Translations under genes and position numbers: made by a program
The notes under the pieces: generated by a model
Told to the model about the DNA's origin: nothing
Database searches by the model: none
The model's input: the letters and a program-made list of their open reading frames with translations, nothing else
Shown: positions 1 to 64,000 of the stretch, piece by piece
Numbering within the stretch: the stretch's first letter is position 1
Layout of the letters: each line of letters opens with the position of its first letter
Assembly (NCBI RefSeq): GCF_006345805.1
Contig: NC_043005.1
Coordinates: 15,562,001-15,626,000 of the forward strand
Length of the DNA stretch: 64,000 nt
Source of the DNA: Octopus sinensis
Taxonomy: Eukaryota
Direction of reading: 5' to 3'

Positions 1-385
1 GGATGCCTTTCCTAACGCCAACCACTCCATGAGTGTAGTGGGTGCTTTTTACGTGCCACCCGCACAGGTGCCAGACGGAGCTGGCAAACGGCCATGAACG
101 GATGGTGCTTTTATGTGCCACCGGCACGGGGGCCAGGCGAGGCTGGCAACGGACACGAACGGATGGTGCTTTTTACGTGCCACCGGCACGAGGCCAGTTG
201 GGGCGGCGCTGGCAACGGTCACGAACGGATGGTTCTCTTACGTGCCACCGGCACTGGTAACTCATCTGCAATTTCCATTGATCGATTTCGATTCTGATCC
301 TCACTTGCCTCAACACGTCTTCACAAGTAGAGTTTTGTGTCCCAAGAAGGGAAGGTATGCATACGTAGGCTGGCTCTATCCCATG
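1..385 (-). mobile_element. RTE-type LINE 3' UTR fragment with gtgccaccggcac hairpin units
   Basis: Matches the 3' region of the other copies that are joined to RTE RT sequence and end in (GAT)n tails. Confidence 0.75.
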
Positions 386-1689
386 TAGCTGTTTTTTATC
401 CATGTTTGACTTTTGTCATGTTTCACTTACATGTTAGCAAAAAAGATACACACACACACACACACACCACACACACGAGAGTGGACTGAGTGCTTTTACA
501 TGGCACAAGCACAGGTGAGGTCAGTTTTGGCAGGTTTTTACAGCTGGATGCCCTTCCAAATGCCAACCACTTTACAGTGTAGACTGGATGCTTTTTTTGT
601 AGCACCTGCATTGACATTTCACCATGTACCTTGCAAGACAAAATCTTTGGTGGGATAGTGATGTGCATGGAGATAGTTAGATGACTAATGTGTCAGATGA
701 TGAAAGGTTATAGTGAGAGAGAAAAACGGGAAGGAAAACCTGTGTTGGTTAGAAGAGGACAAGGTTACCCTGCCAGAGAGAGAAGAGATCCAGATGAGTA
801 CAGAAACAGGTGTGCTGCTGTAAAGGAGATACATGGTTACCCAACCGGGGGAAGACAGGAGAGAGAGAGAGTGGGAGACCATAAGATAGAGGTGGTGGCA
901 AAGTTCCAGGCATACTCACAAGGGACGGGAATCAGAATATAAATGGAATGGTCAAGTAAAGAAAGAGAGAGATATAGATGGTGGCAAGTGACATGGTGAA
1001 TTCTTGAGGTTTGAGTGTCATGTTATAAGTGGGCAGGACATTGCCAAAGAAGTGTGATTAGAGGGGAATGCAGTGAGTGGTGAAAACCTGGGTATATAGA
1101 GTGGGGGTGGGCTACCGATAGCAATGATACAGAGAAACAAGGGCCAAGAGGACAGGAGTGAGAGGTAACATAGTGCATGAAAGAGCAAATGTGAGAAAGA
1201 GAAGAGATGTAGTTTGGTTTGTTGTGTAGGTATGTGAAAAGTTTTTCTTGTTACATGTGGATGGAATACACAGATCAGGGGCTAGCAGAGAGCAATGATA
1301 CAGGGAAAACAGAGCTAAGAGGACAGGATGGGGAGTGAGAGGTAAGCATAGTGCATAAAGAGCAAATAGAAAAGAAGAGATGTAGTTTTGTTTGTTGGGG
1401 TAGGGTGAGGGAAAAGTTTTCTTGTTATGTGTGGATGGACACAGCACTTCTAGAACTCAAGAAACTTCATAAGTGTGCCCTGTCAGTCACACTTGAAGGA
1501 AATAATAAAACAACAGAGTGGGAGTGGGTGACAGTCAAGATGCTAAACCGGTGACAGTATTTAAAGGCTTTACTCCAAAGACGGTAGTTAATCAGAATAA
1601 AACTGCAAATTTTTTTTTTCATAGTTGTATTTACTTTATCAAATACTGGTGTTCCTCTTTCAGGTGAGAAAATACTTCCAACTCCCAAC

Positions 1690-2170
1690 AGTTTTTATTA
1701 ACTCTCTACAAAACTCAGATGAAGCCCCCAATAGAATACTATGTGGACAATGTTGATGCCATACAATGCTAATGTCGGGTGGCCATTCTGGGGATGCAGC
1801 TATGAGGTCTGCATCCCCAAAATGGCTGCCCTGACTATTATCATACAATCACTCATCAATACACTTACACTCCAAACTCTGATCCACAGACAATGTTGTC
1901 TTACCACTCTGCTTCTACAACTTGTACAGTGGTCTGATTCTTGTAGCAGGCTGATCTTATACTACTTCTACTCAGATTCATCCAACTTACTCTGCTCTCC
2001 TAAAACCATTTTCTTTCTACTCTCACTCTGTCTTGACACTGCACTAACTTTTACATCCAGTCCTTGCACCCCAGAACATCTTTCTCCTGGAATTCCCTCC
2101 CTGCCTATGGTTTTCCTAACCATCAACTTATAGATTCTTCAAGAAGAAATCACCACATTAATCTCAGAAA
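1690..2170 (+). mobile_element. CR1/Jockey-group LINE C-terminal remnant
   Basis: Degenerate motifs LYKTQMKP.IEY, LQTLIHR and SWNSLP. Confidence 0.55.
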
Positions 2171-2335
2171 TCCTGTGCAGGCTGTGAGTACAGATAATGG
2201 CAATCCTGGTTCTTCTGCTTCTAATTTATTTAACAGCCAACTTTCCTTCATTTTAAATAATTTATGCATGGATCAAAAACTGGTATTGGTACATGTAATA
2301 AAATGTTTTTTTTTCTCTCAAGCCATGCCTGGCTC

Positions 2336-2565
2336 ATAAGGCCGGTTTCCTTGGCGTATAGGTTCCCCACCTGGATGGACGCCAGTCCGTTGCAGGTGAG
2401 CTGCAAGATGCAGAGAAAAGAGTGAGAGAAAGTTGTGGCGAAAGAGTCAGCAGAAGTTTAACCATTACCTTCTGCCGGAGCTTAGGTGTTTCGCTCATAA
2501 ACACACATCGCCCGGTCTGAGATTTGACCCGCAATTCCTCAACCACGAGTCCACTGCTCTAACCA
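2336..2565 (-). mobile_element. tRNA-derived SINE (family C, degenerate)
   Basis: Head and body similar to the 2961-3353 copy. Confidence 0.65.
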
Positions 2566-2960
2566 CAATAAAACATGTAAAATAAAAATAAATTCATATC
2601 TCTGAAATGAAGTAAATCCTGATTTTAAGGAGGGGTCAAAGATTGAAGATAAAAAAAAAATATCACATCTGTTCACTACATACAAAATTATCTTTAGGGA
2701 ACTTATTAACTTTTTGCTTTTTTCAACATAGACCACCACTGAAATAATCTGAAAAATAAGTATTACTTTTTCAATAGCTCAACTCCCTAATTATAATATA
2801 TGCCAAAAGAATTATAATTCTGGCTGTAAGTTTGGGAGATTGTGTAATAGACAAGTGTTGGTGCTCCTTCACAAAGAGTAGAGCACCATGTGCTGTACCC
2901 CAGCACATACTCTGATCCTTCTCCCACTCCTATAGCAGTTCCTGCTTTTCTGAATTATAA

Positions 2961-3353
2961 TGGATGGGGATGGAAGCACTCTGTCGGTTACGACGACGAG
3001 GGTTCCGGTTGATCCGAATCAACGGAACAGTCTGCTCGTGAAATTAACGTGTAAGTGGCTGAGCACTCCACAGACACGTGCACCCTTAACTTAGTTCTCG
3101 GGGATATTCAGCGTGACACAGGAGTGACAAGGCCGGCCCCTTGAAATACAGGTACAACACAAACAGGAGTAAGAGTGAGAGAAAGTTGTGGTGAAAGAGT
3201 ACAGCAGGGATCACCACCACCCCCTGCCGGAGCCTCGGGAGCTTTTTAGGTGTTTTCGCTCAATAAACACTCACAAAACCCCGGTCTGGGAATCGAAACC
3301 GCGATCCTATGACTGCGAGTCCATGACTGCCCTAACCACTGGACCATTGCGCC
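2961..3353 (-). mobile_element. tRNA-derived SINE (family C)
   Basis: Minus strand starts ggcgcaatggtccagtggttagg (A box) ... ggtttcgattccc (B box), followed by a non-tRNA body. Confidence 0.75.
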
Positions 3354-3639
3354 CACACTCTGAATTAGTAATCTGTTACCCCATCACCCACATGCACTTG
3401 CAATAAGGATATATCTTTTGGTACAAATATAAGAAATTCTGATTCACAATCAAATTCTCTCATAAGACCATTGGAGGAATGAAACTATAGATCCAAGGAG
3501 AATTAGTGACATAATCTGCTGATAAAACATGCACATTACTGACTTTTCTACTTATGCTTGAAATTTATTGATAAAGGAAATTATTCACAAAACTGAAAAG
3601 AATGTTACCTCCATGAAAAGGTAAACTATACAGCTTGAG

Positions 3640-4260
3640 GTTGCGATCATACTACAAAACTTAGGCAAGCCTGGATAAAGTGTGGGTTTTAAAGATAAAC
3701 ATCACTAAAACTAAAACTGTGAAGCTTAAGGGGATTGAAGAAATGTCATTGGATGGGTAAACTGCAAGAAGAGTAAACGAGTTTAAATATCTTGAAACTT
3801 TTATAGAACAAGATGTTTTTGACACTGAAATTAACGAAAGATTTAAGAGGATAAATCAAGTAACAGGAGTGCTTTCAAATGTAAGGAAATATCTTAGGGA
3901 TTCGTATGAAAATTTAATGCATACGTCGCTATTAAGAAACGTTACATATTTGAAGAACCGTGGCAGCAAATCAGAACTAATTGTTTTAGAGGCCTCGAAA
4001 ATAAAGAAATTTTAGGGAATCAAAAAGGCATCATTTTTGAGAAACGAAGTGTTGAGTACCAGAAAATTTCCTATAAATAAATAAGGAAGAAATAATGAAG
4101 AGTAAAGTGGCGATAGCTGGGCCACGTACTTCGGCCACAACCTGAAGGCCAGCTAATATCTTAAGGTAAAAGAGAACAATAGAAACGATCCTCAGAGGAG
4201 GCCAGATTAGAAGCACAAAATAGACAAGGCTAGCGACAAATTGTTGAAGCCCTTTGTATC
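3640..4260 (+). mobile_element. Highly decayed RTE-like RT C-terminal remnant
   Basis: KINITKTKT and VNEFKYL..I...EINER motifs with stops. Confidence 0.45.
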
Positions 4261-5147
4261 AAGTGGTGTAGGAAGCAGTAATAGTAACAGTTAACGATTG
4301 TTTCAACTAACCGAACATCCAGCCAGGCAGCCAAACTAAACATCAAACTATATAAAGGGGGAAAAAAATCCGGCTCTAATTCGGGGAGGTAACTCTCATT
4401 AGAAAAAAAAAATCTGTAATTTTTTTAAAGATAGTTTACTTTTACATAGCACTACCTACAACTAAAGTAAGTTTTTGAAGTTATTTAAGTCACTGCAAGT
4501 CATTGAAACACATCAGTTTTACAATGCTGTTACTTCACTTTCTGTGATTCTTGTTTAACAGTTAGGTGAACGCGCGCTAGAAGAAGGGGGAGACAGAGAA
4601 TCTAGTGTCTGGATCATAAACCAAAAGCAGCAATACAGTTGTATGGAAAATGTAAAAACATCCATTGAGAATGAAAAATCTTCAAGTAGTTGGAAGAACG
4701 AAAATGATCCGCAATAGTTACGTAAAATTAGACATCTACAGTTCAACAACAATCGTAAATGCCTTCTTTACATTGGCGCAAAAATCATACAATCTTACAG
4801 AGGAGAGAGGTAATCAATACAGTATATAACTGGTACTATTTTTTGTGCCTCTGAGCAATGATCTTTGCGACCAGAGCTGTAAAATAAAGGGACGTAATTA
4901 TTGCAACACTGATCCAGTACAAATATAGCTTATTGAAGAACATACAAAGTTGAAGGGAAAGAACAAGATCGATTCGTTTGACACCAATGCTTGACAGATA
5001 CTATCATAGGCAGATGGAAAAAGTCATAGATGACGCTGTTATGATCTAACCAAAGGAATAAAACCCTTAAAAAGCATTACTTTACTTCTAACATTTTAAT
5101 ATTCGACATTTCATGTCAATAATCCAGCGAGCCTTGATTATTATATA

Positions 5148-6411
5148 CGAGGGACGTTCAATAAGTAATTTCCCTGACCCACTTGCAGTTGTTTGATCTA
5201 GCTGAAATTTTGCATAGATTAACCGGCAAATTACAGCTCTGAACTAATTGTGGTTTCTGATTTAGAGGTGTTTGAACTGAGTCAAGTGTGAAATGGAGCC
5301 TGTTGAGTGTCGAGCAGTGATCCGGTTTTTGTATTTGAAAGGACGCACACCATGGCAGACTTTTGATGAAATGAAAGTAACTTATGGTGATGATGCCCCA
5401 TCATATGACCTTGTAAAACGCTGGCATCGTGAATTCAAACATGGTCGGAACTCTGTGAAAACAGCTCCCAGATCTGGTCGCCACCCTTCTGCCATTGATG
5501 AGGCATCTGTCCGTCAAGTTGGTGCTGCCATTTTGGAAGATCGACCATAACTTTTCGCCAATAGCCCATGAGATCAAGATTAGTACCGGGTCTGTGGAAA
5601 CTATCATTCATGACCATTTGCATATGCAAAAGGTGTCTGCCAGATGGATTCCCAGGGGCTCTCAAACCTTTCCAGAAGCAAGAACGCGTCGAGTGCTCGA
5701 GGGTGAATTTGGAGACGTGCCAAGAAGATGAGTCAAAAGTTTTCAAAAGACTGATTGCATAGGATGAAACCTGGGTCCATCACTATGATCCAGAGACCAA
5801 AGCCCAGTCAATGCAGTGGAAGCACCGTGACTCATCTCCTCCAAAGAAGGCAAGGGTGCAGCCCTCCGCTGGCAAGATCATGCTCACAGTCTTCTGGGAC
5901 CAGGACGGAGTAGTGATGACAGATTTCCTGGCAAAGGGTACCACAATTACAGGAGCCTATTATGCTTCACTTTTGAGGAAATTAAGAGAAGCTATCAAAA
6001 TCAAGAGGCAGGGCAAGATCAGCAAGGCATCCTCCTCCTGCAGGACAACGCTCCGGTCCACAACTCGTGTGTCACCAGATCAGAAGCACAGGCGTGCGGC
6101 CATGAACTCCTCCCCCATCCTCCCTACTCTCTTGACCTTGCACCCTCTTATTTTTACCTCTTCCCAGCCATGAAGTTGTTTTTGAAAGGAAAGCGTTTCC
6201 GATGATGCAGCCTTGATTTCTGAAGTCACGTTCAGGTTGGAGGACCAAGCTGGGGTCTTCTACAAAAATGGTCCCAGAGCTGCATCAAACAATGGGAGAA
6301 ATGCATAACTCTGGGTGGTTTCTATGTAGAAAAAGACTAATAACTGTGCCAAGTTTCGTTGCTCTACTGCTATGGGTAGTGGTCAGGGCATTACTTATTG
6401 AACGCCCCTCA
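5148..6411 (+). mobile_element. Full-length mariner (DD34D) element with a frameshifted transposase pseudogene
   Basis: ~35-bp imperfect TIRs (cgagggacgttcaataagtaat / attacttattgaacgcccctca) with TA flanks; motifs WIPR, DETWVH, TVFWD, QDNA and HPPYS.DLAP. Confidence 0.95.
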
Positions 6412-6983
6412 TACAAGGAATGTGGATGACAGAATCAGAGGAATGTTGGATAAAATACCTTGCTATATTAAGTTACATCATTTATCTTTTGCAATCAAAA
6501 CCTGTCAGTGTCAACTTGGCATTTTTTTTTCTTCATTGCAAGGTTAAAAATATGTACCAGTCATATACTGAGGTTGGTATAGATTATAAGCACAAAGATT
6601 ATTATCTAAACAAACTGGTTAAATTCAGAATTGAATCAATGAGCCAATGAATGAATATTCCTATCCATGTGGCTGAAGATCAGAGGCCACAGACACAACT
6701 CATTTGTAGCATCTCCCTTTGGGACCTCCTTTTTGTTCAGTATATTTATCTGCTGGAAGCTGTCCAGAGACATACAATCAGATGAATACCTTACCGTATC
6801 TTGAACATCTTGCTTGTCTAGGTATTGATATATTAAATTTTGACATCTTGTAGCTGTCTTGGTAGAAGCCTGCAAGATTATCCACACTTTTCAAACAACT
6901 TGGACTTTTTCATAGTTCAGTATCGCTACCACACATGGACATGTTTACAAAATCAAAAAAGCAACACAACACTCATGACTTTT

Positions 6984-7328
6984 GGTTCCGGTTTCCAGGT
7001 TCATTCCCACTGCATGGCACCTAAGGCAAGTGTCTTCTACTATAGCCTTGGGCCGACCAAAGCCTTGCGAGTGGATTGGTAGGAAGCCCGTCGTACATAT
7101 ATTTATATATATTTATTAGTGGTGTGTGTGTGTGTATGTTTGTCTATCTGTGTTTGTCCCAATGCTGGTGTGTTTACGTCCTCGTAACTTAGCGGTTCGG
7201 CAAAAGAGATCGATAGAATAAATAATAGCTTACAAAGAACAAGTCCTGGGGTTGATTTGCTCGACTAAAAGTGGTGCTCCACTATGGCCACAGTCACATG
7301 ACCAAAACAAGTAAAAGAGTAAAGAGTA
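6984..7328 (+). mobile_element. tRNA-derived CORE-like SINE (family A) with internal (TA)n/(TG)n
   Basis: ggcacc..ggcaagtgtcttctactatagcc core and (agtaaaag)n tail; homologous to the 23515, 56227 and 63059 copies. Confidence 0.8.
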
Positions 7329-7379
7329 TATCTTTATAATCCAGAAACAAAGCTTAGTTCATAGAATGACATCACATCT

Positions 7380-7700
7380 CATCTCCAAGCCTAAGAAGTT
7401 CAAGAGCCAGTGTTTAATACAGAAAGCCACAGTGACTATTTTGAAGGATTACAAGGACATCATTCTCCTTGATTTTCTGTGTTGTGACAGTACTGAGAAG
7501 AGTGAGCAGTACATTGAGACACTCAAAGAAGAAAGGAAAAAAACTGAACAAGAGATTGCAAACAGACAACATTCACCATAACAATACATGACCATATGCA
7601 TCTTTAGTAACAAACCAGGCAATGAACAAGCTGAGCTGGTCAGTGGTCTCCCATCCAATGTTCAGCCCAATGAAAGGTAGTCTTTAGGGGTAAAGATTTG
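7380..7700 (+). mobile_element. Decayed mariner transposase fragment
   Basis: KPKKFKSQ...ILLDFL...SEQYIETL resembles the mariner catalytic region. Confidence 0.55.
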
Positions 7701-7844
7701 ATGATACAGGCAAGGTGAAAGTGACTGTTAGGAAGAGGGCACAACAGTGCACACGTGAATAATTTTTGAAGATTCAAGAACTGAGTTCAACAATGGTGCA
7801 AATATATCATTTGTGATAAAGACTCTGTTGAGTAGTATCTTTGT

Positions 7845-8085
7845 ATCGATCAACATCAATGGAAATTGTAGCTGTGATACCGGTGCCGGTGGCATGTAAG
7901 ACAACCATCCGAACGTGGACATTGCCAACGCCACCCCGACTGGCCTCCATGCCGGTGGCACAGTTCGACTGGGGCCTGGGAAGTAAGGAGGCCACACCAG
8001 GCTCCAATCTGATCTGGCAATGTTTCTACAGCTGGATGCCCTTCCTAAAAACAACCGCTCCAAGAGTGTAGTGGGTATTTTTTAT
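7845..8085. mobile_element. Two RTE 3' UTR pieces joined in opposite orientation
   Basis: The sense hairpin units switch to the antisense terminal segment near 7965. Confidence 0.6.
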
Positions 8086-8309
8086 GCACTTTTAAAAATA
8101 TATATATATATATATACACACATACACATTCTGGGTTTCCTGTCTGTAAAGGGTTTAACTTTATGACACCTGCCAAGAACTTTTAACCTATGACCTCTTT
8201 AAAATACGGACGGAAAACGTCTGGATTATCTCCCTTCGTCAATGGTTACTGACTTCCACCCATACTGCCATCATTCAGTTGTGAGGGTATGCAATAGGGC
8301 ATTATCTTC

Positions 8310-8660
8310 CTCTCCTGTTAGCTATCAACTTCTGGCAGTTCCCAAAAGCCCTGCAGAAATCTCCTAAAATGCAAACATAACCTAAAAATCTCCATTGTGG
8401 TGTTACGCATAGCCCCTGACTCAACTGAGTCCCTTAGGATTCTCATGCATTTGCCTATGCATAGCTTGCAGTATTTCGTCCCATTAATGTTGGGGCCTGG
8501 GTTTTTGAGAATTTTCCATGAGACTGAAGTGTGGAACTCCATCATCTTATAGTTGCCAAATGTGGTTGGCCAGCGATGTTACGTATCTCCTTTCTGGGAC
8601 TCTGAAGGAGGACCAATGGTTGGAAAAACGTTTCTTGAATGAATTCCATGGATGTGCGAT
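8310..8660 (-). mobile_element. Penelope-like GIY-YIG C-terminal fragment
   Basis: FKKRFSNHWSSF...SLANHIWQL...WKIL...CKLC...CLHFRRF. Confidence 0.7.
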
Positions 8661-8905
8661 GTCGGTGCTGTACTTGTTGTTGTTGCCACTGTTGCTGTTG
8701 TTGATGTAGTTGTGGCTGCCATGGACAGCTTTAGCGATGTCATCAACTGCAGCACCAACGACACCCCTGACAGCATCATCACTAACATCGCCTTCAACAC
8801 CAGCCTTCCTACAGCTTCCCTGATGTCCACAGTAGAAGACCTGCCAACACTCACACACTGGCAGGACCAATTGTAGCAGCAGTAACAGACCCAGTGCTGA
8901 CACCC

Positions 8906-9133
8906 GGCGAGCTGGCAGAAACGTTAGCATGCCGGGCGAAATGCGTAGCCGTATTTCGTCTGTCGTGACGTTCTGAGTTCAAATTCTGCCGAAATTGACT
9001 TTGCCTTTCATCCTTTCGGGGTCGATAAATTAAGTACCATTTACGCACTGGGGTTGATGTAATCGACTAAATCCCTTTGTCTGTCCTTGTTTGTCCCCTC
9101 TGTGTTTAGCCCCTTGTGGGTAGTAAAGAAATA
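8906..9133 (+). mobile_element. tRNA-derived SINE (family B)
   Basis: ggcgagctggcagaaacgttagc head, gagttcaaattc B box, gtagtaaagaaata tail. Confidence 0.85.
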
Positions 9134-9429
9134 TCTATTGGTAACAACACTAACAACAGCAGCAGCGGCCCTAGCAGAAACACCAGCATAAGCTCAACTA
9201 ATGACACCTCTGATAGCAGTAGCAACAGCAATAGTATTACCAATGCTACCACCACCCCCACCTTCACCAACACCAACAGCTCCAGCAACGGCACAGTTAA
9301 CAACAACAGCAGCAGCAGCTTGGTGATGCAGTGAAAACATGGAAAACAAGAAACACACAAACAATCAAAAAAAGAAACATACGACTCATGAAATTTTACA
9401 GGAAAATAAATTACCAACCCACATGATAT

Positions 9430-9653
9430 AGCTGGCAGAATCGTTAGCACGTCGGGTGGAATGCTTTGCGGTATTTCGGCTGCTGTTACGTTGTGCGTTC
9501 AAATTCCGCCGAGGTCGACTTTGCCTTTCATCCTTTCGGGGTCGATTAAATAAATACCAGTTACGCATTGGGGTCGATGTAATCGACTTAATCCGTTTGT
9601 CTGTCCTTGTTTGTCCTCTCTGTGTTTAGCCTCTTGTGGGTAGTAAAGAAATA
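9430..9653 (+). mobile_element. tRNA-derived SINE (family B)
   Basis: Close copy of 8906-9133. Confidence 0.85.
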
Positions 9654-9660
9654 GATATAG

Positions 9661-10750
9661 CCTGTGCCTTCAATAATTACTTCTCTAATATAGCTACAAA
9701 CCTTAACAATCAAATCCCCCCTATCCTCCCAGCCCCCATTGTTCTACATGGGCCCTAGTAACCCGAATTTCTTCTTTGCATTTTCTTCTTCCCCAGACGA
9801 AGTAAGATCCGTTATAAACTCCCTCAAAAATAAACCAGACTCAAATGAAAGTATCCCTTCATATATTTACAACCATCTGTTGACATAATCAACTTACCTA
9901 TTAGCAATGCTCTTTTCTGAATTAGTTGCTCAAGGCATATTCCCTAACTCTCTAAAAATGGCATGTGTCATTCCAGTCTATAAAACAGGTTGGCTTTAGA
10001 GAAAACTTAAGTACTGCTGATGCAATCCTTGAATTTCTAGATCATGCCAACAGTTCGCTAAACATCTCTAAATACTTCCTTGCACTTTACTTAGATATCA
10101 GTAAAGCATTCGATTCTGTACATTCAGATATATTGTTGGTTTAGATCGTACCTCTCACAGCGCAAACAGTATGTTTCTGTTCAAACATCAAAATCACCAT
10201 TATCTACTATAAATCTAGGAGTCCCCCAGGGTCCGTACTGGGCCCATTACTAATTTATGAAATTTCTACACTTTGCTGATGACTCTACTATTTTTATTAG
10301 TCACCAGGACCTTCCCTCCCTATTCAATACAATTAATTCAGAACTGGACAGGGTTTATCAATGGCTTATCGCTAACTGGCTTACCCTTGATATAAAAAAA
10401 TGAGCTGTTCCATGCTTTTCTCCACAAAGCCCACAGCTTCTGACTAATGTCCTCCCACAGGTAAAGCAATTTCACATGTAACATCAACAAAATTTCTCAG
10501 CATTCATATTGATGAGTCACTCAGTTTGAAAACACATATAAGCAATTTATTAAAACAAAATACCCGTACTCTTGGTATGTTAAATAGAATTTCTTACCTC
10601 CTTCCTGAAAATGTTAGAATTATTCTTTACTGTTCTTTAAAATACTCAAATTCTGTTACTACTGCTTGCTGCCAGACTTAAGAGATTTACTTTTTATATA
10701 CATTTATGACCGCCTTGCTTGCATGCAAAGGATATGTATTTTTTTGGGTT
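9661..10750 (+). mobile_element. L2/CR1-group LINE reverse-transcriptase remnant
   Basis: FNNYFSNI, GIFPNSLK.ACVIPVYK, LDISKAFDSV, GVPQG and FADD motifs with frameshifts. Confidence 0.8.
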
Positions 10751-10941
10751 TTTTTATACAATTATTGACCTTTTTATTTTTTGACCTCCTACCAACTTGC
10801 CCAAATCAGCCAAGCTGCCAAAGTGCTTAATCCGATTTTTTACGCAATTTCTGAAAAAAATTTGTTGTAATCTTTACTTATTGTAATCGATAAAAAAAAT
10901 ATTCAATGTAAATTAGATTAATAAATTTAATGAGAATAAAT

Positions 10942-11189
10942 TTAATAATATATTTCTGTGGTTTGCCGTGGAGGGACTAATCTGATACTGGGTGCTGAGG
11001 TGTCATCCAACCTGTCATCTTGCATGGGAATAGAGTCATTACTTTTACTACTCGCTTGAGGAGTTGGTGTGTTACTTTGGCTTCCTTTTCTAGAGTCTTG
11101 AGGTGTTGATGTGTGACTTTGGCTTCCTTTTCTAGAGCCTTGAGGTGTTGATGTGTGACCTTGGCTGAGTTTTTTTTCAGATCTGGTAC
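10942..11189 (-). other. Exon-like low-complexity ORF with 39-bp tandem repeat
   Basis: Acceptor tgtctgttgcag. Two frames stay open; about 3 copies of ccaaagtcacacatcaacacctcaagactctagaaaaggaag. Confidence 0.3.
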
Positions 11190-11202
11190 CTGCAACAGAC
11201 AA

Positions 11203-11207
11203 TATAT

Positions 11208-11287
<80 letters not shown>

Positions 11288-11380
11288 TATATAATATATA
11301 TATACATATATACATACATACATACATGCATACATATGTGTATGCATACATACACACATACATACGTACATATATATGAC
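11203..11380. repeat. (TA)n/(TACA)n microsatellite
   Basis: Directly visible. Confidence 0.95.
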
Positions 11381-11598
11381 GAACTAACTGTTACTTTCTC
11401 AGATGCAGCACAGATTTTTCAGTGAACAGGTCGCGGATTTTAGCGACGAAAATATTTTGACAATTAAACTTAAATGTTGAAGTGAATCAAACGGCTTTGT
11501 GTGTTTCTTAAATGGCTTACAACACCTTCCACGCTGCAATTGTTTTCGTTTCAGCACCGATCTCAGATCAAATTACTTGCTATGCGAGTACATCTCTG

Positions 11599-11656
<58 letters not shown>

Positions 11657-11739
11657 ATGATGATGGGTGAGGGTAAGTGTGTGTGTGTGTGTATACAGAA
11701 TAGATTCCTTAAATGTCTGGGGAATTCTTAGGTGTAGTA

Positions 11740-12300
11740 GATAACATCTGTTACCTTGTAACTAAGTTAGCAATGAAGGAGGAATGTTCTGAAAGCCTAC
11801 TTGCTAGAATAAGAATAGGCTGGGCAAAGTTTGGGTAAGTACTACCTTTGTTCGTCACAAGGGGCCTCCCCGTCACTGTGAAAGGCAGAATGTATGATGC
11901 CTGTGTAAGAAGAACTATGCCTCATGGCAGTGAAGCATGGGTTGTGGCTACAAAGGAGATACGGATGCCTGAAAGGAATGAAACCAGCATGCTCCACTGG
12001 ATGGGTAATGTCAGTGTGTGCATGTATAACCGAGTGTAAGTGATTTGAGAGGAATATTTGGATATGAGCGGCAACAGATGTTGTGTGCAAGAGAGGAGAC
12101 TGCACTGGTATGATCATGTGATGTGTATGGACAAGGACAGATGCATAAGGGAGTACTGATCTGAAACTGGTGGGAAGCTGAAGAAGGGATAGACCCAAGA
12201 AGATTTGGGGTGAAGTGGTGAGAACTGATCTGATGTTGAACCTCACAGAGGAGATGACAAGGGACCAAGACATCTGGCAAGTTTGCAGTAAAACCATGGC
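11740..12300 (+). mobile_element. RTE LINE ORF2 C-terminal fragment
   Basis: KGRMYDACVR..M.HGSEAW, RRLHWYDHV and GRPKK.W motifs. Confidence 0.75.
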
Positions 12301-13189
12301 CATCCCTACATGCAGGCATGTCCTTTACAACTGTGCATTCTCCCTTCCCCACACACACATAATGTGTCCTCTGTCAAAACTGCCCCACGACCCATCTTCC
12401 CAACACTCTCACCACCTGTCGCAGGACTCTCCCCTCCTCTCCCTCACATGCTTATTGGCACACTCTCCGTGCCCTTGTATTTATCTACAACATCCCCCTC
12501 CCAGTCACTCACCAGTTATCTCTTCTCCCTATCTCCTCACACTCTTATGGAACATCCCCCTCTATCCCCTTTCTCCTACTTATACTCCCCACAGCACTGT
12601 TCCCTGTGGGTAGTTCCCAATACTTCTCCAACACCATCTACTTGTCTCTCTCCCTCTCTCTCTATCTTACTTTCTCTCTTAACTTTCTCTCCAACTCCTT
12701 CCTACCTTTCTCTCCTCCCAAGTCTTACTGAAGCAGCAAGTGTCCCCTTTATAGTAACACAACTATCTCTGTCCAGCTATTATACTCTAACCTCTTGCCT
12801 GGTACACGATCACTTTCCTCAGTTCCACTCCATTTCTCTATTTTGCAACCTATTTGGCAACCCCACTGGTACTGGTGCCACATAGAAAGCACCTGTACTG
12901 ATGTCACATAAAAAGTACACATTGTAAAGTGGTTGGCATTAGGAAAGGCATCCAGCCATTTTACAGCTGGATGCCCGTCCATACTAGAATAGACAATTGA
13001 AGCCTGGTTTAGCCCTCTGGCTTCCCAGCTCTAGTCAAACCCTCTAATCCATGCCATCATAGAAAACAAATGTTTGACAATGATAATGATGATGACGATA
13101 TAATTGGATATAAATTTCTCTCTCTGCCCCTTCTTGCCATACACATGTGCACACAAACACACACACATATATATGTAACTATGTAGAAG

Positions 13190-13800
13190 ACAAGTCAGAG
13201 AGTATCCAACTGTGGCTGACCAGTCTGATGCTTGCTCAGAAGACTCTGTTGCAGGTCAGGCACTGGTGACCTACTGAGACTGAAAGCAAAAATTGGGCTC
13301 TGAGCTTTTGCAGTCCATGCTTTCTTTATGCCCTGCAATCCTGTTCTCTTTGTAAGAGGTTGAACCTCTGTTGGTGCATATTTGTCAGGCTGGACAGTGT
13401 TGTCTTTGCATTTCTTACGGATCAGGATTGGTCTCAAAGCTCTTCAGTGAGCCTTTGCTTATGTTCTTCAAGCACTTTTCTGTCTGACTTTGTGCCCCTT
13501 GCCTTCTGCCAGTTTCACTGTGAAACAGTCTCTTTGAGAGTCTCATGTCAGTCACCAGGACAAAGTGACCTACACACCTGACTTGCACTCTCCTTAGCTA
13601 GAGAGCTTAAGAGAAGACCAATGCATCTGTTAAACTTGTCTTTCCTGTTAATTTTCAACAGCTTTTTCAAGCAGTTTATGTGGAAGCTGTCTAGCTTTTT
13701 GGCATGGTGTTCATAAACCACCCAAGTGTCGTAGGCATACAGCAGCTTAGGCAGTACAACTGCTTAGTACAGCTTCAACTGGGTGGTTAGCCTAATGCCT
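13190..13800 (-). mobile_element. BovB-like RTE C-terminal remnant
   Basis: TQLKLY.AVVLP.LLYA.DTW.VY..H.K.L..FH motif. Confidence 0.65.
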
Positions 13801-14289
13801 CTCCTCTCCGACACTGATTCATGCATCTGCCCGAATATTGAGTTATGTTAGTGTGTGTGTATAAATAAAGAAATAGATAGAGAGATAGACAAATAAACAG
13901 GTAGACGACAGATAGATAGATATATGTACATACATTGATACATAAGTACACACATGCATGCACGCATATACATACATACATAGATGATGATGACAGTTGA
14001 CTTAATAAATGAGTATAGCTTACTAAATAGATTATATCACAGCATTACATGTTGGGAGAATTATAATGACTCTTGGATCGCGCCAAAGACTTAAGGAACT
14101 TGTTGCAGATTTGACATCCATCCATACGAATTCTTCTGACTTCTTGGCTATTCCAGATCAATCATATGATTTTCTCTGTGCACCCTTGTGTGCTGGAGAA
14201 AAGTCTGAGTGATTTATTGATGTTTACTAGTGGGCAATGCATGTACGGTTGTCCCCAGCAAGAAAGTCATCATAGTTTGAAACAGGTCC

Positions 14290-15140
14290 TTCTGCATGGC
14301 TTTTCTGGTGGCTCACAACAAGGGTAGCAAAGAGCTCAAGAATCTCATGAAGCAAACCTTTGGATCAAGAGTGCCAACTGTGTCTCCTTTCTGCCCTAAA
14401 GATGGAAAAGAGCTTTGCACTAGCCTTGAGATGATCTCAAACCGATGGGAAGAACACTTCTCTGTTCTGTTCAGTAAAGTAAAATCAGCCATTGATCTGC
14501 CAAATATTGGCAAGGTGGCTGTCAAGGCAGCTGGTTGGCAAAGCTGCTGCATGGCAGGACAGCAGACTGGCAAGTTTACTGGCTGGTAAGGCAGCTAGAT
14601 GGCAAGGCAACTGGATGGCAAGGCAGCTGGCTAACAGAGCAGATGGCTGGCAAGGATGGTGTTTCTGCTGAGATCTATTGTCATGGTAGAGAGAACGTGG
14701 TGCTCCTTATGCAAAGGTTCATATGCAACATCTCGGCAGCTGGTGCAATACCTAAAGACTGGTGAGTCCCTATCTTGATACCTTTGTAAAAGACAAGGGA
14801 CCACATAAGAGCTGTGAAAAACACTGTGGCATTGCTTTTTGACAGCGACAGGGGAAATCGTTGCTACAATACTTCTGACAAGGCTAAATGTCCACATCAC
14901 AGATTGGATCTTACCAGAATCCCAATGAGGCTTCAGATGAAACCCAAGTAGAAGAGGTATGATATTGATGAAAAGTTCAGGGAAAGTGTTTTGAACAACA
15001 ACAAAGCCTCTCACAAGTGTTTGTTGATCTAACAAAAGTTTTTGGACGTTATACACTGTGAATCACTTTAGGTGATCCTCAGGCATCTCAGCTGGTGCCC
15101 TGATAACTTTGTGATATTGGTACAGTAATATGATATGCAA
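14290..15140 (+). mobile_element. BovB-like RTE RT remnant
   Basis: RWEEHFS.L, AGKDGVSAEIY, LPESQ.GFR and FVDLTK motifs. Confidence 0.75.
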
Positions 15141-15209
15141 GATTCTGTAAATGGGATTATTACACACATACATAAATACATTACATACGGACATATGTAC
15201 ACACACATT

Positions 15210-15791
<582 letters not shown>

Positions 15792-15887
15792 CATACATCT
15801 AATATAGGATAAAATTTTTTTCGAAAAAAAAAATTTTATCAATGCCCAGCATATAAAAAAATACCTTTAAAGGTTAAATTTATAAAG

Positions 15888-16042
15888 AACTTATAACAAG
15901 AGCAAAGAAAAAAAATTCTAACGCCAAATATGCCGAAATAGACTTAATCATCAATAACCATATAATATATGGTTATTGATGATTAAGTCTATTTTGGCAT
16001 ATTTGGCATTAGAAATTTTTTTCTTTTGCCCTTGTTTATAAG

Positions 16043-16044
<2 letters not shown>
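15888..16044. repeat. Near-perfect ~157-bp palindrome (hairpin)
   Basis: Arms ...gacttaatcatcaataaccatat / atatggttattgatgattaagtc... with a 1-3 nt loop. Confidence 0.9.
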
Positions 16045-16085
<41 letters not shown>

Positions 16086-16699
16086 AAAAATGAAGTTTGA
16101 AAATGCTGCTATATTAGACAAATTTTAATTTTAATTTTTTAACATGTTTCGGTTCTTGAAATGACGAACCTTATCAAAAAACATTATATATAATAAAGAG
16201 AGTTCATGCTATATGTTTAAAGAGTATGATGTAATAGTTCATAATTGTGACATATATTCAATAGAGACAAATATAAAAAATTCATATATAATTCAATAGA
16301 GTCAAATATAAAACATTCATGTTCTTGAAAAAGCGAGGAGTTCATTTTAGATTTGACCTTGTGTTCCAATGGGAGCAACAATAATGATTTTTGGTTGGTG
16401 TCTGTTCGTATAATTTTGGTGAATTTTGTGATTGTTGGGTTTATATCAGCTCAGCTTAGCTGTGGTCACTTGAACTGTTCACTGACGTCATATAGTTCCA
16501 AACCAATCAAAACCCAGTCTCAACGAATATATCCTGTTAGGAAACCAACCAAGCGGAACGACAGTTTGGCCACGGAAGAAATACGTCATCATTTTTTTGA
16601 CGAATCGAAATTAGATCTGACCCATGACTGTATCCTGTTATACATATATACACATTACATATATATATATATATATATATACATTACACACACACACAT

Positions 16700-17900
16700 A
16701 TATCCGTCTTCCCTTCCTTGGACTTTTCCTTTTTTCAATATTTCTGACGAAGAGCTCCGCTTGGAATGTTAAATCCTCCTTCTTTCTTTCCTTTCCTGAG
16801 CATCCAATAACACTATACTTGTTCCACGTCCTCGCGTTGAATGTGTTTTCTCCTTGTTCATGTTTGGATTAACTATATATACTGCACGCTCACACGAACC
16901 TCGGCCTTCTGACTGACTTTGGATAACAAATTTCTGGAATTTTGACACCTGCAGATTACTGTTACCATCCATTCAGAGTACGCCACTCTAATTGTCACCC
17001 AACCCATTCACGCTTCATTATTAATCTCAACCACCAACTCCACAACTTCCTCAACCCATCACCTCCTTCCCCTCCCACACCCCTACACCTTCCCCTTCAG
17101 CTCTCCCCGACCCTCCCAATCCCCGCATCCACCACACCCCTCTCCTTGCACCCTCCACAGATCCACACACATACAACCCAGCCTGACTTTCCCACCCCTA
17201 CCCCATCTTCACCCAACCATTCCAACCCTCCTCCCCACACCTCTGCACCCCTCTTCCTGACCCCACTCTGCTCCCTCGCACTGTTGTCACTATACCACCA
17301 AACCTCCCCCTACCCACTGTCGAGCGCTCGCTCCTCAGTAGGGGACTCCGTTTCACGCCTCTCATGCACCACTGTGCCGAATTTGAGACCCGCACTGACG
17401 TCAGCCAGTTCCTACACCGCATCAAACAATGCGTGTTTTTCCACACATCTACACGTCATGACAATCAGAATTGCTTTTCGGAGCTGGACGCCGCCTCCAG
17501 GCCAATTCAGTAGCCTACACTTGTTCGTGCACAACTGCAATGCATTGATCAACTGATTTAATTTCAAAAAAGGAACCCTCCGAGCCAACCTCACCCGTGT
17601 TGAATCGATTGCCCTTCGCGACCTCCATCGCTGCGACAACATCGTCATCAAACTGGCAGACAAAGGTGGAGCAGTGGTCGTGCGACGCATAGACCTATAC
17701 AGAGAGGAAGCACTTAGCCAACTTCAAAATCCCCTCTTCTATTGCCTCCTCCCCTCCGACCCCACCTCCTCCTACCAACAGCTAGTGTCCTCCACCATCC
17801 ATGACCTTATCTTCTCTTCTGTTCACCCCCTCACTGCCACCTACCTTCTCTAAATACATAATCTCAACAACCCTGGTCGCCCTATCGTTTCTGCCTGTAT
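16700..17900 (+). mobile_element. Penelope-like element: pseudo-LTR plus N-terminal RT region
   Basis: NLTRVE..AL..L...NIVIK.ADKGGAVVV...Y.EEA..QL, DPT and PGRPIVS motifs; hammerhead-like core at 16744. Confidence 0.8.
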
Positions 17901-18359
17901 AATTAGAGCTCAGCACTTCTTTATGCAGCTGTCCTCATCCATATATGCATCGCATGCATTAGTGAAATGAACAAAGGAAAGAAGATATTGAAATACTGAT
18001 GGGGTTTACCTGTTAATTTTCATACATGTGTGTGTCACATATATTTATACATAATCAAATGAATAATAACATATGATGGAGAATTGTTAGCTTATTACAG
18101 GTATTTCTCATGTAACTTTTTAACAGAAGAATGAGAACATTCCATTATTATAAAAGACCGTGATCATTAGAAGAGAAGTAATTTAACAAACAAACAAATA
18201 TCCTAAGAATATAGCAGGGATGTGGCTGAAGTCTGTTGAGGCCAACTATGAAATGGTGTATGTGTGATGTATGTTTGTACGTACGTATGTATTTATTGTA
18301 GTCATTTGATAAAAGAGTAGAGTGAACTTGCTGAAAGGGGTGGGAAACCAAACATTTCA

Positions 18360-18845
18360 GACACAAGGAAAAACGTTCAGTATAAACCTGTCGGTGACTG
18401 GGTTCCAGGTTCAAATATGAAACGTTGTTGCTTTCTGTTTTCTTGAGAAAGTGGATCCGTGGCGTGTATCAATGCCAGATATTGATACATACCATGGAAT
18501 GCCCTGTAGTGTTGGGGTGGTGACAGGTTGTCCCAGCAAATGAAGTACATGGCTTTAAATATGCTCCCAGAAGTGATCAGCAAGGTGTCAGCCTGTTTCC
18601 CCAATGTGCCATAAAGGTGTCACACAATTTGCAGGTGATGCAATATTTAAGGTTAGAAGTTCTGTGTAATAGGATGTTGTCTCTTAGGCCCAGTGATGGT
18701 TGTAGTATTGTTAATATAGAGACAGGAGTTGCATCGCTGGCAAACACATTAATAAGTGCCTTCTTGCCTGGGGCTGGCCAATGTGGGGCTTCTTACTGGA
18801 AGATTTATGGGATGCTCATCTTGGTGTAAGGATCAGAGAGTAGAA
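18360..18845 (-). mobile_element. Penelope-like GIY-YIG endonuclease 3' remnant
   Basis: YCITCKLC and terminal GT.SP.GL motifs, decayed. Confidence 0.55.
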
Positions 18846-19154
18846 TACGGAAGGGTTGCAGTGGTGTTTATCTGTGAAAAGGAGAAGAGACTGGAAGATT
18901 TCTGGGATCAGAGAGTAGAATACGGAAGGGTTGCGGTGGTGTTTATCTGTGAAAGGGAGAAGAGACAGGTGGAAAGTGAGAGAGAGAGAGTGGAATATAG
19001 TTTGTGGCCATGCATAAAGATGGTAGGAGAATATCACATATATCCACACACATACACACACACACAAAGACTTTGGTAATGTCCTCTTTACTATATTTTA
19101 GAGAAACACACAGACAAATACAAACACATATAAGCATACAGATTCACACACATA

Positions 19155-19213
<59 letters not shown>

Positions 19214-19255
19214 GAAATAATATGAGAGTAAAGATAAATAATATATAAGATTTAC

Positions 19256-19292
19256 CTGATACTGACAATGATGACGATGATGAACAACAATA
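19256..19292 (-). CDS. Candidate transmembrane exon 11b (VLLFIIVIIVSI)
   Basis: Acceptor ctcttttcactcttcacag, donor TCAG|gtaaat, 37 nt, phase 1 to 2. It is low-complexity ATC-rich sequence, so it could be fortuitous. Confidence 0.45.
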
Positions 19293-19366
19293 CTGTGAAG
19301 AGTGAAAAGAGGCCAACAACTAAAGAAGAAAAGAATAAGACATTCAGTGAAACATTATTTTATGTA

Positions 19367-20206
19367 CGAGGAGGTAGAGGGGGTAGCCAAAAGAAACTGG
19401 AATTTTGCAGTATTATTTTATTCATTTAGTTTTACATGTTTACATTTTTATGACCTTCAAAGTATTCTCCATTTCAATCAATGCATCAGTCCAGGGTCGT
19501 TTCCCACTGTTGGAAGCAGTCCTGGAACTCTTCTAAAGTGATGCCTTTTAATATCTCCATCGTTTTTTTCTTCACCTTTTCAGCATCTGCAAATTCTGTA
19601 GCACCAGCTTTCATCACCAGTGATGAACTTTAAAAAAAAAAGTCCACATCAACTTGCAACTCTTCTTTCAGCTGATGACATTCATTCAGTTGTGACTTCT
19701 TTTCATCTTCTCTGAGCAAGTGAGCCACAAATTTTACTGTAACTCTTTACATTCCTAATTCCTCACTCAAAGTTTGTTGACAGCAGCTCCAGAACAAACC
19801 AGTTATATCAAAAAGTTTGTCAATGTTTTGGTGCCTGTCCTCCAAGATCAGTTCATGAATTTTCAGGATGTTTTCATTCATTCAAGAGGTTGACAGTCAC
19901 CCTGAACAAGGTTGCTCTTCAAGTGACGAGTGACCATTCCTAAACCACTTGTAAACTTATGTTTTGCTAATGGCAGCCTCTTTGTAAGCTGTTTGAAGCA
20001 TGACAACTGTTTCGGCTGCCATTTTCCCCAGTAGAAATCGATGAATAGGAGAGAATCACTGCAAAACAGTACGACCTCACTCAATGACACCAGTTGGCAG
20101 ACTGATGCCTGAGGGTCACATCAAGTGGCTTCTATTGGCAGAAGCCTGGACTACAACTGGCTTGTCCTACAGAGAGCGTTTCTGGTTTCTTTTGGGTACC
20201 TCCTCG
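19367..20206 (-). mobile_element. Internally deleted mariner-family element
   Basis: TIR cgaggaggta(..)ccaaaagaaac at both ends with TA flanks; transposase C-terminal homology shared with 44097-44612. Confidence 0.8.
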
Positions 20207-20500
20207 TATATTTAACTGAAAGCTAATATATTTAATGTAATAATCAAAAACAAATCTATCATCATTTAAAATTACTAATGTGATTTTGAAAAATTAATTG
20301 GTTTTATGACAAATGCTGTCAAAATTGAGAGAGACAATTTCAAGATTAAAATGGATAAAAAAATTGGAGAAATGCCATAGGAAGTGAGTCTGGTCATTGG
20401 TAAGTATGGGTGATAACTCTAGTTATGTTTTGGTCTTATTAGACCTCTTCATTGCACCATGACACAATATCATGAGAAAATGCACAAACCTTGCTTACAT

Positions 20501-20526
20501 TCATTTGGAGGGAAGTGAGGAACTCT
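20501..20526 (-). CDS. Candidate terminal coding exon 11a (ESSSLPSK*)
   Basis: Strong acceptor ttttctccttctttctttag. In phase 1 it ends at TGA, 2 nt before a gtaagc donor. Confidence 0.45.
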
Positions 20527-23484
20527 CTAAAGAAAGAAGGAGAAAACTGTAAGGGGCCTTCTCCCATCATTCACTTGTATTCTATCACAGAATCATTACA
20601 TGAGTGGACTTTTGACTTGGAAAATTTTCAAATATGATTTTCAGAGTTTATAATGACAAATTATTTTGCTAAATTCTTCATTATTTTCAAAGTAGATTTG
20701 AACAAAGAAGATTATTTGAATAGAAATATTATAAGATTAGGGTTAAACTCTTTCAGACATTTATGGTGCAAATTAAATTTAGACTTGAGTTTTGATAAAA
20801 GATTCCTCCCAGTTATAAAAATCTTGTTTGAGAGGCATTAGCTAATATCCATAGCTAAATCAGCCATGACAGAACGTGACCCAGGCATTAGGTGGATACT
20901 ATTCCAGTGATACTCAGAGAATAATTACAAAGTTTCTGTTCTCCAAATTCACTTGTAGAGTATTGGTTTGTCGTCGGTCCAGGGCTATAGTGAGTTCATC
21001 AGTTCAGACTATGGTGTTGTGCAGCTGGACTGAATGTAATACCATGTGGTTGCAAGATGAAAAATTTACAAAAGATAAAAATAATTACCTATTTTCAGAA
21101 TCAGCTGTGTTACATTGGGTTGGCTTTTCACTAAAAATTAATAAAAAAAGTAATGATAAAAAAAAAATAAAAATTGACAAAAATATCTGAAACACTGAAA
21201 CATTATTATTGAGTTGCTGTTTCTCAGTCATAAACTCCATGAACTTAAATATTCCATCACCTGAACTCTGCAATGGAAAATCCAAATGATTTTATCCTGC
21301 ATTCTGGGACGTTACCAAGGAAGTCACTTCCTAACTGGATTTCTTCTGAGTTGCCTGTTCACTACATTATACACCCAACCATTTTATGTTTGTGTATATG
21401 TGATGAAAATATGTGTGTATGTCTGTCTCTGTATGTGTACATGTGTGCCTTCATTTCTACTGATGTTGATGTCTAACATTTAAAGTACACAAAATGTAAA
21501 CAAGACGTGTTCCCATATACCACATACCTTTTCTTAGTGGTTTAAATTCTATCAACCTCTCATTCTTATCTTTGCTTTCTTCTTTTATTTTGAATTCATA
21601 CTCTGCATAATCATTCTTCAAACGTATCTGAAATGATAGATTTGAAATATTATTTACAGATGCCAGGACCCCTGGACTGGAGATACGTAAAAAGCACTAT
21701 CCGAATCGTGGCCGATGCCAGCGCCGCCTCGACTGGCTTCCATGCCGGTGGCACGTAAAAAGCACCATCCGAATCGTGGCCGAAACCAGTGCCGCCTTGA
21801 CTGGTTTCCGTGCAGGTGGCACGTAAAATGCACCAATCCGACCATGGCCGATGCCAGCCTCGCCTGGCACCAGTGCAGGTGGCATGTAAAAAGCACCCAC
21901 TACACTCACGGAGTGGTTGGCGTTAGGAAGGGCATCCAGCTGTAGAAACATTGCCAGATAAGACTGGAGCCTGGTGCAGCCTTCTGGCTTCCCAGATCCC
22001 CGGTCGAACCGTCCAACCCATGCTAGCATGGAGAACGGACGGTAAACGATGATGATGATGATGATGATGACAACTCAGCTGTTTTGAGTACTGATTCTGA
22101 GTTCCCTCAGTTCTTTGTGAAGGTGTTGATCTCTCTCTATTTCTCTCTACGTTTTGTAGGGGAGAAACATTAAATTCTTTCCATCTCCCACCTCCCACCA
22201 AGTCAATCAATCAATCAAACAACCAATAATATTTATATCACACAGTTCAATATATAGATTCTACTGTCTGACTATTCTCCTGTCCAGAAATATCCATCAA
22301 CATGTGATTAGCATTTTTGATCCTAATTAACTCTGAATGTCAATCTGTAGTAGACACTCGTTTGTGAACTGCTTGAAAATGCACCTCATCACTAGGTACA
22401 CAAACCAGTGGCACAGGATATGACCTGTATCATTGAAATCCATCGATTAGATAAAAAGTCATTGTGTTCTGAACATACCTACCATTTCTTAGTCCCTTTT
22501 TGCCAAATCCTTCTTTGGACAAGGAGTTAAAATACAGAGAACTGTAGATGAGTGCAAGAATTAAGAGAATGTCTCTCCATGCAACACTAATGGTAGAACA
22601 TGGATTTAGTAGTGCAGAGCAATAGAACAGTCAACAATTATACACAGCTCCCACTGCATGCAGTGGTAAGATGTAGCACTTAGGGGTACCTATTTATAGT
22701 AAGGTGGACTAAACTAGTGAGACTTTAACAGCACTGGAGATGAAGTTTTGATTAGTCACGTGAAAAGTGACACTTTGTGAAGGAAGAGTTTACTTTGAAA
22801 CAAGTGACACCTTAATCGTCAATATCATCATCATTATCCACATCACCATCTCCACCACCACCACCACCATCATCATCATCATTATCCACATCACCATCTC
22901 CACCACCACTATCATCATCATCATCATCAGATTGAAGTTTTGGGAGAATAAAGGAGAAAAGAGAGATAAAATTAACAAGATTGTGAGAAAAGACAGCACA
23001 GACTTGAAAGGTAATAGGATGGGTTATTTAGTGGTGGAGGGGCAGGTCAAGGGCTATCCATCATCATAAATATTTTCAGAAAAGATTTTCAAGTTGGCTC
23101 TACTAGTATTTTGAACCCAGCCATTTTGAAATCTCAAATTCACTAACATAAATTACACCATTTGCTTTCTTATCATCATTAGATATCTTAAAATGGGTGA
23201 ATAAAATATCATATTACATCATTGATTCTGATAGGTTTATCCAAAAAATGCAGTTTTAAGCCGGTTATTTCATTATCTTCATATGTCTCCAAATAGAAAT
23301 GGTCAACACAGCCATATCCATGTTCACAGAGATTTTGCCAAACTAAACCTTTAGAGAAGGAAGATAATGTTCCTTGAATTATTTCTACAAAGAAAGCTTG
23401 CTCAAGTTCTTCAGAAGACATAATTATCAGCTGCCAAATTTTACCTGAAATAAAAAAAAAAAATTTAATTACTCAGTATGTGAG

Positions 23485-23518
<34 letters not shown>

Positions 23519-23897
23519 CTCTTCAGTCATTTGACTGTGGTCATGCTGGAGCACTGCCTTTAGTCAAGCAAATTGATCCTAGGACTCATTCTTTGTAAGC
23601 TTAGTACTTATTCTATTGGTCTCTTTTGCTGAACCTCTAAGTTACAGAGACGTAAACACACCATCATCGGTTGTCAAGCGATGTTGGGGAGTCAAACACA
23701 GACACACAAACATATACACAGATACATATATATATACATATATGTGACAGGCATCTTTCAGTTTCCATCCACCAAATCCACTCACAAGGCTCTGGTCGGT
23801 CCGAGGCTATAGTAGAAGATACTTGCCCAAGGTGCTACGCAGTGGGACTGAACACAGAACCATGTGGTTCATAAGCAAGCTACTTACTACACACCCA

Positions 23898-23974
<77 letters not shown>

Positions 23975-26900
23975 TACACTTATATATATACATATATCAT
24001 CATCATCATCATCATCATCGTTTAACGTCCGTTCTCCATGCTAGCATGGGTTGGACGGTTCGACCGGGGATCTGGGAAGCCAGAAGGCTGCACCAGGCTC
24101 CGGTCTTATCTGGCATGTTTCTACAGCTGGATGCCCTTCCTAACGCCAACCACTCCGTGAGTGTAGTGGGTGCTTTGGGGCAAACACCCCCTGTGAAATT
24201 TCAAATACTTCCGATTTCAGTGAAAATAACAACATAACTTCTAGGTAGTAAATAAAGGCAATTTCCAAAATTTCACCATCTTACAATATTATTTGACCCT
24301 ACTAAAGGGGTTTATAACATGGGACAGAGCCCCTTTGAAAGTGCAAATACATCAACTTTTCATGGAAGGTACATAAAATTTAAGTATGTGTTCTTGGAAT
24401 AAGTTAAAACTTCAACAATGCATATTTCATTCTAGACTTTGCAACATAATTTTATGCATTAGAAAAAGAATATTTTAATAAGCAAAACATACTTCGTTTA
24501 CCATATCACGGTCAGTCCAAACACCTGACTCATCAGTTGAGCGTATACCAATACAACGATCAACAGTGACTAGCTTTGTGTCTTGAGAATATATAATTTT
24601 ATAAAAAAGCTGTTTTTTATCCATGTTTGACTTTTGTCATGTTTCACTTACATGTTAGCAAAAAAGATACACACACACACACACACACATATATGATTGG
24701 TTTAGTTGTTCAAAAAAATCTTACGTCCCAGTAGTTTGCATGAATATTTAGAAGCAGCTGGCTTAAATATGTTACCACAACCATATACTTTTCCAGTAAG
24801 TGCATTTGTTATGACAATCTGAAAAATTATGAAACAATACACTTTAAGTTGATTACTTTCATTGTATATTTAAATTAATGCAAACACCTACACTGATATA
24901 AGGGCAATCCTTGTCATTTTGAGCTTCATTTTTATCATCAACTAGCAGAATCGCCCGGCGTTGCTCGGTTTTGTAAGGGAAATAACTATATAAGCATTTT
25001 TAGAGATGTAAAGTATAATAGCCATCTCAATATGGCTAACCACAAAGTTACTGTAGCTTTTTACGTTCTGAGATTTAATAATACATTTTTAGAGAGTTAC
25101 TTCCCTTATATAATAGCAAAAAAATGCATTAAAAATGGAAAAAAAAAGATGGTAATTTTTTTTTTAAATCGTAGACTCATCGTAGACGCGTGCTAATACC
25201 CAGAAGGGCTCGATATGAATCACTACTATGAGATACCCGCTTTTGGTTACACTGCACCGCAAAATGTGGGAGTAGTTAGGAATCTAAATCATAGGAGACA
25301 GACAGCACACAACCTCACTTTTATATATAAAGATATTTCACCAAAAAATTCTGTCGTTTTTATTGCATCGATCATTTTGTTTCTGTGAGATAATGTAATT
25401 CTGTTCCATGTTTAATTAAACTTGTACAAGATAATGATTAAAATTTAAACTGTAAAATAATTATTTGTTAAATATGGTCACATGCAATTATATATTTTTC
25501 AACACTGTTTGATGTGACTCAAGTTATTTATTCTAGCTTGGCTAAGCTTAATGTGCATCAGTAAATGTAATATTTATTGTTATCCGAACAGGGCTGTGAA
25601 AGACGAATATTAGTAACTGATGACAAGCAAGGACACAGAAATGCATGCATCCTACCCCCCGATAAAGTCATTCATAGCCCAATGGGTTTTCACACATTTT
25701 TCTGTGAGGAGGATTTATTCACTGGATTATTTCCATAGTGAAATGTCTTCCCACATCCAAGTGCACCCAAATGTGCTTAATATAGTTCTCCATGATTATA
25801 ATTTATTCAATTTTACATTTAGCAACAAAAATGTACTCCATCCAGTGAGAGATATATATCATTTACTATAGACATGACATAAATTGAAGTTAATATTAGT
25901 TTTATGCAGTGAAAACACAATTATTGATCAGGCTCATATAGAAAACCATGCACTTTCAAGCAACCTTTTGCTCTTTAATATACAACAGGGCTGGTCATTT
26001 TTCGAAAAAAACAAGCAAGTACAGTACTTATATCTAAAAGGGATATGAGAGCTTTCAGCTAAACAAAGCCTGCATCTCTACTCACCTACTAAGTTCAGGA
26101 TGTGACATTTTCACTAAATATAAACATCTGAGCAAATTACTTTTATTCAACTGTGACTACTAAGACCCGGGATGCTCCCAGCACCAGTTCCGCATACCCC
26201 CTACCCATCCAAAGTACCTTGGATCCCGGAACATCTCGCTGTGCTTGAGGAGACCTGTTGAGTCAAGTGCATATACATGAACATCGAACCAAATATCAAT
26301 GGAAACAGTAGTTGTGATACCTGTGCCGGTGACACATAGAAAGCACCATCTGATCGTGGCTGTCGCCAGTGCAGCCTCCACTGGCTTCTGTGCCAGTGGC
26401 ACATAAAAAGCTCCATCCGAACGTGACCGATGCCAACCCCGCCTCGAATGGCTCCTGTGCCGGTGGCACATGAACATCAAGCCAAATATCAATGGAAACA
26501 GTAGTTGTAATACCTGTGCCGGTGACACATATAAAGCACCATCCGAACGTGGCCGTTGCCAGTGCAGCCTCCACTGGCTTCTGTGCCAGTGGCACATAAA
26601 AAGCACCATCCGAACGTGACCGATGCCCACCCCGCCTCAAATGGCTTCTGTGCCGGTGGCACATGAATATCGAACCAAATATCAATGGAAACAGTAGTTG
26701 TGATACCTGTGCCGGTGACACATAAAAAGCACCATCCGAACGTGGCCGTTGCCAGTGCAGCCTCCACTGGCTTCTGTGCCGGTGGCACATAAAAAGCACC
26801 ATCCGAACGTGACCGATGCCAACCCTGCCTCGAATGGCTTCTGTGCCGGTGGCACATGAACATCGAGCCAAATATCAATGGAAACAGTAGTTGGGATACC

Positions 26901-28215
26901 TGTGCTGGTGACACATATAAAGCACCATCCGAACGTGGCCGTTGCCAGTGCAGCCTCCACTGGCTTCTGTGCCGGTGGCACATAAAAAGCACCATCCGAA
27001 CATGACCAATGCCAACCCTGCCTCGAATGGCTTCTGTGCCGGTGGCACATGAATATCGAACCAAATATCAATGGAAACAGTAGTTGTGATACCTGTGCCG
27101 GTGACACATAAAAAGCACCATCCGAACGTGGCCGTCGCCAGTGCAGCTTCCACTGGCTTCTGTGCCGGTGGCACATAAAAAGCACCATCCGAACGTGACC
27201 GATGCCAACCCCGCCTCAAATGGGTTCTGTGCCGGTGGCACATAAAAAGCAACATCCGAACGTGGCCGATGCCAGCACCGCCCCGACTGGCTTCTGTGCC
27301 GGTGGCACATAAAAAGCAACATCCGAACGTGGCCGATGCCAGCACCGCCCCGACTGGCTTCTGTGCCAGTGGCACATAAAAAGCACCAACTGATCGTGGC
27401 CGATGCCAGACCCCTCTGGCACCTGTGCAGGTGGCACGTAAAAAGCACCCACTACACTCGCGGAGTGGTTGGCGTTAGGAAGGGCATCCAGCTGTAGAAA
27501 CACTGCCAGCGCGGAAAATGGACGTTAAACGATGATGATGATGATGATGATGAAAACACCACCCTCACCATATTAAGCATCCTTGTTCAATTAATTTACA
27601 CCATCCAAATATATTCTCGTTTGAAGACACTGAACAGACACAACTCTTAATTTTCTTCTGGTTTTTTCCCATTCCACTTTTTCTTTTTCACTTCCTCTCA
27701 TCATCTTTCATGTTTTATCAAATACCAGCCTCCTTTCTCATCACTTCTAAAAAGTGCAGCCATATTGTATGTTTGAGTCTGAAAGATTGCTTGAAAATAC
27801 ATGGCACAGTATACACGCTTGTCTGACAATCATGTTTTCACAGCATGAAACTAATAGTTACTTGAATTTAAAAGCTGTGTATATTAAATGGTATATATAA
27901 GCTTATGTACATATACATACATGCATACATATACATATATGTGTGAGTATGTATAGATAGATATATACATTATACATGTATGTGTATATATATGTGTGTG
28001 TATGTATATATATATATATATATGTGATAGTTGCCATGATAGTTCGTTAGCCACTACACACATTTTCTTCTCTCCTTGTTTTTTCTATGTCCCTTTCTGT
28101 AGAAGAGCATAGGCTCAAAACGTAAAAGACTCTTTCTATTCCTGAGCATTATACTAATACATCTGTTTGTTTTGTACACCACCTGTCTTCGTCTTTTGTT
28201 TTTTTCATAAACTCT

Positions 28216-28258
<43 letters not shown>

Positions 28259-29465
28259 CTTGAATTTAAAAGCTGTGTATATTAAATGGTATATATACCC
28301 TTATAATATATATATGTATAAATATATATACATACATACATACATACATATGTCCTCAACAGCTCCACTGGATGTGTAATGTCAGTGTGCATACTCGACA
28401 GATTGTAAGTACCTTGAGAGAAAAGTTGGACCTAAGAAACATCAGATGTGGTGTGCAAGAGAGACAACTGTGCTGGTATGGTCATGTGGTAAGAATGGAT
28501 GAGGATAGCTGTGTGTAAAAGTGTCACACCCTAGCAGTTGAAGGAACCTGTGGAAGAGGTAAACCCAGGAAGATCTGTGGTGAGGTGGTGAAGCATGACC
28601 TTCAAATGTTAGGCTTCACCGAGGCAATGACTAGTGACCGAGACCTTTGGAAATATGCTGTGCTTGAGAAGACTCGGCAAGCCAAGTGAGACCATAACCC
28701 ATGGCCTATGCCAGGGGTGTAACCAGCCCACTTATGCATACCTTTCCTTCATTAGACACTAAACTCTGCTTGTGAAGACCTGTTGAGAGAAGTGAAATCG
28801 AAATCAAATTCAATGACAGCACCACATGACTGGCATCCATGATAGTGGAGAACTAAGAGCACCATCCGAGCGTGATCATTGCCAGGGCCGCTGACTGGTG
28901 CCCGTGCCAGTCACACATAAAAAGCATCATTCGAGCATGATTGTTACCAGCATCGCCTTACAGGCACTTGTACTGGTGGCACATGAAAAAAACATCCGAG
29001 GGAGGTTGTTGCCAGTGTCGCTGGACTGGCACCTGTGCAGGTGACATGTAAAAAACAACATTTGAGTGTGGCTGTTGCCAGTACTGCCTGAGTGGCGCTC
29101 GTGCCGGTGGCACGTAAAAGCACCTACTACACTCTTGGAGTGCTTGGCGTTAGGAAGAGCATCCAGCTGTAGAAACTCTGCCAGATCAGATTGGAGCCTT
29201 GTGCAGCCACTGGCTCTCCAGTCTTCAATCAAACTGTCCAACCCATGCCAGCATGGAAAGCAGACGTTAAACAATGATGATACACATCTATATATGTGTA
29301 TGTGTGTGAGTATAGATTGATATAGATATATACATTATATATATATATATATATATAATATATATACTGGGCCTGATGAAGCCTTCCGGCTTCACAGACC
29401 CCAGTTAAACCGTCCAACCCATGCTAGCTTGGAAAACGGATGCTAAATGATGATGATGATGATGA

Positions 29466-29500
<35 letters not shown>

Positions 29501-29953
29501 AATATATGTGTATGCATATATGTATATATAAAACCAAAGTCTTAATAAGTAGGAAGGCAGGCAAACCACAAAACCCTTCAGGTAGATGGCTCTGCTCGAT
29601 CTGTAGAAAAGGCGTAGGTAGAAACTCCCTAAGATGTACCCAATGTAAGTTATGAACACATAAGAGGTGCAGCAATATCAAAAGAAGGCTAACTGGGAAG
29701 ATAGATTTTGTGTGTGGTAAATGCTCAGGGCCAATGAACACTGAAAATGTGCAGAATACAGCCTCCAACACATTCCAGAGAGAAAAACTAGATGTAGTTG
29801 ATAGCTTCCATTACCTAGGTGACCATGTCAGTAGTTGGGGGGTGTGCTCTGAAAGTGTAGCTGCTAGACTAAAATATCCTGGGCAAAGTTCAGACAGCCC
29901 CTACCTCTGCTGGTGACAAAGGGCCTCTTGTTCAGAGTATATATATGTGTGTA

Positions 29954-29988
<35 letters not shown>

Positions 29989-29995
29989 TGCTGAA

Positions 29996-30052
<57 letters not shown>

Positions 30053-32051
30053 TCAGCAAAATTTAGATTCAAATGAATATGGTACTTAAGTCAGATGCAC
30101 CAGAATTTTGTACGGTGTTATCCATATAAAATCCATGGGGTGATTATAATCAAAGTAAGTAACAAGAATATCTTCAGTAATTTGGTACGATTGTTTCACG
30201 TTACATCATTTTATTAAACATTGTAAGTATTACATCAGTTTTAAAATGTTGAGCAATCATCAGCCATTCATAGAGGTTTTTCATCAATACATATACTTAT
30301 TTCCATGTTAATTGATAACATTATAAAGAGGGTAGATATACAGACAGAGATGTTGACTTAAATGTTAAGAACATTAAGGTATTAGAATTTATCTTCTGAC
30401 TGCAGATTTTCTTCTAGTTATTTTGATCTGCTAGTGAGTGGCAAGGGATATTCAGTTGAATGGAGACAGAAGAGTTTTCTATTTATAGATATAGGAAAGG
30501 GGTAAATAAAAGTTATTCCTGGTGAAGTTAAAGTGGTAGGGGGATTATAGACTAGTTTTGTCTTAGAGGTTGTTTACTACTATTTAGCAATCAGATTTTG
30601 TATCAGGAAAACTAGGCCAATACTAAATGGTCACGGTAACCATCTGTATACTACATAGTTACAGAAAATACAGAGGTTCTTTTACACTTATACAAACATA
30701 TACATATATGCATCTGCATTAATATATACAATCATACTTGGCTAGTAAGTGGTCATTATTTTAATAAGTTGGATTAAAAGGTTTCAAGTAATATGTCTCT
30801 AAATCTCTGTCCATTCACAGGATCTTTAAGCTTCCAGACCCTTCTCCTCCATGCTGGTCGTCTTCTGGGCATCCATTTAGCCCTGATCCTGAAGTCACTA
30901 ACTACCAGTCTATGTTGTGGGGTACATTCTTCACCTGGGAAGGTTTTGGTATTTATAAGCAGCCATCTTTCCCTTTTTCTGGTGAGGATGTAGTCAATTT
31001 GGCTAGTGTGTCTGCCAGAACAGTAAGTGACTAGGTGACTGGCAGGTTTTCTGAAGTTAGTATTGCAAACCATAAGATCATTTGCATCACAGAACTCCAG
31101 CAGCCTGGTTCCCTCCTAGTTGCAGGAACCATAACCGTAGCCTCCATGTATGCCATGGAAGTCCCCAGCATGTTGTCCAACATGTCCATTGAAGTCACCA
31201 GCCACAAAGAGATGGTCCTTGTCGAACTAACAAGTTTAGAGGAGAGCATCTTCTGCATGCACTGGTTTGGTGGTGGAAGTCTTGGCGAGGCGAGTGGTAA
31301 TTGAAAGAGGGCGAGAGAGACAGAGTGAAATAGAGAGAGACAGACAAACAGAGTGAAATAGAGAGAGAGAGAGACAGAGTGAAATAGAGAGAGAGAGGGG
31401 AGAAGTAGTCAAGAATATGAAGGAGCAAATATTCTTTTGGGATCTGCTTAGCATAGTTTAATGAGAGAGCAAATGTTGATAATAGTAAATAGACTTGAAA
31501 AATCTGAGTTTTCGGTCAGACAATTTAAGACAAAATTAGAGTAATAAGTGACTGTGTGATAAAATTTTAATAGATGAATGAATTGATGAATATGTTGCGG
31601 TTAACTTGAACTAGGAAGTTTAGAGGAGAGCATCTTCTGCGTGCACTGGTTTATATGTGGTGGTGTTGGTAGTGGTGGAAGTCTTGGCGAGGCGAATGGT
31701 AATCGAAAGAGGGAGAGAGAGACAGAGTATATATACACATATATACATACATACGGTGGCAGTAAAAAGCACCATCTGATCGTGGCCGTTGCCAGCCTTG
31801 CCTGGCCTCCGTGCCGGTGGCACGTAAAAAGCACCATCCAATCGTGGCCGTTTGCCAGCCTCGTCTGGCACCTGTGCCGGCGGCACATAAAAAGCATCCA
31901 CTACACTCTCGGAGTGGTTGGCGTTAGGAAGGGCATCCAGCCGTAGAAACATTCCCAAATCAGACTGGGCCTGGTGCAGCCTTCTGGCTTCCCAGACCCC
32001 AGTTGAACATTCCAACCCATGCTAGCATGGAAAGCGGACGCTAAACGATGA

Positions 32052-32090
<39 letters not shown>

Positions 32091-35000
32091 CATATATATA
32101 CACACACACACATCATCATCATCATCATCATCATCATTTAGCGTCCGTTTTCCATGCTAGCATGGGTTGGACGGTTCAACTGGGGTCTGGGGAGCCCGAA
32201 GGCTGCACCAGGCCAGTCAGATCTGGCAGTGTTTCTACAGCTGGATGCCCTTCCTAACGCCAACCACTCCGAGAGTGTAGTGGGTGATTTTATGTGCCAC
32301 CGACACAGGTGCCAGACGAGGCTGGCGAACGGCCACGCTCGGATGGTGTTTTTATGTGCCACCGACACAGGTGCCAGATGAGGCTGGCGGACGGCCACGA
32401 TCGGATGGTGTTTGTTACGTCCCCAAAGCACGGAGGCCAGTCTATGCGGTACTGGCTATGGCCACGTTCGGATGATTTTCTTGTGTGCCACCGGCACTGG
32501 TACCACCGGCACTGGTACCACAAAGATACAAATTCCATTGATGTTCATCTATTTTGATTTGTTTTGATTTGATTTGATTTTCACTTGCCTCAACAGGTCT
32601 TCACAAGTGTCACAAGAAGGAAGGTATGCACAGGTGGACTGACTACGTCCCAGGTAGGGGCCACGGGTTATGGCCTGACTAGTCTTGCCGGGTCTTCGGA
32701 TGGTGTTTTTATGTGCCACCGACACAGGTGCCAGATGAGGCTGGCGAACGGCCACGATCGGATGGTGTTTGTTGCGTGCCCACAGCACAGAGGCCAGTCG
32801 ATGCGGTACTGGCTACGGCCACGTTCGGATGGTTTTCTTGTGTGCCACCGGCACTGGTACCACAAAGATACAAATTCCATTGATGTTCATCTATTTTGAT
32901 CTGATTTGATTTGATTTTCACTTGCCTCAACAGGTCTTCACAGGTCTTCACAAGTGTCACAAGAAGGAAGGAAGGTATGCACAGGTGGACTGACTACGTC
33001 CCAAGTAGGGGCCACGGGTTATGGCCTGACTAGTCTTGCCGGGTCTTCGGTTGGTGTTTTTATGTGCCACCGACACAGGTGCCAGATGAGGCTGGCGGAC
33101 GGCCACGATCGGATGGTGTTTGTTATGTGCCCACATCACAGAGGCCAGTCGATGCGGTACTGGCTACGGCCACGTTCGGATGGTTTTCTTGTGTGCCACC
33201 GGTACTGGTACCACAAAGATACAAATTCTTTATATATATATATATAACCCATGCTAGCATGGAAAGCGGATGTTAAACGATGATGATGATGATGATGATG
33301 ATGGTGATATATATCTATATATATATGTATGTACATATATGAACAGAGAAATACAAATGTACGTTTGCATACACACACATATGTGTGCAAGTTCATACAC
33401 AGTGACATACAGAGATAACTCCATTTAATGTGAGAAACCTCTGACTGGTTCACTTGCTAGAAATGCCAAATCTCTTTTAAATCACATCCTACTGTCTTAG
33501 AGAAGAAGGACACACTGAATAAAGCCTTTGGTTGCATGCATCTGAGAAACTAACATGATGGTCATGACTGGAATGTCTTTCTTTCTTTAGCCAATCAAGC
33601 AAGCCCAACCAGGACTTCAACAATGACAAAAAAATCGAACAGAGAAGATAAAAAATACAGAATTCTTACTTGGAATATGTCAAAAGCCTCATGAGGGTAA
33701 TTGAAGTATACAAGAACCTCATTCATTCTTAAATTTCCAATAATGGCAAATTCAGCAAATGTCGGGATATAAGCTAACTTTTTTAATCTTAGCTGATGTA
33801 AAGAATGTATTCCACTGCCATGCACTACAAGAAGTACAGTTAGTACTACTCTATCTCTTATTAGTCTGGATCGTGAGGTTAATTCTACTCTCCACATAGA
33901 ATCTAAACAAGAAAGAAGAAAATAATTTTTTTAAAAAAACAATCAAAAAGATGATAGTGTAGTTGTGATACATTAACCCTTTGTTACCAACCCGGCTGAA
34001 ACCGGCTCTGGCTCTGTTGTACAAATGTCTTGTTTTCTTAAGGTTTCAATTAAAATCTTCCACCAAACCTTAGTCACAATTTATGTTCCTAATACAAGCT
34101 GAATGATAACTAAGTTATTTTACTAAATTCTTTGTTATATTTAAAATTAATTGAAAAAACACAGAACATCTCAAAATAAATACAGTAAAGAAAGGGTTAA
34201 CAAATGAAACGTGCTGAAAGAAAAGAAGAAACATTGGAATTACTTGACATTTTAAGATCCAAGCTATTCCTCAAAGGATGGTGGCTGAAATATTTGTTAG
34301 AATATTTTTGTTGAAATACAATGTCTTGGTTTCAGTTAATTTCGAGAATGATGAAGCATTTATTAAATAACTTTGGAATTTTAATGAAAGATTTTTCATT
34401 TCAACCACTTTAAAACAAAGAATTGATATTAGGGAAGTAGGGTCCATCTTTGGCAGGTTGTCACCAAAATGGTTCAGAAGTAAATGAATGGTAGCTATTA
34501 ATATTTGTAATCATATTAAATTCAATGATTTAAATAATTAGTAGGAGGAAGAATTATCATTAATAATATTTGTTATGAACATTAAACACTTTTGATATAT
34601 ATGTAACAAATAATTTATTGTATGTTTGTATGCAAATCCAGCAAAATGTGAATTTGTAAAAGGTGAGAGCTGCAATATCTCATATAAATAAAATCATAAT
34701 TGCCTTTTAATAGTGAGAATAATTTCTTAGAGAGAAAGTGGAAGAGTAAAACTGATATTTAATGAAACAATATTCATCCAGGATCTAAAAATACAAGGTG
34801 TCCCAATGGTCTCCGTGGAGGGCTTAATTCTAAGGCTTTTATAAGACTGCTAAAACATCATCATCATCATGAATATCTAACATCCACTGTCTATGCTGGC
34901 ATGGGTGGACAGTTTGACCAGGGTTGGTAAGCTGGAAGGCTGCACCAGACTCCAGTCTGATTTGGCATGGTTTTCTGCAGCTGGATGCTTTTCCTAACAC

Positions 35001-38000
35001 CAACCACTCCAAGAGTGTAAATGGATGTTTTTATGTGCCACCGGCATAGGTGCTATTTGCATGACACCAGTATGTGCCATGACTGTGATTTTACTTAGCT
35101 TGATGGTTCTTCTTCTCAAGTACAACTTAATGCCAAAGGTCTTGATCACGGTGTCCTTGAGGCTCAACACTTAAAAGGAGCTTTTCACGTGCCACCGGCA
35201 TCAGCCACTTTGCCTCTGTGAGGCCCAACATTTGAAAGGTGCACTTTATGTGCCATCAGCTATGACTATGATTTCACTTAGCTTGATGGGCTTTCTCAAG
35301 CACAGCATAATGCCAAAGGTCTCAGTCACCAGTCATTGCCTCTGTGAGGCTTAAAGTTCAAAGAGCATGCTTCACCACCTCATCCCATGTCTTCTTGTGT
35401 CTACCTCTACCACAAGTTCCCTCTGCAGTTAGAGACTGACACCTCTTTACACAGCTATCCTCATCCACATGCATCACATGGCCATACCATCACTGTCATC
35501 TCTCTTGGACACCACACTTGATGCCTCTTATACCCAACTTTTCTCTCAAGATGCTTGCCCTCTGTTGAACATGCACACAAACATTGTACATCCAGCAAAG
35601 CATACTGGCTTCATTTCTTTCAAACCAACGCATGTCCTCAGCTGTCACAGCTCATGTTTCACTGCCATAGCATAGCTGGTCGCACACAGGCATCATACAA
35701 TCTGCCTTTCTCTTAAAGAGAGAGGCCTTTTGTTGCCAGTAGAGGCAAGAGCTCTCTGAAATTTTCCCAGCCTATTCTTATTCTTATAGCTACACTTTTC
35801 AGCATCCACCTCTGCTACTAACTTGGTCACCTTGATAACGGAAGCTTATACCAATGGCAGTTTATTTACTGTACCTTTTTGGTGTTTATTGTACCTGTGT
35901 GTCTTCCACACACACAATGGCTATTTTCCCTGTTAACCCTCCTCTGATATTGCTGCACCTCTTATATGTCCATAGTTTATTATTGCCATGATGCCTTTAG
36001 GTGCAAAAACTAAGCTTTTCTTTTTGTCTGGCATCACTTCTTACAAACTGATTGGCTGGAAAAATGTCAGTAGACTTTATAATAGAGTCAAGGAATATAT
36101 TGGATGAGGTGGTGAAACATGACCTTTGAACACTGGGACTCATAGAGGCAGTGACAGGAGACCGGAACCTTTGGAGATATGCTGTGATTGAGAAGACTCG
36201 GGAACTAAAGTGAGATTGCAGCCACACATGTCCAGCCCTGTTAAGAATACCCTGATGCGTTGGGCAATATGATATGCTTGAGAAGACCCGCTGAATAAAA
36301 CGAATATCGTAACTAGGGCTGGTACCCCAGACTGGCCCCCATGCTGGTGGCACGTAAAAAGCACCGTCTGAACGTAGTCAATACCAGGTCCACCTGACTG
36401 GCTCTCGTGCCATGGCACGTAAAAAACACCAACCAATTGTGATCGATGCCAGTACCTACTAACTGACTCCTGTACTGGTAGCATGTAAAAAGCACCCACT
36501 ACACTCTTGGAGTGGTTGGCGTTAGGAAGGGCATCCGACTGTGGAAACATTGCCATATCAGATTGGAGCCTGATGCAGCCACTCTCCAGACATCAGTCAA
36601 ACTGTCCAACCCATGCCAGCATGGAAAACGGACATTAAACTATAATGATGATGATAATTTCTGTTGAAATGCTCTGTGTTTCTTTCAATTACTTTAAATA
36701 TAACAAAAAATTTAGTAAAATAACTTATCATTAAGCTAGTATTAGGAATATAAACTTTGACTAAGGTTTCGTGGAAGATTTTAATTCAGAACTTTTGAAA
36801 ACAAGACGTTTGTACTGCAGAGCCAGAGACGTTTTCAGGCGGATTGGTATCAAAAGTGTTAAAGGATCTTACTAAAATAGCTGTGGTCAATATTATTCAG
36901 CAGAGGTTTTTAATTTTTAACTTAAACACTGCAGGTCAAATTTTACAACAGTTGTCTGCATGGCACATACAACAATTGTCATCAACTACAGTCCCTGGCT
37001 AAGTAAGGCCTTCTGAGTGTAAATGATAGGCAGAAATTGGAAAACATCCATCATTCACATACACACACAACAGCGAAAAGACAATATTTGTAGCATTAAG
37101 TGAAACACACTAAGGCGGTGAGCTGGCAGAAACGTTAGCACACCGGGCAAAATACTTAGTGGTATTTCGTCTGTCTTTACATTCTGAGTTCAAATTCTGC
37201 TGAGGTCGACTTTGCTTTTCATTCTTTCGGGGTCAATAAGTACCAGTTGCGTACTGGTGACAATCTAATTGACTAGACTCTCCCCGCAAATTTCAGGCCT
37301 TGTGCCTAGAGTAGAAAAGATTAAATGAAACACACCTGACCCCAGACATATTGGATGCAGAAATACATATGTCAGGCTATGTACTACACAGAACTGATCA
37401 CAGAATAAAGAAACAATGAGGAGTAGCACTCTACATCCACGAAGACCTAGCAATAAATGTCCTCCTCTTCCACTCCAACAGTGTGTGATGCACTAATAGT
37501 GCATGCGACCAACCTCAATGTGATCATAGGCATTACTTAATGGCCTCTTGATGCAGCTAATCATAGAGATCACTTCAGGGATGCTTCACCACTCATAAGT
37601 CAATACTATGCCATACTATTGAAAACTTGCCAAAACAGCCTCACCAAGCCATTGATGTAACTATTTCAAAAGTCACTTGAAACTGACATATTCCCAGAAC
37701 TATTGAAAGAAGCAACAGTAACACCTATCCATAACGGAGGTAGCAGGGCTGAAGCTAAAAATTACAGACCGGTTTCTCTCACATCTCACACATCTAAAAT
37801 TGCCTGATAAAGAATAACTGCATATCTTGAAGAAAACAACCTCTCAGATAATACACAGCATGGTTTTCGGACTGGACGAGGTTGCCTGATACAACTATTA
37901 CAACACCATAAAACTATTCTCAATAATCTCCTAAATGGGAAAGGACACTGACTGCATATACCTTGATTTTGACATCATGGAATCATGTCATAGGATAAGG

Positions 38001-40151
38001 GATCTTGGTATCATAGGACAACTCAGAGAATGGTTCTTTAGGATAGGAATCAATCTGTTGCTGCAAATGGTTATCTCTCAGCAAAGTTACCTGTAATAAG
38101 TGGCATACCAGAGGGTATGGTTCTAGGACCATTATTATTTACCATAACCCTATCAGGCATAAGCTCGCAAGTGCAATTGGTCAATCTAATGAATTACGCT
38201 GACAATACAAAATATCAATGGCTATCCAAACTCCAAAATGTGCAATCACACTCCAAAATGACCTAAACGTCATTTATCAATGGGCAGATAAAAATAATCT
38301 GAGATTTAGTGCAACCATAATTTCAGGCCCTTCCTTATGGAGGGAACTGACACAAATCCCAATATTTGGTGCCAGATAATGCAATAATTCAGAGCAATGA
38401 TGACATACGGGATTTAGGAATAATCATGTCCAATGATGCTTCTTTCATCAGCTACATCACCAAACTGCCCTCTAAATGCAGACATCTCATGGATGGATCC
38501 TACGAAGCTTCATGACAAGAGAACCGATAGTTATGCTAACTCTATGGAAAACCGTTGTTCTGAGCAGATTAGATTACTGCTCACAGCTTTGGTCTCCAAA
38601 TTCATTTGGTCTCATAGAAGAAATTGAGGGGTTACAAAGAACATTCACCAGTAAAATAACTTCAGTTAATGGCCTTAATTTCTGGGAATGCCTGAAAGCT
38701 CTGCATCTCAACTCCCTTGAATACCAAAGAGAGAGATATATACTATTATATATTTCTTTACTACCCACAAGGGGCTACACACAGAAGGGACAAATAAGGA
38801 CAGACAAACGGATTACGTCGACCCCAGTGCGTAACTGGTACTTAATTTATCGACCCGGAAAGGATGAAAGGCAAAGTCAACCTCGGCGGAATTTGAACTC
38901 AGAACGTAACGCATTTCGCCCAGCGTGCTAACATTTCTGCCAGCTCGCCGCCTTATATACTATTATATATTTATGGAAGATCCTGGAGAGGCATGTTCCA
39001 AGTATTGGCATTAAAGTGAATTTTAATGCTTGAACTGGTGGGTACTGTCAGCTCCCAAACATACCATCTTCAAACTTACGAGCAAAAGCACTCTACTGTA
39101 CCGGTCTAATACTCAGAGGTCCTCAAGTATTCTACTGCTTACCCAAAGAGATTAGAAATACAAAAGGGACCTCTACTGAAACTTTCAAAAAAGTATTGGA
39201 TGAACTCCTAACGACAATATTGGACCAACCAACCATTCAAGGATACACTCGTGGGGAGATCAGCAACCACAGACTCTATCATCGACCAACTTTTAATCAT
39301 AATGTGACAACAAAACTAAAAAAAAATTAAATTAAGGAAGTGCTCTAGCATGGCCGCAGTCCAGAGACTGAAACCATTAAAAGAATAAAAGAATATATAT
39401 ATATATATATATATGACACGTAAAAGCACCATCCGTTCGTGGCCGTTTGCCAGCTCTGTCTGGCCCCCGTGCCGGTGACACGTAAAAGCACCATCCGTTC
39501 GTGGCCGTTTGCCAGCCCTGTCTGGCCCCCATGACGGTGACATGTAAAAGCACCATCCGTTCGTGGCCATTTGCGAGCCCTGTCTGGCCACCATGTCGGT
39601 GACATGTAAAAGCACCATCCGTTCGTGTCCGTTGCCAGCCTCGCCTGGCCCCCGTGCCGGTGACACGTAAAAGCACCATCCGTTCGTGGCCGTTTGCCAG
39701 CCCTGTCTGGTCCCCATGTCGGTGGCATATAAAAGCACCATCCGTTCGTGTCCATTGCCAGCCTTGCCTGGCCCCCGTGCCGGTGACACATAAAAGCACC
39801 ATCCGTTTCATGGCCGTTTGCCAGCTCTGTCTGGCCCCCGTGTTGGTGGCACGTAAAAGCACCATCCGTTCGTGTCCGTTGCCAGCCTCGCCTGACCCCG
39901 TGCCAGTGACACGTAAAAGCACCATCCGTTCATGGCCGTTTGCCAGCTCTGTCTGGCACCTGTGCGGGTGGCACGTAAAAAGCACCCACTACACTCACGG
40001 AGTGGTGGGCGTTAGGAAGGGCATCCAGCCGTAGAAACACTGCCAGATCTGACTGGGCCTGATGAAGCCTTCCAGCTTCACAGACCCCAGTTGAACCGTC
40101 CAACCCATGCTAGCATGGAGAACGGACGCTAAATGATGATGATGATGATGA

Positions 40152-40201
<50 letters not shown>

Positions 40202-42727
40202 AAGTATTGGTTATAGAAACAAAAGAAGTGCTCAAATATACATGAGACAAAGATAAAGAAGCATTCGTTATAGAACCAAAATTCTTTTGCAGTCCTATAA
40301 ACCCTTTTGTTTCTATAATATGAGACAAATTTTATCATCATCATCGTTTAACGTCCACTTTCCATGCTAGCATGGGTTGCACGATTTGAACAAGGATTGG
40401 CGAACCAGTTGGCTGCACCAAGCTCCAATCTGATGTGGCAGACTTTCTACAGCTGGATGCCCTTCCTAACACCAACCACTTCGAGAGTGTAGTGGGTGCT
40501 TTTACATGCCACCGGCATGAGAGCCAGTCAGGCAGTACTCACAACGGCCACACTCGAGTGATGTTTTTTATATGCCACTTGTATAGGAGCCAGAGGCAGT
40601 GGCAACGACCTCATTCGAATGTGTTTCACTTGCTACCAGCACAAGTGCCAGTAAGGTGATGCCGGTAACAATCATGATTGAATGGTGCTTTTTACATGCC
40701 ATTGCCATGGAAGCCAATCAACTGCTCTGGCAGCGATCATACACGGATGGTGCTCTTGGAGCTCCACTGGCATGGGTGCCAGTCATTGAATTTGCGAATT
40801 TGATTTGATTTTGATTTCACTTGCCTCAACAGGTCTTCACAAGCAGAGTTTAGTGACCAATGAAGGAAAGGTATGCATAAGTGGGCTGGTTACACCCCTG
40901 GCATAGGCCACAGGTTATGGTCTCACTTGGATTGCCAGGTCTTCTCATGCACTGCATATTTCCAAGGTCTCAGTCACTAGTCATTGCCTCAGTGAAGCCT
41001 AACGTTTGAAGGTCATGCTTCACCACCTCATCCCAGGTCTTCCTGGGTCTACCTCTTTCACGGGTTCCCTCAACCGCTAGAGTGTGGCAATTTTCACACA
41101 GCTATCCTCATCCATTCTTGCCACATACCCAAACCATCGCAGTTGTCTCTCTTGCACACCATATCTGATGCTCCTTAGATCCAACTTTTCTCTCAAGGTA
41201 CTGACATTCTGTCAAGTATGCACACTGACATTATACATCCATCGATCATACTGGCTTTATTCCTTGCAAGCTTACACATATCCTCAGTAGTGATGGTCCA
41301 TGCTTCATGCCATGTAGCACGGCTGTTTGTACATATGTAGCACGGCAGTTCGTACTCAAATATGATATATATATATATATGTGTGTGGGTGTGAGTGTGT
41401 GTGTGTGTGTATGTGTGTGTGTGCAGGTTGTATCTCCTTCACATCATATAGTTGTTGTAAACGAACATCCCCGTCATACAAGCAGTGTCCCTTGTTTCCA
41501 ATCTACCATGATTTATTTCCACACCATCAGGAAATATTACATTCCTTGGAAGCAAGTGAGGGTTAGTGAGAGGAAGGGCATCCACCTAGAAATAATCTAC
41601 CTCAACAAATTCCTTACGACCCATACAAGCAGGTACAAAATGAATATTAAAATACTGATGATGATGATGATGAGAGGAGGAGGAGGAGGAGGATAAAGGT
41701 GAGAAATATAATTGGAAATGTGACAGAATCTCTATGTAGAGCATCGGAATGTAGTGTTTAGTTTTACATCTTTGGTTTGGAAAATGGATTTGGTGCCAGG
41801 AAGATTTATCTGTTGAAACAACAGCATGGATCATTTAGAATTCATCCTGCTCCCTCTCTTTATTATTAATAACATCTGGCAAAAGTCACACAAGCAAAAT
41901 TACAGAACTATTTCATTGTTTCTTATAAGATTGTATGAGAAATACTTTTTATCAACTTACCATTTATTGATTTACATTCATGGTAAGGAACTTGAGATAA
42001 TTGATCAAGAAGATAAATACAGGAATATATTTCAGAAGTATCCATATTCTTCACTTTGATCTAAATTAAAGTAACAAAAAGAAAAGCAACAAAATTACAT
42101 CTCCAGGAATTACATGGCTTTAGACAGGTGTCACATTTGTTCTGGACCCAGTAATTAAACAGATGGGGAACACCTCACTTATCCATCCACTCAGCAATTT
42201 TATCTCTTCTTCAACTGAAGTGTTCTTTCAAATATTGATAACTTCATACAAGACCATCTTTACAGGGGCTCAGCTGCTCACATTCTTTACACATGATTTA
42301 GGAAACTCAAAACAACATAAAGGAATTCTATTGGATCCACAGATGATGGCATCAGGGACAGAACCTGGTCTTGTCATCTTAATAAATTCAACTTGAAAAT
42401 ATTATTCCATTCTAAATCATAAATTCATGTAGAACTGAATGTTGAATCACAGTTAGTGATGGAGTCTGGTAGATATAACCTGTCTACATTTGGGTCTCTT
42501 ACCTATTCTATATCCCCCATTTGTGTCTACATAAGTTGCCTAGACTGCCTCTTGGTATATCATCTCACCTTTGTATCAGTTCTCTATCACTCATCTCTCT
42601 ATTATCCACCCACACTCCACCACCAGCCTGTCTAACTAACAATAACAGTGAATCTCTCCTTTTCTCTGTACCCTGCAGTCATTGTAGGAATGTTACTGGA
42701 CCTGTCTACCCTCTTGTCTCTCTCATA

Positions 42728-42759
<32 letters not shown>

Positions 42760-44846
42760 CCCTTACTCTCTTCCATTATGCCTCTACTATAAAGGGTGGC
42801 ACTGGAACTATCTGTACTCAATACTGCCTACAACCAGTCTTGTCCTCTCTTTCAATGCAGTCAACATCCTTTTTCTCTTTTCTTTTGCCACCCCTCAGTC
42901 CCATCTTTCTGTTTCTGCTATCATACACTTGGCCCCTTCCCCAAACACATCCTAGTTTGCTCCCACCATCACTCTACCTGCTACCCACCCTGTTTGTTGT
43001 CAAGAATGTGACAGTCTCTCTAGTAGGGGACCATGCATGTGTGTGCCTGTGTAAATATTCACATTCTGCCCTGGGGTAAGCCAGAGACGACGATGATGAC
43101 GTTTGTTGTCATTTCCCCATCAGAAAATTGTCCTGTAGCACTGCACATTCAAAGACAGGTGGAATAACATCTCCCTTCATAGAAAGCCAGGAAAGGGTTA
43201 GTGACATAAAAAACACTGAGTTGAAAAGCATCTCCTTCATAATATGTATTCATCTAACCCATGCTAGAATAGAAAAAAGCAGTTGTAAAGCAAACAAATA
43301 TATTCATAGAATATTTGTTTATTTACAATGTTGTGTATATCAGAACTGAATTAAATCTAAATATTAAAGTATGATATTCTCTTTCATCCTTTTTTTTTTT
43401 TACTATAATCTTGTTTCACCCAATGTGAGGTTTTAGAATATTTAAATATATAAGCAGGCATACGTACAGTAATAATCATTAATACAGTTGGTTATGTTAA
43501 TAAATGTCTAAGGGGCTTATTTGGAAAAGCTGAGATTATTTATACAAATCTAAAAAACATGACAGGCAAGAAATATATTGAGGTTCAGTCAAGCAGGTAT
43601 ACTCCTTCTAAATGAAAAAGTAATAAAGGGTTTTACTTACATCTGTGCCCAGCTGAAATTTTCCTCTTGTCAATAACTTAATTTCTGACAGTGTATTCAT
43701 TTCCGTAGGAAGGAGGAATGATTTATTTGCTGTTGTTGAATTTGGTTGAAATACTACCTTCTGTTTAACATAAGGGTCTAACCTTATATAAAACTCATAT
43801 TTGCCATATGCGTTATTACGTTGAACTTCAAAGGTCCAGTGTGTCCCTAGAAAGTAAGAGACAAAAAACGTCATCATCAGGCACAACAAAATTTCAAAAT
43901 TATTAAACATAAAATGATCATTGTCTTGTAAGGAGGTTGGATTTCAAATAAAATCATTAGAATATGATTGGAAAACATTTAGTTTTCCAATCATAGATTT
44001 ATTACGTTTCTTTTCTTTTGTAATTTATTGAGATTATTTATTTCTATATCAAACAACAGAAGGAGAGGCTTTAAAAACTTTAAATAGTCACACATATGAG
44101 AAGGTACCCAAAAGTAACTGGAAGCATTCTCTATGGGAAAAGCCCATTGTAGTCGAGGATTCTGAATTGACAAACTTTTTGATATGACTGGTGTGTCCTG
44201 GAGCTGCTGCCAACAAATTTTGAACAAGGAATTTCAAATGAAAAGAGTTGCAGCAAAATTTGTGCTTCACTTGTTCACAGAAGATCAGAAAGCAGTCTTG
44301 ACTGAATGTGTGACTCCTCTTACCCTGCCTCCCTATTCACCTGATCTTGCTCTTTGCAACTGTTTTTTTTTTTGTTCCTCTGAATAAAAAATGTCCTCAA
44401 AGGAAAACATTTTGCAGATGTGGAAGAGAGGAAGTAAAAAACAAAACAAGCGTCAAAAGGCATCACTTTGCAAGAGTTCCAGGACTGCTTTGAACAGTGG
44501 TCTGAATCGATGCATTGCTTCAAATGGAGAATACTTTGATGGCGATAGAAGTGTAAACATGTAAGACTAAGTGAATAAAATAATATAGCAAAATTCTGGT
44601 TTCTTTTGGGTGTTCTAGATCAGTGATTTTCAAGTCAGTTTAACTCTGAACCCTTTTCTGTCCCTAATGCTATTTTTAAATTACCCCAACCTTGTTATGA
44701 TTCAATGCATCTCTTCTTCTGATGTATATATATTAAAAATACGCAGCCATGTTCTGTGGCTAAGATGCTCAATTTGCAACCAGATCATTTAGTGTTTACT
44801 TCCAATATGTGGCACCTTGGAAAAGTGCCTACTACTATAAGTATAA

Positions 44847-44897
<51 letters not shown>

Positions 44898-47800
44898 GAA
44901 AGACAGAAGATGGAATATACAAGAATTTTTTATTAGTCACGACAATTGTTTCGGTACATCTAGCATTGATTCCTCTTGGGTGGGACACTCAACAACTGAT
45001 TCTGGAGCATCTGGTGGTGCAGTTGTATCTCGTTGGGTGATGAATAAATAAAAACAACTCGTTAAAATAACTGTTCCACAACGTAACTTTCTGTTTTGTA
45101 GAGAGAAAAAAACAGCCAGACGGAGGAAAAAAATCTTCATATTTATATAGAAGATGAAAAATAAAATTGCAGAAGACAGAGAAACAAACATGTAATCCAG
45201 TGAGAGAAGTATTGAAAATAGCCATTAATAGATATGGATGTATAAACGTCCTCGGGCAAGCTGCATGGCATGAATACACAAGTGCATACAAGCATCAGCA
45301 AAAATGTGAGCATACACAAATGCTAGGTTTGGTGCAGTCCTGATCACAAAGTGAGTCAGTTATTTACTAGGTGTTTAGAAGAACGAGGAGGTTAAAAGTA
45401 AACTTAAGTCATCCATGCCTTAAAGTAAATTAAATTACATTGTGTTAACGGTTATTCAAAATTCCTTCTCACTGCATTATGCAAAAGTACATTTATATGC
45501 ATCTCAATAGTCGTTCAGAGATTCTATTAGGTATCTTCTCGTTAGTCCACAGAATATACAGGGATTCCTCGAAGCAGAGACAGCATCTCCTGGAAATTAC
45601 ATCGTATGGTTTTGTATGTCTAACTATGGACCAATTAATGTTGTACTTCGTTTTACCCTCCTTCAGTCGCCATATAAAATCTGCCAAAGATGTCGAATGT
45701 CTCTTATTGATTGATTTAAAGCTGGCAATATGGTTATGATGATGATTCTTAAATGAATCAGTGCCGTCTGCCCAATGTAATCATAGAGCCCTTCCCTTGT
45801 GTGCACGGTACATTTATATACAAGATTTGTACTCATACAGAGATTCATTAAAGGACATTTTGATTTATCTCTCCATGAGCATTTATCATATTTATTTGTA
45901 TACAAGTCAGTCCCAACTCCATTTACCAGCGCTGTTATCGTGCTAGCTGTACCATGAGTATTTCTCCTACTACAAACTGGTCAAAGTTGATGACTATCAA
46001 TGTGGTTTACATCTCCTTGGTTGGTATTTAGATGCAAATGTTTGCTAGACCCAGTATGACAATATCGAACAGCTCTTCAGATGCTGTCAAACACTGCTAG
46101 GCACAATGCACTTCCAATTTTGTCTAGATTGTGTCATTCTTTTCCATCTCAACCGAAACTGTTTGACTGAATCATCTTCCCATTGTCACGGAGGCCCTCC
46201 AAATGGCCTTTTCTACACTCTGGGATATCACTTGGCAACTGCATGGTTCCACCTGTTGTCTGTGAACCTTGTGACATATCCAGCACAGTGGAACTTGTGC
46301 TTTCGATACCCTGCCATCACATTGTTCACTGAGCGCCATCCTCAAACTATTTCGAATTCTCTCAGTCATGTTCCTAGCATGGATCTTTCCATGGACCTTT
46401 GCACCATAGCCAATCAATATTTTATCTTCTTCATAGTAGCCCATGTCTCATTTGTGTGCCCTACATGGAGGGGGTGTTCTATTATTACAATTATCACCAT
46501 AACAATAATCAATGATTCATATGGAAACTTGCTTGCTCTCTCGACTGTTAGTGGTTGACATATTTTGATAGTCCGGTGACTATGATCCTTGTAAACGCCT
46601 TATAGGGGTGAGACAAGAGGCATATGCAGTGATAGTTTTTAAAATTTTCTTTATCACTCTTCTTGTGACGTAGAATGGTATTTGAAGATATTTTACCCTC
46701 CTTTAGAAAGTGGTTGAAATGTAGAATGAGGATTTTCCATAGTTCTTCACATTCACATCTTAAAAACTCTGTTGTGATGCCATTTTCCCAAGCGCTATTT
46801 CTGTTTTCACCAGTTTGAGGGTTTTTCCAATGCCACTTATTGGAAGAGGTGGCACTTCTTCCTGCATTTGTTGCAGTGTGGAATCAAGCTTCAGCAATGA
46901 TTTAAGAACATTAGTGTAGAAGGTGTTATGTCCTCTCTCCTTCCTCGGTCACCTTGAGCTCATCCTTATGCAACATACTTAATGTATGTGTGTTGTTCAA
47001 CTGCCAGACCCTTTGGTTGTTCATTATAGGAAAATCCCTTCTTGATGGACGTATTGTGATGAAAACACAATATACTTCAGATCTAAGTAAAAAAAAATCA
47101 CCCCAGAATTCACTGTGAGGAAAACTAATACATATTTCCCTGATGTGGTGCATTGTCAGTGTCACATCCTCATTTCATTTCTAAAGCAAAATCAAACCGG
47201 CCAGTGTGGAACATATTGAGATAGTATATAAACTGTACACTGGTTTGCAATGGTATTGTGTAAGCTGAAAAAAAGAGAAACAAGAACACACAGCCTCTGT
47301 CTTTTCAGTCACACACAGACATTAAGTTATCTTGATAAATAGATATTGAGATATTAAATTAGAAGGACACTCAAAAGGGTAATATTTACACATTAACCTG
47401 TGCTTTAGTAAATTCTTCTAAATAGGGGAAAAAGACTTATGAATGGATTTTAATCAGTATGATTCATATAATTAAAAAAAAAATCTCTCTCGGCTGGTTC
47501 GTCAGGCTGGAGTGGGCTATAGAAACTATGCTGATGAGGTCAAATAAACTGAAACATGACTGTAGTTATCTCATCCTTCAACATGGATCGTGTATTTCCT
47601 AATCTCATTAAATTTGGCTGATAATTTTTTTCAGTTTTGGGAAACAATCTCCCTGTTTCCTTTGAATTTTGCTTACACTGACCACAGAATTTTGCTTCCT
47701 TTCTAAAGATAAAAGACTAAATTTCAGTTGTGGCAAGAGTCACAGCACCCCCTGCAAGAATAGACTGACCAAACGTCTAAAAATAGTAGCGGTCTGAATG

Positions 47801-50800
47801 ATATAGGAGAGTAGGCATTGATCGCAGGATGTCTTAGGTGTCATTTTGGCAGTTTGTTGGAATATCGTTTATTGGTTCATGGATAGTTTTTTGGATCGTT
47901 AAGTTGTTGTTACCCTGCTTCGTTATATGCTTTATTATTACTCCACAATTATAATGTAAAAATATATCGTCATAACAATTGGCAATACAACAATTTCATT
48001 TAAGAATTTTTGCATATGGCATTCAATGTATTACCCCTAAATATATTATATTCAAATTCATGTAATTATTTCATTTGACTTATCTCTCATGAATCACTTC
48101 TTTTTTTCATCTAATTCTATGAAATATATTGGCCAAAATTATCGGTAACTGTTTTCCTATCTGTAAAAACGTTTCTTATTTGGAATAACTTTACAGATGT
48201 TTGTCTTTTCTTATCGCTGACAAAACAATTGTGAATTGAACCACTAAATGTAGAATAATGTGTCTTTCTTGGGGATTGAAAGGCAACAATAAGATTTGAA
48301 CTCATAATATGAACCTTTCAAGTTGAATTCATTAATATTACAGTCACATGCTCCCTTGTGCATTTTGTAGGGTGTAGGGGTTGTACTAAGGAAAACAATT
48401 CCTTGAGGAATTAAAGGAGAAGAAAAAAAACAGTAAAAGAACAAACAATAAAGAACAGTTCTGAGGCAAAATCTTACAATTTGATAATGTCATTTTGGCT
48501 CCTGGACATGGTGCTTCGCACAGAACACCATACGCTTCTTCAAGATCTTTATTTTCAATAACTATCTACAATAGAAGATCAGTGCAGGAATTTAAAATAG
48601 TTTCATGATGATAATGATGATGGTGGTACTGATGGTGGTTGTAGTGGTGATGATGATGGTGGAGGTGATGAGGATGGTAGTGGTAGTGTTGGAAGTGGTG
48701 GTGGAGATGGTGGTAATGGTTGTGTTGGTGACGATGATGTTCATGATGAGAGTGATGATGATGATGATGATGATGGGGATGATAATGCTGATGGTAATGA
48801 TGATCATGGTGACAATAAAACATTTGTAGTGAACGGCCAGTACAGACCAGTGTGGAATAGTGTCCTCACACACACACCCACACACATATTAAACCAGCTT
48901 CTTTCAGTTTCTGCCTCCGAAATCCACTCACAAAAAAATCTTGGTCAGCCAAGGGGTTTAATAGAAAATACTTGCCTAAGGTGCCACATTGAGAGATGAA
49001 TTGAAAACCATATGAGCCCACTTTTTAAGCATACACCAATCCCTGTGCCTTTATACACACACACACACACACATACACACACACTGGCTCTCCATGCTTG
49101 TGAGATTAATGTGCAAGTGGCCGAGTATTCCACAGATATACATACTCTTAACATAGTTGTCAGGGAGATTCAGTGTGACACAGAATATGAAAAGGATGGT
49201 CCCTTTCAAATACAGGCACTACTCAATTTTTGCCAACTGAGTAGACTGGAGCAATGTGAAATAAAGTGTCTTGCTCAAGGACTGAATGTGCCACCAGGAA
49301 TCGAACTCATAACCTTATGACAGTGAGCTGAATATTCTAACCACTAGCCACCTGCCTTTACTAGACACACATACACAGGGAGAATGCAGAGCAAAATGTT
49401 ATAAACTGTTTCATGTTGAAAGACCTTTGGACAAACTTTACACCTAATTCCACAGCCATTCTCATATGCCCCTCCAGATCAAACTTTGAGAGATTAATCA
49501 ATAATAGACAGATATTTACACATGCTTAAAGAAATGATTAAATGGGATGTATAAACAAATTCTTTGGGGATCCTGAAATGGTTTAATGATATTTAGAATA
49601 AGAAAACTACTAGATTCTTTCAAAAAAATATCACTAACTACTATGCATCCATCGGCCATGTCCAATGAAATTGTAAGAAGGATTATACTGGGATGAAGCA
49701 TTATTCACTATCTGTAATTGTAGCAAAAATAAAGTTGAACAGTATAAGGAAAATCTTTTGCAATTTTAAAATAGATCTGGATTTTCCATCTCTGTAGAGA
49801 CAGATCATAGTAAAGTAAAAAATTTTTTAGATATTACCCTTGACCTTATTTCTGAACTGCATCAACCATTTCACAAACCCAGTGACAACCTTAAGTACAT
49901 AAGCCACAACTCAAATCATCCAAAATGCATTATAAACTCTATAATTAAGGCAGTCTCAATTAGAATTTCTAAGCTTTTAACTAGGAAAAAAATTTTTAAA
50001 CAACATGGGAGATATAACCTAACTTCAGCTGAAGTCGGTTACCAAGAAGAAATTAAATACATCCCAAATAGTAGTGATTCAGTCAAAGATAATAATGTTA
50101 ACAATGGACAAATTATGATTCTGGTGACTCACAGGTGGTGTAGTTAGGACAAAGGACACAGAAACACCCTTAACCAACAGAAAGAAAGATAAGTGAAACA
50201 CACATAAAAGTAAGAGACAATCGAGTAACATTAATTCAAGTAAATTGACTGCTAAATCTTCACAACCTCCCAAATATGGTAGGTATAATGTTAATCACCA
50301 GCAAGAGGTGGAAGATAGGAAGCGTGGTGTGCAATAATCGCCCATATAAGATTTATTTTTAATACAAGCTGACTAGCTCATGACAAAAGCATGAAGAGGA
50401 ATAGTGAAGAATGTAGTAATTCTAAGAAACAGAGTGGTAGATTAAAGCAAGTAGTCTGATATAATGCACCATTGACATTGCAAATCACCACCAGTATCCT
50501 GAGACAATTCTTCGTGGCCTTAGAAAAGCAGTTCCCACAACACAGCTTACACTGGTTATGCCTATGAAGTTCCTAAGGCAGCTGCAGGAGAAATATGTAG
50601 CCAAAGATAAAATCTTTGTACTTGGCTTTTGTTGACTTAGGGAAAGCCTTTGACAGGGTCCCCTGATCCCTCGTCAGATGGTCAATATGGAAACTAGGGA
50701 TAGTTTCCAATGAATGGCTGGTGAGAGCTGTACAAACCATGTACAGGGATGCTGTCAGTAAGGTGAGGGTTGGCAATGAGTACAGTGAAGATTTCAGGGT

Positions 50801-53800
50801 ACAAGTAGAGGTTAACCAAAGATTGGTGCTCAGGCCTCTCTTGTTCATCATAGTTCTCCAGGCAATAACAGAGGAAGATAGGCTGCCTCTGAGAGTTCCT
50901 CTATTCTGATGACCTTGTTCTTATCGCTGAATCATTACCAGAACTAGAGAAGAGGTATGAAGCAAGGTCTAGAATTGAAGGGTCTTTGAGTTAACCTAGC
51001 AAAAACCAAAGCATTAGTAAGTAGGAAGGCAGACAAATTACAAATCCCTTCAGGTAGATGGACCTGCTTGATCTGTAGGAAAGAGATACGTAGAAACTCC
51101 ATAATATGTTCTGAGTGTAAGTCATAGACATATAAGTGGTGCAAAAATATCAGAAGATGCATGGGAACAATAAATACAGAAAATTGACTCTATCAACTGC
51201 CAGGCGTGTAAGCTTCCATTATTTAGGTGACCAAGTTTGTAGCAGAGGTGGATGCTCCGAGAGCATAGCTGTGAGAATAAGATTAGGCAGGACAAAGTTC
51301 AGAGAGCTTCTACATCTGCTAGCAACAAAGACTTCTCTCTCAGATTGTATGATGCCTGTATGTGAATAGCCATGCTGCATGGCAGTGAAACATGGGCTGT
51401 GACAGTTGAGGACATTTGTTGGCTTGAAACAAATGAAGCCAGTATGCTTCACTGGATGTGCAACGCAAGTGTGCATGTTCAACAGAGTGTAAGCAACTTG
51501 AGAGAAATGTTGGGCATAAGATGCACTGGATGTGGTGTGCAAGAGAGATGACTGTGATGTGATGTGTATGGATGAAGATAGCTGTGGAAAGAAGCAACAA
51601 TCTCTAATTGTGGAGGGAAGCTACGGTAGAGGTGGATCCAGGAAGACATGGGATGAGGTGGTCTTCGAACTTTAGGCCTCACGGAGGCAGTGACTAGTGA
51701 CAAGGACCTTTGGTGAAATGCTGTGCTTCAGAAGACCCATCAAGTCATGTGAAATTGTGATTATGGCCATTGCTGGTGTTGTGTAACTGGCACCTGTGCT
51801 GGTGACACATAAAAAATACATTTCAAGCATTGGGCCTCACCGAGGCAAGATGGCCAATGTCAGTGACACATAAAAAGCATCTTTCAAGTGTTGGGTCTCA
51901 TAGAGGCAATGATGAATGACGAAGACTCTTGACATTTTGCCAAGTGAAATCATAATTGTGTCAGATACTGGTGTCATGTGAATGACACCAGTATCTGACA
52001 CAATACTGTTGACATTAGGAAGGGCATCCAGCTATTGAAACCAAGCTAAATCAGACTGGAGTCTGGTGCAGCTTCTAGCTTGCCTGTTCTGGTCAAATCA
52101 TCCAACTCATGCCACATTGGACAACGGATATTAAATGATGATGATGATATATATATGTATATGTATGGATGTATTTATGTATGTATTGATGATGATGATG
52201 ATTATGGGACAGACAGACAGATAGACATGGCCAGTCTATGGGGTTAGCCTGGGTTTCACATCCATAAAGCGCTTAGCTTTACAGTGTTTCTTCAGACCCT
52301 AAAATCCGTTGGCCTATGGCTTCTCTAGAAAATGGAGGAGGAAAGGACATCATTATTCAACAACCAGTGATTGTCTTGCTTTGACTGCTAATTAACTGAC
52401 CATGTTGGCATGTAGATCCCAGGACACCAGCAAGAATTTCCTGAAGTGCATGCAGGGTCCAAAGACCACTATCCTAGATTTAAGGATATTCCCTATATCA
52501 AGGGAGTCCTTTTAATATTCTCATCTATTTGGCTATGCACAGTTTACAGTGCTTGGTCCCATTTATGTAATGACCTGGAGTTTCTAGGATCCTCCCTAAT
52601 GTTATGTGTGGGGTCTTTCAGCCACCATGCATGACTGGCTAAGGATGAAGCATATCTCCTTTCTGGGATCCTGAAAGAGGATTTGTGGTTGGAGAAGTGC
52701 TGTTTGAATGTGTTACTGAAACATCCGATATGTCTCCATGTTTAGGTGTTGGCAATAGTTTCTGTTGATGTTACTACCATTGTTGTTGGTATTTGTGTTG
52801 GCATCGTTGAAGCTGGTGTTGGTGTTTGTGCAGTTAATACTTGCTGCTGTTGTTATTATTATTTTTATTCCCAATCACACTTCCACCATCATCAGAAAAG
52901 AGGCTGTCTATATCAAAGCTTATATTAATTTTAGTGTTAGGGTTATAGGAAAGGCTTTGTCTATTTGGGTCAATGCTAGTACTACCACTGCTATGATTTA
53001 TATTCCATATTAGGCAGAGATGAATGGGATAACTTTAGAGTAGATCTGCTGAAGATCAAACTATATTTATGGTGATATGGAAAGTTAGAGTCTATGATGG
53101 CAAAGAAGGTTTTGGCTAAGCCCTTAAGCTTAAAGAAAAGTGGGGTGTATACCTGTTATGGAGATTATATCCCCCCAACGTGATGAGTGGTATGTGGCTG
53201 TCATTATAAATACTGTCAGTTAGTATCAGTGTAGGAGAGAGTACAAAAGTAGACAGTCATAGATAGTCGTGGCCTTTTCTAACTAACTATGCTGCTTTAA
53301 TGCTCTGGACATTACAACAGTCTGACAAAGGATTACAATAGTGGCGATGAGGAATTAACAAGCTCACAAAAGTATTTTGTGCAAATTTTATGGTATACAA
53401 AATCGTAAAATCATGGTAAAGTTGTTGGCCAGTTTGCTTGAATTGCTAAAAGAGCAACAACAACTGAAAGAACAATAACAGCAGCAGCTACAACTGCAAG
53501 AGCAACAGCAACAAATGCTGCAATTAATGAAGTTGTCTAAAAATGTTGAGAAGATGTTCCCGCTAGATTATGTTGCAAATTGAACAACGAAGTTTAAGAA
53601 TGAACCAGACAAAGGAGTTACCTTCAAAGCATACTACAGAAGATACAAACAAATCTTCAATAAAGAGTGCAAAGTTTGGGACGACGATATGAAAATGCAT
53701 CTTATCTTAAGAAAACTGGCAGCAGCAGTGCATTATAGTAATTATATACTCCCGAGAAACCCTTCTGGATACAAAAGACATACTGTGTAAAATTTCTAGT

Positions 53801-54926
53801 GAGAAAAGCTCATTCTTCACTACATGCTGGAAATGTTTGAACCTAGAAAAGAATGAAGAGGACTACATCACATAGAATTAACAGAGAATGTGAAAAGTTT
53901 AAACTGGACAAATTAACGCCAGATATATTCAAGTGCCTGATATTTATTCAGGGACTAACTGCAGAGAAAGACACAGAAGTTACAACAAGAATTGTCACTA
54001 GGTTGGAACAAAACCAAGCTGTAACCTTACAACAAGTGTCAGAAGAGTGTGAAAGAATAGTAAAAGAGAGCAAATTGAACATAAAGATTGCTCCCAAGTG
54101 AAACAAGTGCAAAATAGCCAGAATAGAAATCAAGTGTGTATTAAAGTACAGTTCAAACAGGACAAAAATCAAGGAACAAAGCCATGTTTTGCATGTGACA
54201 GTCTACACTTGAGAAAAAAACTGCCCATTTAAAAAGGTGAATGTTTCTGTTGAGGAAAAATTGGACACATACACTGTAAAACCAAGATGACAAAACATTG
54301 GAACAAAGCGAAAAGAATATGTCATCAAAGAAAAAAATAATGTAACAAAGAGGAAATATGTAAATGTGAAAATTGAAAATCTAAGAGTAAAAATGCAGTT
54401 AGACACTGAAAGAAGAATGAATGAAGAAACTTGGAAGTATATCAGTAAACTGAAATTAAGTAAATCTACAAAAGTAGCACATGGTGTTATGGGTAAAAGA
54501 TTGTATTTTGTAAATGAATTTGTGTGATGTGACATTTTGTGACCAAATGAAAATAGCAAAAATATATATGTTAAAAATTTCAGTTAATCTATTTGGCACA
54601 GAGTGGATGGAAGTATTCAAATTGTGGAATGCACCTAAAAGTGTTTTGGGTGGAAATATTGTTGGTTCTGTCAAAAGTTCAAATGCAGCTGAGAGGTTGA
54701 AATGGAAAATAAAAGTTATTTCCAGAAGTTTTCTCAGTTAGAGTAAATAAAATTTATTTAAGCCATTCACTGTTCACCATTACACCAAATTCTTCTTGGA
54801 ACCCCCCCCCCACAAATTATTGTGAAATTTAATGGGAACATACTGCATATAAAACATTAATTACCTGTTTCAGCTTATTTCTTTTAAAATACCATAATTC
54901 TTGATGAAACAGGTGTAATAAAATCT

Positions 54927-54958
<32 letters not shown>

Positions 54959-56186
54959 TTATTCTAATTTACCTGGAACTCCGTAGATGGACGAATGTCA
55001 ATAGAATGTGGTCTTGTGTCGTTGACCAAGTCAATTTCAGTTGTGAAGCAGTTGTCCTCGTTTGGACATGTTATGTTTGTATATGTATCCCCGTTCAAAA
55101 TAAGGTGAACTGAAGACTTATGTGCCTCAGTGTAACAAATTTCCACATTCCATTTTCTGGCCTGGGTATCTGACAAATAATTTGAAAAAATGAAAAATGT
55201 TTATCAATTATTTTCAAAACATCTTTAAAATATTTATACTGTGAATAGTTATTCTATTCTTCTCCTCTCTAGTAATTTATTACCAATTTCAGCCAGACTG
55301 TGGCCATGCTGGGGCACCACCCTAGTTATGCCAAAAAAACTAGTGTATAATATTGGAATTTTTTTTTGAAAAAAACACCAAAATCTGAATAATTATTGTC
55401 AGTTGGAACTCTTCAAACATTTACTTTCAAGAAACTATGTTTTTTTTCTTTATATATGTTTTGTTCATGAATAAATCTGTTTGCCTTATTTTTTAAATCA
55501 TTTTTCTCTACAACAACCACTCTAGTTTCATGACAGAATGCCTGATGCTAATGCAGTGGAAAGAATTACTTTATCATTATGGCCAGTATTTCTCTGCTTT
55601 TCTCTTTTACATTTCAATATCCATTCCATCAATGCTAACATGAAAGAAGGAAAAACAGAGTAGAAGCCAGGAAGCTCACAACAAAACCATAAGCAATTTC
55701 TGAAATGGAACATCATTATCATCATTTCAATATCTACCTTTCCCATGCTTGCATGGGTCAGGTGGAATTTTTTGAGGCAGATTTTCTACAACTGGATGCT
55801 ATTCCTGTCACCAACTCTCACCTTTTTCCATAAAACTGGTAACAAGGGACACTGCCTTTATGATGGTGATGCTTGTTTACAGTCATCACGAGAGGTCACA
55901 ACAAAGGCAGCAAACACACATGCACATAGCTTTTATGTTTTACTTGTTTCAGTCACTAGACTGTGGCCATGCTGGGGCACCACCTTGAAGAATTTCTAAT
56001 CGAACGAATTAACCCAAATACTTTTATTTTCCTTTAAGCCTGCTACTTATTCTATTGATCTCTTTGCCAAACTGCTAAGTTATGGGGACACAAACACAGC
56101 AACACTGGTTGCCAAGCTTGTGGGGTGGGGGGAGACAAACAGACAAAAAGACACACACACACAGATACATACATATGTGTTTGTCA

Positions 56187-56226
<40 letters not shown>

Positions 56227-56435
56227 TCTCTTTACTCTTTTACTTGTTTCAGTCATTTGACTGCGGCCATGCTGGAGCACCGCCTTTAGTCGAGCAAATC
56301 GACCCTGGGACTTATTCTTTGTAAGCCCAGTACTTATTCTATCGGTCTCTTTTGCCGAACCGCTAAGTGATGGGGACATAAACACACCAGCATCTGTTGT
56401 CAAACAATGCTAGGGGCACAAACACAGACACACAA

Positions 56436-56477
<42 letters not shown>

Positions 56478-58666
56478 GACAGGCTTCTTTCAGTTTCCGT
56501 CTACCAAATCCACTCACAAGGCGTTTGTCGGCCCGGGGCTATAGCAGAAGACACTTGCCCAAGATGCCAGGCAGTGGGACTGAACCCGGAACCATGTGGT
56601 TGGTTAGCAAGCTACTTACCACACAGCCACTCCTGTGCCTATATATATATATACTAGCAGAATTGCCCGGCGTTGCTCGGGGCTGAATTGCTTGAAAGTA
56701 CTGTTAATGATTGCACTGAATTATGATGATTATTCAGGCAAATATTGATATAAGCTTACGGTGGGAGATAAGGACTTAACGATCAAACGTGTGCCATTGC
56801 ATTGTTTTGGGGGAACCAAATTTCTGATGAGCATTATAGGGGCACCAACTTTAAATTTGAGAAAGTGTGGTGGTAGTCCGGGGTGCTCAAAGGAATTGAG
56901 TACCTCTATTGGATAGTTGATGACGTCCTCTGGGTCAGGAGTTGTATCGATAGACTGATATACATAGACTTCCCCAGGAATGAGTTTTAGCATTTTATCA
57001 TTAATATGGTGAACAGTTTTATTCCTCGGGGCCAGTATAGCCTTTTTGCCAATCCAATCCATATTCTGATAATTAGCTTGTAGATCTGGGAACACTGCAT
57101 CTCTGAGATCAGAAGGCGTCTTAGCAATGGTACAAATGGAATCGATGGCAATATTACCATTTTCATCCCTGGTATTTTGCCTTCGCCAAGTGCAAGGAGG
57201 GTGTGAGGAAATGCTGCTGATGTGATATTACGTCGCATATGAGCACACATATTGGTGTGAAGTTTGAGAGTTACTTCCATTTATTAAAAAAAATATGCAT
57301 TAAAATGGAAAAAAATGATGGTAAATTATTTGTAAAATCATAGACTCATCGTAGACGCGCGCTAATACCCAGGAGGACTCGATAGGAATCACGACTATAA
57401 GATACCCGGTTTTGGTTAAACTGCATCGCAAAATGTGGGAGTAGTTAGGAATCTAAATCGGAGTAGACAGACACACAACCTTTCTTTTATATATAAATAT
57501 TTTCGTCCTAAAAAACTTTGTATGGATTGAATGGTTACCTCTATGGAAATATATACACGCACATTATACATACATGTGTGTATAGATGAATATATAAATA
57601 CATTTAAATATCTATATACTGTTTTGGGCGATCTTTCTGTTTCTTAGAGATAACTTTAGATCTTATTTTCGTCCTAAAAAACTTTGTATGGAGTGAATGG
57701 TTACCTCTATTGAAATATATACACACACGTTATACATACATGTGTGCATAGATGAATATATAAATATATTTATATATCTATATACACTTTTGGGCGATCT
57801 TTGTGCTACTTAGAGATAACTTTAGATCTTATTTTCGTCCTAAATAACTTTGTATGGAGTGAATGGTTACGTCTATGGAAATATATACACACACATTATA
57901 CATACATCTGTGTATAGATGAATATATAAATACATTTAAATATCTATATACACTTTTGGGCGATCTTTCTGCTACTTGGATATAGGTCTTATATTCGTCC
58001 TAAAAAACTTTCCAGTCACACACTCACGCACACGCACACACACACACACACGCACCCTCATACACACACACGCGCACACACACACACTCACACACACGCA
58101 CGTTAGCTTACAATTTTATTTATATATTTGCGTGTCTATGTGTGTAAAGAGGAAGTGGGAGGCAGAGTGAAAGAGTCACTCACTTCAGAAAGTGAATTAC
58201 TTTAATTTTATTCGTTGCACACTGTGTGTGTGCGTTTGCGTGTGCTGTATCCCACACTAAGAGAAGCATTTGACTCATACACCACAATGTGAGTTTTCTC
58301 TAAATTTTGCTTAATTGGGGTTGAAATTTTAAAAAGTGGACCTGGCACGACCCGATGCATTCTACTCTTAAAAATGCTAGGTAAATTGTAATTGAAGAAA
58401 TCCTATATTGTAGATTTCTATAAGATACAAAGGGAGGCAGATAAAATCTGCCTTTTATAATAAGAGATATCTCTTATTATAAAAGGCAGATTTTATCTGC
58501 CTCCCTTTGTCTCTTATAGAAATCTACAATATAGGATTTCTTCAATTACAATTTACCTAGCGGGTCGTGCCAGGTCAAGTTTTTCAAATTTCACCCCCAA
58601 TTAAGCAAAATTTCGAGAAAACCCACATTGTGGTGTGTAAGTGAAGTGCTTTTCTTAGTGTGGGCT

Positions 58667-58705
<39 letters not shown>

Positions 58706-59117
58706 AGCGAAATGCTTCACTCATGCTATCACCCTAATTTCTCCTCCTTTCTCTTTGCAAGTGTGCAACGATTAAAGTGAAAGTATTTATATAAAACGAG
58801 AGAAGTGTACATTAAACCACTACTCAAAAAAAAAAACACAGCAAACAGAAACAAATAAATACATAACGATTTACTCCTCACACAATTTCTTCAATTAGAG
58901 TTTACCTATGATTTTTCAAAGTACTTCCATTCGGTCATGGCATACAAAATTTCTTTCAATTTCACCCCCATTTCAGAAAAAATTCAGAAAACTAAATATT
59001 TTACCATTTCACTCACTTCAAAGCCTTTACTCTGCATATTACTCCCACTTCCTATTTACACACATAGACACGCAAATATATAAATAAAATTGTAAGCTAA
59101 CGTGTGTGTGTGTGTGT

Positions 59118-59157
<40 letters not shown>

Positions 59158-59162
59158 GTGTG

Positions 59163-59212
<50 letters not shown>

Positions 59213-62200
59213 TGTGTGACAGGGATGAGCCAGTCAGACTGGTCATCCTTTTTGCTAGAAGATCACCTATGGTCTTTATGCTACACCACTGGTTTTCAGT
59301 TCATATTAATCAAATTCATATTCACAACAAGAAGGACTATTCATTATAATACATCAGTTCCACACATTTACCCTGGTTCCATTTCGGACAACTGCACAAA
59401 CATTTGCCATTTCACACATGTATGTAAACAAATTCCTTTCTTAAAAATTTCAATTCATTTTCTTTTTCAGTTCATACAAAGTTTTTCAGGACGAATATAA
59501 GATCTAAAGTATATCCAAGTAGCAGAAATATCGCCCAAAAGTGTATATAGATATTTAAATGTATTTATATATTCATCTATACACACATGTATGTATAATG
59601 TGTGTGTATATATTTCCATAGAGGTAACCATTCACTCCATACAAAGTTATTTAGGACGAATATAAGATCTAAAGTATATCCAAGTAGCAGAAATATCGCC
59701 CAAAAGTGTATATAGATATTTAAATGTATTTATATATTCATCTATACACAGATGTATGTATAATGTGTGTGTATATATTTCCATAGACGTAACCATTCAC
59801 TCCGCACAAAGTTTTTTAGGACGAAAATAAGATCTAAAGTTATCTCTAAGAAACAGAAAGATCGCCCAAAAGTGTATATAGATATTTAAATGTATTTATA
59901 TATTCATCTATACACACATGTATGTATAATGTGCGTGTATATATTTCCATAGAGGTAACCATTCAATCCATACAAAGTTTTTTAGAACGAAAATCTTTAT
60001 ATATAAAAGAAAGGTTGTGTGTCTGTCTACTCCGATTTAGATTCCTAACTACTCCCACATTTTGCGATGCAGTTTAACCAAAACCGGGTATCTTATAGTC
60101 GTGATTCATATCGAGCCCTCCTGGGTATTAGCGCGCGTCTACGATGAGTCTACGATTTTACAAATAATTTACCATCATTTTTTTCCATTTTAATGCATTT
60201 TTTAAAATAAAGGGTAGTAACTCTCAAACTTCACACCAATATGCGTGCTCATATGCGACGTAATATCACATCAGCAGCATTTCCTCACACCCTCCTTGCA
60301 CTTGGCGAAGGCAAAATACCAGGGGATGAAAATGGTAATATTGCCATCGATTCCATTTGTACCATTGTTAAGACGCCTTCTGATCTCAGAGATGCAGTGT
60401 TCCCAGATCTACAAGCTAATTATCAGAATATGGATTGGATTGGCAAAAAGGCTATACTGGCCCCGAGGAATAAAACTGTTCACCATATTAATGATAAAAT
60501 GCTAAAACTCATTCCTGGGGAAGTCTATGTATATCAGTCTATCGATACAACTCCTGACCCAGAGGACGTCATCAACTATCCAATAGAGGTACTCAATTCC
60601 TTTGAGCACCCCGGACTACCACCACACTTTCTCAAACTTAAAGTTGGTGCCCCTATAATGCTCATCAGAAATTTGGTTCCCCCAAAACAATGCAATGGCA
60701 CACGTTTGATCGTTAAGTCCTTATCTCCCACCGTACACTTATATCAATATTTGCCTGAATAATCATCATAATTCAGTGCAATCATTAACAGTACTTTCAA
60801 GCAATTCAGCCCCGAGCAACGCCGGGCAATTCTGCTAGTATATAATAAAAATTTGTATGTTTATCAAGATTCCTAATGCGAAATCGTGTTGAAACAGATA
60901 TTATTCTATTTCGAGACTATATATTTTCTCTTCATTTGTTTATTATCGTTCTTATTTCAACAGACATGAGTTGAAATACAAATAGTAATAAATGAGTGAA
61001 AAACAAATATTTAGTATGTTTATTTGGAATTTTTAAAAAATGACCATCCTGAAATCTTTATATATAAAAGTCAAGTTGTGTGTCTGTCTCCTACGATTTA
61101 GATTCCTAACTACTCCCACATTTTGCGGTGCAGTTTAACCAAAACCGGGTATCTTATAGTCGTGATTCATATCGAGCCCTTCTGGGTATTAGCGCACGTC
61201 TACCATGAGTCTACGATTTAAAAAAAAAATTTACCATCAATTTTCCCCCATTTTTAATGCATTTTTTTCTATTATATAAGGGAAGTAACTCTCTAAAAAT
61301 GTATTATTAAATCTCAGAACATAAAAGCTACAGTAACACCCCCCTTTGTGGTTAGCCATATTGAGATGGCTATTATACTTTACATCTCTAAAATGCTTAT
61401 ATAGTTATTTCCCTTACAAACCCGAGCAACGCCGGGCGATACTGCTAGTACAATATAAATATATTCAGATATATATATACTCACAAGGCACTGGTCAGCC
61501 TGAAGCTATAGGTGCCACATAGTGAGACTGAACCTGGAACCATATGGTTGGGAAGCAAGCTTCTTACTACACAGACACACCTGTGCATATAAATATGTGT
61601 GTGTAGAAATTTATAATAAATTATTAATTATAATTGAGGGTACACAAAGTACCAGTGTTACTAGAAATAAGAGTTGAAAAATACTAAATCTCTGAGAGAG
61701 ATTCATGTAGTAGCAGCATGATAAAATGATAGTATGTTGTCAACTTAATGTGACAGTCCCATGAAAGGGAAGAATGCTACTGTTGTGTAGCCCTAGGAAA
61801 TACTGTTTCCTGTTGGGCTTGACACATTTCCTGTTCTGTCATCATAGAACCTCATAAAGAATGGTGCAAACAAGCTCCCTTTAAATGGGAAAACCAAGTT
61901 CAAATGACTGCAGTACGGGAATTCTGCAATAGCATTAACCCTTTAGTGTTTAAACCAGCCAAATCCGGCCCAATATATTCTACATGTTTATATTCAAACT
62001 GGCGATATCTAGCCTCTCACTCCTAACCTACAATGTCATTCTGAAAATAAACAATCACATCATTGAAACCTCAAAGCTATAAGATAATGCATGATTAATT
62101 CAAAACAATTTGAGTGAAAAAGTATTACATTTAACAGAGTATTCTGAACACTAAAGGGTTAAACTTTGAGCTACCATATTTCTGTTGAAATGCACTGCCA

Positions 62201-62676
62201 TTGTCTATTAATTTTGGAAGTTGTGAAGAATTCATTTAAATAACTTTGTCATTATGAAGCAAATGTTTGGAACATGACATGAGATTTTGATGGCAGGTTT
62301 TACTTCAGATGAATTTAAAACAGAGAATGTCTATGATTCAACCAGGAGTGACGTTACTATGTGGTTTGGGATCAAAAAGATTAAACCAAGTGATAGATAA
62401 GGTCAACCACCCAAGAACAGGAACAGAAATGAACTCTACAACAGGCTACCACAGAATCCCCAACTATCCAGTTCCACACTTTAGATTTTAGCTGACCTGA
62501 GACTGTTGTACAAGACCCTAATCCAGGGTACCATACAGTAGAAACTGACCTGAAAACAAACCTCTTCATTATACACAGCCATACATAATGATTGCAGAAA
62601 TAAATAAATAAGAGAACTTACAAAAGAAATGAGGTAAAACAAAGAATAAAATACTGCAATAGGAAAGAACCAGCAT
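20501..62676 (-). CDS. Multi-exon gene: signal peptide + four tandem PLAT/LH2-like repeats (455 aa if exon 20526-20501 is terminal)
   Basis: Join of 62676-62622, 55169-54973, 48565-48478, 43846-43641, 42060-41961, 33902-33670, 24818-24725, 23444-23218, 21627-21528, 21130-21089, 20526-20501 = 1368 nt. All introns are GT-AG, all phases are compatible, and there is no internal stop. The PLAT assignment is from motif pattern only. Confidence 0.8.
21089..21130 (-). CDS. Coding exon 10: linker ([14 protein letters not shown])
   Basis: Acceptor ttttttattaatttttag, donor ATAG|gtaatt, 42 nt, symmetric phase 1. Confidence 0.65.
21528..21627 (-). CDS. Coding exon 9: repeat 4, second part ([12 protein letters not shown]...FKPLRK)
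   Basis: Acceptor tctatcatttcag, donor AAAG|gtatgt, 100 nt, phase 0 to 1. Confidence 0.85.
21660..22070 (+). mobile_element. RTE LINE 3' end with (GAT)n tail
   Basis: Hairpin units plus conserved terminal segment. Confidence 0.85.
23218..23444 (-). CDS. Coding exon 8: repeat 4, first part (KIWQLIIMS...GCVDHFYLE...KPIRIND)
   Basis: Acceptor poly-T atttcag, donor GAT|gtaata, 227 nt, phase 1 to 0. Confidence 0.85.
23515..23895 (-). mobile_element. CORE-like SINE (family A)
   Basis: Reverse complement of the family A consensus seen elsewhere in the window. Confidence 0.85.
23998..24176 (-). mobile_element. RTE LINE 3' end, 5'-truncated
   Basis: (CAT)n tail; near-identical inverted copy of 21893-22070. 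Confidence 0.85.
24725..24818 (-). CDS. Coding exon 7: repeat 3, second part ([14 protein letters not shown]...SCKLLG)
   Basis: Acceptor ataatttttcag, donor GGAC|gtaaga, 94 nt, phase 0 to 1. Confidence 0.85.
24942..25333 (-). mobile_element. Non-autonomous Helitron (~392 bp)
   Basis: 5'-TC start, subterminal hairpin ccgagcaacgccggg, 3'-CTAG, inserted between A and T. Confidence 0.9.
26160..27552 (+). mobile_element. RTE LINE 3' end containing a 193-bp higher-order tandem array
   Basis: aatatcaatggaaacagtagttg recurs at 193-bp spacing, five times; (GAT)n tail. Confidence 0.9.
28025..28220 (+). mobile_element. Penelope-type pseudo-LTR fragment
   Basis: ctgtagaagagcataggctcaaaacgt hammerhead-like core in the same architecture as 16741. 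Confidence 0.5.
28360..29280 (+). mobile_element. RTE LINE ORF2 end plus 3' UTR
   Basis: RQLCWYGHV and GRGKPRK motifs, UTR units, atgatga tail. Confidence 0.85.
29530..29935 (+). mobile_element. RTE RT fragment with internal C4HC3 (PHD-like) finger
   Basis: KTKVL...CSIC...CTQC..*THKRC...CGKC...VVDSFHYLG. Confidence 0.8.
30775..31300 (-). mobile_element. RTE apurinic-endonuclease-domain fragment
   Basis: [15 protein letters not shown] and QHRLVVSD motifs. Confidence 0.85.
32110..33230 (-). mobile_element. RTE 3' end with an internal ~350-bp segment in about three tandem copies
   Basis: gtgtttttatgtgccaccgacacagg block recurs near 32345, 32702 and 33053. Confidence 0.85.
33670..33902 (-). 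CDS. Coding exon 6: repeat 3, first part (SMWRVELTS...EAFDIFQ)
   Basis: Acceptor tcttctttcttgtttag, donor CAA|gtaaga, 233 nt, phase 1 to 0. Confidence 0.85.
33977..34196. mobile_element. piggyBac-type MITE
   Basis: TTAA flanks, TIR ccctttgttac / gtaaagaaaggg; partial inverted copy at 36660-36862. Confidence 0.8.
34860..35990 (-). mobile_element. RTE LINE 3' portion (ORF2 end plus UTR)
   Basis: (CAT)n tail at 34855; reverse complement of the RT C-terminal motifs. Confidence 0.8.
36090..36655 (+). mobile_element. RTE LINE 3' end
   Basis: Same terminal segment and tail as the other copies. Confidence 0.75.
37114..37322 (+). mobile_element. SINE family B head with an alternative 3' tail
   Basis: ggcggtgagctggcagaaacgttagc head; the tail differs from the 8906 and 9430 copies. 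Confidence 0.8.
37530..39300 (+). mobile_element. CR1-group LINE RT remnant interrupted by a SINE
   Basis: [30 protein letters not shown] and [12 protein letters not shown] motifs. Confidence 0.8.
38756..38953 (-). mobile_element. SINE family B with 19-bp target-site duplication
   Basis: tatatactattatatattt at 38737-38755 and 38954-38972. Confidence 0.9.
39415..40155 (+). mobile_element. RTE 3' end with nine ~61-bp tandem units
   Basis: aaaagcaccatccgtt recurs nine times; (GAT)n tail followed by (TA)n. Confidence 0.9.
40335..41290 (-). mobile_element. RTE LINE 3' portion
   Basis: (CAT)n tail and reverse-complement ORF2 C-terminus. Confidence 0.8.
41961..42060 (-). CDS. Coding exon 5: repeat 2, second part ([14 protein letters not shown]...ECKSIN)
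   Basis: Acceptor tctttttgttactttaatttag, donor AATG|gtaagt, 100 nt, phase 0 to 1. Confidence 0.85.
43641..43846 (-). CDS. Coding exon 4: repeat 2, first part ([11 protein letters not shown]...KFQLGTD)
   Basis: Acceptor ctcttactttctag, donor GAT|gtaagt, 206 nt, phase 1 to 0. Confidence 0.85.
44097..44612 (+). mobile_element. Internally deleted mariner element, same family as 19367-20206
   Basis: TIR gagaaggtacccaaaag / cttttgggt; LPPYSPDLA motif. Confidence 0.8.
45420..45900 (-). mobile_element. Penelope-like GIY-YIG fragment
   Basis: [18 protein letters not shown]...YIGQT and IWRLKE...INWSI...CCLC motifs. Confidence 0.8.
46090..46930 (-). mobile_element. Decayed RTE-1-like LINE RT remnant
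   Basis: NY..ICLLSH.YK.FT and [12 protein letters not shown]...PR..KRP.G motifs across frames. Confidence 0.6.
48478..48565 (-). CDS. Coding exon 3: repeat 1, second part ([29 protein letters not shown])
   Basis: Acceptor tcttctattgtag, donor AATT|gtaaga, 88 nt, phase 0 to 1. Confidence 0.8.
48600..48830. repeat. (GAT/GGT)n trinucleotide low-complexity tract
   Basis: Directly visible; lies just upstream of the exon 3 acceptor. Confidence 0.9.
50570..52145 (+). mobile_element. RTE LINE RT-to-3'-end remnant
   Basis: FVDL.KAFDRVP, decayed PHD-like insert, HYLGDQ and atgatga tail. Confidence 0.85.
52400..52760 (-). mobile_element. Penelope-like GIY-YIG fragment, same family as 8310-8660
   Basis: [32 protein letters not shown]. 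Confidence 0.7.
53154..54730 (+). mobile_element. Ty3/Gypsy LTR retrotransposon remnant (5' LTR, PBS, gag-protease)
   Basis: TG..CA LTR-like segment 53154-53337, PBS-like tggcgatgagga, gag motifs TFKAYYRRY and [10 protein letters not shown], decayed zinc knuckle, LDT protease motif. Confidence 0.75.
54973..55169 (-). CDS. Coding exon 2: repeat 1, first part ([11 protein letters not shown]...IRPSTEFQ)
   Basis: Acceptor ttatttgtcag, donor CAG|gtaaat, 197 nt, phase 1 to 0, open frame. Confidence 0.85.
56227..56639 (-). mobile_element. CORE-like SINE (family A), full length
   Basis: Head ggcacaggagtggctgtgtggtaag, B box ggttccgggttcagtccc, internal microsatellite, (aaagagt)n tail. Confidence 0.9.
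56654..58467 (-). mobile_element. Composite Helitron, left arm (PIF1 helicase fragment 56730-57240)
   Basis: 5'-TC at 58467, (CA)n, 3 x 166-bp repeat, inner Helitron start near 57499, ILAPRN and [12 protein letters not shown] helicase motifs, hairpin + CTAG at 56654. Confidence 0.85.
57500..57995. repeat. 166-bp tandem repeat x3 (mirrored at 59468-59993)
   Basis: ttttcgtcc recurs at 57500, 57666 and 57832. Confidence 0.9.
58470..60838 (+). mobile_element. Composite Helitron, right arm (PIF1 helicase fragment 60241-60762)
   Basis: 5'-TC at 58470, inner TC start at 59994, PIF1 motifs, cccgagcaacgccggg hairpin, CTAG|T at 60838. Confidence 0.9.
61055..61448 (+). mobile_element. Non-autonomous Helitron (~394 bp)
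   Basis: A|TC start, hairpin, CTAG|T end; sister of 24942-25333. Confidence 0.9.
61939..62158. mobile_element. piggyBac-type MITE
   Basis: TTAA flanks; TIR ccctttagtgtt / aacactaaaggg. Confidence 0.8.
62622..62676 (-). CDS. Coding exon 1: start codon and hydrophobic signal-peptide core [18 protein letters not shown]
   Basis: GCCATG context, in-frame TAA upstream, and no ATG in the 157 nt back to a strong acceptor (tttttctttacag, exon start 62833). Donor TTTT|gtaagt, phase 1. Splicing to exon 2 gives ...HFFYTQA/RKW, a plausible signal-peptidase site. Confidence 0.7.
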
Positions 62677-63058
62677 GGCAGTAGATGGAACGAATTGGAT
62701 ATTCTTGACAAATGGTAACTTTCCTTATATTCTTGAAATCTTTTGTAAACAGTGTTGATTAGAATTTCTAAATGTTTGTAGACAGGAGTATTATTAATTT
62801 CTTTATTTTCTTCTGTTTAACTGTATTTACAAACTGTAAAGAAAAAGGATAAAATTCTTGGGACTTCAAATTCTTAGGTTTTTTGGATTTTCTTTTTTAA
62901 TAAATCAACAAAACTGAAAGTCTGACAGAGATCTGGGGATATATTTTTTAATGTTTGGACAATATTATTGCATCTTAGCTTTTATAATACATCGTCTGGC
63001 AGTTATGACAAAGATTTTTTATAAATGGACAATAGATAGAAACATACATATACATATA

Positions 63059-63457
63059 CTCTCTCTTTTACTCTTTTACTAGTTTCAGTCATTTGACTGT
63101 GGCCATGCTGGAGCACCGCCTTTAGTCGAGCAAATCAACCCCGGGACTTATTCTTTGTAAGCCTAGTACTTATTATATCGGTCTCTTTTGCTGAACCGCT
63201 AAGTGACGGGGACGTAAACACACCAGCATCGGTTGTCAAGCAATGCTAGGGGGACAAACACACACACACACACATACATATATATACATGTATACGACAG
63301 GCTTCTTTCAGTTTCCGTCTACCAAATCCACTCACTAGGCATTGGTCTACCCGGGGCTATAGCAGAAGACACTTGCCCAAGATGCTACGCAGTGGGACTG
63401 AACCCGGAACCATGTGGCTGGTTAGCAAGCTACTTACCACACAGCCACTCCTGCACC
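63059..63457 (-). mobile_element. CORE-like SINE (family A), full length
   Basis: Near-identical to 56227-56639. Confidence 0.9.
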
Positions 63458-63554
63458 TATATATAGAATATCAGGAAAGTCAGGAGATATGAGATGGAGA
63501 TATTTATGTCACCAGTTGATATCCATAGGATGGCAATCGTTTCACAAACAAGCA

Positions 63555-64000
63555 TATAGTTTCCATCCGGATATTGTACGATGGGTTGGTGCCTTCCTCT
63601 GAGATCGCTCCTTCCAAGTCCAAGTAAATGGTTCGCGGTCCGACGTATCCAGTGTGAGCAGTGGCGTGCCTCAAGGTTCAGTGCTTGGGCCCTTATTGTT
63701 CTTAGTCTTCATAAATGACTTGCCCGACGACCTCACGCAACACACCCTTCTATTTGCCGACGATGTCAAACTGGTCACTCCTCGCGGTGATATAGAGGAT
63801 CTTCGTCGATGTCTCCACCAAATTTGGAGGTGGTCTAACGAATGGGACCTGTGTCTGAACGTGTCAAAGTGCTGTCATCTGCCTGTTGGCTCTCCTCCTG
63901 CAACTCAACTTGATTTCGAGCCGGGTCGTCTGCTGCTGGAGAGGACCGATCAGGTAAAGGACCTGGGTATCTTGGTGGATTCCTCCTTTTCGCCTTCGGC
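63555..64000 (+). mobile_element. CR1-group LINE RT, 5'-truncated, runs off the window
   Basis: Open frame from 63603 to the end: SGVPQGSVLGPLLFLVFINDL, LFADDVKL, LNVSKC, VKDLGILVD. Confidence 0.9.

What the first reader, a model, noticed from the sequence alone, without database searches (positions are those of the whole stretch)
20501..62676. Hidden 42-kb gene encoding an extracellular protein of four tandem divergent PLAT-like domains
Seen: ten small minus-strand exons with canonical GT-AG sites splice in frame, and an eleventh supplies a stop. The product is [30 protein letters not shown]..., four repeats each starting xxW[x]hxh and containing a Q/D|I[VKR][IVL]xN...Y-x-[FCV] strand. It has seven N-x-S/T sequons and paired cysteines in every repeat. 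Established: PLAT/LH2 domains have the pattern Y-V-V-T...V-I-L-G...D-F-V...I-I...V-V...Y-F-C, and multi-PLAT proteins such as LOXHD1 are intracellular. Inference: repeat 4 ([23 protein letters not shown]) and repeat 3 ([11 protein letters not shown]; [14 protein letters not shown]) fit that topology but lack the GTDA and WL signatures. A signal-peptide-bearing, glycosylated tetra-PLAT-like protein is not a family I recognise. It could be a lineage-specific secreted or surface lipid/membrane-binding protein; function is unknown.
Basis: partly seen in the sequence, partly recalled or inferred. Interest (0 to 1): 0.85.

Follow-up and report, generated by a model that had tools for sequence, protein, structure and literature searches.

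The report
Octopus-only four-domain membrane receptor gene

Summary
The gene is real. Nine GT-AG introns join minus-strand exons from 62676 to 21089. With the next exon (19319-19256), the product equals RefSeq XP_036361598.1 (Octopus sinensis LOC118764738, 469 aa, "uncharacterized") letter for letter. So it is not hidden.

RefSeq, the O. vulgaris ortholog and the paralogs use a transmembrane exon, and all but RefSeq add a tail exon (11189-10942). The protein is a type I membrane protein, not a secreted one.

AlphaFold2 with 18 family sequences (pLDDT 81) gives four 7-8-stranded beta-sandwiches, and each repeat's intron falls at the start of strand 6.

Foldseek's only probability-1.0 single-domain matches are PLAT domains of lipases and lipoxygenases (E 0.005-0.04). 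No sequence test links any repeat to PF01477.

The family is found only in Octopus and Argonauta. It has at least 15 loci in this genome, in clusters, and diverges fast (dN/dS about 1.4 against a paralog). Paralog tails carry phosphotyrosine-type motifs.

Best reading: a lineage-specific cell-surface recognition and signalling receptor with an unknown ligand. The gene is known, but the family is undescribed in the literature I searched.

The parts
62622..62676 (-). Exon 1: start codon and signal peptide ([18 protein letters not shown], then Y split across the junction). It ends in phase 1, with donor gtaagt.
   Evidence: Identical to the N-terminus of XP_036361598.1. AF2 predicts a low-confidence helix at 2-19 in the homolog.
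54973..55169 (-). Exon 2 (A1): the first five strands of repeat 1 (..TQA|[14 protein letters not shown]...STEFQ).
48478..48565 (-). Exon 3 (B1): the last strands of repeat 1 ([29 protein letters not shown]).
43641..43846 (-). Exon 4 (A2): repeat 2, strands 1-5 ([12 protein letters not shown]...KFQLGTD).
   Evidence: (E 4e-40 to the O. vulgaris ortholog).
41961..42060 (-). Exon 5 (B2): repeat 2, strands 6-8 ([14 protein letters not shown]...YHECKSIN), with the family-conserved cysteine pair C196/C211.
   Evidence: both Cys invariant; at least 90% in the wider alignments.
33670..33902 (-). Exon 6 (A3): repeat 3, strands 1-5 ([10 protein letters not shown]...AFDIFQ). It contains the most variable stretch against the paralog.
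   Evidence: dN/dS 2.5 for this exon.
24725..24818 (-). Exon 7 (B3): repeat 3, strands 6-8 ([14 protein letters not shown]...KYSCKLLG), with the conserved cysteine pair C307/C320. The RefSeq model of the twin locus uses an internal alternative donor at 24778.
23218..23444 (-). Exon 8 (A4): repeat 4, strands 1-5 ([13 protein letters not shown]...KPIRIND).
21528..21627 (-). Exon 9 (B4): repeat 4, strands 6-8 ([33 protein letters not shown]).
21089..21130 (-). Exon 10: juxtamembrane stalk ([14 protein letters not shown], with sequon N439), phase 1 to 1.
19252..19319 (-). Exon 11: transmembrane helix (VVGLFSLFTVLLFIIVIIVSI R). The splice donor lies after 19256. The RefSeq model reads through it into a TAA at 19254-19252.
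   Evidence: Kyte-Doolittle 19-residue mean of 3.2 at residues 447-465. AF2 predicts a helix in the ortholog.
10942..11189 (-). Exon 12: cytoplasmic tail (..[14 protein letters not shown] x about 2.5 .. SIPMQDD .. TTEIYY, stop at 10944-10942). In the window the frame from the normal acceptor is broken by two missing single bases.
   Evidence: With the two bases that the twin copy has, the tail is 82/83 identical to the O. vulgaris tail.
20501..20526 (-). It has a good acceptor and is in frame, but no homolog or annotation uses it. At best it is an untested soluble isoform.
   Evidence: Absent from all homologs.

Best explanation
The locus is Octopus sinensis LOC118764738. It is one member of a multigene family restricted to Octopodiformes that encodes type I single-pass membrane glycoproteins.

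Shown:
- The protein has a cleavable-looking signal peptide and four tandem modules of about 100 aa. Each module is encoded by an exon pair (phases 1-0-1).
- In a homolog, repeats 2-4 are predicted as eight-stranded (5+3) beta-sandwiches and repeat 1 as seven-stranded (5+2). Repeats 2 and 3 carry a conserved cysteine pair in the last two strands.
- A short stalk, one transmembrane helix and a Ser/Thr/Pro/Gln-rich cytoplasmic tail follow.
- At least repeat 4 has a PLAT/LH2-like fold, but no repeat is detectably related to PLAT by sequence.

Inferred:
- The four modules arose by duplication of the phase 1-1 exon pair. Paralogs with five modules show that this process continues.
- The protein sits on the cell surface with the sandwich array outside, where it recognises a ligand. 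Because the ectodomain diverges about as fast at non-synonymous as at synonymous sites, and the genes lie in clusters, the ligand is probably variable (microbial, or self/non-self). The fold suggests a membrane or lipid surface.
- Signalling runs through tyrosine phosphorylation of the tail. Paralog tails carry conserved acidic-IY-x-N (Grb2-SH2 type), Y-x-x-M-Q (PI3K p85 type), YEE[LF]/YEDL (Src-SH2 type) and ELYTQP motifs.
- This copy's tail has lost the YxxM tyrosine and ends at ..EIYY. It is therefore a weak-signalling or co-receptor-like member.
For: - Gene model: exact identity of the 11-exon product to XP_036361598.1. Exon-by-exon matches to the ortholog and paralogs.
- Membrane topology: the stalk, TM and tail exons are conserved in O. 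vulgaris, O. bimaculoides, O. sinensis and Argonauta proteins. Hydropathy peaks at 3.2. Pfam gives only weak matches to families of single-pass membrane proteins or TM segments.
- Fold: the AF2 model of homolog P0003 has pLDDT 81 and pTM 0.74. It shows four all-beta domains, with the A|B intron at the first residue of strand 6 in every repeat.
- PLAT-like fold: the top hits, at probability 1.0, are lipase and lipoxygenase PLAT domains in two models.
- Restriction: only 28 hits among 1.84 billion representative proteins and 17 among 5.8 billion. All that carry names are Octopus or Argonauta.
- Family size and clustering: about 16 A4-type exons on contigs C9, C12, C26 and small contigs.
- Fast divergence: dN/dS is 1.43 over 651 sites against the neighbouring paralog. 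Substitutions are bunched in strands 2-3 of repeat 3, while the W, C and KLAY(I/L)P(T/I)F positions are kept.
- Tail motifs recur across paralogs and genera.
- The tail is probably intact. The two copies differ there by five 1-base indels and no substitutions, and the gap-filled reading is 82/83 identical to O. vulgaris.
Against: - I had no transcript, protein or expression data. RefSeq's model for this copy stops right after the TM helix, and in the window as assembled the tail is out of frame.
- The signalling motifs are in paralogs and largely missing in this copy.
- dN/dS near 1 also fits relaxed constraint, and the excess over 1 is not significant (about 75.5 non-synonymous against 14.5 synonymous changes).
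- The structure was predicted for a 55%-identical O. bimaculoides homolog from only 18 sequences.
- The Foldseek E-values for PLAT are modest (0.005-0.04). The output does not say which repeat matched in the second model, and repeats 1-3 could not be searched one by one.
- Similarity between repeats is weak by sequence (best hhalign P=0.007).
- No SignalP or TM predictor was available.
Confidence: 0.62

Rival explanations
1. One reading: a soluble, secreted protein of four PLAT-like domains. The stalk exon splices to 20526-20501 and the protein ends in ESSSLPSK. This could be the main product or an alternative isoform.
For: The acceptor at 20527 has a good pyrimidine tract and the frame is right. 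It lies upstream of the TM exon, so the spliceosome meets it first. Soluble isoforms are common in receptor families (general knowledge).
Against: No homolog or annotation contains this peptide. RefSeq, O. vulgaris and all full-length paralogs continue with a conserved stalk-TM junction (K/Q-I-V-[IV]-G...). A 26-base open exon behind an AG is easy to find by chance.
Confidence: 0.07
2. This copy is a decaying duplicate or pseudogene, or an assembly duplicate of the real gene. Its open frames persist only because the duplication is very recent.
For: - A second copy 0.9 Mb away is 99.2-99.6% identical across the aligned stretches, which are mostly intron.
- The tail exon is out of frame in both copies.
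- RefSeq models of both copies are truncated.
- dN/dS against the next paralog is about 1.4.
- This copy lacks the tail tyrosine motifs of its paralogs.
Against: - All eleven exons and all splice sites are intact.
- The O. vulgaris ortholog is 98% identical with a complete frame including the tail.
- The differences between the two copies' tail regions are almost all single-base indels: 64 gap openings against 12 mismatches in 3.3 kb, and 5 against 0 in the tail exon. That is the signature of long-read assembly error, not decay.
- Structural residues (W, C pairs) are kept.
Confidence: 0.12
3. The modules are generic beta-sandwiches: Ig-, FN3- or C2-like, or a fold that arose within the lineage. 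Their likeness to PLAT would then be convergent. On this reading the protein is an adhesion or recognition molecule with no link to lipid or membrane binding.
For: - No sequence signal for PLAT at any level.
- Foldseek E-values never beat 0.005.
- C2 domains and Ig-domain receptors (PirB, KIR) also appear in the hit lists.
- The conserved disulfide-type cysteine pairs and sequons are features of extracellular adhesion modules.
Against: PLAT domains are the only single-domain class with probability 1.0, and they head the list when only repeat 4 is well folded. C2 hits have probability 0.1-0.6, and the Ig hits are long multi-domain alignments with rmsd above 17 A. No Ig, FN3 or C2 Pfam match appears even at E<=10.
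Confidence: 0.3

Closest known systems
RefSeq LOC118764738 (XP_036361598.1) of Octopus sinensis, with its twin LOC118764737 and the O. vulgaris models CAI9728741/CAI9728742
   Same: It is the same gene. The window's eleven exons give XP_036361598.1 exactly. The O. vulgaris protein is 98% identical and adds the tail.
   Different: RefSeq stops at a TAA created by reading through the TM-exon donor. The likely true product also carries the 83-residue tail exon. All of these records are named only 'uncharacterized' or 'hypothetical'.
PLAT/LH2 domains (Pfam PF01477): the C-terminal domain of pancreatic and lipoprotein lipase, the N-terminal domain of lipoxygenases, and the repeats of LOXHD1 and polycystin-1
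   Same: Both are eight-stranded beta-sandwiches of about 110 residues. Tandem arrays exist in LOXHD1 (my own knowledge).
   Different: There is no sequence relationship, and the GTDA and WL motifs are absent. Here the modules are extracellular, glycosylated and cysteine-paired, and attached to a TM helix. Lipid or Ca2+ binding is untested.
Clustered, fast-evolving immune-type receptors with beta-sandwich ectodomains and tyrosine-motif tails (vertebrate KIR/LILR/PirB; CD28-type YxxM/YxN tails)
   Same: This is a works-like comparison. Shared features are type I topology, a string of sandwich domains, gene clusters with variable domain number, dN/dS around 1 or above in the ectodomain, and members with long motif-bearing tails or degenerate tails. 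PirB and KIR appear among the multi-domain Foldseek hits.
   Different: The domains are not Ig (no Ig Pfam match), there is no common ancestry, and no ITIM consensus ([SIVL]xYxx[IVL]) is conserved. The short-tailed member has no charged TM residue. No immune expression or ligand is known.

Membership tests
PLAT/LH2 (PF01477) | Match to the Pfam PLAT model at or above its gathering score | tested here: not met
   The whole protein, each repeat, 14 repeat-4 sequences and 18 family members gave no PLAT hit even at E<=10. A six-frame PF01477 search of the whole genome finds 11 PLAT exons, none at this locus or at the paralog clusters.
PLAT/LH2 (PF01477) | Profile-profile similarity to bona fide PLAT domains | tested here: not met
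   hhalign of each repeat profile against a profile of seven of the octopus's own PLAT domains gave probability <=1.1% and P 0.05-0.31. The repeat-4 profile against PDB sequences gave no PLAT chain.
PLAT/LH2 (PF01477) | Eight-stranded beta-sandwich fold superposable on solved PLAT domains | tested here: inconclusive
   The top Foldseek hits at probability 1.0 are lipase and lipoxygenase PLAT domains (E 0.005-0.04, rmsd 4.4-6.6 A over 116-131 columns). I assign them to repeat 4 because only it was well folded in model 1. Repeats 1-3 could not be searched separately, though repeats 2 and 3 show the same 5+3 strand pattern and repeat 1 shows 5+2.
PLAT/LH2 (PF01477) | Ca2+-dependent membrane or lipid binding, or partner binding | not testable with these tools
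   Needs biochemistry.
Type I single-pass membrane glycoprotein | N-terminal signal peptide | tested here: inconclusive
   The hydrophobic stretch [18 protein letters not shown], followed by T-Q-A|R, fits the -3/-1 rule and is conserved in the family. No signal-peptide predictor was available.
Type I single-pass membrane glycoprotein | One hydrophobic helix of about 21 residues after the ectodomain, followed by basic residues | tested here: met
   VVGLFSLFTVLLFIIVIIVSI, then R. The 19-residue hydropathy is 3.2. AF2 predicts a helix at 356-394 in the ortholog. The feature is conserved in paralogs.
Type I single-pass membrane glycoprotein | Ectodomain marks: sequons and conserved cysteine pairs | tested here: met
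   There are seven sequons. C196/C211 and C307/C320 are invariant or at least 90% conserved across the family.
Phosphotyrosine-signalling immune-type receptor families (works-like comparison) | Conserved tyrosine motifs in the cytoplasmic tail | tested here: inconclusive
   The motifs recur in paralogs of Octopus and Argonauta: [DE][IV]Y.N in at least 6, Y..MQ in 4, YEE[LF]/YEDL in 4 and ELYTQP in 3. In this gene only the terminal EIYY remains, and the YxxM tyrosine is a serine. Phosphorylation is untested.
Phosphotyrosine-signalling immune-type receptor families (works-like comparison) | Clustered multigene family with a fast-evolving ectodomain | tested here: met
   There are clusters on C9, C12 and C26. 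dN/dS is 1.43 against the neighbouring paralog. Members with five repeats exist.
Phosphotyrosine-signalling immune-type receptor families (works-like comparison) | Immunoglobulin-superfamily ectodomain | tested here: not met
   No Ig or FN3 Pfam match at E<=10. It should therefore not be filed as a KIR/LILR-type family member.

The most novel reading that the evidence does not exclude
Octopods and argonauts may have built their own clustered, diversifying family of cell-surface recognition receptors from arrays of extracellular PLAT-derived sandwiches rather than from Ig or LRR domains. These receptors would signal through pYxN, YxxM and YEEL-type tail motifs. That would be a new structural class of invertebrate immune or self/non-self (possibly chemotactile) receptor.
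Probability: 0.2. Interest if true: 0.8.

Novelty: new variant of a known kind. Interest (0 to 1): 0.45.

Why it matters
Cephalopod genomes hold many lineage-restricted genes whose roles are unknown, and cephalopod immune and surface-recognition receptors are poorly charted. This locus turns one 'uncharacterized protein' entry into a defined family.

The family has a signal peptide, four or five exon-pair-encoded sandwich modules, a TM helix and a motif-bearing tail. It has at least 15 clustered loci, diverges fast and is confined to Octopodiformes.

If the modules really derive from PLAT, this would be an unusual recruitment of a lipid or membrane-binding fold into a receptor ectodomain. It would suggest membranes or lipids as ligands.

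Practically, the work corrects the C-terminus of the RefSeq model. It also flags assembly indels and a probable false duplication in this part of the O. sinensis assembly.

Tried and rejected
I used the O. vulgaris ortholog and an O. bimaculoides homolog instead.
2. The first AF2 run, with 7 sequences, was poor (pLDDT 48) except for repeat 4. The deeper alignment fixed this.
3. Sequence searches of PDB with the family profile and the repeat-4 profile gave only chance hits.
4. Repeat-against-repeat hhalign was weak (best P=0.007). The alignments run roughly in register. Homology of the repeats therefore rests mainly on exon phases, intron position and strand pattern.
5. Foldseek against viral structures (BFVD) gave only low-probability multi-sandwich phage tail proteins.
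6. Whole-model Foldseek against PDB is swamped by long multi-domain alignments (PirB, ferlins, GH101, binary-toxin B components) with rmsd above 20 A. I do not read these as homology.
7. Fetching the O. vulgaris DNA for an ortholog dN/dS failed, because it is not on record.
8. Literature searches for eight LOC identifiers and six protein accessions, for 'octopus' with 'PLAT domain', and for taxonomically restricted octopus genes found nothing on this family.
9. I considered and rejected the alternative acceptor 7 bases downstream of the normal one (exon starting at 11182) as the way the tail stays in frame. The twin copy shows the normal acceptor works once two missing bases are present.
10. 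The UniRef label 'Vitellogenin domain-containing protein' on one paralog has no Pfam support.


Full report
**What is in the sequence**

The window is AT-rich, repeat-laden eukaryotic DNA. It is G000:C9:15562001-15626000 of a 2.72-Gb, 13,516-contig assembly.

Reading the DNA around them gave these exons:
- E1 62676-62622
- A1 55169-54973
- B1 48565-48478
- A2 43846-43641
- B2 42060-41961
- A3 33902-33670
- B3 24818-24725
- A4 23444-23218
- B4 21627-21528
- a stalk exon 21130-21089

Every intron is GT-AG, with gtaag/gtaat-type donors and pyrimidine-rich acceptors. Each repeat is made of an A exon entering in phase 1 and leaving in phase 0, and a B exon entering in phase 0 and leaving in phase 1. 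Each A+B pair is therefore a phase 1-1 module.

The sequon count of seven includes N439 in the stalk.

**Is it more than chance, and is it hidden?**

A search of 5.8 billion proteins returned eight hits, all from Octopus. One cluster member is XP_036361598.1, 'uncharacterized protein LOC118764738 [Octopus sinensis]', 469 aa. It is identical, residue for residue, to the translation of the ten exons above plus an eleventh exon at 19319-19256, read through its donor into a TAA at 19254-19252.

So the model is right through exon 10, and the gene is already annotated. What is missing is any characterisation.

**The C-terminus**

The O. vulgaris ortholog (98% identical) and the full-length paralogs from O. 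bimaculoides, O. sinensis and Argonauta hians continue differently. They have a stalk, a hydrophobic helix (here VVGLFSLFTVLLFIIVIIVSI, hydropathy 3.2) and a cytoplasmic tail.

In the window the tail exon is 11189-10942, with its stop at 10944-10942. From the normal acceptor the window reads RYQI*.

A second copy of the locus lies 0.9 Mb away. In this exon it differs from the window by five single-base indels and no substitution. Two of the bases are missing in the window and three others are missing in the copy. With the two bases present, the tail is 82/83 identical to the O. vulgaris tail.

Over 3.3 kb around the tail exon the two copies differ by 64 gap openings and only 12 mismatches. Three other 3.2-kb stretches are 99.2-99.6% identical, introns included. 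This is the signature of long-read assembly error, and probably of one locus assembled twice. I therefore take the true product to be about 550 aa with a TM helix and a tail. The gene spans 62676-10942.

**The repeats**

Pfam finds nothing in the protein, in any single repeat, in 14 repeat-4 sequences or in 18 family members, even at E<=10. The only exceptions are weak matches to families of single-pass membrane proteins or TM segments.

Profile-profile comparison of the repeats with each other is weak. R1 against R2 gives P=0.007 over 74 columns, and the other pairs give P>=0.02. The alignments run roughly in register.

The structure prediction is more telling. With 18 family sequences, AlphaFold2 models the O. 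bimaculoides homolog P0003, which is 55% identical and has the same exon plan. The model has pLDDT 81 and pTM 0.74. It shows four all-beta domains. Five strands are encoded by each A exon. Three are encoded by each B exon, or two in repeat 1. The A|B intron falls at the first residue of strand 6 (I-x-[IVL]-x-N) in all four repeats.

The shared phases, intron position and strand pattern make internal duplication the best account of the four modules. The paralogs P0005 and P0006 carry a fifth module, a duplicated repeat 2.

C196/C211 and C307/C320 sit in the last two strands of repeats 2 and 3. They are invariant or nearly so across the family, which fits extracellular disulfides.

**Is the fold PLAT?**

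In the first, shallow model only repeat 4 was confidently folded. Its Foldseek search of PDB was headed by pancreatic lipases and lipoxygenases at probability 1.0. E-values were 0.005-0.05, with 116-127 aligned columns and rmsd 4.4-6.6 A. By my knowledge of these structures, the aligned parts are their PLAT domains. C2 domains followed at probability 0.1-0.6.

In the second model, the only compact hits with probability 1.0 were again lipase PLAT domains, including lipoprotein lipase. The nominally better E-values there belong to multi-domain alignments with rmsd above 20 A, which I discount.

Sequence tests all fail:
- PF01477 does not match.
- A six-frame PF01477 scan of the genome finds 11 true PLAT exons, none at this locus or at any paralog cluster.
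- hhalign of each repeat against a profile of seven of those octopus PLAT domains gives P 0.05-0.31.

So the protein is PLAT-like by fold for at least repeat 4. By sequence it is not a member of the PLAT family. Whether the likeness is ancestry or convergence stays open.

**The family**

HMMER with the family profile against 1.84 billion representative proteins found 28 hits. A second profile search of the 5.8-billion set found 17. All that carry names are from O. sinensis, O. vulgaris, O. bimaculoides or Argonauta hians, and all are 'uncharacterized' or 'hypothetical'.

In this genome, exons of the family lie in clusters on C9 (14.67-14.78 and 15.54-15.62 Mb), C12 (43.5, 49.7, 51.6-51.8 and 52.2-52.4 Mb), C26 and small contigs. 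There are about 16 repeat-4 A exons.

Against the neighbouring paralog (LOC118764774-like), the three large A exons give dS 0.114, dN 0.163 and dN/dS 1.43 (2.5 for A3). The changes are concentrated in strands 2-3 of repeat 3, while scaffold residues are kept. With 75.5 non-synonymous and 14.5 synonymous changes, the excess over 1 is not significant. Strong purifying selection, however, is excluded.

Paralog tails share several motifs:
- a membrane-proximal G-x-TST-x-Q box
- Y-x-x-M-Q
- an acidic [DE][IV]Y-x-N motif, present in both Octopus and Argonauta
- C-terminal YEE[LF]/YEDL
- ELYTQPIK repeats

By established SH2 specificities (my knowledge), pYxN is the Grb2 type, pYxxM the PI3K p85 type and pYEE[IL] the Src-family type. 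In the window's gene the TST-PQ box is triplicated, the YxxM tyrosine is a serine (SIPMQ), and the protein ends at EIYY.

**How it most likely works**

Shown: a type I membrane glycoprotein architecture with four sandwich modules, in a clustered, lineage-restricted and fast-diverging family.

Inferred: the protein is displayed on the cell surface, the sandwich array binds a variable ligand, and the family signals by tyrosine phosphorylation of the tails. This member is a weak-signalling or accessory form. The PLAT-like fold makes a membrane or lipid surface a reasonable candidate ligand, but nothing here tests that.

The rivals are a soluble isoform, a decaying or duplicated copy, and a generic non-PLAT sandwich adhesion molecule. 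They are weighed in their own sections.

**Comparison, novelty and verdict**

The gene itself is known as an unnamed RefSeq locus. The family and its architecture are not described in any paper I could find.

It works like clustered immune-type receptors but is not an Ig-superfamily member. It looks like PLAT but fails the sequence tests for that family. I rate it a new variant of a known kind (single-pass receptors made of beta-sandwich repeats), of moderate interest.

The secreted ending and the word 'hidden' are wrong. The PLAT-like idea survives at fold level only.

Noticed in passing
window 10942-62676 versus G000:C9:14.67-14.71 Mb (loci L002, L005, L007, L012): A second copy of the whole locus lies 0.9 Mb away on the same scaffold. 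It is 99.2-99.6% identical across mostly intronic sequence. Around the tail exon it differs by 64 single-base-type gaps but only 12 mismatches in 3.3 kb. It looks like one locus, or two haplotypes, assembled twice with long-read indel errors. RefSeq gives the two copies separate gene names (LOC118764737 and LOC118764738).
   Followed up: partly
window 11150-11190: The tail exon is out of frame in the window (RYQI*) because two single bases are missing relative to the twin copy. The twin copy is broken at three other places. RefSeq's model accordingly stops right after the TM helix.
   Followed up: yes
window 24725-24818 (internal donor at 24778): The RefSeq model of the twin locus (XP_036361597.1) uses an internal GT in exon B3. 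This drops 18 residues, including the conserved second cysteine of repeat 3. It then ends by reading through the A4 donor (..INDDVI). This is either an alternative isoform or a model artefact.
   Followed up: partly
window 56730-57227 (-) and 60211-60762 (+); tandem arrays 57498-58011 and 59466-59991: Intron 1 holds two nearly identical Pif1-helicase 2B-domain fragments (Helitron-like) in inverted orientation. Each has a tandem array with a 165-166-bp unit on its inner side. Together they form a large palindrome-like structure of about 4 kb.
   Followed up: partly
window 5763-6173 (+): A mariner-type transposase fragment (Pfam Transposase_1, E 1e-25) lies downstream of the gene.
   Followed up: partly
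window 26275-27449, 32339-33228 and 39414-39986: Satellite-like tandem arrays (units of 193, 351 and 62/123 bp) sit in introns 5 and 6. They give long spurious open frames with the recurring translation ..GAFYVPPAQ.. and look like one repeat family.
   Followed up: no
paralogs P0005 and P0006 (O. sinensis LOC115217897, O. bimaculoides LOC106873081): These family members have five modules. Repeat 2, together with a B1-like end, is duplicated in tandem, as expected from duplication of a phase 1-1 exon pair.
   Followed up: partly
paralog P0045 (O. bimaculoides LOC106873066, UniRef A0A0L8ID31): UniRef calls this paralog 'Vitellogenin domain-containing protein'. No Pfam vitellogenin or lipid-transport domain was found in it even at E<=10, so the name looks like an automatic false positive.
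   Followed up: partly
G000:C9:15542823-15543094 and 15555196-15555467 (just outside the window, low-coordinate side): Fragments similar to repeat 4 and to the tail of this family (48-71% identity), some interrupted by stop codons, lie 7-19 kb beyond the window's start. They are probably a decayed neighbouring paralog.
   Followed up: no
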